Source of the DNA: Escherichia phage vB_Ec-M-J
DNA: 64,000 nt
Sequence record: OQ718158.1
Strand: one strand, 5' to 3'
In this document: in pieces, positions 1-64,000 of the stretch
How the letters are laid out: each line of letters begins with the position of its first letter
How positions within the stretch are numbered: the first letter of the stretch is position 1
Notes under the pieces: generated by a model
Told to the model about the DNA's origin: nothing
The model's input: only the letters and a program-made list of their open reading frames with translations
The model's database searches: none
Position numbers and translations under genes: made by a program

Positions 1-70
1 AGTAGGCAGAGGAAGTCTGCCGTACTTTGTAGTTTCCAAGCTCCTTTTCCATTTTGCAAATTACATCAAA

Positions 71-98
71 TGTAATCAAAAGTAATCAAAAGTAATCA
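71..98. repeat. tandem ~10-bp direct repeat (A)AGTAATCA(A) x3
   Basis: tgtaatcaaa/agtaatcaaa/agtaatcacg read directly. Confidence 0.6.
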
Positions 99-375
99 CG
101 CAATGATTAGTACTGAATTATTACTTTCACCTTAATTTCAATTACCCCTTTACCCTTCGGGGTAAAATTCCATTACCCCTTGAGGCTCCAGCAAAAAGTT
201 GGTTAGTACTCCATCCTAAATCTCGATCCTAAAAATTTTGGAGTACCTATGAAATAAAAGTTGGATCTTCGAAATTTGAAATTTACGTTGGGACGTTTAT
301 GATTTGTGGGATATAATGATGTTTGTAGTCGGGTAGTTTTCAAGAATATCAGCACTGAATAATGAAAGAAAGCTA

Positions 376-403
376 TTGACATTATGATTCAGTACTGTAT
401 AAT
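376..403 (+). promoter_or_regulatory. sigma70-like promoter in left non-coding region
   Basis: TTGACA-16-TATAAT followed by GTTCTACATAGGG (same downstream box as early promoters). Confidence 0.5.
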
Positions 404-731
404 GTTCTACATAGGGTGATGAGTTGCTGCGAACAATTCATTTACTCTACCTCCTGTCGTGAGACAGTACAGAAAAGATAGTTCCTCCTGTGGTGGTACA
501 TCTTTTTGAACCTCATATGAAAATCGTAATAACAGTACTGATATTAACAGAATGGTGTCAGTACTGATTTTAATCTAAAGCATTATGCCACCAGCACAAG
601 CTGGTGGATTCCCTCTAACAGTATTCAGTACTACATGATGGTCTTCATCCTCCTAGGGTAACATAGTGAGGGCTATGATGGCAGTACTGAATACTCCCTT
701 TCAAAAGATAGATCTATGGTATAGTACTGAC

Positions 732-920
732 GGATTTTGGGCGTAGTTACCCTGGATGGATTTTGGACGTAGATATGTCTAGCCCTCCAGAAGTCTGGAA
801 GTAAAGATGGCTATCCATCTAGACGGCTAAACGGCTAGATTTCTGGATGGCTAGATGGCTAGACGTTTGGACGGCTAAACGGCTAGATGGTTACACGTCT
901 GGAAGTATAGACGGCTAAAT
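732..920. repeat. iteron-like cluster of short direct repeats
   Basis: GGATTTTGG(G/A)CGTAG x2; GTCTGGAAGTA x2; ACGGCTAAACGGCTAGAT x2; GGCTAGATGGCTAGACG. Confidence 0.6.
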
Positions 921-1355
921 CAAAATTTTATTTTGTTTTTCCAATAGTTCCCCTACCGCGTGGGGATAGTTTCCCCGCAGTATCTGGAGTTAGATTTTTC
1001 TGAATCTGGAATCATTATCTTATAAACTGGGGGCAATGTCAACGACCTGGACGGATATTTTTAAAAATTTTTTCAGTACTGAATTTTGGGCGTAACTATG
1101 CACCCGGTGGGCTTGAGTCTTTCTCGACTTGATGGAACTATTATACAGTACTGAAAAAATAAAGCAATACCCTGGAAGCAAAAAAGTTTTAATTAATTTG
1201 CTTGCTATCCTGGGCCGGACTATGGTACTATATTTCAGTACTGAGAAAGTGCGTTTACCTGCTAGGGTGCGGGAGTGTATCCTTTTTTTATATCTTGAAT
1301 TTTGGGCGTAATTCCGCACCCTCTGGGGTTTCCGCTTTCTCGCGTCTATGTAGTA

Positions 1356-1383
1356 ATTATACGCTTTTTCAGGATCAAGTCAA
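1356..1383 (-). promoter_or_regulatory. candidate leftward promoter
   Basis: minus strand TTGACT-16-TATAAT; transcribes toward a GCACCC..GGG box. Confidence 0.35.
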
Positions 1384-1676
1384 TACCTAAAAACAAAATA
1401 ATTGAAAATAATTTAACGCGTTTAAACGGCCCGTAAAGCCCTGGAATGATTGGAATGGTGCAAATGTATAGCTTAGGTGTATTAATGCGTTAGAATGCGT
1501 CTGAGGCCGTTTTACGGGGTATAGGGATGATTTGGTGGATTGATTCAGTACTGAATGATAGTACTACTATATAGAAAGATAGTTCCCCTGGATGGTTGCA
1601 GTACTGAATGATAGTACTGAATAATAGTTCCCCTATATAGAAAGAAAACTATTTTAAAAGTATTTGTAGAAAGTAC

Positions 1677-1734
1677 TTGCAAACTAAGTTTAACGGCGTA
1701 TAATGTTTTACATCGAGAGCGGGAACACTTCCCG
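1677..1734 (+). promoter_or_regulatory. early promoter + 5' stem-loop
   Basis: AAAGTACTTGCAA-16-TATAAT-GTTTTACATC then hairpin GCGGGAAcacTTCCCGC. Confidence 0.65.
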
Positions 1735-1759
1735 CTACATATTACGAGAGATTAAAACG

Positions 1760-2122
1760 ATGGCGACTCAAATCACTAAAATTATTGCTAACCTGGTTAA
1801 CTTTCGCGACGAGATGAAAGATCTTCCGGCAGAAACGGTAAAAATTCACATTTCAGCTTATCGGGAACTTATTGCAATGTTACCGCTTAAGCGTGAACAA
1901 TACGCCGCGACCGTGATGCTTGATGCGATGATCCATAAGATGATCGCCAGTGATTTAACGATGGTTTATCAGTATATGGGCGAAAATTTCGCGGTGTATA
2001 GTAAACCAGTACCAGGAATGGAAAGTACAGAAGTATTACACGGTTTAAATTTAAAACAAGATGCATGGGATAATATGCCTCGTTTCCTGGTATGGGCTGA
2101 CAGTGGCAAGATTTACGAATAA
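1760..2122 (+). CDS. hypothetical early protein (120 aa)
   Basis: ORF in track frame; start moved to ATG after RBS GAGAG; track start 1703 lies in promoter -10. Confidence 0.65.
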   Translation: MATQITKIIANLVNFRDEMKDLPAETVKIHISAYRELIAMLPLKREQYAATVMLDAMIHKMIASDLTMVYQYMGENFAVYSKPVPGMESTEVLHGLNLKQDAWDNMPRFLVWADSGKIYE

Positions 2123-2136
2123 GTTTTAAAAAGTAC

Positions 2137-2196
2137 TTGCAAACTAAGTTTAAAAGCGTATAATGTTTTACATCAGGTGGGGAATAGTTCCCCACT
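2137..2196 (+). promoter_or_regulatory. early promoter + 5' stem-loop
   Basis: TTGCAA-16-TATAAT-GTTTTACATC; hairpin GTGGGGAAtagTTCCCCAC. Confidence 0.65.
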
Positions 2197-2216
2197 ATAA
2201 TTAAGAGATTAATTTC

Positions 2217-2450
2217 ATGAGTACTATTTTAACTGTTTCTCAATCCGTTGCACTGACTGACCTATTAAACGCTTTAAGCCGTTGCACTGAGGTTGGCTTG
2301 TTTGATGTGGTAGACGTTGCACCGGACGTTATTAATCATTTTTGTGATGCGATGGAAGAATGTAAGGAAGATGATAGCCGTATGATGGCGGTCGCCTTTG
2401 AGGAAGTACAACCAGGTGAGATCAAAGGTTTACCAGTACTGAAAAAATAG
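2217..2450 (+). CDS. hypothetical early protein (77 aa)
   Basis: track ORF; own promoter and RBS. Confidence 0.65.
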   Translation: MSTILTVSQSVALTDLLNALSRCTEVGLFDVVDVAPDVINHFCDAMEECKEDDSRMMAVAFEEVQPGEIKGLPVLKK

Positions 2451-2453
2451 TAC

Positions 2454-2512
2454 TTGCAAACTAAGTTTAAAAGCGTATAATACTTTCTATCAGGTGGGGA
2501 ATAGTTCCCCAC
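2454..2512 (+). promoter_or_regulatory. early promoter + 5' stem-loop
   Basis: TTGCAA-16-TATAAT; hairpin GGTGGGGAAtagTTCCCCACT. Confidence 0.65.
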
Positions 2513-2532
2513 TATATAAGAGGATTTAAAAA

Positions 2533-2772
2533 ATGGCTAAATCAAAAATGTTCTTAGGTCACAAAAACAAAACTCATTGGAATGTAAGCCTTTGGATTAA
2601 TAACGATGAGTCATTGTACCGGTTGGCCCAGGACTTTATTAACGATAGCACTAATCGCAATGATGCGGCCCGTCATATGATGTTATTTTTAGAACAGACT
2701 GGACAAGATAAAACACCGGACGGATTCAAATATAGCACTACTGCGATCCGTGCGGCGATGGTTGGAATGTAA
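2533..2772 (+). CDS. hypothetical early protein; paralog of 4636..4875
   Basis: track ORF; shares HKNKTHWNVSLWINN...TPDGFKYSTTAIRAAMVGM with 4636 gene. Confidence 0.7.
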   Translation: MAKSKMFLGHKNKTHWNVSLWINNDESLYRLAQDFINDSTNRNDAARHMMLFLEQTGQDKTPDGFKYSTTAIRAAMVGM

Positions 2773-2798
2773 TAGAATAGAATTTATTTAAAGTACTA

Positions 2799-2823
2799 TT
2801 GCACGGGGATAGTACTTTATAAT
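2799..2823 (+). promoter_or_regulatory. degenerate promoter (short spacer)
   Basis: TTGCAC-13-TATAAT; the homologous element at 15302 has an intact 17-bp spacer. Confidence 0.3.
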
Positions 2824-2860
2824 AGTGTTTTATTCATACACCAACGATAAGGGCAACAGC

Positions 2861-3127
2861 ATGAATATTAAGTATTTTGCGACGCGTGAACAAGCTCGGA
2901 TCGCCGCACGGCAGGACGGGGCAACGTTTAAAGATATGGGCGTACAATCGGAACGTGGTAAACGTTGGGCCATTGTAAAGCGTAGTACCGCCAGATCATT
3001 ACAGTACTGGTTAGCGGCCTTAAAAAGTCCCGATAGTGTATCGCGTCGAGTGGTAGAAATAAAGCTCGACCGAAAGGGCAACCGCGTGACTGTGTACCGT
3101 ACTAAAAAGATTGCAGTACTTGAATAA
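2861..3127 (+). CDS. hypothetical early protein; paralog of 15375..15770
   Basis: start moved to ATG after RBS AAGGG; shares KYFATREQARIAAR...RKGNRVTVY with 15375 gene. Confidence 0.6.
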   Translation: MNIKYFATREQARIAARQDGATFKDMGVQSERGKRWAIVKRSTARSLQYWLAALKSPDSVSRRVVEIKLDRKGNRVTVYRTKKIAVLE

Positions 3128-3134
3128 AAAGTAC

Positions 3135-3193
3135 TTGCAAACTATGTTTAATGGCGTATAATGTTTTACATCGAGAGCGGGAACACTTCCCGC
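3135..3193 (+). promoter_or_regulatory. early promoter + 5' stem-loop
   Basis: TTGCAA-16-TATAAT-GTTTTACATC; hairpin GCGGGAAcacTTCCCGC. Confidence 0.65.
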
Positions 3194-3214
3194 CTATAAC
3201 CTGGAGTAATAAAA

Positions 3215-3445
3215 ATGACTAATATGTATATGACTGAAGTTAAAACCGTAAAAGATACTACCACGAATAAAACTACTTACTTACAGCGGATCTGCGGTGT
3301 ATGGCAACGTATCAGCAAATCAAAGTACTTTAAATTAACATCATATGCAAACCGTTCGGATTCATTCAGTACTGAAATAAAAGGTAATAAAGTACACCAA
3401 TACGGCACTTATTATTATTATAGCCTGGACGCGATTGCAGTCTAA
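3215..3445 (+). CDS. hypothetical early protein (76 aa)
   Basis: track ORF; promoter + RBS GGAG. Confidence 0.6.
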   Translation: MTNMYMTEVKTVKDTTTNKTTYLQRICGVWQRISKSKYFKLTSYANRSDSFSTEIKGNKVHQYGTYYYYSLDAIAV

Positions 3446-3475
3446 GCAGTTTACAAATCTTTACAATTGCCGGTA

Positions 3476-3504
3476 TTGACTTATTTTGTCAGTACTGGCA
3501 TAAT
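3476..3504 (+). promoter_or_regulatory. sigma70-like promoter upstream of conserved box
   Basis: TTGACT-17-CATAAT. Confidence 0.5.
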
Positions 3505-3536
3505 GTATTCATTGGCAGATAAGCCGTAGCCCATAG

Positions 3537-3565
3537 GGTGCGGGAGTGTATCTATAGAAAAATTA
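3537..3565 (+). promoter_or_regulatory. conserved ~29-bp box (TAGCCCAyAGGGTGC..GTGTATCTAT)
   Basis: one of about 10 copies in the window, always 25-50 bp downstream of a promoter. Confidence 0.5.
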
Positions 3566-3567
3566 GT

Positions 3568-3600
3568 TTAGTACAGTTACAATTGTGCACCCGGTGGGTT
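3568..3600 (-). promoter_or_regulatory. inverted copy of conserved box
   Basis: reverse complement of GTGCACCCGGTGGGTTAGC matches the box. Confidence 0.45.
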
Positions 3601-3619
3601 AGCTGTTGTCATGGGGTAT

Positions 3620-3648
3620 ATTATGCCAGTACTTGATAATGCTGTCAA
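3620..3648 (-). promoter_or_regulatory. leftward promoter convergent with 3476 promoter
   Basis: minus strand TTGACA-17-CATAAT. Confidence 0.45.
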
Positions 3649-3693
3649 TACTTTTTTAATATTCAGTACTGAAAACTATTTTTAAAAAGTACT

Positions 3694-3720
3694 TGCAAAC
3701 TATGTTTAAAGGCGTATAAT
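3694..3720 (+). promoter_or_regulatory. early promoter (no immediate hairpin; long leader)
   Basis: TTGCAA-15-TATAAT-GTTTTACATC. Confidence 0.6.
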
Positions 3721-3810
3721 GTTTTACATCAGGACGGGGAACGAAATAAGTAACTTCCCGTTAAGTAGCCCAGGAGTAAGGCACACGAAAAACTCCCCTG
3801 ATAAAATAGT
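3721..3810 (+). promoter_or_regulatory. structured ~90-nt leader, duplicated at 14175..14262
   Basis: CAGGACGGGGAACGAAA.AAGTAAC..CCCGTTAAGTAG.CCAGGAGTAAG...AAAAACTCCCCTGATAAAATAG nearly identical in both copies. Confidence 0.5.
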
Positions 3811-3838
3811 TTGACAATTGTTTTTAAAAGCGTATAAT
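3811..3838 (+). promoter_or_regulatory. second (tandem) promoter before 3871 gene
   Basis: TTGACA-16-TATAAT. Confidence 0.5.
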
Positions 3839-3870
3839 ACTTACATCAACTACTGAATGAGGGTTACAAA

Positions 3871-4545
3871 ATGAAAACTATCACTACTACTACTTTCGTT
3901 ATGGATTTTTCTGAATTGAATGAGGGTTGCAAAGCGAAAACTGTCACTAATACTACTTTCGTTATGGATTTTTCTGAATTGAACGCAGAACAAAAAACGT
4001 CAGCTATCGAACTGGTTCGGGAACGTGAAAAAAACTTAAACGATGATTATTTTTCTGAAAGTGAAATTGAATACTATAAAGAAACAGTACTACCGGAATA
4101 TGGCATTAATGACGCTGAAATACAATTCAGTGGTTTTTGGTCCCAGGGTGACGGTGCATCAATCAGTACTGACCACGTTGACGCAGTGAAGTTTTTACGC
4201 AAGGTAAGAGCATTAACTAAATATCGCTCAATCCGTCACTTGCTGAATGAAGATGATTTGGCGATGAGTGTAAAGCGTTCTCACTCCCACTACTCGCATG
4301 AGAATACTGTAAGCGGGTACATTGAATCGGCTTACACTGATTTAACCGCAAAACAAGAAACGTTAGTTAATGAGCTTGAGGAACTACTCACTGAAACTAT
4401 TCGTGAATTATCCCGCAAGTTGTACCGTGATTTAGAGAATGCATATGAGGATCAATTCACTACTGAAAACATTACGGCACTGATTGAGGGTAACGAATAT
4501 CAATTCAATGTTATTAATGGCGTAGTAGAATCAATCGAATATTAA
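3871..4545 (+). CDS. hypothetical protein (224 aa) with N-terminal tandem duplication
   Basis: track ORF; TTTFVMDFSELN(E/A) repeated twice near N-terminus. Confidence 0.7.
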   Translation: MKTITTTTFVMDFSELNEGCKAKTVTNTTFVMDFSELNAEQKTSAIELVREREKNLNDDYFSESEIEYYKETVLPEYGINDAEIQFSGFWSQGDGASISTDHVDAVKFLRKVRALTKYRSIRHLLNEDDLAMSVKRSHSHYSHENTVSGYIESAYTDLTAKQETLVNELEELLTETIRELSRKLYRDLENAYEDQFTTENITALIEGNEYQFNVINGVVESIEY

Positions 4546-4557
4546 TTTAAAAAGTAC

Positions 4558-4619
4558 TTGCAAACTAAGTTTAAAGGCGTATAATACTTTATATCGAGGC
4601 GGGGAGTGGTTCCCCGCTC
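4558..4619 (+). promoter_or_regulatory. early promoter + 5' stem-loop
   Basis: TTGCAA-16-TATAAT; hairpin GAGGCGGGGAgtggTTCCCCGCTC. Confidence 0.65.
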
Positions 4620-4635
4620 AAACGAGGATTAAAAA

Positions 4636-4875
4636 ATGGCTAGTACTAAAACTTACAACGGGCACAAAAACAAAACTCATTGGAATGTTTCCTTATGGAT
4701 TAATAACGGTGAGTCATTGTATCGGCTTGCTCAAAGTTGCATCGCACAAAGTAGAACTAAAGATATTGCTGCGGAATGTATGTACCGCAGATTAAAAGCC
4801 AACGGTACTACTACAACGCCGGACGGATTCAAGTATAGCACTACGGCGATCCGTGCTGCAATGGTTGGAATGTAA
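4636..4875 (+). CDS. hypothetical early protein; paralog of 2533..2772
   Basis: track ORF; conserved N- and C-terminal blocks with 2533 gene. Confidence 0.7.
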   Translation: MASTKTYNGHKNKTHWNVSLWINNGESLYRLAQSCIAQSRTKDIAAECMYRRLKANGTTTTPDGFKYSTTAIRAAMVGM

Positions 4876-4895
4876 TATTCAGTACTGTAACAATG

Positions 4896-4920
4896 GCGGG
4901 GAATGGTTCCCGCCTTTATT
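4896..4920 (+). terminator. hairpin + T-rich tail (terminator or 5' stabiliser)
   Basis: GGCGGGGAAtggTTCCCGCC then TTTATT. Confidence 0.45.
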
Positions 4921-4933
4921 GAGGGTTTATCTA

Positions 4934-5194
4934 ATGAGTAAAGTAATTAGCTATACAGTACTAAGCAAGTCATTATCTATTAGCCAGTGCACCGATGGTT
5001 ATTGGCTATTTGATGAAACGCGTGGAATGAATTTAGCTATGCGTGCAAAAACTGCTGAGGCGGCGTATCTTGAGGCACTGGAATACTACCAGGAACGTTT
5101 AACGGAAGTAGAAGAAGATTATAAAAGCCTCAAAGCGAAAGTAGATCATTTCGTCGGTCAATTCATCGAGGAAGACGACGACAAACAATATTGA
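4934..5194 (+). CDS. hypothetical early protein (86 aa)
   Basis: start moved to ATG after RBS GAGGG; track start 4853 runs through the hairpin. Confidence 0.55.
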   Translation: MSKVISYTVLSKSLSISQCTDGYWLFDETRGMNLAMRAKTAEAAYLEALEYYQERLTEVEEDYKSLKAKVDHFVGQFIEEDDDKQY

Positions 5195-5203
5195 AAAAGT
5201 ACT

Positions 5204-5261
5204 TGCAATTAGTTTTAAGTACTGTATAATGGTTTACATCAAAGGGAGAAATGGTTCTCCC
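5204..5261 (+). promoter_or_regulatory. early promoter + 5' stem-loop
   Basis: TTGCAA-15-TATAAT; hairpin GGGAGAAatggTTCTCCC. Confidence 0.65.
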
Positions 5262-5280
5262 TGGTAATGAGGAAAATAAA

Positions 5281-5502
5281 ATGGCTAATATCACTACTCT
5301 TTCCCAACTGGAAGCACTGGTTAAATCTATGCGGGAACATGCCGACAAAATCGGCGTACAAGATCCAGCCGTTTGCTTCTGCGACGAATTGAATGATGAT
5401 ACCCTGGTAATAGCAGAAGTCCAGGACGTTTCTAACTATTCCTCGCGTTACACTGGCGGCGTAGCAAATAAAGGTGACTTCTGTTTATACCTTACAAAAT
5501 AA
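5281..5502 (+). CDS. hypothetical early protein (73 aa)
   Basis: start moved to ATG after RBS GAGG; track start 5251 lies in hairpin. Confidence 0.6.
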   Translation: MANITTLSQLEALVKSMREHADKIGVQDPAVCFCDELNDDTLVIAEVQDVSNYSSRYTGGVANKGDFCLYLTK

Positions 5503-5505
5503 CAA

Positions 5506-5537
5506 CGCGGGGAGATAATAACTCCCCGTTACTTTTT
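5506..5537 (+). terminator. rho-independent terminator candidate
   Basis: CGGGGAGataataaCTCCCCG then TTACTTTTT. Confidence 0.5.
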
Positions 5538-5608
5538 CAGTACTGAATCATTTAATAGACGGATCTCGGCACCCGGTGGGTTAGTGACTGTTTCGTCTTG
5601 ATGTAGTA

Positions 5609-5637
5609 ATTATGCCAGTACTGGATGCACTTGTCAA
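5609..5637 (-). promoter_or_regulatory. leftward promoter reading into inverted box copy
   Basis: minus strand TTGACA-17-CATAAT; GCACCCGGTGGGTTAG downstream. Confidence 0.4.
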
Positions 5638-5670
5638 CAATTATTTTTCAAATACTTTTTATTAAAATAC

Positions 5671-5725
5671 TTGCAATTAGTTTTTAAACGCGTATAATGT
5701 TTTGCATAGGGGGAGCGGTTCCCCT
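5671..5725 (+). promoter_or_regulatory. early promoter + 5' stem-loop
   Basis: TTGCAA-16-TATAAT; hairpin GGGGGAGcggTTCCCC. Confidence 0.6.
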
Positions 5726-5745
5726 GGTAACTAAGGAATAAGAAA

Positions 5746-5982
5746 ATGGTCGAACAAATCAAATCAACGTCTTCGAATGTAACGGGAACGGTAGCACACT
5801 TTACTAGTGATGAATCGCGGGGCGTTCCCTATTGTGCTGTACATGTAAACACTGAGGGTAACTACTGGTTTACGGTTTACGGATCATATTCATTTGGACG
5901 GCCAGGGCATCAAAAAATTCTGGATAAAGTACAACCAACGGGTAAAAATATCACTGCCGAAATGTTTTATAAAAAATCATAA
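5746..5982 (+). CDS. hypothetical early protein (78 aa)
   Basis: track ORF; RBS AAGGAA. Confidence 0.6.
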   Translation: MVEQIKSTSSNVTGTVAHFTSDESRGVPYCAVHVNTEGNYWFTVYGSYSFGRPGHQKILDKVQPTGKNITAEMFYKKS

Positions 5983-5987
5983 AGTAC

Positions 5988-6046
5988 TTGCAATTAGTTT
6001 TTAGTACTGTATAATATTTTACATCGCAAGGGGGAGCGGTTCCCCC
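5988..6046 (+). promoter_or_regulatory. early promoter + 5' stem-loop
   Basis: TTGCAA-16-TATAAT; hairpin GGGGGAGcggTTCCCCC. Confidence 0.6.
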
Positions 6047-6066
6047 TGGTAACTAAGGATAATCAA

Positions 6067-6366
6067 ATGAAAATTGCAATCATCGCCCTGGCTTTATCTG
6101 TTTCCTCTTTCGCTGTTAATGCGTCATTAGATGTAAGTAGTGAAAAATTCATTCAGTGCACTGTTGCAATGACCGATGAAAGAACTGGCGAGATTGTATT
6201 AAAGGATTTAGAGATCCAGCCGGAAGCATTTAAAAACGGGCCGTTCCATGAAGAAGACGAAAAAGGTAGCACGACAATTTATTACGATGCCAGTACTAAA
6301 CGCGGTTCGGTCACTGTAATGGATACTGAGAAAGTAACTCATACTGGCGTTATTAATTGCCGTTGA
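6067..6366 (+). CDS. secreted/periplasmic small protein (signal peptide)
   Basis: N-terminus MKIAIIALALSVSSFAVNA-S looks like a Sec signal peptide. Confidence 0.65.
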   Translation: MKIAIIALALSVSSFAVNASLDVSSEKFIQCTVAMTDERTGEIVLKDLEIQPEAFKNGPFHEEDEKGSTTIYYDASTKRGSVTVMDTEKVTHTGVINCR

Positions 6367-6387
6367 TAGATACTACGGGGTAACATC

Positions 6388-6618
6388 ATGACTAAGCGAA
6401 TTGTTTTACTTAACGAAAGCAGTACTACACAACTACTTAACGCCGTGCATTATGATATTGAAACGAGCGTTAATCTTATCAGTACTGTCGTACTGTTGGA
6501 CACTGGAAAGGTCGCCAATGATAAAGCGATTGCAGGTATATTAACGGATCTTGAGCCTGGTAGCAGTGCACCCATAACGTTAAATGGTAAAGTGTTTAAT
6601 ATTTTACTCACTGATTAA
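6388..6618 (+). CDS. hypothetical protein (76 aa)
   Basis: track ORF directly after 6067 gene; RBS GGGG. Confidence 0.55.
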   Translation: MTKRIVLLNESSTTQLLNAVHYDIETSVNLISTVVLLDTGKVANDKAIAGILTDLEPGSSAPITLNGKVFNILLTD

Positions 6619-6624
6619 GTACAT

Positions 6625-6650
6625 AGCCCACCTGGTGGGCTTTTTTTGTT
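6625..6650 (+). terminator. rho-independent terminator
   Basis: AGCCCACctgGTGGGCT then TTTTTTTG. Confidence 0.7.
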
Positions 6651-6701
6651 TTTGTAGTATCGTAGTACTGAGATACTTTGAAAATAGTTTTAAAAAAGTA
6701 G

Positions 6702-6729
6702 TTGACATTACCGCAGAAAAGCGTAGAAT
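6702..6729 (+). promoter_or_regulatory. sigma70-like promoter with long leader
   Basis: TTGACA-16-TAGAAT. Confidence 0.5.
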
Positions 6730-6852
6730 GTATTACATCAAGACGGGGAGCACTAAGTAGACCGCCAGTAAGTCGAACGAAAAACTGGACACGTCGAGAA
6801 AACTTTGATACACTAATAAACGTAAACTAAACTTTAATTGAGGATTTATAAA

Positions 6853-7335
6853 ATGGCTAATGTAAAATCATTCATCAAAGCACTGGTAGCAAATGAAACT
6901 AACGTCGCGGCTGAGATCCTGGCTGAACTGGATAACGATACCATGAAAGCGGTACGCAATAATTTTAACATCGCGTACAGTACTGCGAAAGAACTACAAG
7001 CAAATAAAGCGGCAGAAATTGAAGCGGCAAAGGCTGCCCGTGAAGCAGAACTACAAGCAACAATCGAAAGTATTCAGGCGGCAGTAGTTGGATTGGATCT
7101 GGAAGTAGTTACAGAGATGGCACAAAAAGCCCTGGCGGTTAAGTATGGGGAAGACAAGCCAGAAGTAAAAGCCAAAAAATGGATTCAGGAACGCGTAGCG
7201 GTAGTACTGGATAATGGGGAAGAATATCTGATTCCGGTGCGTGGTAACTGTATTGCGGTAGTACTGGACGCGATTAACGCCAGCGGTATGACTCGCGAGG
7301 AATGGATCGAATCTCATCGCAAAGTTGAAGCATAA
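6853..7335 (+). CDS. hypothetical protein, Ala/Glu/Lys-rich helical N-terminus (160 aa)
   Basis: track ORF; start moved from TTG to ATG after RBS GAGG. Confidence 0.65.
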   Translation: MANVKSFIKALVANETNVAAEILAELDNDTMKAVRNNFNIAYSTAKELQANKAAEIEAAKAAREAELQATIESIQAAVVGLDLEVVTEMAQKALAVKYGEDKPEVKAKKWIQERVAVVLDNGEEYLIPVRGNCIAVVLDAINASGMTREEWIESHRKVEA

Positions 7336-7356
7336 CAATTAAAGTACTGAATCACT

Positions 7357-7386
7357 AGCCCACTGTATAAGTGGGCTTTTTTGTGT
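7357..7386 (+). terminator. rho-independent terminator
   Basis: AGCCCACtgtataaGTGGGCT then TTTTTTG. Confidence 0.7.
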
Positions 7387-7393
7387 TTATCGT

Positions 7394-7500
7394 TTACCAG
7401 GCCACCAGCACCGCCTAGAAACGATTCTAACGTATTAAACTGTTTATCTGATGCATTGCCCTAGCTGGTGGCGTGAAGGTCGTTAGAATGCGATTGAGAG
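7394..7500. repeat. long imperfect inverted repeat
   Basis: CCACCAGC..GCTGGTGG and CGATTCTAACG..CGTTAGAATGCG arms; CGTTAGAATGCG also at ~1486 and ~11794. Confidence 0.45.
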
Positions 7501-7536
7501 CGTTTAAAGTATTTTGCAAAAAGTAATAAAAAGTAC

Positions 7537-7597
7537 TTGCACGATTAAGAGATTAGCGTATAATGTTTTACATCGAGAGGGGGAAACGGTTCTCCTT
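7537..7597 (+). promoter_or_regulatory. early promoter + 5' stem-loop
   Basis: TTGCAC-16-TATAAT-GTTTTACATC; hairpin GGGGGAAacggTTCTCC. Confidence 0.6.
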
Positions 7598-7619
7598 CCA
7601 AATCAAAGGAATCAAAACA

Positions 7620-7847
7620 ATGGCTATCGTAATCACTCGCGTAACTGGTACTACTGGCAATTCTTCTACTGTTGCTGTAATTACTAATAAGAAAGGTGCG
7701 GAATTGCATTTTGCAATGGATAAATGGGCCGTTAATGAGTTCGGTCAGTGGGCAAGTGTAGCATACATTGAAACCTATCAAGTGCCGTCGATTAGTTTAA
7801 CTGATTTGGGCGTTGAGCGTATCCTTTGCCTTGATGAATTAAATTAA
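7620..7847 (+). CDS. hypothetical early protein (75 aa)
   Basis: start moved to ATG after RBS AAGGA; track start 7563 lies in promoter. Confidence 0.65.
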   Translation: MAIVITRVTGTTGNSSTVAVITNKKGAELHFAMDKWAVNEFGQWASVAYIETYQVPSISLTDLGVERILCLDELN

Positions 7848-7853
7848 AAAAGT

Positions 7854-7914
7854 ACTTGCAAAGTAAATCGAATAAAGTATAATACATTACATCAAGGGGA
7901 GAAATGGTTCTCCC
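7854..7914 (+). promoter_or_regulatory. early promoter + 5' stem-loop
   Basis: TTGCAA-18-TATAAT; hairpin GGGGAGAAatggTTCTCCCC. Confidence 0.6.
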
Positions 7915-7932
7915 CACTACAAGGAAACTAAA

Positions 7933-8076
7933 ATGAAAACTTGTCAATGTGGTCAGAAATCTATTACGGGTTTAAAGCGGGGCGTTGCTCTTTGCCAGTA
8001 CCATTATAATTTACAAGTATGGGGTAAAGAATGGGCCGACCAGGTGGAAGCAGCAAAGAAAGCAAAAAGTAAGTAA
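7933..8076 (+). CDS. small Cys/His-containing protein (47 aa), not in ORF track
   Basis: ATG after RBS AAGGAA; CQCG...LCQYH could bind metal. Confidence 0.5.
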   Translation: MKTCQCGQKSITGLKRGVALCQYHYNLQVWGKEWADQVEAAKKAKSK

Positions 8077-8094
8077 AATATTATCACAGTACTA

Positions 8095-8123
8095 TTGACA
8101 TAGTTTGATAGTACTGGCATAAT
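8095..8123 (+). promoter_or_regulatory. class-B early promoter
   Basis: ATTATCACAGTACTATTGACA-17-CATAAT; same cassette at 8389, 11231, 11502, 19423. Confidence 0.6.
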
Positions 8124-8156
8124 AGATTTTATCAAGACAACTAAGAGGAAACAATA

Positions 8157-8369
8157 ATGGCTATCATCACAAAAATCAAAGTTAACAAATCACTGGTTAA
8201 ACTTGAACAAGTGAAAGCAGGTTATAAAGTATCGTGGTGCGGTATGTATCGGATGTTCACCGATATAGACAATGCAATCAAGTACTACACTGACACCGTT
8301 GCCTCATTCGTTCGTGCTGATGTGGTTATGGCAGTGGCAACGCACAAAGCAGCGAAAGAAAGTAAGTAA
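8157..8369 (+). CDS. hypothetical early protein (70 aa)
   Basis: track ORF; RBS AAGAGGAAA. Confidence 0.65.
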   Translation: MAIITKIKVNKSLVKLEQVKAGYKVSWCGMYRMFTDIDNAIKYYTDTVASFVRADVVMAVATHKAAKESK

Positions 8370-8388
8370 AAATATTATCACAGTACTA

Positions 8389-8417
8389 TTGACATAGTTT
8401 GATAGTACTGGCATAAT
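8389..8417 (+). promoter_or_regulatory. class-B early promoter
   Basis: TTGACA-17-CATAAT, near-identical to 8095 copy. Confidence 0.6.
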
Positions 8418-8458
8418 AGATTTTATCAAGACAACATATTAATTTAAGGAATACAAAA

Positions 8459-8782
8459 ATGGCTAAAACTATCATTAACACCGTTTCCCTGGCTGCAATC
8501 CGTGCAATCAATGTTGACGGTAAACGTTGGACTGATTCATATGGCAATACTTATCATTCTTGTCATGTAAGCGTTGAACTGGATAACGGTTTGAATGATC
8601 TGGCGGTTGAATCATTTACTTATGGCTATGAAGATGCATATCAACAAACGGCGTTATCTCTCTTAAAGGAATCAGTAGACGGGCTTAATACTGATGAAAC
8701 CTCCCTTACTCGTGTGTGCAATGATCTTAATATCCCGTTGCATTGTACTGTACAGAATGTTAAACGCAAAAAAGATCTTTAA
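8459..8782 (+). CDS. hypothetical early protein; paralog of 14956..15279
   Basis: track ORF; shares RWTDS(Y/H)GNTYHSC.VS...FTYGY...KRKKD with 14956 gene. Confidence 0.7.
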   Translation: MAKTIINTVSLAAIRAINVDGKRWTDSYGNTYHSCHVSVELDNGLNDLAVESFTYGYEDAYQQTALSLLKESVDGLNTDETSLTRVCNDLNIPLHCTVQNVKRKKDL

Positions 8783-8861
8783 TTAGCTTTACTTTATGCA
8801 GATACTTTGATATAGTGTCTGCATAGGGGAAAGAAATTAAACTACTTAAGAGGATCGTATA

Positions 8862-9131
8862 ATGAAAAATATCAGTACTTTAATCGATGCAGGTACTCAT
8901 GTTCGTCGGTCTATGGTTGCAACCAGTACTACAAAACAAGTAGCGAGCGGTTATCTTGTATTTGTGCACGATGGTAAACTCCTGGAACGTTCAATCAATT
9001 TTGATGTTAAAAACAATTGCCGTTTTATTATCTTTAAGCGTGAGCAATATAAAATTGATTTACCAGCAAAGCCCATTAGTGGGGCGTACAACGTGCAATC
9101 ATTGTTTGAACGTCAACCATACACCTATTAA
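8862..9131 (+). CDS. hypothetical protein (89 aa)
   Basis: track ORF; RBS AAGAGGA. Confidence 0.55.
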   Translation: MKNISTLIDAGTHVRRSMVATSTTKQVASGYLVFVHDGKLLERSINFDVKNNCRFIIFKREQYKIDLPAKPISGAYNVQSLFERQPYTY

Positions 9132-9182
9132 TCAAAACATCGTTAGCGGTCGATTCAGGCCGCTTATATTGGGGATTATACC

Positions 9183-9455
9183 ATGAACGTTAATCAAGTA
9201 CTGAATGAGATCGAAAGCATCATTAAACCGATGAAGCGTACTGATGCTATGTTAACACCGGAAGAATGCCGCCTTTATGAGCGTTACAGCGTCGAACAAG
9301 TCCAGGCAATGGCTATGGCTACCCCAGCCGTTAAACCGCCTGAGAATGCGTTACAGGACGTTACAGGGGATTATATCATCAATCCAGTACTAGGGAAGAT
9401 GGCTGCAATCACCGAAGATCAACAAGACTACTTAAGCCAGTACTTAAAAGGTTAA
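9183..9455 (+). CDS. hypothetical protein (90 aa)
   Basis: track ORF; RBS GGGGA. Confidence 0.55.
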   Translation: MNVNQVLNEIESIIKPMKRTDAMLTPEECRLYERYSVEQVQAMAMATPAVKPPENALQDVTGDYIINPVLGKMAAITEDQQDYLSQYLKG

Positions 9456-9460
9456 TTAAT

Positions 9461-9670
9461 ATGCTTACTGTACAGGATAAGATCGACATCTTAAAGGTTA
9501 ATATGTATGTGATTGATGCAGTACCTGGTAAAGTATTTGCCTACGATGACACCACTGTAAGCGATTTCTACTATAGCCAGGCCGTGGGGGATCTTTCTGT
9601 ACAGTCGGTTATTGAAAACGTAGTTAATGCAGCGTATGAGCATTTACTTTCAAATAGTACTTGCAATTAG
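9461..9670 (+). CDS. hypothetical protein (69 aa)
   Basis: track ORF; 3' end runs into next promoter -35. Confidence 0.5.
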   Translation: MLTVQDKIDILKVNMYVIDAVPGKVFAYDDTTVSDFYYSQAVGDLSVQSVIENVVNAAYEHLLSNSTCN

Positions 9671-9720
9671 TTTTTAAACGCGTATAATGTTTTACATGAA
9701 GGGGAGAAATGATTCTCCCC
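9661..9720 (+). promoter_or_regulatory. early promoter + 5' stem-loop
   Basis: TTGCAA-16-TATAAT; hairpin GGGGAGAAatgaTTCTCCCC. Confidence 0.6.
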
Positions 9721-9739
9721 ACTAATTAAGGAATATGAA

Positions 9740-9886
9740 ATGAAAGCATCAAAAAAGAGTACTAACAAGAAAGCACGTTCAACCTTAGATGGGGTATTCC
9801 CTTTACGTTTCGTTGATGAAGTGGTTTCCTACCCGCCTGGCCTTACTCCTGAGATGGTAGAAAGTTTGCGTAAATCTAAAAAATAG
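9740..9886 (+). CDS. small basic protein (48 aa), not in ORF track
   Basis: ATG after RBS AAGGAA following promoter-hairpin. Confidence 0.5.
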   Translation: MKASKKSTNKKARSTLDGVFPLRFVDEVVSYPPGLTPEMVESLRKSKK

Positions 9887-9889
9887 TAC

Positions 9890-9949
9890 TTGCAATTAGT
9901 TTTTAGTACTGTATAATGTTTTACATGAAGGGGAGAAATGATTCTCCCC
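9890..9949 (+). promoter_or_regulatory. early promoter + 5' stem-loop
   Basis: TTGCAA-16-TATAAT; hairpin GGGGAGAAatgaTTCTCCCC. Confidence 0.6.
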
Positions 9950-9967
9950 AATAACAGGAGAAACAAA

Positions 9968-10120
9968 ATGAAACAATACAACGCTCGGTTTGATGTTACT
10001 ATCGGTAACGGCAAAGGTCAATTCTCTTTCAGTACTCGCAAAAGTTATACAGAAAACTTCCTGCGTAATTGTGCACTGACCGCCGCACAAATTAAACATT
10101 ACTTTCAGGCTAAAAAATGA
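9968..10120 (+). CDS. hypothetical small protein (50 aa)
   Basis: start moved to ATG after RBS AGGAG. Confidence 0.55.
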   Translation: MKQYNARFDVTIGNGKGQFSFSTRKSYTENFLRNCALTAAQIKHYFQAKK

Positions 10121-10206
10121 AATCATTAGCTTACTATAGTTCTGCGGTGATCGGTGCATTGATCGCGGCGTTGTTAGTAACCTATCTATTCTTTATGGTG
10201 ATTTAA
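10117..10206 (+). CDS. small hydrophobic peptide (29 aa, one predicted TM helix)
   Basis: ATGA overlap with upstream stop; MKSLAYYSSAVIGALIAALLVTYLFFMVI. Confidence 0.4.
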   Translation: MKSLAYYSSAVIGALIAALLVTYLFFMVI

Positions 10207-10350
10207 ATGAATCCAACAGGTTTAAACTATAAAAGTTGTTCGGCGTTTACGAAAGCAAATAAAGCGAATGCACGTAAAGCGAAAGTACAGGAATACATCA
10301 AGCAAGGCATGACGCGAAAAGCGGCGATTATAAAAGCTAAAAATAAATGA
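10207..10350 (+). CDS. small Lys/Ala-rich basic protein (47 aa)
   Basis: ATG immediately after upstream TAA. Confidence 0.4.
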   Translation: MNPTGLNYKSCSAFTKANKANARKAKVQEYIKQGMTRKAAIIKAKNK

Positions 10351-10440
10351 AAAAAGTGGTTGACTCCGGTCAGCCATTTTGCTATTATATATTCATTGAG
10401 AGATAGCTCACTAGCCCACAGGGTGCATAAGTGTATCTAT
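10351..10440 (+). promoter_or_regulatory. composite element: terminator-like hairpin overlapping promoter, then conserved box
   Basis: AAAAAGTGGTTGACtccgGTCAGCC; TTGACT-17-TATTAT; TAGCCCACAGGGTGCATAAGTGTATCTAT. Confidence 0.55.
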
Positions 10441-10481
10441 TATATGAGTATTGAGTACTGAAAACTATTTTTAAAAAGTAC

Positions 10482-10541
10482 TTGCAAACTATCTCAATAA
10501 GCGTATAATGTTTTACATCGAGAGGGGGAAACGGTTTCCCC
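10482..10541 (+). promoter_or_regulatory. early promoter + 5' stem-loop
   Basis: TTGCAA-16-TATAAT-GTTTTACATC; hairpin GGGGGAAacggTTTCCCC. Confidence 0.65.
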
Positions 10542-10561
10542 TGGTAATAAGGAAACAAATC

Positions 10562-10903
10562 ATGACTATCTCAATTGCTCAATCTAACTTTGAAAATGAA
10601 ATCATCGCCCAGGCACTGCGTTTAAATGATGGTCGGGCCGAAATTAATTACGGTTTCAATTCAGGCGGTTGCGAAAACTATCAGTACTTTGTAACGGCTG
10701 ATGGCGGTGTCCTGGGTATCAATACAGTTATTGTAAACATCCAAAAAATTAATTTCAATGATCCAGACGATAGCCAGTTTTACATCACTGGCGTAGACGT
10801 GAACTATGAGGATGACTCACTAACTGATGATCACACTGGCGAGCGGTTAGAAAGTGCATACGGTGAAGATGATTATCAGTCCGGTCCAGAAGATTTCGAA
10901 TAA
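10562..10903 (+). CDS. hypothetical acidic protein (113 aa)
   Basis: start moved to ATG after RBS AAGGAA. Confidence 0.65.
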   Translation: MTISIAQSNFENEIIAQALRLNDGRAEINYGFNSGGCENYQYFVTADGGVLGINTVIVNIQKINFNDPDDSQFYITGVDVNYEDDSLTDDHTGERLESAYGEDDYQSGPEDFE

Positions 10904-10916
10904 TATAAAAAATAGT

Positions 10917-10976
10917 TTGACAATAGATTATAGTACTGTATAATTAATTACATCAAGGGGAGAAAAACTTCTCCCC
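10917..10976 (+). promoter_or_regulatory. early promoter + 5' stem-loop
   Basis: TTGACA-16-TATAAT; hairpin GGGGAGAAaaacTTCTCCCC. Confidence 0.65.
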
Positions 10977-10998
10977 ACTAACAGAGAGAGAAAACAAA

Positions 10999-11211
10999 AT
11001 GGCTAATATCCGGTCGAAATTAAAAAATGCAAAACAAGTTTTATTTTCAGATCATGAATACTTTAATAAAGATATTACAGGAGTTACAAGTATCAAGGAA
11101 GTAAAAGAAAAAACCGGCGTTTTGTGTGATGTGCGATTAGTTGGGACATTTGGGAATAACGTGCTATATCGCTGCGGTGATTACAATTTTACACTGACTA
11201 TCATTAACTAA
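10999..11211 (+). CDS. hypothetical early protein (70 aa)
   Basis: track ORF; RBS GAGAGAGA. Confidence 0.6.
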   Translation: MANIRSKLKNAKQVLFSDHEYFNKDITGVTSIKEVKEKTGVLCDVRLVGTFGNNVLYRCGDYNFTLTIIN

Positions 11212-11230
11212 AAATATTATCACAGTACTA

Positions 11231-11259
11231 TTGACATAGTTTGATAGTACTGACATAAT
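11231..11259 (+). promoter_or_regulatory. class-B early promoter
   Basis: TTGACA-17-CATAAT. Confidence 0.55.
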
Positions 11260-11294
11260 AACTTTTATCAACTACACTACTAAGGAATTAAAAA

Positions 11295-11474
11295 ATGGCT
11301 ATCATCGCAAAAACTGAAATCGTTGGTCTGGATTCTATCATCATGACGTTTGAAGATCAAAAAGGTATGTATGTAGTTTCCTATGGTGATTATGTTCGGG
11401 AGTATGAAACGGTAGACGAAGCCTTTGAAAGTTATATTCGCCAGGTGAATAAAGCATACGACGACTACCGCTAA
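11295..11474 (+). CDS. small protein (59 aa), not in ORF track
   Basis: ATG after RBS AAGGAA downstream of class-B promoter. Confidence 0.5.
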   Translation: MAIIAKTEIVGLDSIIMTFEDQKGMYVVSYGDYVREYETVDEAFESYIRQVNKAYDDYR

Positions 11475-11501
11475 AATATATTACCAGTACTATTAAATCT
11501 A

Positions 11502-11529
11502 TTGACAACGTTTGATAGTACTGTATAAT
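11502..11529 (+). promoter_or_regulatory. class-B early promoter
   Basis: TTGACA-16-TATAAT. Confidence 0.55.
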
Positions 11530-11573
11530 AAGTTTTATAAACAGTAGTTAACTTAACCTAAGAGAGAAACAAA

Positions 11574-11717
11574 ATGATCGCACTGGATTCATTCATCGAC
11601 GCAGTACTGGCAAAAACTGGCGAGGATCTGACCGCAGAACAATACGCGATGATCGAGCAATGTCAGCAAAACGGTAAATCGGTGAAAGATACTGTTAAGA
11701 TTATCCGCAAGATGTAA
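11574..11717 (+). CDS. small protein (47 aa), not in ORF track
   Basis: ATG after RBS AAGAGAGAAA. Confidence 0.5.
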   Translation: MIALDSFIDAVLAKTGEDLTAEQYAMIEQCQQNGKSVKDTVKIIRKM

Positions 11718-11723
11718 TATTAT

Positions 11724-11752
11724 AGCCCACTGGTTAACGCTGGTGGGCTTTA
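11724..11752 (+). terminator. terminator-like hairpin
   Basis: AGCCCACtggttaacgctgGTGGGCT then TTTAAT. Confidence 0.45.
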
Positions 11753-11816
11753 ATCATTTACCCTATACAATGCCAGTACTAAACCGTTTATCTCGTTAGA
11801 ATGCGTTACAGGACGT

Positions 11817-12020
11817 TTGACAATGATTAGCATGAAATCAGTACAAAAACAAATAGAAACATTATCAAAAATTAAACGTAAACAATACTCGTTAGAATAT
11901 ACAATCAATGGTAACTATCATCTAATGAAAGAAAATAATTTTATAGTCATTGATGAATCATTGCAAGTTATTAGTATAGTACTGAAAGCATTAATTAATG
12001 ATAGAAAAAAATTAAAATAA
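11817..12020 (+). CDS. hypothetical protein (67 aa), AT-rich
   Basis: track ORF; no clear RBS or promoter. Confidence 0.4.
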   Translation: MTMISMKSVQKQIETLSKIKRKQYSLEYTINGNYHLMKENNFIVIDESLQVISIVLKALINDRKKLK

Positions 12021-12023
12021 TTG

Positions 12024-12052
12024 TTGACATACAATGCCAGTACTGGCATAAT
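12024..12052 (+). promoter_or_regulatory. sigma70-like promoter upstream of box and GATC cluster
   Basis: TTGACA-17-CATAAT. Confidence 0.5.
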
Positions 12053-12077
12053 ACTTACATCAAGACGAGAACGTCAC

Positions 12078-12106
12078 TAACCCATAGGGTGCACAAATGT
12101 AACTAT
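12078..12106 (+). promoter_or_regulatory. conserved box copy
   Basis: TAACCCATAGGGTGCACAAATGTAACTAT. Confidence 0.45.
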
Positions 12107-12110
12107 ATAA

Positions 12111-12190
12111 TATCGATCAATAAATGATCAAAAAAGTACTGGATCAATTTAGCATAAGGAGTATAATTCTGATCAATTCTTGATCAAAGG
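12111..12190. repeat. cluster of five GATCAA repeats
   Basis: cGATCAAtaaatGATCAAaaaagtactgGATCAAttt..ctGATCAAttcttGATCAAagg. Confidence 0.6.
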
Positions 12191-12348
12191 CAATATACGC
12201 AGTTGAATTTATATAGACAGTACAAAGGCGTTACTATCCGTGGTAATGCTGATGGATATGTAGTATCATACGGTTTGAATAAGATAAGCACTAGTAGTAT
12301 TATTGTAGCATTACAGTACTATAGTATTTTTATAATGAGGTTAAAATA

Positions 12349-12606
12349 ATGGCTGTTGGATTCGCGAAGGACGGGGCCGAGCAAGACGAGATTAACGCAG
12401 TTATTCAGGCCGCTGTAAACCACGCTAGAACGCAAATTAACGCACAAATAGAATCACTGATACATTGCCTCGACTGTGGCGATAAAATCCCTGAGAATCG
12501 CCGCCAGGTCGTTAAGGGGTGTAAGTACTGTATCACTTGCCAGGAGGATCATGATAGTACTTTTAAACGTCAACCGCGTAATTGTTGGCATAGATCTATG
12601 AGATAA
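12349..12606 (+). CDS. TraR/DksA-family C4 zinc-finger protein
   Basis: C-x2-C-x15-C-x2-C-x2-C (HCLDCGDKIPENRRQVVKGCKYCITCQ), typical of TraR/DksA zinc fingers. Confidence 0.7.
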   Translation: MAVGFAKDGAEQDEINAVIQAAVNHARTQINAQIESLIHCLDCGDKIPENRRQVVKGCKYCITCQEDHDSTFKRQPRNCWHRSMR

Positions 12607-12612
12607 AAAGTA

Positions 12613-12640
12613 TTGACAGTACTATCCAGTAGTGTATAAT
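12613..12640 (+). promoter_or_regulatory. early promoter
   Basis: TTGACA-16-TATAAT-GTTTTATATC. Confidence 0.55.
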
Positions 12641-12669
12641 GTTTTATATCTTAACTGAGGATAGAAATC

Positions 12670-13026
12670 ATGGGAATACAACATATCACGCGTACTACTG
12701 ACAATGGCGAGATCACTGGCTATCAAGTACAGGGCAAAGTAGCACAATTGCAGTACTGGTTTGTTAAACGTGGAATCATTGCACCGGATCTTGATTATGA
12801 CCGTGTAGCGTTTATTGATTCTCTTTATGTTGATCCTGATAGTCGGGGGAATGGTGAAGGTAACGAATTAATGAATGCCTTTATTGATGCCGCCGATGAT
12901 TCAGATTGTATCATCTTAGAATGCGATACGGGAGAAGATAACGCCTTTAATCTTAAAGAATGGTATGAAGGTTTCGGATTCGAGGTACTGATCGATAGTG
13001 AATATCCTATCATGATTTTATCATAG
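12670..13026 (+). CDS. GNAT-like acetyltransferase (putative)
   Basis: acetyl-CoA motif A-like VDPDSRGNGEGNELMNAF (R-x-x-G-x-G) and C-terminal Y..GFGFE. Confidence 0.5.
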   Translation: MGIQHITRTTDNGEITGYQVQGKVAQLQYWFVKRGIIAPDLDYDRVAFIDSLYVDPDSRGNGEGNELMNAFIDAADDSDCIILECDTGEDNAFNLKEWYEGFGFEVLIDSEYPIMILS

Positions 13027-13028
13027 TA

Positions 13029-13089
13029 CTTGCATTTAGTTTTCAGTACTGTATAATAGTTTACATGAAGGGGAGAATAGTTCTCCCCA
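13029..13089 (+). promoter_or_regulatory. early promoter + 5' stem-loop
   Basis: TTGCAT-17-TATAAT; hairpin GGGGAGAAtagTTCTCCCC. Confidence 0.6.
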
Positions 13090-13105
13090 CTACAAGGAAA
13101 GACAA

Positions 13106-13294
13106 ATGGAAAACTTATCAAGTATTTTAGTACAAGATGATTTCGGTAATCCTGGAAGTGCTATCATTGTTCGGGGTAATAAAGCAACGTTTGTTATTGC
13201 TGGTGGACCCGTACAGCGTAGCATTAAAAATAATGCTGTTACCATTAATAATGTACGCTATCGCTTAGATAAAGAATTAATTCATAAACTGTAA
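13106..13294 (+). CDS. hypothetical early protein (62 aa)
   Basis: track ORF; RBS AAGGAAAGA. Confidence 0.6.
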   Translation: MENLSSILVQDDFGNPGSAIIVRGNKATFVIAGGPVQRSIKNNAVTINNVRYRLDKELIHKL

Positions 13295-13302
13295 AAAAGT
13301 AC

Positions 13303-13363
13303 TGGACAATAGATTATAGTACTGTATAATAAGTTACATGAAGGGGAGAAAATGATTCTCCCC
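13303..13363 (+). promoter_or_regulatory. early promoter + 5' stem-loop
   Basis: TGGACA-16-TATAAT; hairpin GGGGAGAAaatgaTTCTCCCC. Confidence 0.55.
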
Positions 13364-13380
13364 ACTAAGAGGAAAGAAAA

Positions 13381-13593
13381 ATGCAAGGTCAACTAATCGT
13401 TCGTAAATGGTCTGATACTAACGCTAAACCGTGGGATGTACAATACATCGCCCCCAATGGTGAATCCAGATATCAACCAGGTGTAACGCATAGTACTGAG
13501 CAATTCGCCGCCGCTCATCGTGAACGTCTGTTACAATCAATGCAGCAAGGTTTCGGTGAAAAATTCATTCAGGATCATTGGCTGAAAGATTAA
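13381..13593 (+). CDS. hypothetical early protein (70 aa)
   Basis: track ORF; RBS AAGAGGAAAG. Confidence 0.6.
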   Translation: MQGQLIVRKWSDTNAKPWDVQYIAPNGESRYQPGVTHSTEQFAAAHRERLLQSMQQGFGEKFIQDHWLKD

Positions 13594-13600
13594 AAAGTTC

Positions 13601-13660
13601 TTGCACAGTACTGAATAAAGTGTATAATGTTTTATATCGAGAGGGGAATAGTTCCCCTCC
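13601..13660 (+). promoter_or_regulatory. early promoter + 5' stem-loop
   Basis: TTGCAC-16-TATAAT; hairpin GAGGGGAAtagTTCCCCTC. Confidence 0.6.
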
Positions 13661-13679
13661 TAACAAAAAGGAAAGTATA

Positions 13680-13853
13680 ATGATCCAAGTAGAATTATCA
13701 GTACTGAAAGATCTATTTTATCGGTTAGGTACTAATGGCGAGTATCCTAAAAGTGATACCGCAAAACTTTTTGTATCACTCGACTTATGGCAACGCGAAC
13801 AATTAGTAATGTCGTGGCGTAAAGGTAAAGCAGATCGCGAGGTGAAAGCATGA
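13680..13853 (+). CDS. hypothetical early protein (57 aa)
   Basis: start moved to ATG after RBS AAGGAAAG; track start 13578 is a TTG in the promoter. Confidence 0.55.
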   Translation: MIQVELSVLKDLFYRLGTNGEYPKSDTAKLFVSLDLWQREQLVMSWRKGKADREVKA

Positions 13854-13999
13854 AAGAATTCTTATTTGAAGTAGTGTTTCAAGGTGTCGGTAGTAACCAA
13901 CTGATTCGCTCAAGTGGTTACAATGTTAACCAGGCATGGAATAACATTAAACAAATGTACCCGAACGCTATCACATATCGCAACCCGAAAGAAGTTTAA
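13850..13999 (+). CDS. small protein (49 aa), not in ORF track
   Basis: ATGA overlap with upstream stop; coordinates +/-1. Confidence 0.4.
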   Translation: MKEFLFEVVFQGVGSNQLIRSSGYNVNQAWNNIKQMYPNAITYRNPKEV

Positions 14000-14005
14000 A
14001 AATAA

Positions 14006-14092
14006 TTGAAAAAGGGATTGACTCCGGTCAGTCCCTTTGCTATTATATACGCATAGAAACAAATTAGCCCACCGGGTGCATAAATGTATCTA
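14006..14092 (+). promoter_or_regulatory. composite element: hairpin/promoter + conserved box
   Basis: AAAAAGGGATTGACtccgGTCAGTCCC; TTGACT-17-TATTAT; TAGCCCACCGGGTGCATAAATGTATCTAT. Confidence 0.55.
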
Positions 14093-14146
14093 TTGTTTGC
14101 TGGTGGCTAGTACTATCAAGTACTGAAAACTATTTTTAAAAAGTAC

Positions 14147-14174
14147 TTGCAAAGTATCACGATAAGCGTATAAT
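14147..14174 (+). promoter_or_regulatory. early promoter (long leader)
   Basis: TTGCAA-16-TATAAT-GTTTTACATC. Confidence 0.6.
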
Positions 14175-14262
14175 GTTTTACATCAGGACGGGGAACGAAA
14201 CAAGTAACCCCGTTAAGTAGTCCAGGAGTAAGACATACGAAAAACTCCCCTGATAAAATAGT
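14175..14262 (+). promoter_or_regulatory. structured leader, second copy of 3721..3810
   Basis: near-identical sequence to 3721..3810. Confidence 0.5.
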
Positions 14263-14290
14263 TTGACAATAGAAAGTAAACGAGTATAAT
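14263..14290 (+). promoter_or_regulatory. second (tandem) promoter before 14324 gene
   Basis: TTGACA-16-TATAAT. Confidence 0.5.
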
Positions 14291-14323
14291 ACTTACATCA
14301 ACCACTGATAAGGAAACATTAAA

Positions 14324-14599
14324 ATGCGGATTCTACTGACAGCTAACGAAATCGAACAAGTACTGACTACTAACCTGGAAGACTGGAAACGTGAAGCAGA
14401 TATCCAGGCGGTTCAATGGCTTAATGATAAGTTAACGCCGGATGATTTAAGTAAGATTGTAGATCCTCAATTCTACGAAGATATTCACGACACCGCGTTA
14501 AGCGTCGAGGATGTACTTGATAAGCACTACATTGATACTGATTTACATGTTTACGGTCGTAAAAACTTTATCACTATTCACGACATTTACAATACTTAA
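14324..14599 (+). CDS. hypothetical early protein (91 aa)
   Basis: track ORF; RBS AAGGAAA. Confidence 0.65.
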   Translation: MRILLTANEIEQVLTTNLEDWKREADIQAVQWLNDKLTPDDLSKIVDPQFYEDIHDTALSVEDVLDKHYIDTDLHVYGRKNFITIHDIYNT

Positions 14600-14602
14600 G
14601 TA

Positions 14603-14662
14603 TTGACAAAGTATCTTAGTACTGTATAATAGTTTACATCGAGAGGGGAAACGGTTCCCCTC
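14603..14662 (+). promoter_or_regulatory. early promoter + 5' stem-loop
   Basis: TTGACA-16-TATAAT; hairpin GAGGGGAAacggTTCCCCTC. Confidence 0.65.
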
Positions 14663-14685
14663 CTAACAAAGAGAGAGAAATAAAA

Positions 14686-14868
14686 ATGGCTAAGTGCACT
14701 ATCTGCAAGAAAGAAATAGTATTAGTTCCAAGTGCCCGTGAACGTGCCGCTCGGTTTGGTGGCAAAGCGTCAGACTATACAAAAATGTTTACTGCCCATA
14801 CAGCTTGCCAGGTAGCAAAACGTTCACAAGAAAGCGTAGAATTAATGCGTAAACTTTCCAAAAAATAA
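14686..14868 (+). CDS. small basic protein with CxxC..C (60 aa)
   Basis: track ORF; MAKCTICKK...HTACQ. Confidence 0.6.
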   Translation: MAKCTICKKEIVLVPSARERAARFGGKASDYTKMFTAHTACQVAKRSQESVELMRKLSKK

Positions 14869-14871
14869 GTA

Positions 14872-14931
14872 TTGACAAAGTATCTTAGTACTGTATAATA
14901 GTTTACATCAAGCGAGGGGAATGGTTCCCCT
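14872..14931 (+). promoter_or_regulatory. early promoter + 5' stem-loop
   Basis: TTGACA-16-TATAAT; hairpin GAGGGGAAtggTTCCCCTC. Confidence 0.65.
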
Positions 14932-14955
14932 CCTAACAAAGAGAGAGAAATAAAA

Positions 14956-15279
14956 ATGGCTATGATCCTTACCCAGAAAGTAGAACTGAAAATTGTAACC
15001 TCCTTTGACATTAACGTTAATCGGTGGACTGATTCACACGGCAATACTTACCACTCTTGCTACGTGTCTGCGTTAATTGGCGACCGCTGGGAAGACCTGG
15101 GACACGAAACCTTTACATACGGTTACGGTACACAAGGCGAATACACGGGCTTGGAGATCATTAAAGAAACCGTTATAGGTTTCAACCCGAAAGAAAAAGT
15201 TATTCACCGCATCGAGGAAGAGATCAACAAAGAAATAACAGTTCGATACAACGATGTAAAACGTAAGAAAGACATGTAA
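14956..15279 (+). CDS. hypothetical early protein; paralog of 8459..8782
   Basis: track ORF; conserved RWTDSHGNTYHSC block. Confidence 0.7.
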   Translation: MAMILTQKVELKIVTSFDINVNRWTDSHGNTYHSCYVSALIGDRWEDLGHETFTYGYGTQGEYTGLEIIKETVIGFNPKEKVIHRIEEEINKEITVRYNDVKRKKDM

Positions 15280-15301
15280 TAGAATCCATTTAAAGTACTA
15301 T

Positions 15302-15330
15302 TTGACATTGCCCAGATAGTACTTTATAAT
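15302..15330 (+). promoter_or_regulatory. sigma70-like promoter
   Basis: TTGACA-17-TATAAT. Confidence 0.55.
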
Positions 15331-15374
15331 AGACTCTAACTTGTAGTACTAACTCAACTAATAGGATGTATACC

Positions 15375-15770
15375 ATGATTACTAAATTCTACGCTACCCG
15401 TGAAGCTGCCCGTATTGTTGCACGCGAGGAAGGAGCAGCATTTAAAGACATGGGCAAAGATGCACCGAAAGGTCAACGCTGGGCCGTACAGTTCAAAGAA
15501 ATCTCTGATATTGTGAATTCACCTGAGCCAGTACTGACAGCAGCAGAACTAAAACGAGCGGATATGCTGGCGGCAATACTTGACGCACAAGATGAGTTTA
15601 TCGCTGATTCTGATATCAAAGTACAGGTAAACCACACCGCATGGACTCACGCGGATCACCTGGCAAACCTTAAGCGTCCAAGTGAACTGATTCGCAACCA
15701 GAAAGAGATCCGACACGACCGTAAGGGTAATCGTGTAACAGTATACAGTAAACGCCGCCAGGTTATCTAA
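15375..15770 (+). CDS. hypothetical early protein; paralog of 2861..3127
   Basis: start moved to ATG aligning with paralog (MITKFYATRE); track start 15366 is also possible. Confidence 0.6.
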   Translation: MITKFYATREAARIVAREEGAAFKDMGKDAPKGQRWAVQFKEISDIVNSPEPVLTAAELKRADMLAAILDAQDEFIADSDIKVQVNHTAWTHADHLANLKRPSELIRNQKEIRHDRKGNRVTVYSKRRQVI

Positions 15771-15800
15771 TAACTTGCAGTACTAACAACACGGCGGGAT

Positions 15801-15826
15801 CAGTTCCCGCCTTTTTTATAGGACAA
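15801..15826 (+). terminator. rho-independent terminator
   Basis: GGCGGGAtcagtTCCCGCC then TTTTTTAT. Confidence 0.7.
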
Positions 15827-15831
15827 ACAAC

Positions 15832-16086
15832 ATGATTAAGGTTCAACTATCAAACGATAATGTATTACGGGTACACTATAAAGCACCTCAGAGAATCATC
15901 ACAAAGGCCGTACAGCTTGCTAATGAGTTTATTAATGGTAACCTATTACCTAGGAAGTTAAGCAACGGGAAACTGCGTGTAATCGACGTGGACACTAACA
16001 ACAGGATAGTAATCGAGAACACAGGAAAGATAAACCTTTATGAGCATCAACAATACAATAAGAAAATAAAACTAATATCACGTTGA
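15832..16086 (+). CDS. hypothetical protein (84 aa)
   Basis: track ORF; RBS AGGA. Confidence 0.55.
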   Translation: MIKVQLSNDNVLRVHYKAPQRIITKAVQLANEFINGNLLPRKLSNGKLRVIDVDTNNRIVIENTGKINLYEHQQYNKKIKLISR

Positions 16087-16112
16087 CAGTACTCAATTGT
16101 TTTAGTACTATG
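16084..16112 (+). promoter_or_regulatory. promoter (leader duplicated at 16359)
   Basis: TTGACA-17-TACTAT; GTACTCAA.TGTTTTAGTACTAT conserved in both copies. Confidence 0.45.
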
Positions 16113-16139
16113 TACACATACCAACACGGGAGAAACAAA

Positions 16140-16358
16140 ATGAAATTATCTAAAATCGAAAAGAAAACTATTGATGAAGCAGTTAAGCACGGTTATACCT
16201 TTCGTAATGATTCACATTTTACCAATTTTCAACAAGGGTATCGTACTATTAAAAAACTAATTGACAAAGGTTTATTAGTTGAAGTCAATAACGGTAACGG
16301 TATCGAGTATCAACCAACACAGGACGCATTTTATTTTAAGAAATATAATATTATCTAA
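16140..16358 (+). CDS. hypothetical protein (72 aa)
   Basis: start moved to ATG after RBS GGGAGAAA; track start 16083 is the TTG of the -35. Confidence 0.6.
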   Translation: MKLSKIEKKTIDEAVKHGYTFRNDSHFTNFQQGYRTIKKLIDKGLLVEVNNGNGIEYQPTQDAFYFKKYNII

Positions 16359-16387
16359 TTGACAGTACTCAAATGTTTTAGTACTAT
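16359..16387 (+). promoter_or_regulatory. promoter, duplicate of 16084
   Basis: TTGACA-17-TACTAT. Confidence 0.45.
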
Positions 16388-16415
16388 ATGTACATACCAA
16401 CACGGGGGAAACAAA

Positions 16416-16658
16416 ATGATTACTTTAGAAAAACGTATCAAAGAAACTACATCGCTGGTGGAACTGTTAACAGTACTCAAATGTAAAACAACACCATTCA
16501 GCACGCCGGACTTTATTAATATGGTTGATGTTAATGGTCGCTATCGTATCACGGTCGAACAAGGAGCGGCGAAAGTATTCAGTACTAAAAACACTAAGGA
16601 AGTGATCCACGCCGTTAATGTTAAAAAAGTAGTTGCCATTGATAGTAAAGTACTGTAA
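16416..16658 (+). CDS. hypothetical protein (80 aa)
   Basis: start moved to ATG after RBS GGGGGAAA. Confidence 0.6.
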   Translation: MITLEKRIKETTSLVELLTVLKCKTTPFSTPDFINMVDVNGRYRITVEQGAAKVFSTKNTKEVIHAVNVKKVVAIDSKVL

Positions 16659-16689
16659 TATAGTTTCATTAACTCAAGGAGAACATGCA

Positions 16690-17274
16690 ATGCGTAATTA
16701 TACTAAATTCATCCGTACACTGTCAGAAATGGAAACCAACAAAGAGATCCTTTCAGCTTGTCGGTTAGCTGGACTGGAGATCATCGGTGCTGGTTCTTCC
16801 CGTATAGTATTCGCTTTAAATGATCGGTTAGTGATTAAGGTCGCGAATTGTGATGCGGGTGTAGAACAAAATGAAACTGAATGTAAGGTATGGAATTTTT
16901 TAGACTATGACCGCCCTCAGTTGAAACAGTACTTTGCAAAGGTGCATATGCATTTATGCGATCCTGATAATATGTTTATCGTTATGGATCGGTTGAGTAC
17001 TGCAAGTAAAGGCAGTGTGAAGCACGTTAACGCGTGCAATGAATTAAAGTACAATATTAAACGTAATGCAATTGAACGCCAGCACCGCTTTGCTGATGCA
17101 CTACAACACGTCGATGATACATTATCAACACTAACGATAAGAGATATCAGAAAACAGAATATCGGCCAGGATCGTAATGGCCTTATTAAAGTACTTGATT
17201 ACGGTTTAACCTGCAATATCTGGAATCAGTACTATAAAAAGCGTGATGTGGCAGCAAGTAAGGTAACACGATAA
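16690..17274 (+). CDS. putative protein kinase-like protein (Hanks-type motifs)
   Basis: IIGAGSSRIV (G-x-G loop), VIKVA (Lys), IRDIRKQN (catalytic loop), VLDYGL (DFG-like) in canonical order and spacing; RBS AAGGAG. Confidence 0.5.
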   Translation: MRNYTKFIRTLSEMETNKEILSACRLAGLEIIGAGSSRIVFALNDRLVIKVANCDAGVEQNETECKVWNFLDYDRPQLKQYFAKVHMHLCDPDNMFIVMDRLSTASKGSVKHVNACNELKYNIKRNAIERQHRFADALQHVDDTLSTLTIRDIRKQNIGQDRNGLIKVLDYGLTCNIWNQYYKKRDVAASKVTR

Positions 17275-17280
17275 AAAAGA

Positions 17281-17370
17281 TTAAAAAAGGGATTGACTCC
17301 GGTCAGTCCCTTTGCTATTATATATTCATTGAGAGATAACTCACTGACCCATAGGGTGCGGAAGTGTATC
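17281..17370 (+). promoter_or_regulatory. composite element: hairpin/promoter + conserved box
   Basis: AAAAAAGGGATTGACtccgGTCAGTCCC; TTGACT-17-TATTAT; TGACCCATAGGGTGCGGAAGTGTATCTAT. Confidence 0.55.
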
Positions 17371-17416
17371 TATTATATAAGTATTCAGTACTGAAAACTA
17401 TTTTAAAAAAAAGTAC

Positions 17417-17476
17417 TTGCATTGTACTTAGAATCAAGTATAATGTTTTATATCGAGAGGGGGAAATGGTTCTCCC
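17417..17476 (+). promoter_or_regulatory. early promoter + 5' stem-loop
   Basis: TTGCAT-16-TATAAT; hairpin GGGGGAAatggTTCTCCC. Confidence 0.6.
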
Positions 17477-17498
17477 TGGTATATTAAGGAATAAAATC

Positions 17499-17720
17499 AT
17501 GACTACAATGACTTGCATTTACGCTTCCAATCTTCTGAATGATGCGGCCTTTAATGTTGATTCAGAATATCAATGTTATCGGGATGAAAATAAAAAAGTT
17601 TTTGTAGTTGATAATAATGGTTTCCATATTGAATTACAATCCGGCTTCACTGGCGTTGATGGTAAATCAGTATGGGGCGTACAGGATGATAAAGGTACAT
17701 ATCATTTTAAACGTAATTAA
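17499..17720 (+). CDS. hypothetical early protein (73 aa)
   Basis: start moved to ATG after RBS AAGGAATAA. Confidence 0.6.
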   Translation: MTTMTCIYASNLLNDAAFNVDSEYQCYRDENKKVFVVDNNGFHIELQSGFTGVDGKSVWGVQDDKGTYHFKRN

Positions 17721-17723
17721 GTA

Positions 17724-17782
17724 TTGACAAAGTATCTTAGTACTGTATAATAGTTTACATCAAGGGGAGAATAGTTCTCCCC
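17724..17782 (+). promoter_or_regulatory. early promoter + 5' stem-loop
   Basis: TTGACA-16-TATAAT; hairpin GGGGAGAAtagTTCTCCCC. Confidence 0.65.
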
Positions 17783-17803
17783 GATACTAAAAGGAATAAA
17801 ATC

Positions 17804-18211
17804 ATGACTACTACTAATCAAGCTCGGTCCATCGCCAACGATAAAAATCATGCTGAAATGGTCGCTGGTTACATTGAAGCTATGCAATTCAGTACTGTAC
17901 ACAATGAGAACGGCGAATACCTGGAAGATTATGAATTATCAGAGCAAGCCCATCAAGCGGCAGTGATTGCATGTTCACGTTTCCTTGCTGTACATGGTGA
18001 AGATATGGAAACAGTACAAAAACACCATAATCCTGATTATACTTATAGTCATGCGGGTCATGATCTCTTTCTTACTCGCGAAGGTCACGGCACTGGTTTT
18101 TGGGATCGTGATATCGGTCACTATGATGATATATTCACTAAGTACTGCGAAGAAATCAACGTTTGCGATCCCTATGTAGGCGATGATAATCTAATCTATA
18201 TGGGCGAATAA
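17804..18211 (+). CDS. hypothetical early protein, His-rich (135 aa)
   Basis: track ORF; RBS AAGGAATAA. Confidence 0.65.
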   Translation: MTTTNQARSIANDKNHAEMVAGYIEAMQFSTVHNENGEYLEDYELSEQAHQAAVIACSRFLAVHGEDMETVQKHHNPDYTYSHAGHDLFLTREGHGTGFWDRDIGHYDDIFTKYCEEINVCDPYVGDDNLIYMGE

Positions 18212-18217
18212 AAGTAT

Positions 18218-18276
18218 TTGACAAAGTATATCAGTACTGTATAATAGTTTACATCAAGGGGAGAATAGTTCTCCCC
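18218..18276 (+). promoter_or_regulatory. early promoter + 5' stem-loop
   Basis: TTGACA-16-TATAAT; hairpin GGGGAGAAtagTTCTCCCC. Confidence 0.65.
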
Positions 18277-18298
18277 ACCAATAAAAGGAAACAAAATT

Positions 18299-18571
18299 AT
18301 GTCCAGCTACTCCGCTACTATGATCATTAAAGATATGAACGGTAATCCTACTTCTGCTGGTGGATCATTTGGAAACATTAATTTAGATGGTCGGTTATCC
18401 ATGCAATCAGCCATCGATGCAGCGAAAGAAGTTTTTAAGAATGAATGTACTGTAAGTAAGCTGGATTATATGGGATTCGCTATCGAAAAAACTAATCGTT
18501 TTGTGAACTACAAAAATCCACTGATGATCGATACTAACCTGAAAGCAAACGAAGTGGGGTACTTATTATGA
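18299..18571 (+). CDS. hypothetical early protein (90 aa)
   Basis: track ORF; RBS AAGGAAAC. Confidence 0.65.
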   Translation: MSSYSATMIIKDMNGNPTSAGGSFGNINLDGRLSMQSAIDAAKEVFKNECTVSKLDYMGFAIEKTNRFVNYKNPLMIDTNLKANEVGYLL

Positions 18572-18759
18572 CAGTAGAAGAAGTTAAAAAAGTACTGGCA
18601 GTACTACGCTATCATAATCATTGCAAGGTGAAGAATGATCCTGATTATCTCGATTCATCCCTGGAAGAGGATACACTACAAGCAATAAGCCATATGCAAA
18701 AAATGCTTAAGCGTATGACCGAAAAGAATAGGCCGGACTATATCGGAAATAAAATTTAA
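18568..18759 (+). CDS. hypothetical protein (63 aa)
   Basis: track ORF; ATGA overlap with upstream gene. Confidence 0.55.
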   Translation: MTVEEVKKVLAVLRYHNHCKVKNDPDYLDSSLEEDTLQAISHMQKMLKRMTEKNRPDYIGNKI

Positions 18760-18766
18760 AAAGTAC

Positions 18767-18826
18767 TTGCATTGTAGTTAGATTAACGTATAATGTTTTA
18801 TATCGAGAGGGGGAAATGGTTTCCCC
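18767..18826 (+). promoter_or_regulatory. early promoter + 5' stem-loop
   Basis: TTGCAT-16-TATAAT; hairpin GAGGGGGAAatggTTTCCCCTC. Confidence 0.6.
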
Positions 18827-18846
18827 TCAAGTCCAGGAGATACACC

Positions 18847-19110
18847 ATGAACACTATCGAAATCACTATCAATGCACACGTATACGACAACGTAGTACTG
18901 CAAACTACTATGACCGCTAATGATACCAGTACTTTGCGGAATACTGTTATTAGTGCCGTATGTGCTGCAATCGGTGATGTCGCCCTGGAAAATGCAGAAC
19001 ACATCAACAACGGTTTCACTATGTGCAAACGTGATAACGCAAAACATATCATCGTAGAAGGTTACGGCGGTGTAGAATTTAATGTTTATATGAAAAAAGT
19101 ACTTGCATAA
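18847..19110 (+). CDS. hypothetical early protein (87 aa)
   Basis: start moved to ATG after RBS CAGGAGA. Confidence 0.6.
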   Translation: MNTIEITINAHVYDNVVLQTTMTANDTSTLRNTVISAVCAAIGDVALENAEHINNGFTMCKRDNAKHIIVEGYGGVEFNVYMKKVLA

Positions 19111-19159
19111 TAACTAAAACAAAGTATAATGTTTTGCATAGGGGGAGATATCCTCCCCC
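19104..19159 (+). promoter_or_regulatory. early promoter + 5' stem-loop
   Basis: TTGCAT-15-TATAAT; hairpin GGGGGAGAtatcCTCCCCC. Confidence 0.6.
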
Positions 19160-19177
19160 ACTAAAAGGAGTAATAAA

Positions 19178-19402
19178 ATGGCTAACTTTGATGAACTGAT
19201 GCGGGAAGTAGCTAACCTGGCAGAAGAGAAGAAATCATTCGATTCTATCTATAACACCGCTCACCGTGATTCAGTACTGGCATGTAACCAGGATCAAAAA
19301 GATGAACTAATCGCCACCTATCATGAAGCATGGAAGTACTACCGACAATGGGAGAAAGAAGAAAGTGAGTCTACCATCGAAGGTATCAATAATCTAATCT
19401 AA
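19178..19402 (+). CDS. hypothetical early protein (74 aa)
   Basis: track ORF; RBS AAGGAG. Confidence 0.65.
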   Translation: MANFDELMREVANLAEEKKSFDSIYNTAHRDSVLACNQDQKDELIATYHEAWKYYRQWEKEESESTIEGINNLI

Positions 19403-19422
19403 AAGTTTTATTTCAGTACTAT

Positions 19423-19450
19423 TGACATAGCTTGATAGTACTGATGTAAT
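19423..19450 (+). promoter_or_regulatory. class-B early promoter
   Basis: TTGACA-16-TGTAAT. Confidence 0.5.
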
Positions 19451-19478
19451 AACTTTACTAACTACAAGGGGAAACATA

Positions 19479-19736
19479 ATGGATCAATTCACACAATATC
19501 GGGTAAATCCTCAATCTATGGCCTACGTAGAAGACCATAAAACGTTACCAGTACTGCAACCAGTTAAAGGCCGTATCTATCGTGGCCTTGCCTGGGATAC
19601 GGCCCAGGATGGATATAAAACCGTCGCCGTGGGGATGTATTGCGGGAATGGTGAATGGTTTGATCCTAACAATCCGATTGCACTTGACAGTACTGAAAAA
19701 ATGAAATGGGCCGACTACATCGAAGATATTTCATAA
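19479..19736 (+). CDS. hypothetical early protein (85 aa)
   Basis: track ORF; RBS AAGGGGAAA. Confidence 0.6.
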   Translation: MDQFTQYRVNPQSMAYVEDHKTLPVLQPVKGRIYRGLAWDTAQDGYKTVAVGMYCGNGEWFDPNNPIALDSTEKMKWADYIEDIS

Positions 19737-19743
19737 AAACTAT

Positions 19744-19806
19744 TTGACAGTACTAACCAGTAATGTATAATGTTTTACATAGAGCGGGGGAATAGTTCTC
19801 CCGCCA
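19744..19806 (+). promoter_or_regulatory. early promoter + 5' stem-loop
   Basis: TTGACA-16-TATAAT-GTTTTACAT; hairpin GAGCGGGGGAAtagTTCTCCCGCC. Confidence 0.6.
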
Positions 19807-19826
19807 ATAGTTTGGAGTTAAACATT

Positions 19827-20027
19827 ATGTCTATCGCTATCGCCCTGGTTGAAGTACTGAAAGAAGCTAAAGCCAACCTTATCGATGTACAGATTAAGGA
19901 ATTGCAAAACGGCTTAATCGGCTGTACTTGTACCGCTGGTGGAGCGGCAGACTATCGAGAACACGAATCACTCGAATCACTGGTTCGGTATCTTACCATG
20001 ATCGTTGATGATTGGAGAATCATCTAA
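19827..20027 (+). CDS. hypothetical early protein (66 aa)
   Basis: start moved to ATG after RBS GGAG. Confidence 0.6.
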   Translation: MSIAIALVEVLKEAKANLIDVQIKELQNGLIGCTCTAGGAADYREHESLESLVRYLTMIVDDWRII

Positions 20028-20036
20028 CAAAAAAGA

Positions 20037-20126
20037 ATAAAAAAGGGATTGACTCCGGTCAGTCCCTTTGCTATTATATACGCATAGACAAAAACTAGCC
20101 CACAGGGTGCATAAGTGTATCCAAAA
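20037..20126 (+). promoter_or_regulatory. composite element: hairpin/promoter + conserved box
   Basis: AAAAAAGGGATTGACtccgGTCAGTCCC; TTGACT-17-TATTAT; TAGCCCACAGGGTGCATAAGTGTATCC. Confidence 0.55.
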
Positions 20127-20189
20127 TATATAGTTAATAACGGTGAGTAACTATCTGCTGGTGGAGTGAAAACTATTAATAAAAAAGTA

Positions 20190-20218
20190 TTGACAAAGTA
20201 TATCAGTACTGCAATAAT
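20190..20218 (+). promoter_or_regulatory. sigma70-like promoter
   Basis: TTGACA-16-CAATAAT. Confidence 0.45.
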
Positions 20219-20271
20219 GTATCTCGTAGGGCGGCAATGGTGCGACGGCCCACAAAGTTAGGAGCTTCAAA

Positions 20272-20604
20272 ATGACTACTTCAATCGCTATCGTTAAAGC
20301 TTTCATCCGTACTAATGTTTCCTCTGTATTCATCGACGGCCTCGACCGTAACGTAGAATACTCAATCATTATCGCACAAACGGCAAACGGTTCTCGGTAC
20401 ATCCTGAATGATAGTGAAGCAAATCACTACTACTTCACTAAAGCCACTGGCTTTAAACGCATCGATGCTGATGTAGTATACGCTAAGATGAATAAGCTGG
20501 TAGATAAGATTAACGCTAAAGGTACTATAGATTTACAGTACTGGACCGAAACCGATCCAGAATATGGATCTCACCGCTACCTGAATCCAGGTATTAAAAT
20601 GTAA
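20272..20604 (+). CDS. hypothetical protein (110 aa)
   Basis: track ORF; RBS TTAGGAG. Confidence 0.65.
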   Translation: MTTSIAIVKAFIRTNVSSVFIDGLDRNVEYSIIIAQTANGSRYILNDSEANHYYFTKATGFKRIDADVVYAKMNKLVDKINAKGTIDLQYWTETDPEYGSHRYLNPGIKM

Positions 20605-20611
20605 AAAGTAC

Positions 20612-20672
20612 TTGCATAGTACTTAGATTCATGTATAATGTTTTACATAGAGAGGGGGAAATGGTTCTCCCT
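20612..20672 (+). promoter_or_regulatory. early promoter + 5' stem-loop
   Basis: TTGCAT-16-TATAAT-GTTTTACAT; hairpin GAGGGGGAAatggTTCTCCCTC. Confidence 0.6.
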
Positions 20673-20693
20673 CCTAAATTAAGGAGTTTTATC

Positions 20694-21095
20694 ATGACCT
20701 TCTCAATCACTTCCTTCGCTGACGTTTTAGTACTGGCTCGGACTTTTGGTAAAGATGCACTGGAGTACGCTGTAAGTAATGGCACTATCCAACCGGAACA
20801 GTGCCGCATCATTGGAAACTGCAAACGTTGGGCGGTATCCAATACTATTGCACTGGAAAACTTCAACGATGGCAACAATGAATATTCTGTTGATGCAGTA
20901 TTCGAAGCCGTAGACCTGGGCGGTATCTATAACACTAACCTGAATGATGTGCGTATCGTTCGCACGGGGTTCGGTGCTTATGATGTATCTATCCGTGAAG
21001 CTATGGACAATGGATACATTAGCAAGGACTTACTTGCTCACATCATGCAGCTATGGACGGAACGTAACGAAGCACGCACTATCTTAGGGCTGTAA
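20694..21095 (+). CDS. hypothetical protein (133 aa)
   Basis: start moved to ATG after RBS AAGGAG. Confidence 0.65.
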   Translation: MTFSITSFADVLVLARTFGKDALEYAVSNGTIQPEQCRIIGNCKRWAVSNTIALENFNDGNNEYSVDAVFEAVDLGGIYNTNLNDVRIVRTGFGAYDVSIREAMDNGYISKDLLAHIMQLWTERNEARTILGL

Positions 21096-21120
21096 GCGTT
21101 ACACATCACTAAACATCATA

Positions 21121-21140
21121 GGCCGCTCTCTAGCGGCCTT
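21121..21140 (+). terminator. GC hairpin (weak terminator candidate)
   Basis: GGCCGCTctctAGCGGCC, no clean T-run. Confidence 0.3.
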
Positions 21141-21163
21141 AACTATATCAGGAGGGCATACAT

Positions 21164-21373
21164 ATGTTCTATACAGTATATAGCGTTATAGGCACTATTG
21201 CAGGCGTACATGATAACGTCGATAGTGCTATGCGTACAGTACTGCAACAGGTTCCACTTAAGCCTAAGACCATTAAGCAGATGACAGCACGACTAACCAG
21301 GGCGACGGCTGGCGTGGAAGTATGGCAGGACTATGGGGATACACAGATAATCGTAAGCGTAACGAAGGATTAA
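21164..21373 (+). CDS. hypothetical protein (69 aa); last gene before composition shift
   Basis: track ORF; strong RBS AGGAGG. Confidence 0.6.
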   Translation: MFYTVYSVIGTIAGVHDNVDSAMRTVLQQVPLKPKTIKQMTARLTRATAGVEVWQDYGDTQIIVSVTKD

Positions 21374-21565
21374 TGCGTAAAAGGATTTAGTACTGAATCA
21401 TAAAAAAGTCAAGGTATTTTTAAACTTCAGCGTTAAAAAAATGCATAGGTAATCCCTTGACTTTTATGAATAAAAAGGGATTGGACTATGGCAAAATGCG
21501 TAGGGGGCTAAAGGGCGGGTAACCTTTAGCGACTTCGATAAAGGGGTATTACTAATAAAATGTTA

Positions 21566-21594
21566 TTGACTTTTTATATGAATTGTATATTATA
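21566..21594 (+). promoter_or_regulatory. promoter at head of F1 array
   Basis: TTGACT-17-ATTATA. Confidence 0.5.
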
Positions 21595-21623
21595 TGATTG
21601 ATATTATTTTTAATGGAGTCCCT

Positions 21624-21821
21624 ATGCGTATTTTAACTCAAGAAGAGCACAACGACACACTCATATCCAACATGGCATATATCCTACATATGTCACATAT
21701 CCGTGGTATTGCATATAAGCGTGAATTGGTTATGAAACTTTTCATAGGAACTAACTATCAAGAAAAGTATATCGAACTATACTTACAAGAATTACGAAGG
21801 GACATAAAAGGAAGACGATGA
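21624..21821 (+). CDS. F1 paralog (small GTNYQ-motif protein)
   Basis: start moved to ATG after RBS GGAG; C-terminal FIGTNYQEKYIELYL. Confidence 0.55.
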   Translation: MRILTQEEHNDTLISNMAYILHMSHIRGIAYKRELVMKLFIGTNYQEKYIELYLQELRRDIKGRR

Positions 21822-22018
21822 AAATGCGTATTTTAAATAAAGAAGATTATCAAGAACTGTTACGTAAAAACATGGTAAAGATTTATAACACAGACACAAA
21901 CTTAGAACGAATTGAGTTATACCTTTTGATTACATTGGGAACAAGCTATCAGGGAAGATGGGTGATTCAATATATTGATGCATTGAAAAATGAAATATTG
22001 TCCACGAGGAAACAATGA
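21818..22018 (+). CDS. F1 paralog
   Basis: ATGA overlap; LGTSYQGRWVIQYI. Confidence 0.55.
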   Translation: MKMRILNKEDYQELLRKNMVKIYNTDTNLERIELYLLITLGTSYQGRWVIQYIDALKNEILSTRKQ

Positions 22019-22224
22019 AAACTATAACACGAACCCAATCATTCGGTCTTATCTTGAAATACATGGACTTAATGTTTGATATCAGCAAAGACCTTTCTAA
22101 AACTGAAATCCAAGTTGCAAGAGCAGAGATCCGCATGTTGGCTGTACTGAACACAAACCATCAGGAAGAGTATGTTGACGATTGGATTCATTTTTTAATA
22201 GAAGATATTAAGAGTAAACTATGA
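22015..22224 (+). CDS. F1 paralog
   Basis: ATGA overlap; LNTNHQEEYVDDWI. Confidence 0.55.
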   Translation: MKTITRTQSFGLILKYMDLMFDISKDLSKTEIQVARAEIRMLAVLNTNHQEEYVDDWIHFLIEDIKSKL

Positions 22225-22436
22225 TTTTTTTAACACCAGAAGAATATAAGATACGTTTTGTTTCTGTCCAGAATAAAATCTTACTGATATATGCTTCTTT
22301 AAATGTAGACCTTAACTTATCAAGGGCAATGGAGAAGGATTTACTCATGGGTGCATTTTTGGATACAGACTTTCAGGAGTATTATGTAGGGGAATACTTA
22401 ATTGCACTCAAGAATTATATTAAGAGTAAACTATGA
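22221..22436 (+). CDS. F1 paralog
   Basis: ATGA overlap; FLDTDFQEYYVGEY. Confidence 0.55.
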   Translation: MIFLTPEEYKIRFVSVQNKILLIYASLNVDLNLSRAMEKDLLMGAFLDTDFQEYYVGEYLIALKNYIKSKL

Positions 22437-22648
22437 ATATCATTGCAAACTCAAATCAATATACCGAACGCGTCGCTGCCAGACAACTTGAAATTCTCAT
22501 AGTATATGAAGAGACTGATGATTTGAACTTAGCATTAGTATTGGAAAATGATATACTATTGGGTGCATTCCTCGGCACAGACTATCAGGAGCATTTCTTG
22601 AATGAGTATATAATTGCACTCCAGAAATACATTAAGAGCAAACTATGA
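22433..22648 (+). CDS. F1 paralog
   Basis: ATGA overlap; LGTDYQEHFLNEYI. Confidence 0.55.
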   Translation: MNIIANSNQYTERVAARQLEILIVYEETDDLNLALVLENDILLGAFLGTDYQEHFLNEYIIALQKYIKSKL

Positions 22649-22863
22649 AACATTTAAGTAATTCCGAGAAGAATAAAATTATCATTGCTGCAATAAACAA
22701 ATATTTTACACTTCCTCACACAGAAGGTTTATGTGTAAGAGAACACAGGATAAACACCACCGATATACGCATGATGGCTGTACTGGGGACTAACTTTCAG
22801 GAAGAGTATGTTGTTGCACACATAGTTGCCCTCACTGATCTAATAAGGGACAAATGTAAATGA
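22645..22863 (+). CDS. F1 paralog
   Basis: ATGA overlap; LGTNFQEEYVVAHI. Confidence 0.55.
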   Translation: MKHLSNSEKNKIIIAAINKYFTLPHTEGLCVREHRINTTDIRMMAVLGTNFQEEYVVAHIVALTDLIRDKCK

Positions 22864-23117
22864 AACACTTAACACTAGATGAATATGAAACTATAGTCCG
22901 TAAACTAACCCCTATAGCAAGGATAGTCTACGATGACCCCAGCCTTACATGGAACCAAATGCGAGCTAAAGTTAATGAGCTATGGTTGCTGTACTTTATG
23001 GGAACGCAATATCAAGATAAGTTTTGCACAGAATATGTCGAACAATTAATGAATGTTATACAGGATAAACTAGATGATTATTGGCTCACAAAACATGAAG
23101 ACTTTATCAGGAGTTGA
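22860..23117 (+). CDS. F1 paralog
   Basis: ATGA overlap; MGTQYQDKFCTEYV. Confidence 0.55.
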   Translation: MKHLTLDEYETIVRKLTPIARIVYDDPSLTWNQMRAKVNELWLLYFMGTQYQDKFCTEYVEQLMNVIQDKLDDYWLTKHEDFIRS

Positions 23118-23346
23118 GTATCAAACTGCCCTATTCTCTTTAATCCATACCCTTAGAAAAAACAATGCCTTACATGGTGCACCTGAAGTGGATGTTATCA
23201 ACGGTGAACTTTATCTTATGAAATTCATTGGAACAAACTATCAAGATCTGTTCATTCAACGATACCTATCAGCATTAAGAAACCAAATCCAATATAAAAC
23301 CATCAAGGCCAAAAAAGAATGGAATAAACAATGCGACACAGACTAA
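23095..23346 (+). CDS. F1 paralog
   Basis: in-frame ATG chosen (track 23074); FIGTNYQDLFIQRYL. Confidence 0.5.
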   Translation: MKTLSGVEYQTALFSLIHTLRKNNALHGAPEVDVINGELYLMKFIGTNYQDLFIQRYLSALRNQIQYKTIKAKKEWNKQCDTD

Positions 23347-23582
23347 ATCACAAAATGTATTGTAAACTATTACAGACACTGGCACAGAAACACTATGACA
23401 CGGTATCTGAAATATTACCCTATGATATCATGCGTTTACTTCACTGTGAGGCCGAGATGCTTGTACTGATGACAGGCACTGATAAAAAAGCAATTGCCAA
23501 ATCAATAGATATGTTCATCGAAGCACAATGTCAACACATTAGAACCGAGATATGGAGACGAGAGAATGATAACACTAAATGA
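23331..23582 (+). CDS. F1 paralog (divergent, MTGTD)
   Basis: track ORF; LMTGTDKKAIAKSI. Confidence 0.45.
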   Translation: MRHRLNHKMYCKLLQTLAQKHYDTVSEILPYDIMRLLHCEAEMLVLMTGTDKKAIAKSIDMFIEAQCQHIRTEIWRRENDNTK

Positions 23583-23781
23583 GTTTCAGTATCATTGGAG
23601 GTTACAAGCTATAAGAAGGAAAGTTGTTAGTATTTCTTTAGACAAGTCTATTGCACAAGAGGACAAATGTGTTATAATAGCTGAAATGAAGTTGGGTGTA
23701 TTCGTAGGAACAAACTATCAAAACATCTACACTGACGTATTGTTAAGTGCCTTACGTAACAAGGTGATATCAAAAGAATGA
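23566..23781 (+). CDS. F1 paralog
   Basis: track ORF; FVGTNYQNIYTDVLL. Confidence 0.55.
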   Translation: MITLNEFQYHWRLQAIRRKVVSISLDKSIAQEDKCVIIAEMKLGVFVGTNYQNIYTDVLLSALRNKVISKE

Positions 23782-23996
23782 GAAAATTAATAGGTTACGA
23801 ATATGTTAAGCTTCTGAAAACATGTGCCAACAGAAGAGTAAAGATTCAATCTGATAAGAGCATCCCTGCCAACCTAAAACATGCAATGGTAGCTGAACTC
23901 TATGCAGGGGCACTCATAGGGACAAACTATCAACAAATGTATATAGACATGTGGGTTGATGCATTAGTCAAGGAGATCCAAAGTAAATGCAAATGA
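23778..23996 (+). CDS. F1 paralog
   Basis: ATGA overlap; LIGTNYQQMYIDMWV. Confidence 0.55.
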   Translation: MRKLIGYEYVKLLKTCANRRVKIQSDKSIPANLKHAMVAELYAGALIGTNYQQMYIDMWVDALVKEIQSKCK

Positions 23997-24205
23997 TTAA
24001 TTTAAGTAAAGATGAATATTATGTTCGTCTTGCAAAAACTTATCCAGCACGTAACGCCGTTTATAATAGTAACATTATTGAACGCTCAAAGAAGTTGATT
24101 GTAGTAAATGAGATTAAGATGCTTTCAGTCTTAGGAACAAACTATCAAGAGAATGCTGTACTGTTGTTAATTGATGCCCTCAAGAGAGAGATACAAAGTA
24201 AATGA
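23987..24205 (+). CDS. F1 paralog
   Basis: track ORF; LGTNYQENAVLLLI. Confidence 0.55.
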   Translation: MQMINLSKDEYYVRLAKTYPARNAVYNSNIIERSKKLIVVNEIKMLSVLGTNYQENAVLLLIDALKREIQSK

Positions 24206-24441
24206 TTAATTTATCTTTCCATGAATATCAAAAACGTTTAAATGCATCAAGGGATATAAGGATTCAAATCTTCAATAACAAAAAATTGAAACCTGACACC
24301 AGAAGAATCAAAATAATAGAAGCAGAGTTATGCAACTTCCTGGGGACGAACCATCAGGAAGGTAAGATAAAAAACTATCTTAGAGAACTAATGATTTGTA
24401 TCGAAAATAAATGTGATGCTTTGGAGAATAAAAATGATTAA
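24202..24441 (+). CDS. F1 paralog
   Basis: ATGA overlap; LGTNHQEGKIKNYL. Confidence 0.55.
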   Translation: MINLSFHEYQKRLNASRDIRIQIFNNKKLKPDTRRIKIIEAELCNFLGTNHQEGKIKNYLRELMICIENKCDALENKND

Positions 24442-24691
24442 TTTAAGTAAAGATGAATATACCGAGCGTATGACAAAAATTACGCACAAACGTAATACAA
24501 TCTATCACAACCCAGAAATTCAACACAGTAAGAAAATGATTATGATGCGTGAGTTAAAGATGGGTGTATTCTTGGGAACAAACTATCAAGAGCCAGAAGT
24601 AAATCGATTAATTGATGAGTTACTATTGGAAATCAAAGGTAAGCTGTACTTTCATCAAATGACCCAACCACTGAGGTGTACTGATCGATGA
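24434..24691 (+). CDS. F1 paralog
   Basis: start moved to ATG after RBS GGAG (track 24413); LGTNYQEPEVNRLI. Confidence 0.55.
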   Translation: MINLSKDEYTERMTKITHKRNTIYHNPEIQHSKKMIMMRELKMGVFLGTNYQEPEVNRLIDELLLEIKGKLYFHQMTQPLRCTDR

Positions 24692-24939
24692 ATGCGATGA
24701 ATATTGTGAATAACATCAGATTAGCAGAAAGATTTGATAGAATTGGGGAAGCACTGAGAAGATACGATAAAGAATATGGTCATTTGAGCTTTTCTATAGA
24801 AAAGAGATATGAACTTGAAGCAGAGTTTAAAATGCAGAGTCTCTTAGGCACACAGTATCAAAACCAATATATTCAAACTTGGATTGATTGTTTAATCCAG
24901 ACAATTTACGTAAGAAACATTAAATGCAAAATGAAATGA
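24688..24939 (+). CDS. F1 paralog
   Basis: ATGA overlap; LGTQYQNQYIQTWI. Confidence 0.55.
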   Translation: MNAMNIVNNIRLAERFDRIGEALRRYDKEYGHLSFSIEKRYELEAEFKMQSLLGTQYQNQYIQTWIDCLIQTIYVRNIKCKMK

Positions 24940-25184
24940 TATACTTAACCTATAATGAATACGTCGAGAGATTAGTTCGTGCCAAGAGATATACCAATAA
25001 ACGTCCAATTGACCTAAACCAAACCCCAGCAGAAAGGAGTGCAGAAGTATTATTCCAATCACTACCATATCTTCTGGGAACTGATAGACAAGAGGAATAT
25101 GTTGCACGTATGATTAGATATCTTAAAATCACTATTAAGGAAAAAGTAAATGCAAATGCAAATGAAATACTTAACAGACGATGA
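24924..25184 (+). CDS. F1 paralog
   Basis: track ORF; LGTDRQEEYVARMI. Confidence 0.5.
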   Translation: MQNEMIYLTYNEYVERLVRAKRYTNKRPIDLNQTPAERSAEVLFQSLPYLLGTDRQEEYVARMIRYLKITIKEKVNANANEILNRR

Positions 25185-25407
25185 GTTAAAAGAACGATTA
25201 ATTAAATCCAGAAAACTTACAAATCAACTTCCAAACGACACAAACAAGTCACATGCCGAAAGGAGTGCAGAAGTTTTATACATTCAACTCCTGTACTTTC
25301 TTGGAACTGACAGACAAGAGTATTACATTGAAAGTATGCTTCGATATCTTAAATTCTCTATAAAGGAAAAGGTACATGCTCAAGAATTTAAAAATCCTAA
25401 CAGTTAA
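25150..25407 (+). CDS. F1 paralog
   Basis: track ORF; LGTDRQEYYIESML; close paralog of 24924 gene. Confidence 0.5.
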   Translation: MQMQMKYLTDDELKERLIKSRKLTNQLPNDTNKSHAERSAEVLYIQLLYFLGTDRQEYYIESMLRYLKFSIKEKVHAQEFKNPNS

Positions 25408-25618
25408 TGAATATCATAAGATTGTAATGAAAACTAATAGTGCAATTTCTAAAAAATCAAACCCAAAGTACATACTGGAACACACATTTGAAGAACGTCA
25501 ATTAGCTTTAGTTGAAGCAAAACTTCTTGCACTATTAGGAACAAACTATCAGGAAGAATACATCAGAAAACTAATATACCTTTTAACTAAACACATCAGG
25601 AAAAGAAAAAAAGCATGA
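25376..25618 (+). CDS. F1 paralog
   Basis: track ORF; LGTNYQEEYIRKLI. Confidence 0.5.
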   Translation: MLKNLKILTVNEYHKIVMKTNSAISKKSNPKYILEHTFEERQLALVEAKLLALLGTNYQEEYIRKLIYLLTKHIRKRKKA

Positions 25619-25845
25619 AGCACTTGACAGATGATGAACATGGGCTTATAGTAATGGATGTAATCAACATCGAATACAAAAAGTTGATACGCTACCGTTG
25701 TTATGAAGATAAGCAACTCGTTCTAGCAGAACAGAAGTTGTTTCGACTCTTAAACACAAACTTCCAAGCACAATACGAAGAATCGTATATGTACCTTTTG
25801 GCGAGGAAAGCAAAAAGAGATTATGAAAATTTTAAGCCACAGTGA
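25615..25845 (+). CDS. F1 paralog
   Basis: ATGA overlap; LNTNFQAQYEESYM. Confidence 0.5.
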   Translation: MKHLTDDEHGLIVMDVINIEYKKLIRYRCYEDKQLVLAEQKLFRLLNTNFQAQYEESYMYLLARKAKRDYENFKPQ

Positions 25846-26038
25846 ACAAACAGAATTGTTAATCTTTAATACAAGTAAATTCTTAAACATAACATTGTCT
25901 GATATAGATGATGATGAAAAAGAGTTACTTAGAGCAGATTTAAGAGTTCTTTTATATATTGGAACTAACTTCCAAGAGCAATTCGTTGAGGACTACATCG
26001 ATGAACTTAAAGAATCTGTACTGAGAACATGCAAATGA
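25823..26038 (+). CDS. F1 paralog
   Basis: track ORF; IGTNFQEQFVEDYI. Confidence 0.5.
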   Translation: MKILSHSEQTELLIFNTSKFLNITLSDIDDDEKELLRADLRVLLYIGTNFQEQFVEDYIDELKESVLRTCK

Positions 26039-26262
26039 AAATCCTTTCACCAAGTGAATACCACGAACTATTAAGTAGTTTAATTCTAAAATTGTATATA
26101 GCAAAGACCACAGATTTACCTGATGAAGAAAAAAATATTCTAATGAGTGAAATCTATGTTAATTCTACCCTAGGGACTAACTATCAAGAATGCAATATTA
26201 ATGATTACATCAATGAACTAAAAAGGTTTATCCAATGCAAATGCGAATCATTACCGAAGTAG
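26029..26262 (+). CDS. F1 paralog
   Basis: track ORF; LGTNYQECNINDYI. Confidence 0.5.
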   Translation: MQMKILSPSEYHELLSSLILKLYIAKTTDLPDEEKNILMSEIYVNSTLGTNYQECNINDYINELKRFIQCKCESLPK

Positions 26263-26477
26263 AATACCTAACAATCATAAATGGACTGTTTTCGAAGTTA
26301 TTTGCCATTAACACATCAAAACTTCCAGATACTGATAAAATTATTAAGTTAAATGAAATCTACGTTCAAGCTACTCTAGGAACAAACTATCAAGAAGCCA
26401 ATGTGTATAATTACATTAATACACTCAAAAGGGTAATACAATTAAAATGCACAGACAGCACACACACAAACCCCTAG
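26235..26477 (+). CDS. F1 paralog
   Basis: track ORF; LGTNYQEANVYNYI; close paralog of 26029 gene. Confidence 0.5.
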   Translation: MQMRIITEVEYLTIINGLFSKLFAINTSKLPDTDKIIKLNEIYVQATLGTNYQEANVYNYINTLKRVIQLKCTDSTHTNP

Positions 26478-26677
26478 GAACAGCAGAATACATTGAACTA
26501 ATGGCTGCAAACTTCTCATCCTTTAAGAAACTGATGCAAGAATCAAATAATGATTTAGAATATCATATCAAAAGTTCAGATTTAAGATTGCTACTCACTC
26601 TAGGAACAGACAGTCAGTACAAATTCGTACAGGAGCATATTAGAGCACTTTTAAATGGCATCAGGGATAAACTATGA
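26447..26677 (+). CDS. F1 paralog
   Basis: track ORF; LGTDSQYKFVQEHI. Confidence 0.5.
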   Translation: MHRQHTHKPLGTAEYIELMAANFSSFKKLMQESNNDLEYHIKSSDLRLLLTLGTDSQYKFVQEHIRALLNGIRDKL

Positions 26678-26889
26678 AGGAAATATCAAATCAAGAGTAC
26701 TTGGCACTGTTCAGAAAAAATAGTCAAGAATTTCTGAATATTGATACAAGGACTGATATAAGTGAACTTCAGAAAAATCTTTTGCGTTCAGAGATGATAG
26801 TACTGACACTCTTAGGAACACAGCATCAAGAGAGAACTGTTAATTCACACATAGGTATTCTTATACAGATAGTACAGGAAAAGATATGA
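26674..26889 (+). CDS. F1 paralog
   Basis: ATGA overlap; LGTQHQERTVNSHI. Confidence 0.5.
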   Translation: MKEISNQEYLALFRKNSQEFLNIDTRTDISELQKNLLRSEMIVLTLLGTQHQERTVNSHIGILIQIVQEKI

Positions 26890-27107
26890 GAATCATAACA
26901 CAAAAAGATATTTTTAAGTACGCAAGGGTTCATGCATCTGAAATGAATGCTATATTATCAAAAAGTTACAATGACCCTTATACACAAGATGTACTGTATC
27001 AGGAATTATGGTTGAATATACTTATAGGTACTAACTACCAAGATGAGTGCGTTCAGAGGTATTTGACAGCTTTACGTGATGCTACAGCTAATGGAGTACG
27101 TGTTTAA
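26886..27107 (+). CDS. F1 paralog
   Basis: ATGA overlap; IGTNYQDECVQRYL. Confidence 0.5.
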   Translation: MRIITQKDIFKYARVHASEMNAILSKSYNDPYTQDVLYQELWLNILIGTNYQDECVQRYLTALRDATANGVRV

Positions 27108-27108
27108 T

Positions 27109-27360
27109 ATGAAAGTACTGAGTGAATTAGAAATGCATAATAGATTATACAAGTACTACCATTTACTTAAACCTATACAGAGGATTAAGTGTCCCTTTGA
27201 AGTGAAACAGGTTTTGATTTATGAGCATAAGTTCTTTGTATCATTAGGTACTAATCATCAAGAGTACTTTTTGAAGTTGTACTTGATTACATTAATAGAT
27301 TTAATTCACTATAAAACCACACAATCTAAACAAGCTAATAAAGAGAAATATGAAAACTAA
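27109..27360 (+). CDS. F1 paralog
   Basis: ATG 1 nt after upstream stop (track 27076); LGTNHQEYFLKLYL. Confidence 0.5.
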   Translation: MKVLSELEMHNRLYKYYHLLKPIQRIKCPFEVKQVLIYEHKFFVSLGTNHQEYFLKLYLITLIDLIHYKTTQSKQANKEKYEN

Positions 27361-27688
27361 TATAAAACTCAAGGTATATAAATCATTTGCAAGTACATAC
27401 ATCAAATGCCATACATGTAACTCTGTAATGGACTACAAAGGTAAGCCATTTGCACTTACTTACGATAATACAAGAGGTTTTTATATATCTTTTGCTGATT
27501 ACAAATATAACATATACGAACACATTGACATTGAAGATTTAAGTACTTTATCTGAAGAGGAATACTTTCAAGAATCATTAGTATGGGATTTGGAGTTTCC
27601 TATGTCATTGGTACATAAGATGATAGTACTAATAAAAGAAACTAAGCCTGTACCTAATGGTTATGAAGATCACATTATTGAGTATTAA
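27350..27688 (+). CDS. F2 paralog (EExxFQ-S motif protein)
   Basis: track ORF; SEEEYFQESL; N-terminal C-x-x-C. Confidence 0.6.
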   Translation: MKTNIKLKVYKSFASTYIKCHTCNSVMDYKGKPFALTYDNTRGFYISFADYKYNIYEHIDIEDLSTLSEEEYFQESLVWDLEFPMSLVHKMIVLIKETKPVPNGYEDHIIEY

Positions 27689-27702
27689 TATATAAGGTAA
27701 CT

Positions 27703-28044
27703 ATGAAAACTAATATACAACTCAATGTATACAGTTCAGAAGAACATACATATATCAAATGCAGTCTATGTAAAGATGTAATGGACTACAAAGGTAAGCC
27801 ATTCACAATTACCTATGATTCTGATGTTAATGATTTATATATATCATTTCTTAATTACGAAAATAAAATATACAAGCACGTTGATATTAAAGATTTAAGT
27901 ACTTTATCAGCAGAGGAATACTTTCAGGAATCATTAGTATGGGATTTAGAGTTTCCTATGCCATTAGTACATAAGATGGTAGTACTAATGAAAGAAGCTA
28001 AACCAGAGTTTAACGGTTATGAAGAACACACAATTGAGTATTAA
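27703..28044 (+). CDS. F2 paralog
   Basis: track ORF; SAEEYFQESL; close paralog of 27350 gene. Confidence 0.6.
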   Translation: MKTNIQLNVYSSEEHTYIKCSLCKDVMDYKGKPFTITYDSDVNDLYISFLNYENKIYKHVDIKDLSTLSAEEYFQESLVWDLEFPMPLVHKMVVLMKEAKPEFNGYEEHTIEY

Positions 28045-28260
28045 ATGAAAAGATTATCATACAAAGATTACACCAATCTTATCAGGACTTTACAACCAGA
28101 AATTAAAAGAATTAATTCTCTTCCTATATCTCCTACAGATTGTGCAGTACTGAAAGATGAGTTAATCTTAAAACACACAGTAGGAACAAACTATCAAGCT
28201 GATAGTGTTCGATATTTAATTTGGGGGTTGATGTGTCAAATAAAGTCCAAATGCAAATGA
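28045..28260 (+). CDS. F1 paralog
   Basis: ATG adjacent to upstream stop; VGTNYQADSVRYLI. Confidence 0.55.
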   Translation: MKRLSYKDYTNLIRTLQPEIKRINSLPISPTDCAVLKDELILKHTVGTNYQADSVRYLIWGLMCQIKSKCK

Positions 28261-28266
28261 CAGTAC

Positions 28267-28295
28267 TTGACAGTACTTTTCATTACTGATATAGT
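28267..28295 (+). promoter_or_regulatory. internal array promoter
   Basis: TTGACA-17-TATAGT. Confidence 0.45.
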
Positions 28296-28326
28296 ACCTG
28301 TACGTTAATCATTAGGGTAGAAAATT

Positions 28327-28572
28327 ATGTTGAATTTTTTAAATTTCCTTATCGTCTTGTGTATTGTTCTTGGGATTGCACCATTTGTATTGTATTTCAT
28401 GGAGTCCGATGAAATGCAAAAGATGAATTGCACAAGGACAGGACAGAGTAGAGAAGAGACGATTCTTATGCCTGTTACGGTTATTGTTAATAATATGCCC
28501 ATTACAAACATGGTCCCTACCCTAACGACAACGTACCAGTACTCTTGTACAGACGGAGAGAGGTGGAGATGA
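28327..28572 (+). CDS. small membrane protein (N-terminal TM helix)
   Basis: track ORF; MLNFLNFLIVLCIVLGIAPFVLYF hydrophobic. Confidence 0.5.
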   Translation: MLNFLNFLIVLCIVLGIAPFVLYFMESDEMQKMNCTRTGQSREETILMPVTVIVNNMPITNMVPTLTTTYQYSCTDGERWR

Positions 28573-28895
28573 CACGTAAATTCAATTGTATTGTACGTAA
28601 GAATTCATGTTACATTGTAGTAGCTGATTTTAATACAGGTGCTGGGTTGAAGATATTTGAGTACAGAAAATGCAATAATTCTTTTCATTGGAAATTGGGT
28701 GCAAGAAAAGCAAAAACAATTTCAGTACCGAATTTATGTTCTATCTCTGAAGAAGAAGAGTTTCAGTACTTGTTAGTACATGATGATTCTTTAGGATTTA
28801 CATTCGAAGACATGAAGGAAGTACAAAAGCAGATGATTGCACATTGTCATCTTCCAAAGAATTTTGTTCAACGCGTATGTGAATTCTACATATAA
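28569..28895 (+). CDS. F2 paralog
   Basis: ATGA overlap after RBS GGAGGTGGAG (track 28545); SEEEEFQYLL. Confidence 0.55.
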   Translation: MTRKFNCIVRKNSCYIVVADFNTGAGLKIFEYRKCNNSFHWKLGARKAKTISVPNLCSISEEEEFQYLLVHDDSLGFTFEDMKEVQKQMIAHCHLPKNFVQRVCEFYI

Positions 28896-28904
28896 GAGAA
28901 GAAT

Positions 28905-29216
28905 ATGAAATTTAATATAGCAAAAACATCGAGTATATGTATTTTTGGTTATGCCGAAGAGTTGGGTGATATTGACATTCTTTTGTACAAAAAGGATGGT
29001 GTTATGCATTTCAAGTACCAGGATGAAGAGGCAGACAATTATCTTTTACCTAATTTAGTACAAATGCAGGAAGAGGAATTATTCCAGTACAGCTTAATAT
29101 ACGACATTGATATTTGCACGATGCCAGTATTAATTAATATACAAAAAGTTATGCTCGATATGTATGATAAGCTAATACAAGGTATGTCAGGGAGGATCAT
29201 TGAAATCGATATATAA
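28905..29216 (+). CDS. F2 paralog
   Basis: track ORF; QEEELFQYSL. Confidence 0.55.
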   Translation: MKFNIAKTSSICIFGYAEELGDIDILLYKKDGVMHFKYQDEEADNYLLPNLVQMQEEELFQYSLIYDIDICTMPVLINIQKVMLDMYDKLIQGMSGRIIEIDI

Positions 29217-29412
29217 GAATTTACCTAATGAATATATGTTGAAGTACAAAGAGTTTATTAAAGATGTATATGTAGATCCTTTCAATATCAAATTTGCAGA
29301 GTTCGAAGTATCATTTTATCTAGGGACAATAGTACAGGACCAATACGTTGATAATCTAATAAGGTGTTTGAAAAAGGAGATACAATGCAGACCCAAAGGT
29401 ATAAAAAGGTAG
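29200..29412 (+). CDS. F1-like paralog
   Basis: track ORF; FYLGTIVQDQYVDNLI. Confidence 0.45.
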   Translation: MKSIYKNLPNEYMLKYKEFIKDVYVDPFNIKFAEFEVSFYLGTIVQDQYVDNLIRCLKKEIQCRPKGIKR

Positions 29413-29657
29413 ATTCTTTATTGTACGCTTCAAAGTACAGGGATTTTTGTTTACGCGGTTCTGGAGGGGGAGAGGAAGATTTCGCTCTGAGATTATCAGA
29501 ATTCAATATGTTATTTTATCTTGGTACAAAAGAACAAGAAGATACAGTACAGAAATTTATCAATCACCTTGTACAAAAAATTAATATGCAAATTTTGATG
29601 CTTGAGTTACAGAATGAGATAAATGAATATGAATCCAGAAATAGTTCAGGATCTTAA
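29385..29657 (+). CDS. F1-like paralog
   Basis: start moved to ATG after RBS AAGGAG (track 29364); FYLGTKEQEDTVQKFI. Confidence 0.45.
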   Translation: MQTQRYKKVDSLLYASKYRDFCLRGSGGGEEDFALRLSEFNMLFYLGTKEQEDTVQKFINHLVQKINMQILMLELQNEINEYESRNSSGS

Positions 29658-30033
29658 AAAAGTAATATTTCTTTTGAATACAAGAAGTTCTTTATATAAG
29701 GAGTTCAAGGATATTAAAACATCGTGTAATATAGATTTTTTTGAAACCATACATGCGGAGTTTCGTGATTTAATTATAGATGTATTGTTTGAATTTTCCG
29801 AGAAATATCAAGGTACAGTCTTCGGTGTTAAGAATGTTCTTCGTCCAAGTACAGGTACAAGGAAGATTGAGTTATCACATTTTACAATTGGTAACAACGA
29901 TTTATTCAGTTATAACCCCAGTACATCTTTATATTTTATTCCTAAAGGAGAAAAGAATAGTCCTATTCATTACGGATGGATTATATCTTATACAATAAAT
30001 GGAACGGAGTATCCTATCAAATGGCACGATTAG
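29623..30033 (+). CDS. hypothetical protein (136 aa)
   Basis: track ORF; no family motif. Confidence 0.5.
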   Translation: MNMNPEIVQDLKKVIFLLNTRSSLYKEFKDIKTSCNIDFFETIHAEFRDLIIDVLFEFSEKYQGTVFGVKNVLRPSTGTRKIELSHFTIGNNDLFSYNPSTSLYFIPKGEKNSPIHYGWIISYTINGTEYPIKWHD

Positions 30034-30173
30034 GGTGTGAAGATTATAATATGAATATATTATTAAGAAATATTAATGCAGATTATTGTGTATGGGTTAA
30101 GAATAGAGATATGATGTATTATGATTTTTATTTAGATTGTGCCATTAAGCGTTTTTTAAGAGAAGAACATTAA
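29976..30173 (+). CDS. hypothetical small protein (start uncertain)
   Basis: track ORF overlapping upstream gene end. Confidence 0.3.
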   Translation: MDYILYNKWNGVSYQMARLGCEDYNMNILLRNINADYCVWVKNRDMMYYDFYLDCAIKRFLREEH

Positions 30174-30355
30174 TGAAAACCGTTAATACAAAAGCAATAA
30201 ATGATTTAAATGATTCTTTATTAGTAAGTATCAAGATGTATTACAATATACATTTAAAGGGTGGTATAGATAATTACAATTATTATCTTTCATTAGTTAC
30301 AATAGAACATTTAAATTATATAGATCAGTTATTACATCCAAATCCACCAAATTAA
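30173..30355 (+). CDS. hypothetical small protein (60 aa)
   Basis: track ORF; start overlaps upstream stop. Confidence 0.35.
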   Translation: MKTVNTKAINDLNDSLLVSIKMYYNIHLKGGIDNYNYYLSLVTIEHLNYIDQLLHPNPPN

Positions 30356-30366
30356 GGAATACCAAT

Positions 30367-30927
30367 ATGAATGATATTGAGTTATTGGTACATAAGATTT
30401 GCACAATATCGTTAGTGCTGAACAATGCGAATACAGTACAGAGTTCCCTTTTAAGAATTAATAAAGTTGGGAGTAGTTTATATTTGGAAGTAAAAGCTGG
30501 TTTTGCAGGACAGTACAATGATAAAATCAAAGAAGAAGTTAAGGGAAATGAAGATGCTTTCATTGAGGTTTGTGCAACAGTTGGTTCAAATCCAATTTCA
30601 GTATCACCTTTAATGCGAAATGAAAATTCAGAATTTGATTCCAGTTTTGAAGGTTATTTGTGGTACAATGCTGGTGATGATTATTTTATATATCAGAATT
30701 CCAAAACGGATTATAGTGAAGAAGGTATAAAATTCATTGATCCTTACAATGAAGCAGAAGTATTTCAGACATCCCTAATATACAATGCAAATCAAATGAA
30801 GTATCTTATGTTGTTTAGTACAATGCATTTGAATCCATTGAAAGATAATTTAAAATTTTTCATTCGTTTAGAATTAGTTGATATTGCTTATGATCTTTTA
30901 ATGCAAGGATACAGTTATGAAGTATAA
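30367..30927 (+). CDS. F2 paralog (LLMQGYSYEV C-terminus)
   Basis: track ORF; EAEVFQTSL; C-terminal 60 aa near-identical to 31004 gene. Confidence 0.6.
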   Translation: MNDIELLVHKICTISLVLNNANTVQSSLLRINKVGSSLYLEVKAGFAGQYNDKIKEEVKGNEDAFIEVCATVGSNPISVSPLMRNENSEFDSSFEGYLWYNAGDDYFIYQNSKTDYSEEGIKFIDPYNEAEVFQTSLIYNANQMKYLMLFSTMHLNPLKDNLKFFIRLELVDIAYDLLMQGYSYEV

Positions 30928-30928
30928 A

Positions 30929-30997
30929 ATGCTGTATACAAAAGATATGATTTATGTTGAATTAGAAGTCAATGACGATGTATCCATCAATAGGTAA
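30929..30997 (+). pseudogene. 22-codon remnant of an MLYT-type F2 gene
   Basis: MLYTKDMIYVELEVNDD matches N-termini of 31512 and 31844 genes, then stops. Confidence 0.5.
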
Positions 30998-31003
30998 TAA
31001 TAT

Positions 31004-31510
31004 ATGAATGAGATAGAATTATTAGCACACAAGATTAGTACAGTAATGCTTATGCTCAAGAATAATCATTCTATGCATAAGTACATTTTTATAGGTGATT
31101 TACGCATAGAAGATAGATATGATAAATTATCGTTTATGTTTAAAGATGAAAGTAATGCAAAAGTTTGTTTTGCAGCATTTGCCCAAGGCAATCCAGAACA
31201 AGCATCTCCTGTTATATACGAAAATAGTGAAGGGTATTTGTGGGTCAACACAAACGATTATTTCTTTTATGTTTTGAAACAAGATGATGAAGTAGAAGCA
31301 CGAATTGATTTAATTGATATTAGTTCAGATTGTAGTGCTGAATTATTTCAGAAATCGTTATTATACAGTCCTCGTCAAATACATTATCTAAAGTTATTCA
31401 GTTCATTGTACGCGAATCCTTTAATTAAGGGTTTTAAATTTTATATCAAAATTCCGCACCTTTCAAACGTTTATGATTTATTAATGCAAGGATATAGTTA
31501 TGAAGTATAA
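31004..31510 (+). CDS. F2 paralog (LLMQGYSYEV C-terminus)
   Basis: track ORF; SAELFQKSL. Confidence 0.6.
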   Translation: MNEIELLAHKISTVMLMLKNNHSMHKYIFIGDLRIEDRYDKLSFMFKDESNAKVCFAAFAQGNPEQASPVIYENSEGYLWVNTNDYFFYVLKQDDEVEARIDLIDISSDCSAELFQKSLLYSPRQIHYLKLFSSLYANPLIKGFKFYIKIPHLSNVYDLLMQGYSYEV

Positions 31511-31511
31511 A

Positions 31512-31811
31512 ATGCTGTATACATTAACATTAATATATGTAGAATTAGAATCCGATTCAGATGCATGGAATTTGGTTAAAGAGGTCGATACCAATCAATG
31601 GTACATGGCAAATTTAGACGCACAGGTTGTTACGGATTATTTTATAGATTTTAATACATTATCTGAAGAAGAATTTTTCCAAATGCAATTGGTGGTTGAC
31701 ATGTACGGACATGACATGGTAACATTAAGAAATATACAGAAAGCCGTTAATGAATTCCAAAGCAAGAAAGATTATGAGGTAGGAGCGTATTATGACATCG
31801 ACGTACAGTGA
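31512..31811 (+). CDS. F2 paralog (MLYT type)
   Basis: ATG 1 nt after upstream stop (track 31500 in frame); SEEEFFQMQL. Confidence 0.55.
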   Translation: MLYTLTLIYVELESDSDAWNLVKEVDTNQWYMANLDAQVVTDYFIDFNTLSEEEFFQMQLVVDMYGHDMVTLRNIQKAVNEFQSKKDYEVGAYYDIDVQ

Positions 31812-31843
31812 AAGCAATGAGTACAATAGTTATGAAGTATAAA

Positions 31844-32149
31844 ATGCTTTATACATTATCAGGGATATATGTAGAATTAGAACCCGATTATCCAGATGGA
31901 TGGAATTTTATCAAACGCTCCGAAAGAAATACATGGTACATGGCACATTTGGATAATGACGTAATATTAGACAATTTTGTGGATTTTAATACATTATCAG
32001 AAGAAGAATTCTTCCAAATGCAATGTGTGCTTGACACAAAAGGATTTGATGTGCTATTATTAAAGAATATACAGAAAGCTGTTAACGAATTAATATCCAA
32101 TGACGAGTTAGGCAAAGTGAGGCTGTTCCATGATCTCGAAGTACAATGA
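31844..32149 (+). CDS. F2 paralog (MLYT type)
   Basis: start at MLYT ATG (track 31808 is GTG); preceded by fossil ...agttatgaagtataaa; SEEEFFQMQC. Confidence 0.5.
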   Translation: MLYTLSGIYVELEPDYPDGWNFIKRSERNTWYMAHLDNDVILDNFVDFNTLSEEEFFQMQCVLDTKGFDVLLLKNIQKAVNELISNDELGKVRLFHDLEVQ

Positions 32150-32705
32150 AAGCAATGAGTACAATGAAATTCAGTACACCTACGCTAATGCAATCCTTAT
32201 GGGACAAAAGTTAGCTTGTATTGTTGCAGCCTTATATAATGCACAGAAAGATTACAAGCGTCACATCCACAAATGTATTGGTATTATTCCATCGAAGTAC
32301 AATACATATATTGCGTGCACGAGACATTTTGATAAACGATTCAATACACCTGATACCCCAAATGCCCATAGTGTTATTGGTCTTTTGGATTTTGCCCCTG
32401 GTGCTGTTATTGGAAAGAATGATTTAGAGTACGCATGGTATAATAAAAATGCCCCGTTAGTAATGGTAAAATATGATACAGAAACGAACAAAGCAATAGA
32501 GTACAATACATATAAATCAGAGGAAGAATTTTTCCAAGGTTCATTGCTTGTGCCAGTGCGTTTGTTATTTTATAATGTCATAATGAGTACAGTACACGAT
32601 AGTCCATTACACAAGAATCACAAAATTAATTTCAATTTTTGTGCTTATGCGATTGATGGTGTTTATGAGTGCTTAATGGAGGTATTGAGTTATGAAGCTG
32701 AATAA
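32130..32705 (+). CDS. F2 paralog
   Basis: track ORF (start uncertain); SEEEFFQGSL. Confidence 0.5.
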   Translation: MISKYNESNEYNEIQYTYANAILMGQKLACIVAALYNAQKDYKRHIHKCIGIIPSKYNTYIACTRHFDKRFNTPDTPNAHSVIGLLDFAPGAVIGKNDLEYAWYNKNAPLVMVKYDTETNKAIEYNTYKSEEEFFQGSLLVPVRLLFYNVIMSTVHDSPLHKNHKINFNFCAYAIDGVYECLMEVLSYEAE

Positions 32706-33033
32706 TACATTTGATATTAAGAAGTTAAGAGAATGGTTTAATAGTATTGAAATTGACGCCATTCCTTATCATACATATGAACAAAGTGATTTACAAAGTA
32801 TTGATATCAGTGAGTTGTACAAATATTATCAGAGTGCATTAGAGATGCATAAGTTATTTTTGAGTACAAATTTCATTCTAAATTACAATTTTGAGGAATT
32901 TAATAATTATAATTTAGTACAGAAATATGTAGTAGCAAAGTACATGTACAATCAAGGAATTAAAGATTGCCTCGAATTCAATACCGTTCTTATTTTAGTT
33001 GAGGTAATTTTATGCACCGCATGTCTGATTTAG
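32692..33033 (+). CDS. hypothetical protein (113 aa)
   Basis: track ORF; no clear family motif. Confidence 0.4.
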   Translation: MKLNNTFDIKKLREWFNSIEIDAIPYHTYEQSDLQSIDISELYKYYQSALEMHKLFLSTNFILNYNFEEFNNYNLVQKYVVAKYMYNQGIKDCLEFNTVLILVEVILCTACLI

Positions 33034-33509
33034 AGTTCAGTTTAGATGCAGCCTTTAAATTTGTTCACAAAATAGAAACAATATATCGTACATTATGTGC
33101 AATAACATCAGTATCAAAAGAGTTTGATGTTGGTGAAAGGTATCAGGTGTGGAATAATTCATTTTATAATAAAGAACATTCTGCGACGGCATTTTATATT
33201 TTAGCATTTAATCCCAGCAATTGTTACCCAGAGAAGCATGAACGTTATCCAAATGACGACATGTGGTTTGAGTACAAAGAAGATGCTGATATGTCGTCAA
33301 TTGTAGTTCCTGATGATTTTAATGCACAAGATTTAACAGAAGAGTGGTGGTTCCAGCAGAATTTAGTACATGATGATATTGATTTATTTTTCTATATTGC
33401 ATTTAAAATGCTTTATCACAACAATATAGTTAAAGAAAGTTTATCGTTTTCATGTCTATATATTGATGATTTGTACAATGAAATTCAAATAAACATGCCT
33501 GTATCGTAA
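33012..33509 (+). CDS. F2 paralog
   Basis: track ORF; TEEWWFQQNL. Confidence 0.55.
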   Translation: MHRMSDLEFSLDAAFKFVHKIETIYRTLCAITSVSKEFDVGERYQVWNNSFYNKEHSATAFYILAFNPSNCYPEKHERYPNDDMWFEYKEDADMSSIVVPDDFNAQDLTEEWWFQQNLVHDDIDLFFYIAFKMLYHNNIVKESLSFSCLYIDDLYNEIQINMPVS

Positions 33510-33527
33510 GATATGGGCTTTTTTTGT

Positions 33528-33556
33528 TTGACACGAGTACAAATGCATGGTACAAT
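33528..33556 (+). promoter_or_regulatory. internal array promoter
   Basis: TTGACA-17-TACAAT, preceded by T-run. Confidence 0.5.
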
Positions 33557-33581
33557 GTGTAATCATTTTAAGGAGATACCT

Positions 33582-34157
33582 ATGGAAAATTTTAAAATAC
33601 CAGATGATTTCAATTCAGTACAAGAGATTGTACACAAGGTTCATTATATTTTTAATGAATTAATTATTGCCAATTCATCCGGTATGCAAATTGAGTTAAA
33701 GGATATTGATAGAGAAGAAGTTTTTTTGGGTTCCCCAAATTCAATCATTCCTTTTTATGGTCAGGACCGTTTATGGTTCATGAGAGATACCCCAATTGAC
33801 AAATACAAAATACAAACAAAATCAGAGTTTTATTCTATTTTTGAATATCTTAATATTACATTACAAACACAAGATATAAATGCAATAAGTGCCATGAGTG
33901 CTGAGGAATATTTTCAGTACAGTACATTGCATAGTCCAGAAGAAATCTTTGTTGTTATGCTCGTTGCAAAATTGAGTACAGTTGATTTTGGGACGTACCC
34001 AAATAAATCATTCAAGATTATTATTCCTGCATTCGTTGATCTTTATGATTTCATTGTGCACAAGAAAGAAAGTACAGTGTACGATATGTATCGTTCAAAT
34101 ATCAGTTTATTTGCATCAAGTGCAGTAAATGCAGTGATTACAGGGGAATTAAAATGA
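33582..34157 (+). CDS. F2 paralog
   Basis: start moved to ATG after RBS AAGGAG (track 33513 overlaps promoter); SAEEYFQYST. Confidence 0.6.
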   Translation: MENFKIPDDFNSVQEIVHKVHYIFNELIIANSSGMQIELKDIDREEVFLGSPNSIIPFYGQDRLWFMRDTPIDKYKIQTKSEFYSIFEYLNITLQTQDINAISAMSAEEYFQYSTLHSPEEIFVVMLVAKLSTVDFGTYPNKSFKIIIPAFVDLYDFIVHKKESTVYDMYRSNISLFASSAVNAVITGELK

Positions 34158-34762
34158 ACATAGATCAATTAATGAAGTACAGTACAAATACAATTCCAGT
34201 GCTAAGTAAAGCATTAGATGCATTCAATGCTAAGTACCCTGAAGGTTCAGAGTTAAATATTCCTTTTACCACAGAAGGGATTGTTGATACGTACATTGTA
34301 AACATCAGTAGTACAGGTATTGTTTTGAAGCAAAAGTACGGCGAAAGTGAATATTATGGATTGAAGCTGGATAATATTTCAGGAGAGAAGACACCTTATG
34401 AGTTTTGGGTTCCGAATAACATTGAGTCATGGAAAACAAATATTAATAAGAGAGACGAAAGAAATTTACCTCTTGTACAAAATAATGAAAAAAGAATTGA
34501 TGTATTTTATTATTACAGTACAGCCCAGTTTCCAGAAGAGATTTATTTAAATTCAGAGGTGCATGAAGATATTGAATCATTTTTCTTTCAGTTATCATTG
34601 GTACAGGATATCATGCCTGTGCAAATGTTCAGGGATGAAATAAATTTAGCGAAAGAGATTTCGGATATGTTACCTGAATTTAGTGTTCTTTATGGTAGTA
34701 GAGCTTTACCTGAAAATGTTTACAAAGAATTTATTTCCATTGTTAAAGGGTTGAATATATAA
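34154..34762 (+). CDS. F2 paralog
   Basis: ATGA overlap; ESFFFQLSL. Confidence 0.55.
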   Translation: MNIDQLMKYSTNTIPVLSKALDAFNAKYPEGSELNIPFTTEGIVDTYIVNISSTGIVLKQKYGESEYYGLKLDNISGEKTPYEFWVPNNIESWKTNINKRDERNLPLVQNNEKRIDVFYYYSTAQFPEEIYLNSEVHEDIESFFFQLSLVQDIMPVQMFRDEINLAKEISDMLPEFSVLYGSRALPENVYKEFISIVKGLNI

Positions 34763-34763
34763 T

Positions 34764-34958
34764 ATGACCGCCTATGATATCAAACAAAGGCATACGAAGT
34801 TTGATTTGTTCACATACCAATTCCACAATGATATAGTGAATTTTAACATCAATGCGTCCTTGCATCCTACATCACAAGATGATTTTGACAACAGAGTGCT
34901 TAACATCGTGGTGCTTTTGTGTTATAATCATTTCAGTGAATATTTTAACGCCAAATGA
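34764..34958 (+). CDS. hypothetical small protein (64 aa)
   Basis: track ORF; no family motif. Confidence 0.35.
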   Translation: MTAYDIKQRHTKFDLFTYQFHNDIVNFNINASLHPTSQDDFDNRVLNIVVLLCYNHFSEYFNAK

Positions 34959-34965
34959 GGCACAC

Positions 34966-35484
34966 ATGTATCAGGCCAAGTACAATACATCATATGCATT
35001 TGCACACAACATTTTGAAGATCATCAAAGCGTTAGAGGGTGGATTGCTTAGTCATAAGTACACCAAAGTAGGTGACAATTGGTTCAGAAATGATGATGAG
35101 TTCAGAAGTCATAAGATTGTTTACAGCAATAATTACAGTGCCAATTACCTTCAGGATGTTGCTATGTGCTTCGAATACGTGTTACAGTTCAGGGGTTCCA
35201 TCAGTCCTGATCTAAGAGAACACATGTACATTCGATACCTACCAATGCTTAAGGATGAGAAATCAATATTCAATTCAGTACACCACAGAGTACGAGAGAG
35301 AACATTCAGGGATATTTTAGAAGATGAAGCTGCATATTTCCAGCAATCATTGATTGATGCTCCTGATGTGTTACAGATGCAGAATTTGTATAATGTATTA
35401 GATGCGAACATCGATACGGATATCTTTTTTTCCTTAAGTGATTATGAAACATTTTTGGAAGATTTAAAGGAAATAGGATTATGA
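34966..35484 (+). CDS. F2 paralog
   Basis: start moved to ATG after RBS TGAGG (track 34852); DEAAYFQQSL. Confidence 0.55.
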   Translation: MYQAKYNTSYAFAHNILKIIKALEGGLLSHKYTKVGDNWFRNDDEFRSHKIVYSNNYSANYLQDVAMCFEYVLQFRGSISPDLREHMYIRYLPMLKDEKSIFNSVHHRVRERTFRDILEDEAAYFQQSLIDAPDVLQMQNLYNVLDANIDTDIFFSLSDYETFLEDLKEIGL

Positions 35485-35825
35485 GTAGATTTTCAGTTTA
35501 TATAGTAAACGTCAGTAAAGATGGTAGTTTAATTGAATTTGATGTAGTTGATAACAATGATAATTCATATGGTATTAAGGTACAGGACAATGATGTACAG
35601 TTCAGTACAAGGACAAATTTTGAGAATCCAGTCCAAGTTCCGAATTTCATAGAAGATGAAGCTGCACGATTCCAACACGAAACGGCCTTTGATAATTTAG
35701 CGATGCATATTATTATGCAACAGAGTTTAGTTCAATTGCTTCAGGTATTCAGACAAAATATATATGTACATGAAGTGTCGATTAATGGCATTCAAAGTTC
35801 CGTTTTGTTCGGTACAAATATGTAA
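35481..35825 (+). CDS. F2 paralog
   Basis: ATGA overlap; DEAARFQHET. Confidence 0.5.
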   Translation: MSRFSVYIVNVSKDGSLIEFDVVDNNDNSYGIKVQDNDVQFSTRTNFENPVQVPNFIEDEAARFQHETAFDNLAMHIIMQQSLVQLLQVFRQNIYVHEVSINGIQSSVLFGTNM

Positions 35826-35835
35826 GGAAAGTACA

Positions 35836-36390
35836 ATGAGTTCAATGAGTTTATTAGATACATTAGAAAAAGACAGAAGTGCCATTAAGAGATTAAAAAA
35901 TCTTGTCCAGAGCATTGCGAACAACGCTGAGAAGTTCAGTGACAATCTTAGTATAGGTGATATAACCAGTACAGGAATAAAAACCCTGAAGTCAGATTTA
36001 TTAATTCATAAGGAAGATAAATTATTATTTGTATTGAGTTCAGATTTAATGGTTGCAAGTAATGGTTTCAATTCGATATCAACACAAGATGGTAGCACAG
36101 GATTATATCTATCACAGGGTGTCCAGACGAACGAACAAAAGTGTTTTAGTTCAGGAGTACAGAATCCCTTTAAGTTCAGTACAGAACAAGCTACAGAGCT
36201 TTTAGATGCTTCAGAAGAGATGTTATTTCAGTACAAAACGGTTCATACAGATTTTGAATTACGATGCATGTACGCTGTTAAGCATTATGTTCAGGAGTTC
36301 GAGAATTTAAGTTATCTTTTAGTTCGAACGAATACAAAGAACATTGGTGCATTAGAAGATTACATTTCAAAAGTTGTTAAAGGGTGCTAA
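35836..36390 (+). CDS. F2 paralog
   Basis: start moved to ATG after RBS AAGGA (track 35764); EEMLFQYKT. Confidence 0.55.
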   Translation: MSSMSLLDTLEKDRSAIKRLKNLVQSIANNAEKFSDNLSIGDITSTGIKTLKSDLLIHKEDKLLFVLSSDLMVASNGFNSISTQDGSTGLYLSQGVQTNEQKCFSSGVQNPFKFSTEQATELLDASEEMLFQYKTVHTDFELRCMYAVKHYVQEFENLSYLLVRTNTKNIGALEDYISKVVKGC

Positions 36391-36553
36391 AGGGTGCTGA
36401 TGAAAGAGTTATTTGAAGAACAGTTCGATACATATGTGGATAATATTCTTTATTCTAGTCGTGCTAGTCAACGAGGAAATCGTGCTTACAACATAGATTA
36501 CCTATTAACGGTGCTGAGTTCACAGTACACCTACGCTGTGCAGAGGACATATT

Positions 36554-36757
36554 ATGGATAATTTTAGAGATGTTGCAAAGGAGAAGTTCAAGTGCAGTTT
36601 AGATTACGGTTTAAATGATTTTCTTACATGCACAATGTACAGGAATGATGATTATGAGCAATCCGTAATTTCGTTGCACAGATATTTCGAAATAATTTAC
36701 GCAAGATATCTTAGAAGGTTAGATGGGACAGGGGATTGGAATTATGATTACGTTTGA
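36554..36757 (+). CDS. hypothetical small protein (67 aa)
   Basis: track ORF. Confidence 0.35.
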   Translation: MDNFRDVAKEKFKCSLDYGLNDFLTCTMYRNDDYEQSVISLHRYFEIIYARYLRRLDGTGDWNYDYV

Positions 36758-36968
36758 AGAGCCGGAAGTGGTATATTGCTTTAGTGTGAAAGGTTTTGAA
36801 TACATGATGGATTCGATTTTGAAGGATACATATTTGGTTCAGATTGAAGTTACAGATAATACAGATAATGCATTACAGCGAGTATTGAATATATACGAGA
36901 GGACGAGTCGAAGGCTTTGTGCGATGAAAAGGATTGAAGAAATCAAGCTTTCTAGGCTGAATAAATAG
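36744..36968 (+). CDS. hypothetical small protein
   Basis: in-frame ATG after RBS GGGGA (track 36723). Confidence 0.35.
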   Translation: MITFEEPEVVYCFSVKGFEYMMDSILKDTYLVQIEVTDNTDNALQRVLNIYERTSRRLCAMKRIEEIKLSRLNK

Positions 36969-37174
36969 AGACGTTTCATTTTCACAGGCCGCAGGAGGGG
37001 GGGTCAAAAAAATTTTCGCTGAAAAACATGTTAAGGTATATGTTTAATATAAAGTTTTAAAATGTGTTCACAGAGTACAGTTCATGTTTCCTTAAACAAA
37101 AAAATACCCAGCCGCCGAACGTGCTCCTTATATTGGAGTTTACCTTATTAATTACAGTAGAGATTACAATTGAA

Positions 37175-37558
37175 ATGAAGATGCAAATAAAATATAATGA
37201 ATTTTGTGCAAGGACATTCATGTACACTGGTGAATTAGTTACGCACTGTAACTTATACAAGGGTGATTTAAACTACACAAGGGACAAGCTTATAAAATAC
37301 GAAAATGCTGACTTTTATTTGATGGATTTTAGTACTGGGTTTCATGGGATATCTATCGAGATGCCGGACTATACCGTACTTGATGATGCTGCACTGTTTC
37401 AGGAGGCATTAGTATTTGATAAGAAGTACATCTGTACATTAGAAGAGATAGTTGAAATCCAGCGTAGAATTAAATGTATTCACAGGGAATGTATAGATAT
37501 CTGGTGCAGGACTGGTGAGGCTGATTTCTGGAAATTTTTTAATCTAGGGGAAGAGTGA
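37175..37558 (+). CDS. F2 paralog (CNL.KGD subfamily)
   Basis: start chosen by alignment with 37555 and 37911 paralogs (track 37064); DAALFQEAL. Confidence 0.5.
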   Translation: MKMQIKYNEFCARTFMYTGELVTHCNLYKGDLNYTRDKLIKYENADFYLMDFSTGFHGISIEMPDYTVLDDAALFQEALVFDKKYICTLEEIVEIQRRIKCIHRECIDIWCRTGEADFWKFFNLGEE

Positions 37559-37914
37559 TGGAATTTGATTTTGTAATATCAGTACATTCTTTTAAGAACA
37601 GTTTTCAGTACTTTTGTAATTTAAACAAAGGTGATTTAATGCACAGTGCAAATGAGTATATTCATTACACTCAGGGTAAATTTACATTCATTGATTACAA
37701 TTCATTACAGTATCCACATCAAGATATGCCGGACTATACAGTAATGGATGCCGCTGAACTATTTCAGGAGTCATTAGTATTTGATAAGAAGTACTTGTGT
37801 ACATTTGAAGAAGTAATTGCAATACAAAATGAAATGAAAGAGTATGACTCTTTGAATAAAGGCAATGTCAGTATTAATCAAGAATACAAATTCAATATAG
37901 GAATTCCAGAATGA
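37555..37914 (+). CDS. F2 paralog (CNL.KGD subfamily)
   Basis: ATGA overlap; AAELFQESLVFDKKYLCT. Confidence 0.6.
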   Translation: MMEFDFVISVHSFKNSFQYFCNLNKGDLMHSANEYIHYTQGKFTFIDYNSLQYPHQDMPDYTVMDAAELFQESLVFDKKYLCTFEEVIAIQNEMKEYDSLNKGNVSINQEYKFNIGIPE

Positions 37915-38255
37915 CATTTGATTTTTCTATGTTTATACCTAAGATTAGTACTTCACTGGAAGTGTATTGCAATCTTAACAAAGGTGATTATGAACACAAA
38001 ATGGATCAGTACATTAAATTTAATGGTTCTTACTTTAGCTTCATTGATTATCAGGCCAAAGGAACAGTTGTAGAAAATATGAAAGACTATGCAACTGTAC
38101 ATGGTGAGGCTGAAATATTTCAAGAGTCATTAATATTTGACAAGAAGTACTTGTGTACACTAGAGGAAGTTATTGAACTCCAACAGAAGATGAAAGAATA
38201 TAGAAGAATCTGCATAGAGACTGATTCCAAAGATAGGTATTGTTTTAAGCTATGA
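37911..38255 (+). CDS. F2 paralog (CNL.KGD subfamily)
   Basis: ATGA overlap; EAEIFQESLIFDKKYLCT. Confidence 0.6.
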   Translation: MTFDFSMFIPKISTSLEVYCNLNKGDYEHKMDQYIKFNGSYFSFIDYQAKGTVVENMKDYATVHGEAEIFQESLIFDKKYLCTLEEVIELQQKMKEYRRICIETDSKDRYCFKL

Positions 38256-38437
38256 ATAAAAAAGAACAAATGGAATCATTCATGAATACAATACTTCGAC
38301 GATTCGTAATTGATATTAGACATAACAACAGCATTAGGAATGATATGTACTTCGGTACATATGATATTAGTGAATTGTATATAGCTAATATTCACATGGT
38401 GTACCGAGATTATATCAAGACACAACACAGGAGTTGA
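38252..38437 (+). CDS. F1-like divergent paralog
   Basis: ATGA overlap; YFGTYDISELYIANI. Confidence 0.4.
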   Translation: MNKKEQMESFMNTILRRFVIDIRHNNSIRNDMYFGTYDISELYIANIHMVYRDYIKTQHRS

Positions 38438-38438
38438 T

Positions 38439-38909
38439 ATGAGTTTTTCAAGAGCATTAGAAATTGCTAAGTTAATTGATTTATGTAAAAAGGAAATAGT
38501 ACTCAATCGTCTCAATGGGTATCTATTCAAGGAAGGTAAAGCTTATTGTCGAATGATATACGATGACAGTAGTGAGTACATTCACATGTACGAAGAAAAC
38601 TTAGATTCTTCTGAAACAACACTCACTGGGTGTGATGTTAATCTGGAAGATAATTACATGTACTTCTGTCGTGATGCTGATATTTTAATACAATATACTG
38701 ACATTATAACTGGTGCAGCAGAAAAACATCTTCCGTATTCAGTACTGGATAATGACTGGGGAAGTGAAGAGTTCTACTTCCAGCAGAATACTATCTACGA
38801 GGAATATGTGCTTGACAAGCTTGTCATTCTGTGGTACTTTAATAATACCGATTGTCCTAGCTTCTATCTGGACTTGGATCTACTACGAGTTATTAAAGAG
38901 GATATATGA
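38439..38909 (+). CDS. F2 paralog (WG.EE.YFQ / WYF subfamily)
   Basis: track ORF; DNDWGSEEFYFQQNT...VILWYF. Confidence 0.6.
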   Translation: MSFSRALEIAKLIDLCKKEIVLNRLNGYLFKEGKAYCRMIYDDSSEYIHMYEENLDSSETTLTGCDVNLEDNYMYFCRDADILIQYTDIITGAAEKHLPYSVLDNDWGSEEFYFQQNTIYEEYVLDKLVILWYFNNTDCPSFYLDLDLLRVIKEDI

Positions 38910-39346
38910 GTTTAGCAAGTGCACTTAAACTGGCACACAAAATACATCACTTCCACGATAACATAAAAAGTGGTTTCTATGGTGATAAAGTAAGTGCATT
39001 TGGTAATGAGTATTATCTATCAGGTATAAAGACATACTCTGATGATATTTTACTTATGGGCCATGATAAAGACAATACTATACAGTACTCTTCATGTAGT
39101 CAATATACTAGTTTTTTTGTATATATTCCAGGTACTAAGATTACTTTTGACACATCAAATACACCTGTTGACTTCGGGATACTTGATGGGCCGTGGGGTA
39201 CTGAAGAGTATTACTTCCAACAGAGTCTTATTTTTAACCAAGAAATGCTTGATTCCTTGGTTGTTTTGTGGTACTTTAAGGAATTGAATTTTGAACCCTT
39301 CTTCCTTGACTGGGGAGCATGTGAATATTTAAGTACAGGGGATTAG
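38906..39346 (+). CDS. F2 paralog (WYF subfamily)
   Basis: ATGA overlap; GPWGTEEYYFQQSL. Confidence 0.6.
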   Translation: MSLASALKLAHKIHHFHDNIKSGFYGDKVSAFGNEYYLSGIKTYSDDILLMGHDKDNTIQYSSCSQYTSFFVYIPGTKITFDTSNTPVDFGILDGPWGTEEYYFQQSLIFNQEMLDSLVVLWYFKELNFEPFFLDWGACEYLSTGD

Positions 39347-39348
39347 TA

Positions 39349-39837
39349 ATGTCATTACAAAGTGCATTGAAAGAAGCAAAGAAGATTCATGAGTACATGA
39401 TTATGGTACAAGAAGGTTCAGTGCCTGGTGTGTATAAAACATCTGATACTGAATTTTTTGTAAAAGACCGCGACGATTATGATGAGTCAGAGATACATGC
39501 AGAAACGTTAGTACTACACACTGATACGGGTGATACTGATGACTGTGAATATCATATGTACAATCAATACATTAGTTATTGTAGAGATGAAGATATTATA
39601 ATTTACAGCCCTGATTACGATGATTATGACACAATCATTCCGTATTCAGTACTGGAAGGTCCGTGGGACAGTGAGGAATATTACTTCCAGAACAGTACTG
39701 TGTACAATGAAGAAGAATTAGATGTTATTGTAATTATGTGGTACTTTAAAAGTATTGGTTCTGGTAGTTTCTATTTCGATTATGAATACGTAGAGAATAC
39801 TGTAGGGGAAGATAATGTCATTACGAAGTGCTCTTGA
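39349..39837 (+). CDS. F2 paralog (WYF subfamily)
   Basis: track ORF; GPWDSEEYYFQNST. Confidence 0.6.
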   Translation: MSLQSALKEAKKIHEYMIMVQEGSVPGVYKTSDTEFFVKDRDDYDESEIHAETLVLHTDTGDTDDCEYHMYNQYISYCRDEDIIIYSPDYDDYDTIIPYSVLEGPWDSEEYYFQNSTVYNEEELDVIVIMWYFKSIGSGSFYFDYEYVENTVGEDNVITKCS

Positions 39838-40258
39838 TAAAGCAAAAGAACTACAGGCATATATTGAAGATATTAAGGCTGGGAAGTTCGAAGAAGTATA
39901 CAAAGCCGAGAATGGTAACTACTACAAGGATTGTGATTTTGCTACAACTACAGTTATTCTTGGGTTGAATTCCAAAAGTCCCGCAGATTTTTCACAATAC
40001 AATCCAGATGCAGAATTTATCAGTTATGCTTATGGTGGTGAAATCCGTTTTTATAATCGCAGCAGACCTTTAAAATTGAACTTTGAAGTACTGAAAGGTC
40101 CGTGGGATAGTGAAGAGTATTACTTTCAGAATAGTACTTTGTATGATGATGAAGTACTAGATACTTTAGTTATTATGTGGTACTTTAAAAGTATTGATAG
40201 CACAAGATTTTATTTGGATTATGAATATGTACGTGCAGCACATAAGGGTAAACGATGA
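39815..40258 (+). CDS. F2 paralog (WYF subfamily)
   Basis: track ORF; GPWDSEEYYFQNST. Confidence 0.6.
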   Translation: MSLRSALDKAKELQAYIEDIKAGKFEEVYKAENGNYYKDCDFATTTVILGLNSKSPADFSQYNPDAEFISYAYGGEIRFYNRSRPLKLNFEVLKGPWDSEEYYFQNSTLYDDEVLDTLVIMWYFKSIDSTRFYLDYEYVRAAHKGKR

Positions 40259-40569
40259 AATTCTTATACAGTATTCAGTACATTCCAGGTACAATTAGTT
40301 TAATGTATTTCTTCGATCATGATAATTTCCAGCACCTTGCCGTTAGAAGATGTAATGAATCTTTAATGATTGAATATCTTCACGATTGTGATTATATTCC
40401 CGACTTTCTTGAATGTGATTACAGAGATGATCATGAAACATTTCTTTTTCAGGAATCACTTATATGGGATAAGAGAATTAATTTTCATGCCTTAATTGAG
40501 ATACAAAAACAAGTGAAGTACTACTGGGATTACTTAATTACCCAAGAATATATAGAGATTGAAATATAA
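40255..40569 (+). CDS. F2 paralog
   Basis: ATGA overlap; HETFLFQESL. Confidence 0.55.
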   Translation: MKFLYSIQYIPGTISLMYFFDHDNFQHLAVRRCNESLMIEYLHDCDYIPDFLECDYRDDHETFLFQESLIWDKRINFHALIEIQKQVKYYWDYLITQEYIEIEI

Positions 40570-41012
40570 TGTACGAAAGTGATCTTAAGCACGCTGAAGA
40601 ATTAGTTAATATAGTAAAGTTCTTTCAAAATAATATAAAGTACTTAGACTATAAAGGGGCATATATTAGTACTATAAGTGTTGGTACTGATATTCTAGGA
40701 TTAGGTAATGAATATAAGTACGAGTCACATGATTATGATTTGGAATTCAAGTACTTCGTATGGGATTCTGGAACTTTCTATTATATAGAGGAAGGTGGAA
40801 AATATTTTGAATTCACAGAAGAAGAAGTACTATTTTTAAATTCAGAAGATGCTTACTTCCAGTACAGTACTATATACCCAAATGGGGCGTTAAGAGCTTT
40901 AGTAGTTTTTAATGCATTCCTGAAAGAGAACTTTAATAATTCTATATTCATTGATTTAGATTATGTATATGAACTAAATCAGGTGATATATATGGAGTCC
41001 AGAGAAAAATGA
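40569..41012 (+). CDS. F2 paralog
   Basis: track ORF; EDAYFQYST. Confidence 0.55.
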   Translation: MYESDLKHAEELVNIVKFFQNNIKYLDYKGAYISTISVGTDILGLGNEYKYESHDYDLEFKYFVWDSGTFYYIEEGGKYFEFTEEEVLFLNSEDAYFQYSTIYPNGALRALVVFNAFLKENFNNSIFIDLDYVYELNQVIYMESREK

Positions 41013-41455
41013 GTTATGAAAGTGCACTAAAAAAGGCTAATGATATTCTACGCGTTGTTCAGTTCTTAAAGGACTATCCTGATTATGTAGATGATGAACG
41101 AAGAGAAGTTTCTAATGGCACGAAGATTACAATTGATTCTTTATTTGACACTAGCAACGACAACTGTAGTACTATTGAATTAGCATACGATTATATTTCA
41201 TTGAACAGAAAATATGATGAAGTTACGATAGAGCGTCATGAGAATGAAGAATCTTTTAAAATTTCTGATATTTTATCTCTGAGTACAGAAGAAGGGTACT
41301 TCCAGGGAAGTACTGTTTATAATGAAGGAACACTTGACAATCTATGTACATTTAGTGTACTATATCAGAAGTCAGTACTGGATATATTTTATCTAGACAC
41401 TGAAAAACTTGATAGGTTAGTTGATTTCGTTACTATAGAAGAGGCATCCTTTTGA
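41009..41455 (+). CDS. F2 paralog
   Basis: ATGA overlap; TEEGYFQGST. Confidence 0.55.
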   Translation: MSYESALKKANDILRVVQFLKDYPDYVDDERREVSNGTKITIDSLFDTSNDNCSTIELAYDYISLNRKYDEVTIERHENEESFKISDILSLSTEEGYFQGSTVYNEGTLDNLCTFSVLYQKSVLDIFYLDTEKLDRLVDFVTIEEASF

Positions 41456-41985
41456 GAAAAATTAACATTAATGATTATGATGCATTACAAGATTTATCAA
41501 AAAAGATTCGCACTATCGTACCAGTACTGAAAAAATGCAGTACTGGATTAATTGATCCTAGTACAGTTATTAGTGAGAAGTACGATTTCCATAAACTGTT
41601 ACAAGGGAATGGTGCATTCCAGAAGTGTGAGATACGTGAGAAACACGTCATTGATACATCATTGCTTTCAATTGGTTCAGCCGTTCATAAGAATGTTGTA
41701 TACCTTGAATCCAGATCTGAAACTATTCGACAGATGACTTTTAAGAAAAAGTGTACTGAAATTGACGTGTACACTATGATATGGGGTTATCCAGAGTTAT
41801 ATCGTACTATTAATATTCCTAAGTACAATTACAATTCATTTGAAGAACAGTGCTTTCAACTATCTTGTACTGATCCTGACTATGCTATTATTCAGTTCTA
41901 TATGGAATTACAGATGGCATTTAACAGTAATTTAAATATCAATTTATTAAAGGTTGATTTCGATGAAGTATTCAAAAACATTTAA
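41452..41985 (+). CDS. F2 paralog
   Basis: ATGA overlap; FEEQCFQLSC. Confidence 0.5.
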   Translation: MRKININDYDALQDLSKKIRTIVPVLKKCSTGLIDPSTVISEKYDFHKLLQGNGAFQKCEIREKHVIDTSLLSIGSAVHKNVVYLESRSETIRQMTFKKKCTEIDVYTMIWGYPELYRTINIPKYNYNSFEEQCFQLSCTDPDYAIIQFYMELQMAFNSNLNINLLKVDFDEVFKNI

Positions 41986-42181
41986 TCGAATTGAATACAT
42001 GAGAACTGTGAGTGCAGTGTGGGACATATGGTTCACTACTAAACCAAAAATGGATTACCATGACTTTAAGCTATTGTTCTTCGTTGGCTCTAACAAACAG
42101 GATGTTGCAATGAAGGGTTATATTCAGCACTTACAGGAACTAATCCAGAAGAGAATATATGAAAATAATAGACCAAGATGA
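41954..42181 (+). CDS. F1 paralog (embedded in F2 array)
   Basis: track ORF; FVGSNKQDVAMKGYI. Confidence 0.45.
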   Translation: MISMKYSKTFNRIEYMRTVSAVWDIWFTTKPKMDYHDFKLLFFVGSNKQDVAMKGYIQHLQELIQKRIYENNRPR

Positions 42182-42350
42182 TATTGCTAAACTATTCAAT
42201 ATATATTCTTCTAAAATGATGCAAACCGACTCATATAGTACTGAATTCAAAGAATTAAAAGTACTGATGTATTTGGGCACACAGTATCAGGAACAAGTTG
42301 TTAAAGAATATATTGATTCTTTACAGAAGGATATCCGTTATGTACAATGA
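42159..42350 (+). CDS. F1 paralog (embedded in F2 array)
   Basis: track ORF; LGTQYQEQVVKEYI. Confidence 0.5.
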   Translation: MKIIDQDDIAKLFNIYSSKMMQTDSYSTEFKELKVLMYLGTQYQEQVVKEYIDSLQKDIRYVQ

Positions 42351-42894
42351 ACTTGACTTAGCATTTGAGCGTGTAAAAATCTTCATTGAAACTTATCTTA
42401 TGCATGAAACTATACTGAAAACAAAAGGAATATGGTTCACTGATAAATTTCTTACTATGGCTATGAGAGGTGGAATGAAACATCTGTACTGCACAGATAA
42501 TGCAAGAATTTCAGTACTGAATTATGATGAAAGTGTAGCATCCAGTACCAGTTTAATTTCTACATACAATGATAATGTTATTAGTATTATGTGCAATATG
42601 AATGTCCCATCTATTTCTGTATATAAAAACTGTGATAGTTCATTGGAGTACAAGATTGAGCAGTACTTATATCCTAACACAGAAGAAAACATCTTTCAAA
42701 ATAGTCTTATGTGGGATGATACATCTACTAAGTGCATATATCTTTATAATAAATTAAAAGAGTACATTGTTGATAGTTCAATTAGTACTGCTGTATTCAG
42801 TGTTACTGTTTTTAATGATAATCGTGAAGATATGAGTTATTACAGAGACATTGTAAGAATACATGCAATGTATAAGGATCTACTATGTTATTAA
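42340..42894 (+). CDS. F2 paralog
   Basis: start moved to ATG after RBS GAAGG (track 42298); EENIFQNSL. Confidence 0.5.
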   Translation: MYNELDLAFERVKIFIETYLMHETILKTKGIWFTDKFLTMAMRGGMKHLYCTDNARISVLNYDESVASSTSLISTYNDNVISIMCNMNVPSISVYKNCDSSLEYKIEQYLYPNTEENIFQNSLMWDDTSTKCIYLYNKLKEYIVDSSISTAVFSVTVFNDNREDMSYYRDIVRIHAMYKDLLCY

Positions 42895-43487
42895 ATGCAA
42901 ATAAATGTTGTAGTACTGAGGTTCATTTGTATTTTAAGAAATTAGTAAATGATATTATCTATATGCAAGAAATCATTTATCACAAAAGAATGGACTTAGA
43001 AAAAGCATTAGTTCAGTTCTCTTTTAATCTCGATGGTGATATATCGTTAGATGGTGATGGATTGCGTATAGCATTTGACGGTAATACAAATAGGGTTTTC
43101 TTTTGGATAGATAATAAATTATGTTCATCAATATGTCGTACTTTTTATAACCCTATTTCGGACTTATATCAATTGGTGTATTCTAAAGGTGCAGTTGAAG
43201 CATCATACGGTGATAGCTTTGCACTAGGGAAGAGTATCCCATATATGCAATCATTTGATATTGAATTAGTCAGTACTGATGAAGATGCAATGTTCACAAA
43301 TGATATAACAATGCAGCGTGAATCTGCAATGAGATATATTACAAATTCTATGCATACATTCTTCGAAAGAGCAGAATTTGATAATGTGTACATAGCAAAT
43401 GTAAATATTTTTACTGACCTTTGTCAGTTCTTGAGAAGTATTTTTGATTTCGATGAAAGCTATTGTAAGCTTTATACTGAGGTTTAA
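42885..43487 (+). CDS. hypothetical protein (200 aa), weak F2-like
   Basis: track ORF; motif degenerate (DEDAMFTND). Confidence 0.45.
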   Translation: MLLNANKCCSTEVHLYFKKLVNDIIYMQEIIYHKRMDLEKALVQFSFNLDGDISLDGDGLRIAFDGNTNRVFFWIDNKLCSSICRTFYNPISDLYQLVYSKGAVEASYGDSFALGKSIPYMQSFDIELVSTDEDAMFTNDITMQRESAMRYITNSMHTFFERAEFDNVYIANVNIFTDLCQFLRSIFDFDESYCKLYTEV

Positions 43488-43492
43488 ATGCC

Positions 43493-43852
43493 ATGAATAC
43501 CATTAGTATTACGTACTACACAACGAAAAAATACGTTTGTTGTTTACTTTCATTAAAGACAAATGATGATATGTTTGAAATGGCGGCATATACATTAGGA
43601 TTATCCGAGGATGGTTTTCAATGTCATGAAGCGTACTCAAATACACGTGAAGATACAATTGATACTACTTTAATGCAAGAAGATGAGTTGTTTCAAGAAA
43701 GTTTAGTATGGGATAAAAAATACTATTGTGATTTTGATTTTCTTTGTTTAATCCAGAAAGAAATGAAAAGGATCTTCGACAATTATCCGGTGAAGAGATT
43801 GAGTACTAAGCCGGAGCAGTACAGGAGAATTTTATTCCGTTATGAAGACTGA
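43493..43852 (+). CDS. F2 paralog
   Basis: track ORF; EDELFQESLVWDKKYYC. Confidence 0.55.
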   Translation: MNTISITYYTTKKYVCCLLSLKTNDDMFEMAAYTLGLSEDGFQCHEAYSNTREDTIDTTLMQEDELFQESLVWDKKYYCDFDFLCLIQKEMKRIFDNYPVKRLSTKPEQYRRILFRYED

Positions 43853-44180
43853 ATTAGTAAAAATAATGTACGCAACTCACACCAAGTTATTATTGGTTAA
43901 AATGGATTACAACAGAAAACATAATGAATTCTGTACATTAATCCGAAATGAGGAATCATTTACATTGCGTACAAATGATAAGCCAATGCTAACTATAAAT
44001 GATTTTTCAGGTTTAGATACAGGTGAATTGTTTCAGGAGTCATTAGTACTGGATAGTAGTATACATTTGGAAATTGAAGTACTACAACAGTACCAGATAC
44101 TTTTGAATCGTATTATGGAAAATTATCCATGTGAAGTTGGTGGACCAATGCAATTCAAATCAAAGATGTATGAACTATGA
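43842..44180 (+). CDS. F2 paralog
   Basis: track ORF; TGELFQESL. Confidence 0.55.
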   Translation: MKTELVKIMYATHTKLLLVKMDYNRKHNEFCTLIRNEESFTLRTNDKPMLTINDFSGLDTGELFQESLVLDSSIHLEIEVLQQYQILLNRIMENYPCEVGGPMQFKSKMYEL

Positions 44181-44187
44181 GGTTAGT

Positions 44188-44721
44188 ATGTTAGATAAAA
44201 TAAAGAACGAGGGAACTCTATACAATCATCTTAAGTTGGATACGTTCGAGGCAGCAATCAGTACTGCACAAGATATAATTGATATTATCAAGTACATTAA
44301 AGAAAATAAGTTAAAATGTGTGAAAACGCCAGAACGTACAATGTACAAAGATGACGACCTTCACGTATCAGTTGTTAAGCCAAAAGATAAGGATGGTAAT
44401 AGAGATTTCTATAATAACAGTGCACAGTATGAATGTGAATATGATCCCGAATTTAGAGGTGGATTCATGTGCTTCAGTAAAACAGATACTTCACATGTTG
44501 AGATACGTACATTAAAAGGTCTAGGTAGATTTGAGTTCATGGATATAGAACTAAATGAAGAAAACTACTTCCAACAATCATTACTTAATACTGAATACAA
44601 TTTAGGTGTACTATTCATGTACAAGTACTTATATGAGCACTTAAATGAAGACTTCTATCTGGACTTAGAAGATTACCATTTAGTATGGAAAGAAATGGTA
44701 GAACTTCGTGAGAACTCTTGA
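44188..44721 (+). CDS. F2 paralog
   Basis: start moved to ATG after RBS GAGG (track 44131); EENYFQQSL. Confidence 0.55.
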   Translation: MLDKIKNEGTLYNHLKLDTFEAAISTAQDIIDIIKYIKENKLKCVKTPERTMYKDDDLHVSVVKPKDKDGNRDFYNNSAQYECEYDPEFRGGFMCFSKTDTSHVEIRTLKGLGRFEFMDIELNEENYFQQSLLNTEYNLGVLFMYKYLYEHLNEDFYLDLEDYHLVWKEMVELRENS

Positions 44722-44747
44722 CACCCTCCAAATCTTTGTGATATAAT
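44718..44747 (+). promoter_or_regulatory. internal array promoter
   Basis: TTGACA-18-TATAAT with TG extended -10. Confidence 0.5.
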
Positions 44748-44780
44748 CTCTTTATATTAATTGTAAAGGGTTATATCACA

Positions 44781-45263
44781 ATGTCCAAAGACCTATCATT
44801 TAGCAATGCACAAAAAATCGCACAAAATATCATTAAACTTCATAAGTTCCTTTTAACAGTTAAAGAGAATATAATTCTCCCACGATGCACACTTTATGCG
44901 TACAAAAATTATTTGTCAATGAATAGCAATTTGTTGCATACTACAGATGAGAATTTCTGTGGTATTCGTGTACTTGACGATGCACCAACAGGGGATTTTA
45001 TCTCATATTGTTTCCATACATCTGATAGTTTTAAGTACTATCATCCTAGATTTAATGATGATGAATATGAATATGACACATTTAATGTTAGATCAGAAGA
45101 AGAATTCTTCCAGTACAGTACTTTGTACAATGAGAGAATCGTGTTTAGTTCTACAATTTTTACAGTACTTAAAGATGAACTCAATGACGCAGATGATAGA
45201 TTCTATATGGATTTAAACTTCGTAGATGAAATCATTGAGTACATGGAGAAAAATGGTCTATGA
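44781..45263 (+). CDS. F2 paralog
   Basis: track ORF; SEEEFFQYST. Confidence 0.6.
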   Translation: MSKDLSFSNAQKIAQNIIKLHKFLLTVKENIILPRCTLYAYKNYLSMNSNLLHTTDENFCGIRVLDDAPTGDFISYCFHTSDSFKYYHPRFNDDEYEYDTFNVRSEEEFFQYSTLYNERIVFSSTIFTVLKDELNDADDRFYMDLNFVDEIIEYMEKNGL

Positions 45264-45742
45264 TTACAACAGAATATGATTACGATGGTGTTTTAGAATT
45301 TGCATCTAACATTCATCGCATTGCAAAGGAGTTCAGAAGTCCCCAACCTTTCGGTGGAATGCCTTTTGGTGGAATGTTCCAATATGACCAATTCAGTTCA
45401 ACCAAAGGAAGACTTGCCTTTAAAAATAATAAGGGCAATCAAGTATATGCTGAGTTCTTTGACGATAATGACTTTCACTACAGAGCTGAATATATTTCAT
45501 ATTGCCAAGGGTCTGATTTGAAGATTAACATTGATACATTTAGAGATTCAGTGTTTATCCCTTATAGTGAGTTAGTTTTCATGACAGAAGAAATGTACTT
45601 CCAAGGGTCTTGTATTCATGATGCAAAAGTACTTAATGCTATATTACTTTATGGTGCACTACTTCATCATTACAAATACAAACAACGATTCTTTATAGAT
45701 TTAGTTGTATACCATCAATGCGTGGATTATTTGAATGCATAA
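45260..45742 (+). CDS. F2 paralog
   Basis: ATGA overlap; TEEMYFQGSC. Confidence 0.6.
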   Translation: MITTEYDYDGVLEFASNIHRIAKEFRSPQPFGGMPFGGMFQYDQFSSTKGRLAFKNNKGNQVYAEFFDDNDFHYRAEYISYCQGSDLKINIDTFRDSVFIPYSELVFMTEEMYFQGSCIHDAKVLNAILLYGALLHHYKYKQRFFIDLVVYHQCVDYLNA

Positions 45743-46097
45743 TACAACAACAATTCAGTACATGACGGATGGCAATGATTGCTTTGCTTCAAGATATGAA
45801 TTCATCAAGAACCATTTTGTAACCTATATCCCTGAATATAATCAGTTTTATCTACAGATTTACCAAAATGATTCATATATGAATGAGATATATTCTGAAA
45901 TAAAAATCCCTGATTATAGTACTTTATCAGAAGAGGAATTGTTTCAGGAGAGCACTGTCAATACTGAAGATGTGTACGAACTAATGGAATACCAGAAGGT
46001 ACTTAAATATTTCCATGAAGTTCAGGATATACAAATGGATAGTGTTAAAACGTGGAATTATAACACATACGAGGTAAATTATGTTCGAAATGATTAA
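45735..46097 (+). CDS. F2 paralog
   Basis: track ORF; SEEELFQEST. Confidence 0.55.
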   Translation: MHNTTTIQYMTDGNDCFASRYEFIKNHFVTYIPEYNQFYLQIYQNDSYMNEIYSEIKIPDYSTLSEEELFQESTVNTEDVYELMEYQKVLKYFHEVQDIQMDSVKTWNYNTYEVNYVRND

Positions 46098-46494
46098 AAT
46101 TATGCAACGATGCATTGTTGACCAACATGGAATATATGGATATAGTTTAAGTGCAGCTATTGACAAAAACAAAACAACCTATGTAAGCTATAATTCAGTA
46201 CTTGGATTTGATATATTCATTGATGCCAACAATAAAATCAAACAAGCCAAGGATGTATCTATAATGACCCCTGATGAGCTATTTCAGTACAGCTTAGTTC
46301 TGCCCACCTGTATTGATTTACAACGCCTAGGAGCTATACAGAAGGTTTTACGCGAACATAAAGTACAACCAAATAAAATTACACACATTCCAGAAACATT
46401 CTACAAACCCATAGAAGTAGAAACACCTGATTATATGTTAAGTGATGATGAGTTCTACAAGAAACACTTCCCTGGTAAAGTTTGGAGAGATTAA
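46081..46494 (+). CDS. F2 paralog
   Basis: track ORF; PDELFQYSL. Confidence 0.55.
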   Translation: MFEMIKIMQRCIVDQHGIYGYSLSAAIDKNKTTYVSYNSVLGFDIFIDANNKIKQAKDVSIMTPDELFQYSLVLPTCIDLQRLGAIQKVLREHKVQPNKITHIPETFYKPIEVETPDYMLSDDEFYKKHFPGKVWRD

Positions 46495-46976
46495 TGAACC
46501 GAAAGTACAGAGAAACTATGAAGTTCGCTAAGGAGTGTTTAGAGACAGTTGATTTCATTTTCGATAACAAAGACTCATTGGGTCGCCACTTCGTAATTAC
46601 AAAGAAAGAAGATAAGAGATACAAATGTCAACGATTAGGATACAGTATTGAGTTCTCCTTAATGATTGATGGCATGATAAACTCCTTATATGAATGTGGT
46701 AAGACTGATTACATTTCATTTAGATCTTGGAGTGAACGTGTCATGTTCTTGACTCCAAATGGAGTTGTATATCCTTTTCTTGATGATTTATCAGAAGAAA
46801 GTTACTTTCAAAATAGTTTAATTTACACAGAAAAAGAACTCAAAATGCTATTCATTATGTCGTACTTTAAAAAGTACTGCAATTTTAAATCATTATCTTT
46901 TGAGATCTCTGCAATGAAAGTATTCATTAAAAATGTAAAAGAATTAAAGAGGATTTACGATGTACATAGAAAATGA
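46482..46976 (+). CDS. F2 paralog
   Basis: track ORF; SEESYFQNSL. Confidence 0.55.
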   Translation: MERLMNRKYRETMKFAKECLETVDFIFDNKDSLGRHFVITKKEDKRYKCQRLGYSIEFSLMIDGMINSLYECGKTDYISFRSWSERVMFLTPNGVVYPFLDDLSEESYFQNSLIYTEKELKMLFIMSYFKKYCNFKSLSFEISAMKVFIKNVKELKRIYDVHRK

Positions 46977-47502
46977 TAATGTAAAATGCATTGCCGACAT
47001 TTGTATAAAATTAATGAAAATTTTCATTAACCCAAAATACAAGACTCGTTCTTTACGTCATAATATTGATGATCATTGTGTAATTACTATTCTAGGTAGT
47101 ATGCTTGATGTAAAGTACGATGGTAAATTGTTATTCGGTGTCCGAGAAGAGAAGATAGATGATGTCTTCTTTTCTCCTAAAGATAAGTTTGAACCTTCTG
47201 ATTATAAAGTAATTATTCGTGATGATAGTATCTACATTAGTAGTGACTATTCAAATTACGTCGAACAGATATACACTGAAAATGTTGACTACAACCATGA
47301 ACTACTAGATTTACCAACATCAGACATAGATATGGAGAGAATCAAATTTTCATTATCAAATAATGAGTACTTAGGTATACAAACATATTATGCACTTCAG
47401 GGAAAGATTCCACCTGCGATGTATATAAGAATTGAGATTGGTAATGTATTCAGTGATACGGTTATATCAATTGCTGATAAAATATTGAAGGTACAATTAT
47501 GA
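46960..47502 (+). CDS. hypothetical protein (180 aa)
   Basis: track ORF; no clear family motif. Confidence 0.45.
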   Translation: MYIENDNVKCIADICIKLMKIFINPKYKTRSLRHNIDDHCVITILGSMLDVKYDGKLLFGVREEKIDDVFFSPKDKFEPSDYKVIIRDDSIYISSDYSNYVEQIYTENVDYNHELLDLPTSDIDMERIKFSLSNNEYLGIQTYYALQGKIPPAMYIRIEIGNVFSDTVISIADKILKVQL

Positions 47503-48056
47503 ATTTTACTAATTATAATTTACATAGACTTGAATTACGTCATTGTATTGCATTTGCAAAAACATTAATGTGCATCATTGATACACTATCATCTAAAACT
47601 TTTCGAAAGGATAATGATTTATGCCTTAAAAAAGGTAAAGTACAAAAATACGATTATACAGATGAAACGTATTTTGATATCTTTTTGGGAACAAATGATA
47701 GTACAAGAGTAGGATGTTTGGGAACAGTTGGAACACATTGCTTTACATGGAATCCAAATTCAAGTAAAGTACGAATTGACACCAACGATACATGTTATGC
47801 TGACCTTAGTACTGAATCTGATTTAGAATCAGTTATGTTCCAACACATGTTAATTCATAAACCAAATGAAATTCTTTATCTTGTTGCTTTTAGTTATCTC
47901 TTACAAAATTATAAATCAGGTTTTACTATTGAAACTGATATCGATGAGATTATGGATGAGATTCCTAGTTTAAAAGATATTCTTGAAGAAAAAGATTTCT
48001 ATCAGGACTTTAGAGATTTATACAACATGCACAGGGAGTTATCTGATAATGAATAA
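47499..48056 (+). CDS. F2 paralog
   Basis: ATGA overlap; ESVMFQHML. Confidence 0.5.
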   Translation: MNFTNYNLHRLELRHCIAFAKTLMCIIDTLSSKTFRKDNDLCLKKGKVQKYDYTDETYFDIFLGTNDSTRVGCLGTVGTHCFTWNPNSSKVRIDTNDTCYADLSTESDLESVMFQHMLIHKPNEILYLVAFSYLLQNYKSGFTIETDIDEIMDEIPSLKDILEEKDFYQDFRDLYNMHRELSDNE

Positions 48057-48567
48057 AGATGATATTCTAATCAGACTAATCAACAGTCTGTTAAAATTCG
48101 TGAATAGTGATAGTGATACACACAATGTAGGTGACATTGAATTCAAATCATTTGGAATGTACGGTGAGGACAAAACATATTATGCATCAATGAAATTCCA
48201 AGATTATTATGAAATGTTAATTGCGTTAACATACGAAGATGTGGACCCAAGATGGAGTTCCAGTATTTCTCTGTCGAGAATGGTAATTCGTAGTAAACAT
48301 CGTTACATTTCGTCAAAGAATACTCCTAATTTGTTTGATATTGTTTTGAATGAAAATACCAACCCCCCATCTAAACATGATATCGTACCTTTAACTGATG
48401 AAGTACAGTTTCAATTGAGTACCATTTGTGATGAAGATGTGATATCATGTATGAAAATTTACGAGAAGATTGGTAGTGATATCCCTAAGAACTATTACAT
48501 AACAATAGATGGAACGTACCTCCGAGATGAGGCTCTAGCGTACATTGACAGCGTTTTACCAAAATAA
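48049..48567 (+). CDS. F2 paralog
   Basis: start moved to ATG after RBS AGGGAG (track 47983); DEVQFQLST. Confidence 0.5.
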   Translation: MNKDDILIRLINSLLKFVNSDSDTHNVGDIEFKSFGMYGEDKTYYASMKFQDYYEMLIALTYEDVDPRWSSSISLSRMVIRSKHRYISSKNTPNLFDIVLNENTNPPSKHDIVPLTDEVQFQLSTICDEDVISCMKIYEKIGSDIPKNYYITIDGTYLRDEALAYIDSVLPK

Positions 48568-48590
48568 AGACCCTTATGGGTCTTTTTGTG
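48568..48590 (+). terminator. rho-independent terminator
   Basis: AGACCCttatGGGTCT then TTTTTG. Confidence 0.7.
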
Positions 48591-48598
48591 TTTAGTGC

Positions 48599-48627
48599 TT
48601 TACATGAGCATTCAGGTGTGTTATAAT
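48599..48627 (+). promoter_or_regulatory. internal array promoter
   Basis: TTTACA-17-TATAAT. Confidence 0.5.
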
Positions 48628-48654
48628 CGCTTTTAACAGAGTACAGGAGAAGAT

Positions 48655-49218
48655 ATGAGTACTGAATTAATTAAAGAAATCACATTGTTGGTAAAGCATT
48701 GTTTTAAGTTCATTGATGATAATGGTTCACGCCAGTACATTAAAGTTAATGAGAAATATAACATTAACGTCCTAAAGAATGAAACCGTTAACAGTTATGC
48801 AAACATTGAGTTAGATGTTGAGGACAAATACACAGCATTACACATCATTTCGTCCGGCGATAGAAAACAAGATTATCGTTCTACATTTTATGATGATAGT
48901 GTTACTGTTGGTTATAAATTTCATAAAAATAAAATTGCCTATAAGAATACATACACACATGAAGTAATTGAAGAGTACAATTATAAAATTAAAAAAGACG
49001 AGTACGATGTACTTTTATTCAATGCGAACCTCATACACAACGCTGGTACTGTTCGCAATCTTATGTTAGCATATGAAATTCCAAAGATTATAGAAAGAAA
49101 TGAATTGATAATCTTTAAAACTATATTAAAATTCAGTACAGAAGAATTAGAAGATCTAGTACTGGCTCTTAAGACGTTCATCAATGAACATGTACCTGTT
49201 AAATTAGAGGACTTATAA
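48655..49218 (+). CDS. hypothetical protein (187 aa)
   Basis: track ORF; RBS CAGGAGAAG; motif absent. Confidence 0.5.
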   Translation: MSTELIKEITLLVKHCFKFIDDNGSRQYIKVNEKYNINVLKNETVNSYANIELDVEDKYTALHIISSGDRKQDYRSTFYDDSVTVGYKFHKNKIAYKNTYTHEVIEEYNYKIKKDEYDVLLFNANLIHNAGTVRNLMLAYEIPKIIERNELIIFKTILKFSTEELEDLVLALKTFINEHVPVKLEDL

Positions 49219-49802
49219 TGCAAGCTGAACACATTCAAATTATGAAATTGATGCATGACATTGCAGAACTATCTGAAAAGCACAACATTACTGAACATGA
49301 GCCTATTGGAAATTATCGTCTTAAAGTTGAATGCAAATCACCATATCGTTTTGGTTCAGTAGTACTGGAGTCTTATAAAGTTTACGATTATGGAACGACG
49401 AAAAAAGGTTCATGGGATACTATGGCAATGTATATCCGAACATCAAGGCATAGTGAGCAAATCGGTTCCATTACTCCAAACATGATATTTGTCAATGCTT
49501 TACACGAAGATATTAATCGAATTGTTGAATCTAATTTTGATGACGTAGAGAATGATACATATTTGGAAATTCCACCAGAACTAGATCAAAGTGAAGACAT
49601 TCGTGAAGCATACATTTTCCAGAGATCAGTACTTGACAACTTCAAGGAGTTTGAGTACATGATGCTTTGCTATGAAACTGCAAAAGCTATTGACACTGGT
49701 GAATTGGTAATGTATAGTAAGTTCATTAACTGTGAATCCGATACATTAAAAGAGCTACACACGGCAATCAAAAACATCAAGGATACATATGAACGCTTAT
49801 AG
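49218..49802 (+). CDS. F2 paralog
   Basis: track ORF; REAYIFQRSV. Confidence 0.5.
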   Translation: MQAEHIQIMKLMHDIAELSEKHNITEHEPIGNYRLKVECKSPYRFGSVVLESYKVYDYGTTKKGSWDTMAMYIRTSRHSEQIGSITPNMIFVNALHEDINRIVESNFDDVENDTYLEIPPELDQSEDIREAYIFQRSVLDNFKEFEYMMLCYETAKAIDTGELVMYSKFINCESDTLKELHTAIKNIKDTYERL

Positions 49803-50367
49803 TTATATGACAGCCCGACACCAACAGCTATATGATATCAGTACAAAGATGCTACACATTGTTGGTAGTGCCAAAGAAATTAACAAACATTACCTCATTC
49901 GTGATGTGTCATTTTCATCTAAATGTATGTCCAAAGAATATTACGATCACGGTATTCTTACTATTTCTGGTGCCAGGAATATTTGTATTGTAAAAAATAA
50001 TAGTAAAAGTAATGAAGAGTGCGAGATTAGATCCGATATCCAAATTAATGATGATGGAAGTTTTTCACACCATCCATTTCATATTAGTACTGTTGGTGTT
50101 TTATATAATATTAAAGTACTATTCGGTGATAAAGAGTATGAGTTAAAAGCTATCAATCCAGAATCAAGTACAGTTGATGAAGAACTGTTTCAGATGAGCA
50201 CCGTTATACCTGAAGAGGTTCTTAGTACTGTTATTTTTTGTAGTTTAATTTATCACACATACAAAAAGTTCCAGTTCGATTTCCACATTTTAGGAACGTA
50301 CATCTTCAATACTTTGAATGTTGATCGTTTAAAAGCATTAAATGCAGCAATGGATAAGGTGCTATAA
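49789..50367 (+). CDS. F2 paralog
   Basis: track ORF (start could be 49807); DEELFQMST. Confidence 0.5.
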   Translation: MNAYSYMTARHQQLYDISTKMLHIVGSAKEINKHYLIRDVSFSSKCMSKEYYDHGILTISGARNICIVKNNSKSNEECEIRSDIQINDDGSFSHHPFHISTVGVLYNIKVLFGDKEYELKAINPESSTVDEELFQMSTVIPEEVLSTVIFCSLIYHTYKKFQFDFHILGTYIFNTLNVDRLKALNAAMDKVL

Positions 50368-50795
50368 TGACAAGAGATGAATGCTTATACATATGGGATA
50401 TAATTGAAACTACACTTTCAAATCCAGAAAATTATAAAACAAAAAAAAGACAACGACACAAAATATGGATAGATTTGTTCGTTGAGGGCATACACGCAGT
50501 GACTATTTGGGATTCACCGAGGGCATCATCATCTACTCTGTTGGACAATGAATGCATTGATTGCATTAATTCCAATTTTCATCTCCACGGTACTACATAT
50601 TTCGGCACATTTCTGGATATTGAAAGTAAAGATGATATTGATTCACTTGCGTTACAATACCAAGTACTGTATGATACTAAATTAATTTACGATTTAGTAC
50701 TAGCTTCTTATGTGTATAAATTAATGATGAAATATAATCATATTTCAGTTTCAGTTTATACTAAGGATATTCTTTCATTAAGAGACAAAACATGA
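50367..50795 (+). CDS. hypothetical protein (142 aa)
   Basis: track ORF; motif degenerate. Confidence 0.45.
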   Translation: MTRDECLYIWDIIETTLSNPENYKTKKRQRHKIWIDLFVEGIHAVTIWDSPRASSSTLLDNECIDCINSNFHLHGTTYFGTFLDIESKDDIDSLALQYQVLYDTKLIYDLVLASYVYKLMMKYNHISVSVYTKDILSLRDKT

Positions 50796-51298
50796 GTTTA
50801 TTAAATGCACGAGAATTAGTTGAGATGTATGAGATCTTATCTTCATATAAAAATTCCCCAAAAGATGTAATTCTCAACAAAAAGTTCCATGTCAATGTTG
50901 ATCATATGAAAAATATAGATATGATTTCTTTAGTGGAAAGTCGTAAATCGGGTCTTGAGCGTGATATCATGCGTTTGATTTATATTAACAAACCATCATA
51001 TACTAATGATAGTTCAATTAGTAATGAGACGTTTTTGTACACTCCTTATACTGATTGTACTTTAGTTTCAATGTCTAATCAGAAACAAGATACTATCCAA
51101 TTCATCAATACCAGTACTGATAACATTGAAGAAAATGAATTCCAAAACAATACATTAAGTTCATGTAGTAGTGTTATAACCTTTATGTCATATCTGTGGT
51201 CAATCAAATCAAATGCAATTGTATATAGTTCTAATTACACACAAGATAGTATTGTTGAATCATTTAAAGTTCTAAAGGAATACTATGAAAATAACTAA
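50792..51298 (+). CDS. F2 paralog
   Basis: ATGA overlap; EENEFQNNT. Confidence 0.5.
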   Translation: MSLLNARELVEMYEILSSYKNSPKDVILNKKFHVNVDHMKNIDMISLVESRKSGLERDIMRLIYINKPSYTNDSSISNETFLYTPYTDCTLVSMSNQKQDTIQFINTSTDNIEENEFQNNTLSSCSSVITFMSYLWSIKSNAIVYSSNYTQDSIVESFKVLKEYYENN

Positions 51299-51866
51299 TG
51301 ATTTTATTAGAAGCTTAGTGCACCCTATGCTTGGTGTTATGAAAAAACTACAGACTCTACCTGAAGACAACGATTACAAGTTTAATCGTTTTGATTCGGA
51401 TGTGTTTTGTATTGAAATGGAAATTAATAACAATCGTTATTTTCATTTAAAATTCAAAGAATCGTCGAGTTCGCACTACAACTTTGACATGAATTTTAAA
51501 ATAAGCAATGATATTGAAGAAAACGCAATATCAAATCATATTAGCAGAAATGGTTTCATGCATAGAACTAATATGTTCAATAATAAAAACAGTATTATAT
51601 CTAAATGGAATCATCAATTCACTAAAATTTGTGATATTGATTGCAGTACATTTGGTGAAGAACAATACTTTCAGTTAAGTACAATACATGAACTTCCACC
51701 ATATGATTGTGTAAAAACATGGTTTGATATTCATAATATAATTGATGATGCAATCGTACTTCCATTTGGGTTGTCAATATCATATACTGCACCTAAAACG
51801 TTTGTTTTTACTGAAGATATGATTATGAAAAAGATATGGGCGATGATGCCACTTATGCTTGATTAA
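51285..51866 (+). CDS. F2 paralog
   Basis: track ORF; GEEQYFQLSTIHEL. Confidence 0.55.
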   Translation: MKITNDFIRSLVHPMLGVMKKLQTLPEDNDYKFNRFDSDVFCIEMEINNNRYFHLKFKESSSSHYNFDMNFKISNDIEENAISNHISRNGFMHRTNMFNNKNSIISKWNHQFTKICDIDCSTFGEEQYFQLSTIHELPPYDCVKTWFDIHNIIDDAIVLPFGLSISYTAPKTFVFTEDMIMKKIWAMMPLMLD

Positions 51867-51877
51867 CGGAGAACTAC

Positions 51878-52429
51878 ATGAATCAAAGTCATGATCTTTT
51901 TAAATTATGTGCATCCAAAGATGTGGAAGGATGGGCAGATAAAATCAATACAATTATTAACCGTTATCTTGGCTTCTGTGCACGATCACGAAGTGAAGGT
52001 TCAATGCGTTTCCAAATAACCATGACAATCGATGGTGTTACGATTTATGTCAACGAAGAACGTCTTGGTATTAATCTCTATGATAGTTGTGTCTTTGCTA
52101 TTCACCAGAAAATGGGGGCAGGTTGGGGTTGTAATAATATGAACACCAATGCATTTTTCTGGGTAGGTCATAGCAACACAGTACTTGATCCTTCAAAGAA
52201 ATCAAACCTTTTAGATGATAATTTGGTATATGATTTAGCTTACTCTGAAGAACAACATTTCCAGTTAAGTACAATACATAGCTTAGTTCAATATGACGAT
52301 TGTATCAAAGCATTAGAATTATGCCATTCACTTGAACTTAAAGAAAAATTGATACAAATTTACCCATTGTTCTTCCATGAAGAAGTACAATGCACACTAG
52401 ATCATATTTTATATGGGTACGACAAATGA
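51878..52429 (+). CDS. F2 paralog
   Basis: track ORF; SEEQHFQLSTIHSL; paralog of 51285 gene. Confidence 0.55.
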   Translation: MNQSHDLFKLCASKDVEGWADKINTIINRYLGFCARSRSEGSMRFQITMTIDGVTIYVNEERLGINLYDSCVFAIHQKMGAGWGCNNMNTNAFFWVGHSNTVLDPSKKSNLLDDNLVYDLAYSEEQHFQLSTIHSLVQYDDCIKALELCHSLELKEKLIQIYPLFFHEEVQCTLDHILYGYDK

Positions 52430-53028
52430 GAAAAAGTTATCAAGAAGCTATTGACCTAATTCGAGAAGTTATTAAGGCGGCTCCAGGTGCGATAGCATTC
52501 AAGAAGTCCCTATATAAAAAGTATGGTCCCATGTCAAGTATGTGCTGTCAAAAGAAACGTAGTAAATTTACTACGCAGTACTGGCATGATTCTATTATCC
52601 TGAGTAATGAACATCAGCGTATTTTAACAATCGAATCAGTAGATAATCAATATGGTGAAGGAATGATTTGTGTTCCTGACTATGATGAAATTAATTTCAA
52701 TTGTGGAGATTATGAGACAACATTATTATTACACGAGGGTTACCCTGAAGGTGATGTAATGGCAGAGTATAATCCAAAAACCAAAATACTGAAACGTGGT
52801 ATGCAGTTCAAAATCAATAACAAAGATGATGTGGAAGCAGCACTAATGCAACTTAGTACTAGTGAACCTATCACTATTGATGTAGAAGAGTTATGGGGCA
52901 TCATTTCAGTACTTAATGAGTGTTATAAAATTAAATCATTACATAAGTACTCTATCATTTTACATACTAATTGTGCAATGATAAAATGCAAGAACATACA
53001 AGAGATGGTGGTTCCAGATGAACTTTAA
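52426..53028 (+). CDS. F2-like paralog
   Basis: ATGA overlap (track 52390); variant motif EAALMQLST. Confidence 0.45.
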   Translation: MRKSYQEAIDLIREVIKAAPGAIAFKKSLYKKYGPMSSMCCQKKRSKFTTQYWHDSIILSNEHQRILTIESVDNQYGEGMICVPDYDEINFNCGDYETTLLLHEGYPEGDVMAEYNPKTKILKRGMQFKINNKDDVEAALMQLSTSEPITIDVEELWGIISVLNECYKIKSLHKYSIILHTNCAMIKCKNIQEMVVPDEL

Positions 53029-53602
53029 AGAAATAGAAAGTAAAATTAAGTACTTCAAAGATATTAAAAAACTTTGGGAAAAGTATAAAATTGATTATCA
53101 GTTCCAAGATGATGATACTGTTCAAAACATTGATATTAATATTCGTGTGAAGTTCAAGAATGGTAGTTATGGTGAAGTTAAATTGAATGCTATTGGTGTA
53201 TTCCTTAAAGATTATGATGGTTCTTCACTTGCTCAATTCGATTTCACACCTGATCCTGATGATATGTTACTGAGTGAAATCAATGCATATGACCTTGAGA
53301 TGTTTAGTGGGAAGCCTTTACTATTCCGCTTATCAGATGAATGGGATGAGGTTTACTACACATACAAAGATGGAGTGATTCGAGACGTGAATGATGAAGT
53401 AGTAAATGATATGGAAGAACGTCTATTTCAAGAATCATGTGTGTCATCGGAGTCATATACATATCAATATCTTCTTGACATGTTCGATTTGTATAGTAAA
53501 ATAGATTCAGAAATGAGTACTTTAAGTATTCAATACCTTACAATCAACGACTATGCACAACTTGAAACAGTAGTGAAAGCTCTGGTCAAAGTACTGAAAT
53601 AG
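53018..53602 (+). CDS. F2 paralog
   Basis: track ORF; EERLFQESC. Confidence 0.5.
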   Translation: MNFKEIESKIKYFKDIKKLWEKYKIDYQFQDDDTVQNIDINIRVKFKNGSYGEVKLNAIGVFLKDYDGSSLAQFDFTPDPDDMLLSEINAYDLEMFSGKPLLFRLSDEWDEVYYTYKDGVIRDVNDEVVNDMEERLFQESCVSSESYTYQYLLDMFDLYSKIDSEMSTLSIQYLTINDYAQLETVVKALVKVLK

Positions 53603-53611
53603 GAATGAATT

Positions 53612-54025
53612 ATGAAACTGTATCATGCGAGTACTGTAAAAATTGATAACTTTTATATCCCGTATGGTGGCCTTCATATGGGAGGCAAACACAGTGCTCT
53701 AGAAGCTGCATTACGCAAGCTGAGAAGCCCACTAAACGTCGTTGACGCTGATACAGTATACTTGCATACCTTAGAAGTTGATGTTGATAACGTGCTTCTA
53801 TGGGAAGATTTAGGTAGTGATGATGAGTGGCGTGGGCTGATTGAACATTGTAATTCTAAAGGTTACGATGCTGTTCAGTACACAAATGAATACGAGCCGG
53901 ATAATGTTCCTAGTTATATGATTTGGGATACATCTAAAATTCGTATTATTGAAGTTGATGCGATGCATATGGATGATGCAGAAATGATCATCGAAGATTT
54001 CCTTGATGAATATGAAGGTGTATAA
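53612..54025 (+). CDS. hypothetical acidic protein (137 aa)
   Basis: track ORF; RBS AGGAATGAA; no family motif. Confidence 0.5.
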   Translation: MKLYHASTVKIDNFYIPYGGLHMGGKHSALEAALRKLRSPLNVVDADTVYLHTLEVDVDNVLLWEDLGSDDEWRGLIEHCNSKGYDAVQYTNEYEPDNVPSYMIWDTSKIRIIEVDAMHMDDAEMIIEDFLDEYEGV

Positions 54026-54543
54026 TGATTGAACCTATGACAGTACTAGCACGTACTAAACTATTATTGAAGATTGCTGAGATATTCACTGTTCTTATGT
54101 ACAAAAATAAAGACATAACTGACTTAGGTATTAAGCAACCTTGGTCTGTGTCAAGGTTCTCTGCATTCTACAGATTATCATATAATGGTGAAACTGTTCT
54201 TGATTTTAATCCAAAAGCCAAGTTTATGAATTACGCTGCATTATATGAATGTAATGGTGGATTAACAAATGACTTCACTGAAATAAAAGTACAATCAGAA
54301 TCATTAGAATTTAATGACTTACTATATCCAGAATTTAAGTTAACTGAAGAAATACTTTTCCAGTACTCTCTGATTCTCAAAGATACCAAAAGTCTTGAGT
54401 ACTACAAAGAGTTAGTAGATATTTTTAAGAATACTCGATTTACAAAAGATATTGTGATATTCTGGTATGCAGAGCATGTTACTGAGGAATTGCTTGAAGA
54501 ATTTCTTCTAAATATGACAGCAATCAAGGAGAAGTTATGTTAG
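54025..54543 (+). CDS. F2 paralog
   Basis: track ORF; TEEILFQYSL. Confidence 0.55.
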   Translation: MIEPMTVLARTKLLLKIAEIFTVLMYKNKDITDLGIKQPWSVSRFSAFYRLSYNGETVLDFNPKAKFMNYAALYECNGGLTNDFTEIKVQSESLEFNDLLYPEFKLTEEILFQYSLILKDTKSLEYYKELVDIFKNTRFTKDIVIFWYAEHVTEELLEEFLLNMTAIKEKLC

Positions 54544-55010
54544 ACATTTTAGGAAACATCGATACAGCAAATTATTTTATTCAAGATGCACTGTTCAATA
54601 CAGTACAGAAAGGGTTGGATGTACGATGTAATATCCATCAGGGAGATGGGTATTTTGTTGATATCACTGAAACACGCAAGAACGTGTTCAATTTAAACAT
54701 TACCACATTGACACGTCAGAACATTGCACGTATTTTGGTCAATAAAGATGAAGTAGTTCTTCGTTATAATTCCAAATTCCTGTTCACATACAAGAAGAAG
54801 ACTGACATGTTCAGTACTAATTTGTTTGATGAACCCTTCAATCTGGAAGACTTAGAAGCAACATTCTTTACACAGAATACTATGCTGAAATTCAATGATG
54901 TTGAATTTTCATCAGAAGTAATGTCTGAAACACTACAAATGGTTAAGGTAGTATTCTATGCTTTTCAACAGTTTAACGAAGAACGAAACAAGGTTAACAA
55001 CAACAGATGA
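54537..55010 (+). CDS. F2-like paralog
   Basis: track ORF; variant EATFFTQNT. Confidence 0.45.
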   Translation: MLDILGNIDTANYFIQDALFNTVQKGLDVRCNIHQGDGYFVDITETRKNVFNLNITTLTRQNIARILVNKDEVVLRYNSKFLFTYKKKTDMFSTNLFDEPFNLEDLEATFFTQNTMLKFNDVEFSSEVMSETLQMVKVVFYAFQQFNEERNKVNNNR

Positions 55011-55023
55011 ACTAATCGCGGCG

Positions 55024-55371
55024 ATGGGAGCCAATGAGAAATACTTCAATGGGATTCATTTTTTTAAAACGTATCTTAGTGAAAGTAAAGTACTATATGT
55101 ATACGGTTCCCAGTACTGCATTGTCGCAAAGCACCCAGATTCGATTTCACTAAAATTTAACACTTATTCAAAAAACTTCTTGACGATTAATAAAAGCAAT
55201 GTTACTATGTCTGGTATAGGGAATCAGGTTGTTGAGATTCCTTTGGACTCAATTGATTCTATTGAGTTCTTTCAATACGAGTGCTTAGGTGTTGATTTTG
55301 GTACTGTCAGTACTGAATCTATGCGAACATTAATTAATTTACTTAAAGGTAAAGTTCATGCTTTTAACTAA
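55024..55371 (+). CDS. F2-like paralog
   Basis: first in-frame ATG after upstream stop (track 54958); IEFFQYEC. Confidence 0.45.
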   Translation: MGANEKYFNGIHFFKTYLSESKVLYVYGSQYCIVAKHPDSISLKFNTYSKNFLTINKSNVTMSGIGNQVVEIPLDSIDSIEFFQYECLGVDFGTVSTESMRTLINLLKGKVHAFN

Positions 55372-55858
55372 TTCGATGAAGAATTCATTTAAAATTATCA
55401 AAGAAATACTAAATGGGTCTAAAACTTCTAGTGGGTCTTCCTTTACTAGTGACCAGATCCAACACAGTACAAAGGATTGTACTGTAATCTTTGGGTTACA
55501 TAGTCTGCGTTTGACAATAGTAAATAATATTGATAACACAGCAATTGTAATCACCCCATGTCATATTCAGAATGAAACAGGTGCATACTTACACCACATG
55601 GGGACTGTATTCTACATCTTCAATACTGAAGAAAACATTGTTAAAGAATACAACACACTCAATGTTGATGCAGGTGAGTTATTCCAATTGAGTACTGTCA
55701 ATGATTGTAACTTCAGTGACAATGCAGAAGTACTTCCATTGTTTCTAAGTCTTCTCAATAACATGGAAAAACTAACCACTGCATACAACAAAAGTGACGT
55801 ACCGCAAGCAGTATTGAATATCACCGAAGCAATGGAGAAATACAAAGCTGTGACCTAA
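55358..55858 (+). CDS. F2 paralog
   Basis: track ORF; AGELFQLST. Confidence 0.5.
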   Translation: MLLTNSMKNSFKIIKEILNGSKTSSGSSFTSDQIQHSTKDCTVIFGLHSLRLTIVNNIDNTAIVITPCHIQNETGAYLHHMGTVFYIFNTEENIVKEYNTLNVDAGELFQLSTVNDCNFSDNAEVLPLFLSLLNNMEKLTTAYNKSDVPQAVLNITEAMEKYKAVT

Positions 55859-55900
55859 TATATGTGCACATGGAGTGCCTTTGAAGATCAAGGATAGATC

Positions 55901-56374
55901 ATGGAGATTAAAACTGTTGAGAATGGAAAGATAGATGACATTTTAGAGTTGGACGCATTCAAAGTTCATGATATAATGTTCAATGTAAAGGACATAATTC
56001 AGTGCTTGTTTTTATGCAGTAAAACTATGCACGACTTCTTTCACAATCCAAATACTAATGTTTTCATACTAACAATCAGTACTAGCAATTCGTTTATCAT
56101 GGGTATGCCTATGAGTACAAATGACGAGTACATTGATTGTGTTATTCGTAACAATGATAATATTACCCCACAATCTGAAGTACGTAAGAAAAAGAATACA
56201 TACACTATCAAAGATGATAAAATCATGATGTGTTGTAGTAAAGGGTTTATTTTGGATAATTTTAAAGTGAAAGATAGTTATCATGATTTTAAAGTATCAG
56301 AGACACAAACTAATGTAGTTCTTTACGCAAGTGATATTGAAAGCCTAACAGTTAAAGATCCCGATTTGGAGTAA
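55901..56374 (+). CDS. hypothetical protein (157 aa)
   Basis: track ORF. Confidence 0.5.
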   Translation: MEIKTVENGKIDDILELDAFKVHDIMFNVKDIIQCLFLCSKTMHDFFHNPNTNVFILTISTSNSFIMGMPMSTNDEYIDCVIRNNDNITPQSEVRKKKNTYTIKDDKIMMCCSKGFILDNFKVKDSYHDFKVSETQTNVVLYASDIESLTVKDPDLE

Positions 56375-56376
56375 GT

Positions 56377-56508
56377 ATGGCTAAAAATGTAAACAACTTT
56401 GTACAAAAGCATATGAATGAGTTTAATAAACCTCAAACACATGTGGACCGTAAAAAAGCAATGAAGAATGGTAAAGTAAAACACAAGTCGAGATTTATTC
56501 TCGACTAA
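56377..56508 (+). CDS. small Lys-rich basic protein (43 aa), not in ORF track
   Basis: ATG 2 nt after upstream stop; MAKNVNNFVQKHMNEFNKPQTHVDRKKAMKNGKVKHK. Confidence 0.35.
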   Translation: MAKNVNNFVQKHMNEFNKPQTHVDRKKAMKNGKVKHKSRFILD

Positions 56509-56541
56509 TTTTTTATCCGAAATTTAGGAGATTGTATTACT

Positions 56542-57390
56542 ATGGATACAACAGATTTTCGTAATTTCAAAAAGTATTCAGTACTTGAACATATCAACGA
56601 ATTTCTGAATTCCCCAACACCATTTGGTATCAGTACATCAGATACATACGATGGATATAGAATCTTCCCATGCAATGACTTTCAAATTTCTGTCAAAAAA
56701 GGTACTTCAAAAGAAGTTGCAATTCGTGATGTAGTACTGTATAGCGATTCTTCTATTTCTTACTGTCATGATGTGAACAATTTTGAATCTCTTTCAACAC
56801 CTAATTGTTCATACTACAAATCCAATGACACAATGATGTACAAAGAAGAACACATCAATGGGGTTTCGTTTTATAAAACCGCCAGCGATAAATCATATAC
56901 ATCTAGAGATGATTTTGGAAAATATACATGCACTATGTATACGGATGATGAAAAATCAAATCGTATTCATTCATTCGAATCCAAATTCAAAGAGAGTGAA
57001 GTTTCAAATATCACTATACAAGAAAAGGTTACCGAAGATGGTGTTGTGTATCGTAGTACTGCATTCTTCCGAATGAAAGATATTGCAACTGGTCGCCCAA
57101 TGATGTATAATATTGACATATTCATGAAAGGTGAATCATCGGAAGTGGTGATTAGTACTGGTTATCGTGCCAACTACACATTTACAATGGAATCACCTGA
57201 TGCATCGTTGGTACATCTATTCAACAATTTATATACTTTCCAATTCGAACTTGGTTTCGAAACAAATGAATATCAAATATTTGAGATATTAAAAAGTAAT
57301 ATTATTAATAAATTGGAATATTACTTCAAGTTAGGCGGGAAGATGAACATAGTTAATACTATGTTACGCAACATAAAAGAAACAATGTAA
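56542..57390 (+). CDS. hypothetical protein (282 aa)
   Basis: track ORF; RBS AGGAG. Confidence 0.65.
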   Translation: MDTTDFRNFKKYSVLEHINEFLNSPTPFGISTSDTYDGYRIFPCNDFQISVKKGTSKEVAIRDVVLYSDSSISYCHDVNNFESLSTPNCSYYKSNDTMMYKEEHINGVSFYKTASDKSYTSRDDFGKYTCTMYTDDEKSNRIHSFESKFKESEVSNITIQEKVTEDGVVYRSTAFFRMKDIATGRPMMYNIDIFMKGESSEVVISTGYRANYTFTMESPDASLVHLFNNLYTFQFELGFETNEYQIFEILKSNIINKLEYYFKLGGKMNIVNTMLRNIKETM

Positions 57391-57406
57391 TTATGGAGGA
57401 TTTGGT

Positions 57407-57700
57407 ATGGATACTAAATTCAAACTTATGTTCAAAACAGAGCCGTATATCCCTTATACTGGTGAACGTTTTATTCCACCTGGTGCAGTGGAGATTGAGC
57501 ATCCTGATGGAACAAAATTGTATCTCAGCCCATGTTCGTATGAACGTGCAGTTGAAATGCTAATTATGAATAGTAAACATTGTAGTAATAAGTACATTAG
57601 CTACTTATACAATGAACATATTCTAGAATTTAATGATGAGAATATGTTCATGCTGGCTATTAACGATTTCAATAACTGGCACGAAAGTTTGACTATTTGA
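57407..57700 (+). CDS. hypothetical protein (97 aa)
   Basis: track ORF; RBS GGAGGA. Confidence 0.6.
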   Translation: MDTKFKLMFKTEPYIPYTGERFIPPGAVEIEHPDGTKLYLSPCSYERAVEMLIMNSKHCSNKYISYLYNEHILEFNDENMFMLAINDFNNWHESLTI

Positions 57701-57707
57701 TAAAATA

Positions 57708-57738
57708 TTGTGGACATGACAATTCCTTGTGATATAAT
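57708..57738 (+). promoter_or_regulatory. extended -10 promoter
   Basis: TTGTGG ... TGTGATATAAT (TGn-TATAAT). Confidence 0.45.
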
Positions 57739-57771
57739 GTTCACATCTTTTTTTGATAAATGGAGATATAG

Positions 57772-58158
57772 ATGAATACAAGTTCTGTTCTAAAAGCTAT
57801 TGGTGGTGTACTTCTGATTGAAGTCCAGGGTGAACCTAAGCTATGTTGCTTAGAAGACATGAAGAATACTAAACACTTCAGTACTGGACAGATTTTCAAT
57901 GCTATTCGTGTTCTTAACGACAAATCAGTACAAGACTATGGAAAGGTATGGCCTTCGTATGTAAATCCTGAAGGTGAAATTAGTGCTGATTGGAAAACAA
58001 TTGAAGCAGTACGTGTGAGTTGTGAGAGCGATTGGGATTTCATCGTTGAAGTATGTGACCAACTGCAAGAAGATGTGCCAGAGATTGTCGAACGTAAAGA
58101 AGTTCTAGCACAACTTGATAAATTCCGTCACGGTACTCTACCGTATGACGTAATCTAA
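57772..58158 (+). CDS. hypothetical protein (128 aa)
   Basis: track ORF; RBS TGGAGA. Confidence 0.6.
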   Translation: MNTSSVLKAIGGVLLIEVQGEPKLCCLEDMKNTKHFSTGQIFNAIRVLNDKSVQDYGKVWPSYVNPEGEISADWKTIEAVRVSCESDWDFIVEVCDQLQEDVPEIVERKEVLAQLDKFRHGTLPYDVI

Positions 58159-58209
58159 TCTGATTTATTAAAAACTATCTAACTAACATTATATAAAAAG
58201 GAATTTAAA

Positions 58210-58515
58210 ATGGAAGACAACGGAATGAAATTTGATATGTTTGAAGGTGTACCAGAGTTCGATTTCAATAAACTTGAAAATGGTGAAGAATCAGAACTAG
58301 TAAGTGTTACACTAAAATCAGATACCAAAAAGAAATATTCCCCATCAGTTCGTGCTCGTTCTCAAGAAGAATATGAAACCTTCATTGAGAGTATTCATTA
58401 CGAAACGTTCCATCATGCAGATGGTACTCCGTATGAAGTTCGTGTTACAGTACTGAAGCCTGAAGTAAACCCAATGGAAAATCTACGTCCTGTTTACTGC
58501 TGGGCAAGCCACTAA
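58210..58515 (+). CDS. hypothetical protein (101 aa)
   Basis: track ORF; RBS AAAGGAA. Confidence 0.6.
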   Translation: MEDNGMKFDMFEGVPEFDFNKLENGEESELVSVTLKSDTKKKYSPSVRARSQEEYETFIESIHYETFHHADGTPYEVRVTVLKPEVNPMENLRPVYCWASH

Positions 58516-58524
58516 TAAACCAAA

Positions 58525-58555
58525 GGACGGGATATAATATCTCGTCCTTTTTTTG
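58525..58555 (+). terminator. rho-independent terminator
   Basis: GGACGGGATataatATCTCGTCC then TTTTTTTG. Confidence 0.7.
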
Positions 58556-58566
58556 TCGGGAGATAT

Positions 58567-59415
58567 ATGAAACTTTATCTAATCGTTGACTACAGTAAGG
58601 GTTATTATGACTACGCAGAAGAATCTGAAGGGTATTGCTCGTCTACTAATGTCAATGTACGCACAAGTAATACACATGAGCATGAATCTATTACAAGCCT
58701 AAAAGATTTCATCGCATATCGAGCATTTGAAAAGAATTTCTGTCGTAGTAGATATTCGAAGTTTGAGTACCCGTTAATTGATGTTCCTGATGAATTGATG
58801 TTCCAGTTAATGCTCACTGGAGTACAAGATTATGATTACATCGCGTACAATCACATTACTAAGAAAATTTATATCGGTACGTCAACACATGACATTTCTA
58901 TGTATGCATCATGCCCCGATGATCGAATGAATGATAGAAAATCATACTATAGTGGATCAGTTGGTTCAAATGATTCATTAAATGAAAATTTATTCTTTGA
59001 GTACGAGTTTGATAATCATCGAGGGAATAAAGACCGAGAAGATTATTGTACTGAAATTGATAGTACCAATGGATATGAAGAAGTGAAAGAAGCGTTAATG
59101 CCATATATCCTTGACAAGTACTACAAAGATTTTCAGTACTGTAGTAATTTTCTAATCAGAAATTCTATCATAATAGGTCGTCAAAGTACTGCATTCTCTA
59201 AGTACTACAATGATTCCCCTGTTGCTGAAAATGAAAACTGTAATGTTCTCTCAATCCCACGTGAAGATATGGTATTCATGTTCACATCTTTCATTGAAGA
59301 TGATGAGTTGTATGTAAAAAACAAGCACAGGTTCATGCCAAGTAAGATTGAGGTTATGAGAAGCTTAAGTGCAGATATCTTAACGAATTTCACTGAAAAA
59401 ACAGAATACAACTGA
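58567..59415 (+). CDS. hypothetical protein (282 aa)
   Basis: track ORF; RBS GGGAGA. Confidence 0.65.
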   Translation: MKLYLIVDYSKGYYDYAEESEGYCSSTNVNVRTSNTHEHESITSLKDFIAYRAFEKNFCRSRYSKFEYPLIDVPDELMFQLMLTGVQDYDYIAYNHITKKIYIGTSTHDISMYASCPDDRMNDRKSYYSGSVGSNDSLNENLFFEYEFDNHRGNKDREDYCTEIDSTNGYEEVKEALMPYILDKYYKDFQYCSNFLIRNSIIIGRQSTAFSKYYNDSPVAENENCNVLSIPREDMVFMFTSFIEDDELYVKNKHRFMPSKIEVMRSLSADILTNFTEKTEYN

Positions 59416-59445
59416 GACATACCATAAGTTTATGATATAATGTAA

Positions 59446-59477
59446 GGTGACAGCAGAATATGTTGTCACCTTTTTTT
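59446..59477 (+). terminator. rho-independent terminator
   Basis: GGTGACAgcagaatatgtTGTCACC then TTTTTTT. Confidence 0.7.
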
Positions 59478-59479
59478 AA

Positions 59480-60005
59480 TCCTGAAAGGTTCCATATGGA
59501 AATGATTGAAGCCTAATCCACTCGAAAAGTAGAGGGTAGATGAGTAGTCCTTTCAGTACGAACAGCAAATGAAACCCGTTAGATGATGGCATAGTTTGAA
59601 CCACTCACGGCAATGCGGCTGTATAAAGAACTCCAATAGGATAAAGAGAGTTCCTCGATAGACATATAAGGATCGCACCTTACCAATTATCTAAGGGAGA
59701 TTTCATGAGAAATTTGCGGTCGTAATTTATACAAAATAGTTGCGTCCAAAATTCGTGAAATCAAATACAAGTACTGGTCATATGGTATTTGTATTATGTG
59801 TCGGGATGTTTAAGACCGACGACCGTTGCTACAAGAACCGCGATAGAGAGAAACAGAGCAACCCGCTTTCGCCTCGTAAGAGAATTCGTGATATGAACTA
59901 TGTGAAGGCCACCAGCGTCAAACTTTTTTTGTTCTTTCCCCTGCGGGGGGATGAAATATGCTCAAGCAAACCCCGTCAATATTAATTAAAACAAATCATA
60001 GTACT
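59480..60005. other. ~520-bp GC-richer non-coding island (candidate structured RNA or degraded gene)
   Basis: no RBS-supported ORF; composition differs from flanks; ends with CCCCtgcGGGG hairpin. Confidence 0.3.
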
Positions 60006-60009
60006 TTCG

Positions 60010-60038
60010 TTGAATTAGACATGCGAAGCGTGTATAAT
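60010..60038 (+). promoter_or_regulatory. sigma70-like promoter
   Basis: TTGAAT-17-TATAAT. Confidence 0.5.
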
Positions 60039-60096
60039 TCGACTGGTGTTGATGAAGTCAACGCCATGTACAGTCATTGATGTTTCCATAGGAATA

Positions 60097-60642
60097 ATGA
60101 TGTCATTTATTAAAAAATCTAAAAGCGTCACTTATAAAACACTAGAATTTGTTGATTCAGACAATCAGAACCAAGACCAGGAGAATTTTACTGGTTTTGT
60201 TGTGATTAAAGAAAAGGGATGTATTTCGTACATCAAAGAGTTGCAGTGCGGTTTTGAATTAACTTCCATTAAGTTATTCCCAACCAAGAAGCCTACAATT
60301 CTTAAAGCTCGTTATGGGAACTACTACGAAGAGCGTTATAGTAATAATCTAATCAGTGCGAAAGCACATATCGTCAATGGTGAACTAGAAGGAGAATATA
60401 GAAAATTCAACCCACAAGGAAAATGTGTTTGGGTTAAATACTTCAATTCAGGAAATGATGTAACATCAGAAATTATTGAGTTTTTAGGTTTAACATGTAC
60501 CCTTGAAACTCTTCATGATTACAAATTTAATACTGAAGAAGAGTTTAATCTGATGATGCGTTATGGATCACATTTTAAATTTTTATATGAATACAACATT
60601 GACAGTAGTACTTTTGATGACATAGTACTTAACTGTCTATAA
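60097..60642 (+). CDS. hypothetical protein (start uncertain: 60049, 60097 or 60100)
   Basis: track ORF 60046 (GTG) begins at predicted TSS; RBS-like AGGA before ATGATG. Confidence 0.5.
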   Translation: MMSFIKKSKSVTYKTLEFVDSDNQNQDQENFTGFVVIKEKGCISYIKELQCGFELTSIKLFPTKKPTILKARYGNYYEERYSNNLISAKAHIVNGELEGEYRKFNPQGKCVWVKYFNSGNDVTSEIIEFLGLTCTLETLHDYKFNTEEEFNLMMRYGSHFKFLYEYNIDSSTFDDIVLNCL

Positions 60643-60658
60643 TCAAAGGAAATTATGT

Positions 60659-61183
60659 ATGTCGAAGAAGGATGCTTCGAAGAAAAAACAATCAGTACAT
60701 TTCAGTACTGGAAAAGATAACTGGACTACTCCAAAGGATTTCTTTGAAGATTTGGATGAACTCTGGGAATTTACACTAGATGCAGCGTGTGTCAAAGAAA
60801 CTGCATTGTGTGATAAGTTCTTTACACCAGAAGACAATTCACTTGAACAGGACTGGGGAAACAATATCGTGTGGCTCAACCCACCGTACAGTGATTTGAA
60901 AACGTGGTTATCTAAGGCAGTTGATGCATATAATAACGGGGCAACTGTAGTTATTCTTGTACCCTCAAGAACCGATACAATTGCTTTTCAGGATTATGCT
61001 GCTAAAATATGTGATTGTATTTGTTTTATAAAAGGTCGCTTAAAGTTCGGCATTCCTGAAGAACCAGATAAAAAGACGGACAGTGCACCATTCCCTAGTT
61101 GTTTAATAGTACTTGATAAGTATTTGACTCCAGCTAAAATCAACTATCTTAAATCTCTTGGTCAGGTGATGAAGAACATATGA
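60659..61183 (+). CDS. DNA N6-adenine methyltransferase (phage Dam-like family)
   Basis: WTTPKDFFEDLDELWEFTLDAAC ... IVWLNPPYS: NPPY catalytic motif in the arrangement of small phage Dam-type MTases. Confidence 0.7.
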   Translation: MSKKDASKKKQSVHFSTGKDNWTTPKDFFEDLDELWEFTLDAACVKETALCDKFFTPEDNSLEQDWGNNIVWLNPPYSDLKTWLSKAVDAYNNGATVVILVPSRTDTIAFQDYAAKICDCICFIKGRLKFGIPEEPDKKTDSAPFPSCLIVLDKYLTPAKINYLKSLGQVMKNI

Positions 61184-61713
61184 AAGAAACATGTATATTA
61201 TCATTTATGCGATGTAACCCAATACATCACGGACATGGTTTAGTGTTTGAAAAAGCTCAAGCACTACAAGAACAGTACAATGCGGATTTGAAAATATTCC
61301 TTAGTACCAGTACTGATGCCGTCAAAAACCCATTACCTCCTGAACTGAAAATGTACTATACAGAAGGATTTTACCCATCTGTACAAGAAAATATCTATAC
61401 AGAAGATAATCTGTTTGATATAATGAGAGAACTGGATGGAAAGTACTTAGATGTTCTTTTCATATGTGGTTCAGATAGACTTGAACCATTCCAAAAAACA
61501 CTTGACACGTACAATGGGAAGTTATATAATTTTTGTTCAATCAAGGCAGTTCAAGCTGGAATTGACCGAAATGTAAGTCGCTACAGTTCCACACAGATGC
61601 GTGAGTTTGCCAAGAATGAAGATTTTAATAGCTTCAGTACTTTTCTACCTGGTAATGATGATGCACTGAAAATTAAACTATTTGAAGATGTAATAAAATA
61701 CATGAGGAAATAA
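61180..61713 (+). CDS. HxGH-motif nucleotidyltransferase (NMN/NaMN adenylyltransferase-like)
   Basis: FMRCNPIHHGH near N-terminus and SSTQMR near C-terminus (ISSTxxR-like); ATGA overlap with MTase gene. Confidence 0.55.
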   Translation: MKETCILSFMRCNPIHHGHGLVFEKAQALQEQYNADLKIFLSTSTDAVKNPLPPELKMYYTEGFYPSVQENIYTEDNLFDIMRELDGKYLDVLFICGSDRLEPFQKTLDTYNGKLYNFCSIKAVQAGIDRNVSRYSSTQMREFAKNEDFNSFSTFLPGNDDALKIKLFEDVIKYMRK

Positions 61714-61715
61714 CT

Positions 61716-62009
61716 ATGTCAGTACTGTTTAAAACTAACCCAGTACTTTGGGATCAGAATGAGGATTCGGGTTTCCGTTCAATCCATGTTGAATTCAAAG
61801 GTAATACGGTGGTTGCAATCATTGCAAACAAAACTTTAGGAAACTGGACTGCACAAGTTGTTCCTATGGGATATTCTTATACATCTGATGAAGTTGCGTT
61901 TCTGGCTGAATTATATAGTCAAACACCATTCATCATCAATGTTCTAGAGCGTAGTGATAAGTTAACACATGACGAAGTAATTGACTTCCTGGCGAACTTA
62001 CATGTCTGA
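61716..62009 (+). CDS. hypothetical protein (97 aa)
   Basis: track ORF; start 2 nt after upstream stop. Confidence 0.55.
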   Translation: MSVLFKTNPVLWDQNEDSGFRSIHVEFKGNTVVAIIANKTLGNWTAQVVPMGYSYTSDEVAFLAELYSQTPFIINVLERSDKLTHDEVIDFLANLHV

Positions 62010-62289
62010 TGATTCGAATCTAACAGGTTATTTTTTGCAAGAATCAATGATCAAATTCAGTGAACATTTTCCAGTACTAGATGGTGTGGAGATGTGGCAT
62101 GTAAAACCACTCTTCCACACTTTCAGTAAAGAGCACAAAATGTTATTGACTGAGGCTTGTAAATCGAATAAAATATGCCAAATCAAGATTGGTGTAAATG
62201 TCTACAAAGGATTAGTCATCTTTTTTGACAACAACAGCAACTACTTTTATATTGTTAAGGAGCATTACGTTGACAAATACAAATACTAA
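61981..62289 (+). CDS. hypothetical protein (102 aa)
   Basis: track ORF. Confidence 0.5.
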   Translation: MTSWRTYMSDDSNLTGYFLQESMIKFSEHFPVLDGVEMWHVKPLFHTFSKEHKMLLTEACKSNKICQIKIGVNVYKGLVIFFDNNSNYFYIVKEHYVDKYKY

Positions 62290-62887
62290 TACATACTTTC
62301 GTTATCTTCGCCTAGGGCTTTCCCTACGCCCAATCCGTGGTAAGTGTGATTCACTTGCTGATTTGGATTATGCATATGCATTACATTGTGATGGTGTTCA
62401 ATATGTATTAGGTGACTATGGCACATTCGAAGAATCCAATGACAGTTCAGAAATTATTGCTGGTGTTGCTAACCTTAACAACATTGCCAATAGTTCTCGT
62501 CATGAAATCGTTCTTGAAATTCAGAACTTCATTGAGAAAAATACTGGCAAGCGTACATGGTCATATGTCGGTACTGATGCACAAATGTCAATCGCATTTG
62601 GTAACGAAGATGGTTATGTAGCACAACTTATTATGGATTTCGAATCAGAAGAGAAGTTCCTAGAATACAAGGAAAAAATCATCCAATCCTTGTTGCAAAT
62701 GGGTATTCCTGAAGATCGTATGCCTGAAATTCAAAGCATTGATGAGTTTGTTCTTATCCCATCTGATGAAAAATATGATGCGATGTTTACAGCACTGAAC
62801 ATTCCTGGTGTAGTTGTTGAGTACTTCGATGATGGTGATGCTGACATTTACCTAGATCTCGACGACGATGATGACGATGATGAATAA
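62270..62887 (+). CDS. hypothetical protein with poly-Asp C-terminal tail
   Basis: in-frame TTG after RBS AAGGAG (track 62225 is also TTG); ends DLDDDDDDDE. Confidence 0.5.
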   Translation: MTNTNTNTYFRYLRLGLSLRPIRGKCDSLADLDYAYALHCDGVQYVLGDYGTFEESNDSSEIIAGVANLNNIANSSRHEIVLEIQNFIEKNTGKRTWSYVGTDAQMSIAFGNEDGYVAQLIMDFESEEKFLEYKEKIIQSLLQMGIPEDRMPEIQSIDEFVLIPSDEKYDAMFTALNIPGVVVEYFDDGDADIYLDLDDDDDDDE

Positions 62888-62894
62888 TACATAT

Positions 62895-62923
62895 AGCCCG
62901 ACATAAGTTCGGGCTATTTTTTT
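62895..62923 (+). terminator. rho-independent terminator
   Basis: AGCCCGacataagttCGGGCT then ATTTTTTT. Confidence 0.7.
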
Positions 62924-62933
62924 AAGGGGAAAT

Positions 62934-63203
62934 ATGAATTACAAACATATACAATTCACTTATATGGAATTATTTAAATTACACCATAATCACAGAAGTA
63001 CTAACACAATTAATAAAAATGCGTTTACTCATAAATTATGGTCAAATTACCTAGAAGAATTACGTGAGTATTTTATTGATACTGAAATTTTCATTAATGG
63101 AAAAAAACGAAAGATACTTAGAGTCGATAGTTTTGGTGGTAGATTAGTACTTTCATATAAATTTGATAACGACTTATTCTCTGTTGATTTGGTGAATATA
63201 TGA
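62934..63203 (+). CDS. F3 paralog (MNYK..QFTY family)
   Basis: track ORF; N-terminus MNYKHIQFTYMELF. Confidence 0.55.
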   Translation: MNYKHIQFTYMELFKLHHNHRSTNTINKNAFTHKLWSNYLEELREYFIDTEIFINGKKRKILRVDSFGGRLVLSYKFDNDLFSVDLVNI

Positions 63204-63460
63204 ATTATAAAGATTTCCAATTAACATTCAAGTGCATTCGTGACCTAGCAAATAAAAATAATAGTATATTTTTAGAAGATACATGTATTGAAATGATTAA
63301 TATTGTGCGTGAGAGGATTAAAGAAAAATTCAGTACTGTAATTATCAACAACGATCATGCAGAATTTTCAGATATAATCATTAAGCTCGATGGTAAAGTA
63401 GAGGTACAGTTCTACACTGATTTTGGATTTACGAGTGTTCCTCTGGAGATATTCCCTTGA
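63200..63460 (+). CDS. F3 paralog
   Basis: ATGA overlap; MNYKDFQLTFKCI. Confidence 0.55.
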   Translation: MNYKDFQLTFKCIRDLANKNNSIFLEDTCIEMINIVRERIKEKFSTVIINNDHAEFSDIIIKLDGKVEVQFYTDFGFTSVPLEIFP

Positions 63461-63768
63461 AATTAAATTTGAATGATGTTCAATTCACGTATAAAAATAT
63501 ATATGGTTTGTATGACATGTATCTTTTTAGTGGGAAGATTGGTGAACATGTCGAATCAAAAGAATCACCATTTATTAATAATTACTATGATTACTTAGAT
63601 TCTATTGCTGAATATATAAAAAAGAATTACAGTACTTACACTGATGGAGATGACATATTTGAATATTCAGGTGTAAAATCTTATCAAGGTATTATCCATG
63701 TAGAATTTCTTGAAAAAACTGATAGGGAATTTATGGAGATTAAAGTTATGAAGTTAACGGACCTATAA
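63457..63768 (+). CDS. F3 paralog
   Basis: ATGA overlap; MKLNLNDVQFTYKNIYGLY. Confidence 0.55.
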   Translation: MKLNLNDVQFTYKNIYGLYDMYLFSGKIGEHVESKESPFINNYYDYLDSIAEYIKKNYSTYTDGDDIFEYSGVKSYQGIIHVEFLEKTDREFMEIKVMKLTDL

Positions 63769-63778
63769 GAGTTGACAT

Positions 63779-64000
63779 ATGAATATTAATGATATACAAT
63801 TCACATACAAATTTTTGTATATCCAATACGCTACGGTTGATGCTGGAGAATATCTCTACGGTGAAATCTATCGTTCGGTATGGATAAAGTTTTTGGATGA
63901 ATTACATGAATATTACCATGATTTGTGTATAGTTCGTGATAATAAAATATACAAATTCCGCGATATTGTTAGTCATAGCGGTAAGCTACGATTGGAATTA
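63779..64000 (+). CDS. F3 paralog (3'-truncated by window end)
   Basis: ATG after RBS AAGAG; MNINDIQFTYKFLYIQY; no stop before window end. Confidence 0.5.
   Translation, partial: MNINDIQFTYKFLYIQYATVDAGEYLYGEIYRSVWIKFLDELHEYYHDLCIVRDNKIYKFRDIVSHSGKLRLEL

Follow-up and report, generated by a model that had tools for sequence, protein, structure and literature searches.

Why are so many small genes at the left end of this phage genome each provided with a promoter of their own, and what does the hairpin that follows many of these promoters do? The window, i.e., the whole 64,000-nt stretch of DNA analysed here, begins at the left terminus of a jumbo coliphage of the Asteriusvirus (121Q/G17/fEgEco12) type. 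Its positions 67-21500 are colinear with positions 57-20968 of fEgEco12, whose direct terminal repeat (DTR) was shown with PhageTerm and restriction digests to span 20,993 bp (PMC13070987), and the GC content drops beyond ~21.4 kb. Positions 1 to ~21,525 are probably the counterpart of this ~21-kb DTR; the early region with all cassettes lies inside this left repeat (1-21525, plus strand), the right end of which was placed by homology. RNA-seq of the distant relative PA5oct revealed its DTR genes to be highly transcribed early (PMC7318152), and early timing would also be expected for the cassette genes of the window. The extent of 1670-20700 proposed for the array by a sequence-only reading was right, with the first cassette starting at 1677 and the last gene at 20694.

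Loose motif scans revealed ~47 plus-strand sigma70-type promoters, spanning positions 1677-20639, for ~54 small genes. Many of them match the consensus at 10-12/12, and they are concentrated in the first 21 kb; 39 promoters scoring at least 10/12 were found in the first 20 kb, compared with about 1-4 in most of the 4-kb bins farther downstream. A promoter is located directly upstream of ~39 of the ~54 plus-strand genes (some gene starts being heuristic), which bears out the proposal that most early genes have a near-consensus sigma70 promoter of their own. The near-fixed sequence claimed for these promoters was also recovered, the quoted 47-mer being matched five times with up to three mismatches and not once in 100 shuffles. 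Read 5' to 3', a cassette comprises an A-rich upstream tract, an AGTACT box and a -35 element (TTGCAA or TTGACA) separated by 16 nt from the TATAAT -10 element. An A-T pair of neighbouring bases 8-9 nt past the -10 element (A14 and T15) is invariant in 89 distinct cassette sequences and, as judged from the sequence, is likely to be the transcription start. As a side observation, AGTACT occurs in 20-fold excess.

A G-rich hairpin of 7-9 bp follows 26 of these promoters, or 29 when three long-loop variants are counted; the pattern of promoter, hairpin and gene is thus real, but the ~40 complete cassettes first claimed overstate the number of hairpins. All 26 cassettes are on the plus strand, with a 16-nt spacer and TATAAT, and are given here as number: cassette, hairpin, gene. 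The -35 element is TTGCAA in 1: 1677-1736, 1718-1736, 1760-2122; 2: 2137-2196, 2176-2196, 2217-2450; 3: 2454-2513, 2493-2513, 2533-2772; 4: 3135-3193, 3177-3193, 3215-3445; 5: 4558-4618, 4598-4618, 4636-4875; 6: 5203-5262, 5243-5262, 5281-5502; 7: 5671-5726, 5707-5726 (8 nt past -10), 5746-5982; 8: 5988-6047, 6029-6047, 6067-6366; 10: 7856-7915, 7896-7915, 7933-8076; 11: 9661-9720, 9701-9720, 9740-9886; 12: 9890-9949, 9930-9949, 9968-10120; and 13: 10482-10542, 10523-10542, 10562-10903. It is TTGACA in 14: 10917-10976, 10957-10976, 10999-11211; 18: 14603-14662, 14643-14662, 14686-14868; 19: 14872-14932, 14914-14932, 14956-15279; 21: 17724-17782, 17764-17782, 17804-18211; 22: 18218-18276, 18258-18276, 18299-18571; and 25: 19744-19804, 19784-19804, 19827-20027. 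TTGCAT is found in 15: 13030-13088, 13070-13088, 13106-13294; 20: 17417-17477, 17458-17477, 17499-17720; 23: 18767-18828, 18807-18828, 18847-19110; 24: 19103-19159, 19141-19159 (10 nt past -10), 19178-19402; and 26: 20612-20673, 20652-20673, 20694-21095. TTGCAC is present in 9: 7537-7598, 7577-7598, 7620-7847; and 17: 13601-13659, 13641-13659, 13680-13853; and TGGACA in 16: 13303-13363, 13343-13363, 13381-13593. The ORFs encode 47-224 aa, mostly 47-135 aa.

The hairpin starts 8-14 nt past the -10 element, with a mode of 12 nt (16/26 cassettes). From its end to the start codon the distance is 17-23 nt, an interval that holds the Shine-Dalgarno sequence. Folding of the first 40 nt, named beforehand as a check that could overturn the idea, revealed the hairpin to be thermodynamically favoured, being the minimum-free-energy structure in 26/26 cases (-11.0 to -15.9 kcal/mol). 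Compared with dinucleotide shuffles, the mean z was -2.2, single z-scores being modest (-0.9 to -3.9). Of the GC-rich hairpins on the plus strand, 51 lie within the first 24 kb, versus 12 across the 40 kb that follow.

At least 18 promoters of the same early region are without any hairpin, and the hairpin is therefore not required for early expression. The second promoter type, ATTATCACAGTACTATTGACA-17-CATAAT, had been reported five times; three exact copies and two variants were found. This type C promoter, (ATTATCACAGTACTA)TTGACA-17-CATAAT, lies, without a hairpin and, like all promoters of this paragraph, on the plus strand, at 8095-8123 (gene 8157-8369), as an identical copy at 8389-8417 (gene 8459-8782) and at 11231-11259 (gene 11295-11474); the variants, likewise without a hairpin, are TTGACA-16-TATAAT at 11502-11529 (gene 11574-11717) and TTGACA-17-TGTAAT at 19422-19450 (gene 19479-19736). 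Further hairpin-less promoters are TTGACA-16-TATAAT at 12613-12640, preceding a GNAT acetyltransferase gene (12670-13026), TTGACA-17-TATAAT at 15302-15330 (gene 15375-15770) and TTGACA-17-TACTAT at 16083-16111 (gene 16140-16358) and 16359-16387 (gene 16416-16658). A TTGACA-17-AATAAT promoter is located at 20190-20218 (gene 20272-20604). A tandem-promoter unit at 3693-3838 consists of a type-A promoter, a long-loop hairpin and an ~85-nt leader, followed by TTGACA-16-TATAAT (gene 3871-4545); a second copy of this long-leader unit is at 14147-14290 (gene 14324-14599), and a TTGACA-16-TAGAAT promoter with an akin leader of ~110 nt is at 6702-6852 (gene 6853-7335).

A covariance model of the hairpin yielded 181 matches in the window and eight loci, 178 of them on the coding strand, and those in the window are all at or before position 20,676. 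Stem cells were paired in 98.3% of cases, with double (compensatory) changes in 7/8 pairs. Compensatory cells numbered 75 versus 19.6 in shuffles, and slid controls collapsed, although these shuffle statistics overstate independence, because the paralogues are related and the structure of the model guided the alignment. The stem cells contain 39 G·U versus 6 A·C, and 30 loops (mostly 3-7 nt) and 46 stems occur among the variants. Covariation, the large excess of G·U over A·C and the variable loops support the hairpin as a selected, strand-specific structure, which would fit a role in the transcript, e.g., as stabiliser or insulator.

Among known elements, the nearest in kind is the PeSL (promoter-early stem-loop) cassette described in T4-type phages (PMC2839356, PMC4122927), of which the window cassettes are a 5'-UTR variant; the sequence-only reading had recognised neither this precedent nor the terminal repeat. 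Unlike a 5' stabiliser, PeSL stem-loops from RB49/phi1 acted as terminators when assayed with a reporter, one of them cutting lacZ expression about as much as rrnB T1 (PMC2839356). The window hairpins share both the GGGG...CCCC stem-loop and the type of cassette, and might likewise be attenuators or terminators damping read-through, each gene being driven mainly by its own promoter. Two hairpins of the same family conform with this reading, since they lack a promoter and have T runs behind them: the terminator-like hairpins at 4895-4914 (followed by TTTATTGA, 19 nt before gene 4934-5194) and 15793-15811 (followed by TTTTTTAT, 20 nt before gene 15832-16086), both on the plus strand. However, no U tract was found 3' of the cassette hairpins, the mean being 1.7 T per 8 nt versus 5.6 at the true terminators of the region. 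Canonical intrinsic terminators on the plus strand are those at 6625-6641 (AGCCCACCTGGTGGGCT, then a T run), which closes a transcription unit, and 7357-7377 (AGCCCAC...GTGGGCT, then a T run). Furthermore, each of the 26 hairpins follows the predicted start of its own transcript, which would therefore be terminated too, and their spacing is fixed to both the -10 element and the ATG, a constraint superfluous for a simple terminator. Attenuation is considered unlikely.

Recognition of the hairpin by a phage or host protein, which the sequence-only reading had offered as a regulator-binding site, could mean nut/put-like antitermination, cleavage by a nuclease that shuts off early mRNAs, or translational regulation. 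The G-rich 5' arm (GGGGAGAA, GAGGGGAA) is strongly conserved and promoter-proximal in Asteriusvirus, the Munch/fENko-Kae01 clade and Vequintavirinae, which would be compatible with a binding site, and it contains a GGAG motif; T4 RegB cuts early mRNAs at GGAG. This option is weakened by the 30 loop variants of differing sequence and length and the 46 covarying stem variants, which leave a boxB-type contact without a fixed loop. Beyond ACATC, the flanks show no boxA-like conservation, and Rfam gave no match for the cassette hairpin. Put RNAs are two-stem structures, unlike a single 8-bp hairpin. We regard a recognition element as improbable.

The reading we favour, at slightly better than even odds for all its parts jointly, is that the left ~21-kb DTR is an immediate-early region of modular PeSL-kind cassettes, with sigma70 firing, a stabilising or insulating hairpin and portable homology. 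On entry, host sigma70 RNA polymerase would fire all cassette promoters in parallel, so that each small host-takeover gene would be expressed independently of its position. The hairpin would fold within the first ~30 nt of the RNA and most likely serve as 5'-UTR stabiliser and insulator, making 5'-end-dependent attack or scanning harder for RNase E and RppH and keeping the downstream ribosome site free for any plugged-in gene. In read-through transcripts from upstream cassettes, it could be a 3' exonuclease barrier or a processing boundary. Work on ompA reportedly indicates that no more than about 2-4 unpaired nt may precede the hairpin of a classical 5' stabiliser, whereas 1-6, mostly 5, separate the predicted start from the window hairpins, which counts against a stabiliser.

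Since ~80-100 nt of each cassette are nearly identical, the cassettes constitute portable homology, through which recombination would add, delete and swap gene units, in part by exchange with other lineages of phages. Indels between close relatives have 23/40 major breakpoints in cassettes versus 22.7% expected (p = 2e-6), a cassette holds one or both ends of 16/20 events, and some junctions overlap by 77-80 nt. Relatives carry one chimeric cassette where the window has cassette-gene-cassette, or an additional gene unit inserted at the hairpin of cassette 9. The unit of cassette 2 is missing from G17, fEgEco12, Turkey3 and 121Q, the type C unit of gene 8157-8369 from G17 and fEgEco12, and the GNAT acetyltransferase unit from BF17. 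The cassette units are swappable plugs for small early genes.

Some junctions coincide with the hairpin (7574/7607, 5707, 9720), and the PeSL authors speculated that GGGG...CCCC is a recombination target, one crossover having been mapped in the loop (PMC2839356). That the inverted repeat acts in DNA, as cruciform or recombinase site, with an incidental RNA fold, is nevertheless very unlikely: the G·U excess and the orientation co-directional with transcription point to the transcribed strand rather than duplex DNA, junctions occur throughout the cassette, and recombination also involves the type C cassettes, which have no hairpin. Equally hard to credit is a hairpin without function of its own, carried along by whole-cassette copying or gene-conversion homogenisation. 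Many cassettes are indeed near-identical and cassette-to-cassette recombination is clear, but compensatory changes have kept the pairing, and hairpins of unrelated sequence, without promoter and on the plus strand, occupy the same position 18-24 nt from start codons (9145-9164, 18 nt before gene 9183-9455; 21120-21139, 24 nt before gene 21164-21373). The divergent Munch/fENko-Kae01 clade has retained the structure as well, its cassettes being 75-88% conserved while most genes no longer align.

Rather than as spread by duplication, as initially suggested, the cassettes are better described as portable homology through which gene units are gained, lost and exchanged, given the cassette-length junction overlaps and blocks shared with unrelated subfamilies. 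Cassettes, some with genes, were found also in Vequintavirinae, Phapecoctavirus and the Munch/fENko-Kae01 jumbo clade. Cassette 10 has 88-96% identical copies in coliphages of Vequintavirinae size (137-145 kb), and in the Vequintavirinae phage A73, window positions 7558-8072 (two cassettes and two genes) and the tandem-promoter unit at 3693-3838 have counterparts of 86% and 84% identity, respectively.

Consensus scans combined with a −10-anchored regular expression placed about 47 sigma70-type promoters on the plus strand between positions 1677 and 20639, many of them matching the consensus at 10–12 of 12 positions and being preceded by AAAAA tracts. The first 20 kb contains 39 promoters scoring at least 10/12, whereas most later bins contain about 1–4 per 4 kb. 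The sequence-only reading, which had proposed a reiterated promoter and individual promoters for most early genes, is borne out on both points; its 47-mer gave five matches at ≤3 mismatches versus none in 100 shuffles, and a promoter lies directly upstream of about 39 of the ~54 plus-strand genes. Three forms were distinguished, namely AAAAAGTAC-TTGCA(A/T/C)-16-TATAAT (type A), TTGACA-16-TATAAT with AGTACTG abutting the −10 hexamer, and ATTATCACAGTACTA-TTGACA-17-CATAAT (type C). The last form agrees with the second promoter type reported to occur five times, and was recovered as three exact copies (8095, 8389 and 11231) and two variants (11502 and 19422).

The intergenic spacers are mostly 56–99 nt long, with the cassette located between the upstream stop codon and the downstream SD/ATG. 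Across 89 distinct cassette sequences, the A and T at positions 8–9 after the −10 hexamer are invariant, which fits a transcription start at that A. AGTACT at −19 was considered as the source of an extended −10 TG and was rejected, the TG being one base out of register. For gene 1703–2122, public records, such as fEgEco12 g01, use an ATG overlapping the −10 hexamer (TATAATG); the arrangement of the cassette instead favours the ATG at 1760, the start given in the BF17 annotation. The same annotation problem applies to ORF 20631–21095, whose start is likely at 20694.

A G-rich 5′ hairpin, previously attributed to some 40 cassettes, was counted in 26, and 21 other promoters were without it. The stem (for example, GGGGAGAA-loop-TTCTCCCC) begins 8–14 nt past the −10 hexamer, at exactly 12 nt in 16 of the 26, and its 3′ end is separated from the start codon by 17–23 nt. 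Taking the invariant A as the predicted start, 1–6 unpaired nt, mostly five, precede the stem. The expectation that the hairpin is thermodynamically favoured was confirmed via minimum free energy folding of the first 40 nt, revealing it in all 26 cases at −11.0 to −15.9 kcal/mol (mean z = −2.2); the corresponding stretch at hairpin-less promoters folded at about 0 to −2 kcal/mol. Five promoter-less genes also carry a hairpin 18–33 nt upstream, and two of these five hairpins (9145 and 21120) are unrelated in sequence.

A plain MAFFT alignment of the 26 leaders lacked structural register, and a covariance model was seeded with six equal-length cassettes. It returned 181 matches in the window and in eight loci of other phages, 178 of them on the gene strand, and all matches in the window were at or before position 20,676. 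Among the 89 distinct sequences, standard pairs occupied 98.3% of the stem cells. Two-sided changes were present in seven of eight stem pairs and compensatory cells numbered 75 versus 19.6 ± 3.4 in shuffles, statistics which are not independent tests, given the relatedness of the copies and the fitting of the alignment to the model. The covariation signal collapsed once the pairing partners were slid by 1–3 columns. Variation extended to 46 stem variants and 30 loop variants, the latter mostly of 3–7 nt. The non-Watson–Crick stem cells comprised 39 G·U versus 6 A·C, a bias not expected of a duplex-DNA palindrome and hence indicative of a structure on the transcribed strand. Pure hitch-hiking, in which the hairpin would merely be carried along with related cassette copies, has that relatedness in its favour and the compensatory changes against it; as judged from these alignments, the hairpin is a selected, strand-specific structure.

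Regarding its role, one rival reading is a terminator or attenuator, as in the promoter-early stem-loops (PeSLs) of T4-type phages. A terminator scan, applying the intrinsic (Rho-independent) criterion of a GC-rich hairpin with a U-rich tract, called none of the 26 promoter-proximal hairpins, and the 8 nt past the stem contained a mean of 1.7 T versus 5.6 at the real terminators of the region (6625, 7357 and 15793). On sequence, the lack of a U tract makes a terminator role seem unlikely, and the hairpin's location downstream of its own predicted start, together with the few T, argues against a canonical terminator. In antitermination RNAs, lambda-type nut consists of boxA and boxB and HK022 put of two stems, with a conserved loop or flanking box that is recognised by a protein or by RNA polymerase. 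The cassettes do not resemble these RNAs, having only one stem, of 7–9 bp, loops that come in 30 variants and differ in length, and no Rfam match. The Rfam scan, covering 1–24,000 at E ≤ 1, found no known RNA family; two sub-threshold matches (Trp leader, S15 leader) were attributed to chance. The loop variety also weakens the rival view of the hairpin as a protein-binding handle.

The E. coli ompA 5′ UTR and the phage T7 phi10 leader GGGAGACCACAACGGTTTCCC are 5′-terminal stabiliser stem-loops, the ompA type requiring a stem-loop within about 2–4 unpaired nt of the 5′ end and prolonging mRNA half-life in dependence on RNase E. The cassettes resemble them in placing a stable, G-rich hairpin upstream of the ribosome site, in the vicinity of the predicted mRNA 5′ end, and in the proposed slowing of 5′-end-dependent decay. 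They differ in that the hairpin is predicted to start 2–7 nt from the 5′ end, not at the end, and would be transcribed by host RNA polymerase. We infer from how 5′ stem-loops are known to act in E. coli that the hairpin may be an mRNA stabiliser.

The window was compared with G17, fEgEco12, Turkey3, BF17 and 121Q. The comparison yielded 20 major events of indel or replacement type; of their 40 window breakpoints, 23 were in cassette intervals, which cover 22.7% of the region (p = 2e-6), and 16 of the 20 events had at least one end in a cassette. Gene 2217–2450 lies between two near-identical cassettes at a site where four relatives have one cassette only, and the single cassette of fEgEco12, when aligned there, comprises the left flank of one copy and the right flank of the other. 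Gene 8157–8369 follows the same pattern between two identical, hairpin-less type C cassettes. Extra gene units of relatives are inserted at 5183, 7575, 9880–9938 and 13295, and the acetyltransferase unit 12639–13043 is absent from BF17, the deletion spanning from the −10 hexamer of one promoter to the spacer of the next. A hairpin acting as a DNA-level recombination signal could account for breakpoints in cassettes, a reading that has to be set against the G·U bias of the stems and the exchange at hairpin-less type C cassettes. Paralogous gene pairs inside the direct terminal repeat (DTR), at 2533–2772 versus 4636–4875 (76% DNA identity), 8459–8782 versus 14956–15279 and 2861–3127 versus 15375–15770, indicate that some gene-plus-cassette units were duplicated internally.

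The early genes encode 47–224 aa and are mostly of unknown function, which also applies to almost all of their PHROGs families. The only Pfam matches above cutoff among the early proteins were a DksA/TraR-type zinc finger (12349–12606, E = 2e-11), making its product a possible RNA polymerase secondary-channel binder, and a GNAT acetyltransferase (12670–13026, E = 4e-9); three more were sub-cutoff, including a weak protein kinase match (16690–17274, E = 0.0035).

The early regions of other Asteriusvirus phages (ECO103 4-12-1, WPEC5, Turkey3, G17, fEgEco12, BF17 and 121Q) are 92–97% identical to the first 21 kb of the window, with fEgEco12 57–20,968 being colinear with 67–21,500. For fEgEco12, PhageTerm and restriction digests established both the physical ends and a DTR of 20,993 bp (PMC13070987). 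Given this colinearity and the mapped fEgEco12 ends, the window begins at the left genome end, and by homology ~1–21,525 is inferred to be the left DTR. GC content is 36–41% in the first 22 kb versus 29–35% through most of the remaining window, dropping near the DTR end. The left-terminal 1.6 kb (1–1670) was found to contain no convincing gene; it holds a tandem repeat of ATCAAAAGTA (3.4 copies, 65–98), repeats of 8, 24 and 32 nt at 809–917 and many copies of CAGTACTGA, and may be a terminus or packaging-related region. Straight after the DTR, at 21594–~29660, about 30 head-to-tail paralogous genes of ~70 aa each share the motif LGTNYQE and often have overlapping stop and start codons; without individual promoters and with lower GC, they contrast sharply with the cassette layout.

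In the mechanism we propose, host RNA polymerase would fire the ~47 promoters in parallel from the first-entering DNA, the hairpin would fold in the nascent RNA as a 5′-UTR stabiliser or insulator just 5′ of the ribosome site, and cassette homology would drive gene gain, loss and exchange. Its promoter and structure parts are well supported. If the model is true, some 50 host-takeover genes are expressed in parallel from the terminal repeat by means of a standard plug of promoter, 5′ hairpin and ribosome site. The cassette would be a compact, context-independent expression unit, kept by selection across many genes and usable as a natural expression part. As no transcription study of an Asteriusvirus was found in our literature searches, the model provides a concrete starting point.

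A 101-nt cassette query detected 12–17 copies per single-DTR Asteriusvirus assembly and 26–34 where both repeats were assembled. When one cassette was searched against 50,697 phage records, distant BLAST matches were confined to Asteriusvirus, Munch-like, Vequintavirinae and Phapecoctavirus-type phages, those of Phapecoctavirus being weaker. No T4-type phage was among the matches of this search, which implies that the window cassettes and the T4-type PeSLs are not the same sequence family. The cassette is 88–96% identical in 137–145 kb coliphages, one of which, A73, belongs to the Vequintavirinae; in A73, the stretch corresponding to 7558–8072, comprising two cassettes and their two genes, is 86% identical. 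There is direct evidence that gene-plus-cassette units move between unrelated phage subfamilies, and this movement bears on how small, functionally uncharacterised phage genes spread. Salmonella phage Munch and Klebsiella phage fENko-Kae01 are members of another jumbo clade, whose ANI to fEgEco12 is ~29% (PMC13070987). Their DTRs keep the cassette architecture, with about 11 hairpin cassettes in Munch, and it is chiefly at the cassettes that their DNA resembles that of the window.

PeSLs have been described in the T4-type phages RB49/phi1, T4/PST and KVP40/nt-1 as a repeated cassette in which a GGGG...CCCC stem-loop accompanies a sigma70 early promoter and an AT-rich tract, located in hyperplastic small-gene regions, where they mediate modular shuffling (Arbiol et al. 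2010, PMC2839356; Comeau et al. 2014, PMC4122927). Mini-circles bounded by cassettes also belong to the PeSL type. The window shares with them repeated ~100-bp intergenic cassettes amid small uncharacterised genes; a near-consensus sigma70 early promoter with an AT-rich tract 5′ of its −35 hexamer, and a GGGG...CCCC stem-loop followed by SD and ATG; and gene insertions, deletions and replacements at cassettes between close relatives. In RB49/phi1, the stem-loop is found at any of five positions, most of them on or between the −35 and −10 hexamers; that of the window has one fixed position, 8–14 nt past −10 and inside the predicted transcript. Further differences are the missing U tract after the hairpin, the location in a direct terminal repeat with positional AGTACT boxes, and a cassette family common to Asteriusvirus, the Munch-like jumbo clade, Vequintavirinae and Phapecoctavirus. 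The cassette organisation is already known from T4-type PeSLs, and the window form is a real, non-random and conserved variant of it. Our literature search found no paper linking PeSLs to Asteriusvirus, Vequintavirinae or Rak2-like groups; with regulatory cassettes as recombination linkers, the PeSL idea would extend past T4-type phages.

Coliphage T5 has a long direct terminal repeat with first-expressed (pre-early) genes under very strong host sigma70 promoters. The window resembles it in this long terminal repeat bearing putatively first-expressed genes and strong host sigma70 promoters, and differs in that T5 has no sequence relation to the cassettes. To our knowledge, no conserved 5′ hairpin follows the T5 promoters, and we know of no two-step DNA transfer in Asteriusvirus. 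Among Rak2-like phages, CBB, GAP32 and PA5oct have RpoD-like early promoters with UP-like elements, concentrated before short hypothetical genes and in or near the terminal repeat (PMC5259590, PMC7318152). The window shares these host-type promoters with UP-like elements before short genes in or near the DTR; the two papers describe promoters only and no conserved 5′ hairpin, cassette shuffling or AGTACT boxes. RNA-seq of PA5oct revealed many DTR genes to be highly transcribed early (PMC7318152), which by analogy would support the early assignment of the window cassettes. The literature on CBB, PA5oct and rV5 offers sigma70-like promoter lists only, the fEgEco12 and fENko-Kae01 papers leave promoters unmentioned, and a search for cassettes, AGTACT or transcriptomes of Asteriusvirus, Vequintavirinae and Rak2-like phages likewise returned promoter lists only.

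No hexamer is more frequent in the early region than the palindrome AGTACT, with 142 copies in 1–21,500 against 6.9 expected; the remainder of the window contains 116, against 14.2 expected. AGTACT is likewise 17–20-fold over-represented in the DTRs of the distant Munch/fENko-Kae01 clade and of five further Asteriusvirus genomes; Vequintavirinae phage A73 shows no such excess. At 1,600–21,500, 72 copies are non-coding and 57 coding, the latter in all three frames; inside early genes, the hexamer is 12-fold over-represented. In 39 of the 47 promoters it is positioned at −39 (20 times) and −19/−20 (19 times), about 20 bp apart. Binding sites of SlmA (GTGAGTACTCAC) were considered and rejected, since the flanks disagree: position −1 favours C, position +6 favours G, and there is avoidance of GAGTACTC. 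The excess is a separate signal that may mark a new DNA–protein recognition system. We think it improbable that the cassettes hold a dedicated regulatory code of AGTACT boxes and 5′ hairpin that is read by phage factors and shared horizontally among several unrelated large enterobacterial myovirus families. Under such a code, the boxes could be bound by a protein, encoded by the phage or injected, that marks DTR DNA and switches the entire early promoter set on or off together, and through the hairpin a phage factor could decide early-mRNA fate, by protection or timed destruction.

Besides the simple cassettes, a long-loop hairpin variant with a ~85–110 nt leader occurs at three further promoters (3693, 14147 and 6702). 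The units 3693–3870 and 14147–14323 (related: 6702–6852) are tandem-promoter units, in which a type-A promoter and the long-loop hairpin come first and a ~85-nt leader ends at a second consensus promoter; a counterpart in phage A73 is 84% identical. A conserved structure of the long leader was not convincing, the consensus fold having only two covarying pairs among six sequences. At 3854–3983, a 63-nt tandem duplication (2.1 copies, 92% match) extends across the start of gene 3871–4545, and its junction at 3917–3920 appears as a 67-nt overlap in all five relatives compared.

Another module, repeated 6–7 times, places a TTGACT-17-TATTAT promoter inside a 12-bp hairpin (AAAGGGATTGACTCCGGTCAGTCCCTTT), followed by ~55 nt holding the box AGCCCAyAGGGTGCrnrAGTGTATC (10353–10440, 14011–14100, 17286–17375 and 20042–20130; variants at 3468–3560, 12024–12110 and 1250–1290). 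Most copies are just upstream of a type-A promoter, and the module is kept in Munch and fENko-Kae01. Such modules may be small RNAs, but plus-strand folds were no better than shuffles (z +0.5 to −1.4), and the Rfam scan of 1–24,000 gave no match. The only fold standing out was that of the antisense stretch 3535–3612 (z = −3.2). The region's few strong minus-strand promoters are at 3620–3648, 5609–5637, 1356–1383 and 1014–1042, and at least those at 3648, 5637 and 1383 face GCACCCGGTGGG-type boxes. These boxes are complementary to the AGCCCAyAGGGTGC box, and this complementarity downstream of minus-strand promoters suggests sense/antisense RNA pairs.

Follow-up and report, generated by a model that had tools for sequence, protein, structure and literature searches.

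The pre-early genes of phage T5 are small host-takeover genes that have strong host-type promoters and lie in a long direct terminal repeat, with two copies per packaged genome. Promoter-early stem-loop (PeSL) cassettes and their modular shuffling have been described in T4-type phages (Arbiol et al. 2010, PMC2839356; Comeau et al. 2014, PMC4122927). Among Rak2-like phages, early regions are available for comparison from vB_PcaM_CBB, in which 22 ORFs are reported as paralogs (Buttimer et al. 2017, PMC5259590), and from fEgEco12, whose direct terminal repeat (DTR) of 20,993 bp was confirmed by restriction digests (PMC13070987).

The window analysed here, that is, the whole stretch of 64,000 nucleotides of Escherichia phage vB_Ec-M-J (OQ718158.1), is the left end of the genome of an Asteriusvirus (Rak2/121Q-like) jumbo coliphage. 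Its positions 1-21500 were collinear with positions 1-20968 of fEgEco12 and the end of this region matched position 26 of the G17 record, so that the right DTR boundary in vB_Ec-M-J, placed from relatives, should lie at this point. About 55 single-gene units are arrayed in the DTR. Most of them have a cassette at their head, and a typical cassette starts with a sigma-70 promoter and continues through a 5'UTR hairpin with a G/C stem to a Shine-Dalgarno (SD) site. All six genes of the three pairs studied here are localised inside this ~21-kb repeat (Table 1), and genes of their families were found twice as often per record in records of 366-386 kb as in those of ~348 kb. Consensus promoters and the position in the terminal repeat suggest that the six genes are expressed early; by position and promoter type, their products are most likely immediate-early proteins that act on the host.

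Table 1. Features localised in the left end of the window, in order of position
Feature	Position	Strand	Description
DTR-equivalent region	1..21525	+	~56 small + strand ORFs, ~39 promoter cassettes
Class-A cassette 5' of F1a	2449..2532	+	AGTACTTGCAA (-35), 16-nt spacer, TATAAT 2476-2481, hairpin GTGGGGAATAGTTCCCCAC, SD
F1a	2533..2772	+	79 aa; DUF7249 / phrog_871; PF23907 45 bits; phrog_871 E 1e-29; pN/pS 0.10
Hairpin element, F1a-F2s junction	2790..2823	+	Inverted repeat AAAGTACTAT / ATAGTACTTT, 9-nt loop (TGCACGGGG), abuts TATAAT 2818-2823
F2s	2861..3127	+	88 aa; phrog_8127, short form without central linker; pN/pS 0.19
Class-A cassette 5' of F1b	4553..4635	+	Promoter scan
F1b	4636..4875	+	79 aa; DUF7249 / phrog_871, accessory copy; PF23907 50.7 bits; pN/pS 0.09
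Class-C cassette 5' of F3a	8382..8458	+	AGTACTAT-TGACATAGTTTG-ATAGTACT, TG-extended CATAAT
F3a	8459..8782	+	107 aa; phrog_6246; pN/pS 0.41
F3b cassette	14872..14955	+	TTGACA-16-TATAAT and GGGGAA..TTCCCC hairpin
F3b	14956..15279	+	107 aa; phrog_6246; pN/pS 0.11
Hairpin element, F3b-F2L junction	15292..15330	+	Matching inverted repeat, 14-nt loop; TTGACA 15302-15307, 17-nt spacer, TATAAT 15325-15330
F2L	15375..15770	+	131 aa; phrog_8127, long form; pN/pS 0.25
Terminator-like hairpin, directly 3' of F2L	15793..15821	+	GGCGGGATCAGTTCCCGCC then TTTTTT; terminator annotated there in G17 record

The original prediction had named three pairs of similar early genes, and pairwise alignment showed that they are real homologs over their whole length, without the restriction to low-complexity segments that would have spoken against it. 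Pair 1 (F1a and F1b) had 53/79 identical residues without gaps (67%, E 3e-38) and pair 3 (F3a and F3b) had 42/107, also gap-free (39%, E 1e-29), while the 44 identities of pair 2 (F2s and F2L; 35%, E 4e-19) were found at both ends of the proteins, around a single insertion of ~45 residues in the longer copy. When all ORFs of the first 21.5 kb were compared with each other, E was below 1e-3 for these three pairs only; the next best value in that region, 0.008-0.009, was not reproduced with pairwise BLASTP. Each pair belonged to one PHROG family (E 1e-26 to 6e-41).

In order to place the copies among their relatives, family trees were obtained by neighbour-joining on 79-118 columns, which do not tell how many transfers took place or in which direction. 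Both members of pair 1 scored above the PF23907 gathering threshold (27 bits). F1a was present in 7/7 Asteriusvirus genomes examined, and F1b was absent from fEgEco12, 121Q and G17 among these seven. F1a shared ~90% identity with proteins of rV5-like coliphages (~150 kb), as against 67% with F1b; a clade confined to F1a and F1b appeared in 0/200 bootstraps and one of F1a with the rV5-like proteins, excluding F1b, in 200/200. F1b had 90.8% nucleotide identity, precisely over the reading frame (ATG to stop), with a gene of the Vequintavirinae phage A7_1, which sits there behind a different cassette type. According to the trees, F1a and F1b are not sister copies, and the same topology would also be expected if the gene had been duplicated long ago and one of the copies had later passed to rV5-like phages. 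Phage records with the PF23907/phrog_871 family numbered 327 and came, among others, from rV5-like coliphages, T4-like cyanophages and phages of Ralstonia and Vibrio; our searches retrieved no paper mentioning DUF7249 and no relative of solved structure.

For pair 3, the exclusive clade was likewise recovered in 0/500 bootstraps, and F3b (AF2 model with pLDDT 95.6 and pTM 0.85) grouped with metagenomic sequences in 378/500. In ph0011 and phAPEC6 the F3a slot held instead an allele of ~33% identity, which was 83% identical to Phapecoctavirus gp160 and grouped with it in 499/500 bootstraps (hhalign 99.9%). In both pairs 1 and 3 the nearest relative of each copy in the trees was in another phage group and the flanking DNA showed only generic cassette similarity, F3a and F3b carrying different cassette types. 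The genes had been predicted to be diverged second copies; homology and an early-looking character were confirmed, but an origin by duplication within the genome was not supported for these two pairs, whose copies never formed a clade of their own.

Pair 2 behaved differently in its flanks. Its upstream homology extended from the stop codon of the gene before it (TAATAGAAT...) through the hairpin-promoter, and the exact hairpin motif was found solely 5' of both F2 copies in 6/7 genomes and, in EJP2, only 5' of the copy that follows F1. F2s grouped with the 125-aa EJP2 gene of the same locus (453/500 bootstraps), and F2s, F2L and the EJP2 copy formed a clade in 238/500 (48%). The start of F2L at 15375 matched 131-aa database proteins, and its AF2 model (pLDDT 75.7) had an N-terminal beta-alpha-beta-beta domain, a helical linker and a C-terminal beta-hairpin. 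Pair 2 may be a true duplication within the lineage.

The hairpin elements ahead of the two F2 copies were examined together. In the one at 15292..15330 (RNA fold -19.9 kcal/mol, z -6.6) the loop contains the perfect -35, the sequence was invariant in 7 genomes, and the consensus scan gave a 12/12 match at 15302-15330. The one at 2790..2823 has a U-rich stretch (GTGTTTTATT) after it, and the fold of 2770-2835 had -20.5 kcal/mol (z -6.5). A promoter with a spacer 4 bp shorter had been proposed upstream of 2861; the shorter spacer exists in the window (TTGCAC-13 nt-TATAAT, against TTGACA-17 nt-TATAAT ahead of 15375) but it is not a conserved feature. The 13-nt spacer was found in vB_Ec-M-J and 121Q, the -35 being absent or displaced at this site in every genome examined, and 6/8 genomes had no -35-like hexamer. 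The scan listed no promoter upstream of 2861, where the TATAAT is perfect and no -35 was found at 16-18 nt from the -10. Since the -35 is missing in most genomes and the 10-bp arms and the TATAAT are invariant across those compared, this element fits a hairpin with a -10 box better than a short-spacer promoter. As for termination, the F1a-F2s junction has this long stem and then GUGUUUUAUU, the stem being A/U-rich and not called by the scan, and the hairpin between F3b and F2L lacks a U tract.

The cassettes, of which ~39 were distributed over 1.6-21 kb, included eleven 12/12 sigma-70 matches on the + strand, and promoter-like sites were in excess (103 observed versus 67 +/- 7 in shuffles). 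Their promoters agree with the sigma-70 consensus and have an A/T-rich upstream region, as PeSL promoters do, and are presumed to be active from these consensus matches. Two kinds of hairpin were distinguished: GGGGAA..TTCCCC hairpins in the 5'UTR, 3' of the -10 (-14 to -17 kcal/mol, z about -3; -17.2 kcal/mol and z -3.0 in the F1a cassette), and the AT-rich ones over the -35/-10 ahead of F2 (about -20 kcal/mol, z -6.5). Several cassettes were repeated: that of F3a had identical copies at 8088 and 11224, and that of F3b repeated the cassette at 14603-14685 almost exactly and in the same orientation; 121Q and phAPEC6 lack the gene that separates these two, and the HSPs overlap there by 103-108 bp. 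AGTACT was in 15-fold excess, and AGTACT boxes were found within cassettes.

Comparison of gene order with related phages showed that 23 of the 39 unique synteny breakpoints fell inside cassettes, which occupy 23% of the region (binomial p 2e-6). Because selection would keep breakpoints intergenic anyway and most intergenic DNA consists of cassettes, this enrichment alone cannot distinguish recombination at cassettes from the mere survival of intergenic indels. A stronger argument is provided by the overlap of HSPs by more than 20 bp at 23/52 junctions (20-125 bp), where a single cassette of one genome matches both cassettes on either side of the extra gene in the other. Furthermore, intergenic cassettes of A7_1 matched ~20 cassettes of the window at 75-97%.

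All six genes were intact wherever present (4-7 of 7 genomes compared), with pN/pS values of 0.09-0.41 that indicate purifying selection. Synonymous divergence was dS ~1.0 for pair 1 and was saturated for pairs 2 and 3 (pS 0.82-0.84), and this saturation means that there is no mark of recent duplication. Since purifying selection keeps all the copies, each of them does something, and the searches for a function of the three families in Pfam, NCBIfam, PADLOC, PDB sequence profiles and by fold were all uninformative. An RNase H-like fold was considered for F3 as a candidate.

That the three similarities are due to chance or low complexity has practically no probability: only the short length of the proteins speaks for it, and it conflicts with the full-length E-values, with the single PHROG for each pair and with conserved motifs that are compositionally complex. 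Decay of one copy of each pair, above all of F2s, whose promoter is defective and whose linker is deleted, would account for the ~45 residues that F2s lacks relative to F2L and the EJP2 ortholog, for the element without a usable -35 and for the hairpin with a U-rich tail ahead of the gene. However, F2s is intact, 264 nt long in seven genomes, and has a pN/pS of 0.19 with dS up to 0.40; the deletion removed only the poorly conserved linker and left both conserved domains, and the other copies are constrained as well (0.09-0.41). On these selection data decay is largely refuted, and we regard it as very improbable. A somewhat better case, still an unlikely one, can be made for the three families being a single module in which F2 is the common partner, co-transcribed with F1 or F3 across the structured junction in the paralogous operons F1a-F2s and F3b-F2L, so that a system and not single genes would have been duplicated. 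Both F2 copies lie 52-90 bp 3' of an F1 or F3 gene in 7/7 Asteriusvirus genomes, and by our own estimate the chance that both F2 genes come directly after one of the four F1/F3 genes among ~55 genes is about 0.5%; these junctions share one type of hairpin and have no class-A cassette, a strong predicted terminator follows F2L, and the arrangements [F1-F2] and [F3-F2] in EJP2, [F3-F1] in Phapecoctavirus Schickermooser and [F2-F3] in Avunavirus Av-05 agree with it. Nevertheless, the neighbours of F2 or F3 are unrelated in RaK2, phiKp_21, Hallingskeid and four metagenomic Rak2-like contigs, F1 stands alone in A7_1 and phiITL-1, F2L has its own perfect promoter, and adjacency in the coliphages may come about simply because neighbouring cassettes are inherited or transferred together.

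Duplication of each pair within the phage lineage, with later dispersal and divergence as true paralogs, seems to us no more probable than the module. The full-length homology of all pairs and, for pair 2, the shared upstream hairpin-promoter, the restriction of its motif to the F2 copies and the 48% clade are in its favour, but the exclusive clades of pairs 1 and 3 were never recovered, F1a is far nearer to rV5-like proteins and F3b goes with metagenomic sequences, synonymous sites are saturated, and close relatives differ in whether F1b and F3a are there, missing or replaced. We therefore favour, as the probable though not assured explanation, that the pairs are old family members recruited or retained at different slots through cassette recombination and not recent duplicates. 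The cassettes, as long similar direct repeats, would serve homologous recombination that inserts, deletes or replaces units of a gene plus its cassette within the genus, and such units may also be exchanged with unrelated virulent coliphages having the same cassette family (Vequintavirinae, Stephanstirmvirinae). Separate acquisition or allele replacement accounts best for pairs 1 and 3, and pair 2 could have arisen by an old in-lineage duplication of the gene with its upstream hairpin-promoter, after which the copy behind F1a would have lost the linker of ~45 residues; that the mechanism is recombination, and which way the transfers went, is what we infer from these comparisons. The three pairs are real but ordinary, their pattern being usual for phage early regions.

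The small genes with host-type promoters in a long direct terminal repeat may be regarded as analogous to the T5 pre-early genes, although a two-step DNA injection like that of T5 is not known for Rak2-like phages. Between them, the CBB and fEgEco12 papers describe, in agreement with the present region, terminal repeats of ~20-22 kb full of short hypothetical ORFs, with RpoD-like promoters clustered 5' of short ORFs that are read as early genes (PMC5259590, PMC13070987); in the passages searched, the three families, the cassette structure, a junction analysis and exchange with rV5-like phages are not described, and the fEgEco12 paper does not use the words 'promoter' and 'paralog'. In contrast to PeSLs, the cassettes found here belong to a Rak2-like jumbo phage and not to a Tevenvirinae-type lineage, are arrayed within a long direct terminal repeat, form a family common to rV5-like phages and contain AGTACT boxes, which are not part of the PeSL description; moreover, promoter and terminator activity and excised mini-circles have been shown for PeSLs, whereas ours are predicted elements. 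The likeness to PeSLs lies in the many copies of a sigma-70 consensus promoter with a stable, often polyG/polyC, stem-loop, localised either 3' of the -10 or across the -35/-10 as in the published subclasses. In both systems the elements are gathered in a hyperplastic or variable region, each directly 5' of a small ORFan, and the indels and replacements between close relatives end at these elements, a single one being left where a gene is missing.

Pairwise protein alignments ran from end to end in all three gene pairs, confirming the original prediction that these genes have relatives elsewhere in the early region. F1a and F1b (pair 1) shared 53 of 79 residues in a gapless alignment (E 3e-38), and F3a and F3b (pair 3) shared 42 of 107, again without gaps (E 1e-29). 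The members of pair 2, F2s and F2L, were conserved in their N- and C-terminal parts, with an insertion of about 45 residues in the long copy, F2L (E 4e-19). All-vs-all BLASTP of all window ORFs yielded no other pair under E 1e-3 within the first 21.5 kb, and a permissive all-vs-all BLASTP of the approximately 56 candidate genes of that stretch gave the same null result for extra pairs; the remaining matches between ORFs were read-through of repeated non-coding cassettes. Genes 8157 and 11295, which look alike by eye and have a promoter subtype in common, were discarded as a fourth pair, their BLASTP similarity not being significant. The gene at 3871-4545 carries an internal tandem duplication (TTTFVMDFSELN twice) and is 63 bp longer than in fEgEco12, PBECO4, G17, ph0011 and phAPEC6.

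Features of the early region of vB_Ec-M-J and their positions in the window
Feature	Position	Assignment or composition
F1 (pair 1)	F1a 2533; F1b 4636	Pfam DUF7249, phrog_871
F2 (pair 2)	F2s 2861; F2L 15375	phrog_8127
F3 (pair 3)	F3a 8459; F3b 14956	phrog_6246
Class A cassette (commonest)		AAAAAGTACTTGCAA, 16-nt spacer, TATAAT, GTTTTACATC, GGGGA...TCCCC-stem hairpin, Shine-Dalgarno, ATG
Class C cassette		perfect TTGACA inside inverted repeat AGTACTAT...ATAGTACT; TG-extended CATAAT
Further cassette subtype, adjacent genes	16083-16120; 16359-16396	identical ~60-bp upstream/5' segment; TTGACA-17-TACTAT and two AGTACT boxes
Non-coding repeat, 4-5 copies	~3450-3870; 10317-10568; 13992-14308; 17265-17505; 20040-20240	~200-250 bp
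Strong terminator-like hairpin	15793-15821	directly after F2L
Genes with homologs in A7_1/Schickermooser	1769-2122; 4944-5240; 7558-8072; 8092-8471; 10643-10869; 10980-11313	

The three families differed in their distribution. F1 was found in 327 phage records, among them those of rV5-like coliphages of about 135-155 kb, T4-like cyanophages, and Ralstonia and Vibrio phages. Every Asteriusvirus carried two copies of F2, and RaK2-type Klebsiella phages and Erwinia phage Hallingskeid carried a single one. When 1.84 billion representative proteins were searched with a profile (E <= 1e-3), at least 528 clusters at 50% identity fell in the F3 family, whose members are mostly of 90-135 aa, have no Pfam model, share the motifs RW.D.(S)YGNTYHS, F.YGYG and DVKRKKDL, and form the C-terminal domain of some proteins of 200-590 aa.

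When window positions 2000-16000 were compared with phage genomes by megablast, 171 records matched, headed by the Asteriusvirus jumbo coliphages fEgEco12, CRJP21, E9.1, 121Q, PBECO4 and G17 (88-97% identity), and the Asteriusvirus matches were always broken into 3-14 pieces that together spanned 34-75% of the query. Position 2000 corresponded to position 1986 of fEgEco12, whose first 20968 nucleotides were collinear with window positions 1-21500, and the match to the G17 record reached its position 26. PMC13070987 gives fEgEco12 a direct terminal repeat (DTR) of 20,993 bp, determined with PhageTerm and then confirmed by restriction digests, and related phages repeats of about 20 kb. By tblastn, each family was twice as frequent in records of 366-386 kb as in those of about 348 kb. 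Because of the collinearity with fEgEco12 and this doubling in the longer records, the whole stretch holding the three pairs (2533-15770) is placed inside the DTR-equivalent region, the boundary of which would lie near 21,525 in vB_Ec-M-J, judging from homology to relatives.

All orthologs of the six genes were intact and of constant length in seven genomes, with pooled pN/pS values of 0.10 (F1a), 0.09 (F1b), 0.19 (F2s), 0.25 (F2L), 0.41 (F3a) and 0.11 (F3b), and dS reached 0.3-0.6 in five genes and 0.12 in F3a. No copy is decaying. Between the copies of the window genome, dS was about 1.0 in pair 1 and not computable in pairs 2 and 3, where pS was 0.82 and 0.84, respectively; with synonymous sites this divergent, the splits between copies are old.

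The genes were originally described as diverged second copies, a description that would hold for pair 2 at most. F1a was 87-91% identical to proteins of rV5-like phages of about 150 kb and only 67% identical to F1b; an exclusive clade of F1a and F1b appeared in 0/200 neighbour-joining bootstraps, whereas F1a grouped with the rV5-like proteins to the exclusion of F1b in 200/200. fEgEco12, 121Q and G17 lack F1b and have other genes in its slot, and a gene of the Vequintavirinae phage A7_1 matches F1b at 90.8% DNA identity, exactly from ATG to stop, behind a class C and not a class A cassette. Likewise, an exclusive F3a and F3b clade was recovered in 0/500 bootstraps. The F3a slot of ph0011 and phAPEC6 is occupied by an allele only about 33% identical to F3a and 83% identical to gp160 of Phapecoctavirus Schickermooser, with which it grouped in 499/500 bootstraps, and F3b grouped with metagenomic sequences in 378/500. 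The members of pair 1, and those of pair 3, thus do not appear to be within-genome duplicates.

Pair 2 possibly arose by duplication within the lineage, the best argument for this being the upstream hairpin common to both copies; monophyly of F2s, F2L and the EJP2 copy had 48% support. EJP2 was the most divergent of the Asteriusvirus genomes sampled; its F2 protein behind F1 has 125 aa and grouped with F2s in 453/500 bootstraps. F2s therefore derives from a long form by loss of the weakly conserved linker, with both conserved domains kept. The sizes are reversed in EJP2, as the copy behind F3 is very divergent and of 98 aa (the two genes lie at 9344-9721 and 5358-5654 of the EJP2 stretches L007 and L008, respectively), and the AAAGTACTAT hairpin is absent upstream of this second copy.

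The homology upstream of F2s and F2L extends from the preceding gene's stop codon through AAAGTACTAT, a loop and ATAGTACTTTATAAT; the window and every close relative had this exact motif at these two sites only. In the window the F2s loop, TGCACGGGG, gives TTGCAC-13 nt-TATAAT and the F2L loop, TTGACATTGCCCAG, gives TTGACA-17 nt-TATAAT, so that the spacer 4 bp shorter before the 2861 copy was correctly read in this genome. Its interpretation as a short-spacer promoter did not stand, as a hairpin had been misread: among eight genomes compared, the entire element was invariant at the F2L site, while the F2s element had invariant arms, an invariant TATAAT and a variable loop (TGCACGGGG, TGCACGGTG, CATTTTTTGCG in four genomes, CATTTTTTTGCG or CATTCTATGCG), the -35-like hexamer being missing in six of the eight. 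Folds including the -10 box had energies of -20.5 kcal/mol (z -6.5) for F2s and -19.9 kcal/mol (z -6.6) for F2L, and no shuffled sequence was as stable. The arms are invariant in all genomes, showing no compensatory changes, and the structure is backed by folding energy and loop variability only. We conclude that the element upstream of F2s is best described as a conserved hairpin that contains a -10 box and has no workable -35. Expression of F2s probably comes for the most part from the cassette of F1a, and the hairpin before F2s, followed by GUGUUUUAUU, may serve as an attenuator or processing site. A perfect promoter of its own precedes F2L.

Between 1.6 and 21 kb we found about 39 promoter-like cassettes on the + strand, approximately one for each small gene, in which a sigma-70 promoter, a hairpin in the 5'UTR and a Shine-Dalgarno sequence precede the gene. 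The class A hairpin folded at -14 to -17 kcal/mol (z about -3), and class C cassettes precede gene 8157, F3a, gene 11295 and one further gene. A promoter scan gave 103 sigma-70-like sites, as compared with 67 +/- 7 in shuffles, and eleven + strand sites matched at 12/12 positions. The small genes would be early, as cassette architecture and position in the repeat suggest. The non-coding repeat contained no ORF and had no Rfam match, and an Rfam search of 1-22 kb gave nothing. All its copies except that at ~3450-3870 carry a hairpin with a 12-bp stem (AAAGGGATTGACTCCGGTCAGTCCCTTT or a variant) followed by TTGACT-17-TATTAT, together with a class A cassette having an unusually long hairpin. The segment common to the adjacent genes at 16083 and 16359 produces a spurious N-terminal match of 20 aa when the ORFs are started from TTG.

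Searches for function gave only DUF7249, for F1, in Pfam, sub-threshold noise in NCBIfam and nothing in PADLOC; the best E against PDB sequence profiles was 0.067 for the three families, F1 had no structural relative by sequence, and a literature search on DUF7249 found nothing. The AF2 model of F2L (pLDDT 75.7) has an N-terminal beta-alpha-beta-beta domain, a helical linker and a C-terminal beta-hairpin, its pTM of 0.32 being due to the flexible linker, and a fold search with it against PDB gave no match at E <= 0.001. The model of F3 was very confident; this large, confidently folding and unannotated phage family merits a Pfam entry. Ten longer proteins with the F3 domain had no Pfam domain and so offered no fusion-based hint. 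Very tentatively, F1, F2 and F3 might be immediate-early proteins acting on host targets.

We also considered that the three families could form one combinatorial early-protein system, with F2 as the shared partner, expressed through a hairpin junction behind F1 or F3. Every Asteriusvirus has both F2 genes behind an F1 or F3 gene, and the orders F1-F2 and F3-F2 occur in EJP2, F3-F1 in Schickermooser and F2-F3 in Av-05. However, the neighbours of F2 or F3 were unrelated genes in RaK2, phiKp_21, Hallingskeid and four Rak2-like metagenomic contigs, where adjacency failed as a general rule, and we regard such a system as improbable. Were it real, F1a-F2s and F3b-F2L would be two divergent forms of one two-gene unit in the phage, and the recurrent pairings in three other coliphage groups would reflect functional coupling and not shared descent.

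The most surprising observation lies outside the question of the gene pairs. The palindrome AGTACT, often within CAGTACTG, was the top over-represented hexamer of the window (258 occurrences vs 16.6 +/- 4 expected). It was distributed 62/40/66 over the reading frames, with 90 in non-coding DNA, indicating that selection acts on the DNA. It was dense at 1-21400 and 37300-64000 and lacking at ~21400-26700 and 28800-37300, and in many cassettes two AGTACT boxes about 20-22 bp apart bracket the -35. Rak2-like phage DNA showed an excess of 12- to 26-fold; it was 16- to 26-fold in fEgEco12, 121Q, PBECO4, EJP2, RaK2, phiKp_21, Hallingskeid and Rak2-like metagenomic contigs, and was absent from the rV5-like phages sharing genes with the region; a literature search for AGTACT and jumbo phages found nothing. 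Past the predicted repeat boundary there are tandem arrays of mutually similar small genes, at 21594-29657 (more than 25 genes of about 65-95 aa, free of AGTACT) and 27350-47000 (several groups of genes of 100-200 aa, such as 27350/27703 with 69% and 31500/31808 with 59% identity). Paralogy in these arrays is far more extensive than in the three reported pairs.

Small multi-copy families are expected in phage early regions, and the paralogy itself is a modest finding. To locate junctions, we compared the window by BLASTN with six close relatives and chained the matches. Twenty-three of the 39 unique junction endpoints fell in cassettes, which make up 23% of the region (binomial p 2e-6). Taken by itself, this enrichment is weak evidence, since an indel has to be intergenic to survive and cassettes are most of the intergenic DNA. 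At 23 of the 52 junctions the flanking matches overlapped by 20-125 bp in one genome, a single cassette there aligning to both cassettes around the extra gene of the other genome (for example at 2217-2450, 8157-8369, 14686-14868 and 17.8-18.2 kb), as recombination between direct repeats would predict. The 77-aa gene at 2217-2450, which separates F1a from the first gene, occurs in the window and in PBECO4 and is absent from five of the six relatives; flanked by two near-identical class A cassettes with an 80-bp overlap, it is a clean example of the insertion of a gene plus cassette.

Intergenic segments of A7_1 matched about 20 window cassettes at 75-97%, and the cassette family is also present in rV5-like phages. 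A7_1 and Schickermooser, unrelated coliphages of about 150 kb, both have this promoter-hairpin family and homologs of at least six further genes of the region, in a different order. The same cassette and several of the same small genes are thus in circulation among both jumbo phages and rV5-like coliphages unrelated to them. Given such a shared pool of putative immediate-early genes, which are candidate agents of host takeover or counter-defence, a second copy need not have arisen by duplication.

In T4-type phages, promoter-early stem-loop (PeSL) cassettes before ORFans are sites of insertion, deletion and replacement in modular shuffling (PMC2839356, PMC4122927). The pattern found here is the published one, with sigma-70 promoter and stem-loop cassettes upstream of ORFans and indels or replacements at them. 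For CBB, another Rak2-like phage, PMC5259590 had already described a repeat of 22 kb, 22 ORFs with paralogs and RpoD-like promoters clustered ahead of short ORFs. We read the region studied here as one more case of a phenomenon already known, the cassette-mediated shuffling of small early genes, and as a worked example of PeSL-style shuffling, known from T4-type phages, also in the DTR of a Rak2-like jumbo phage.
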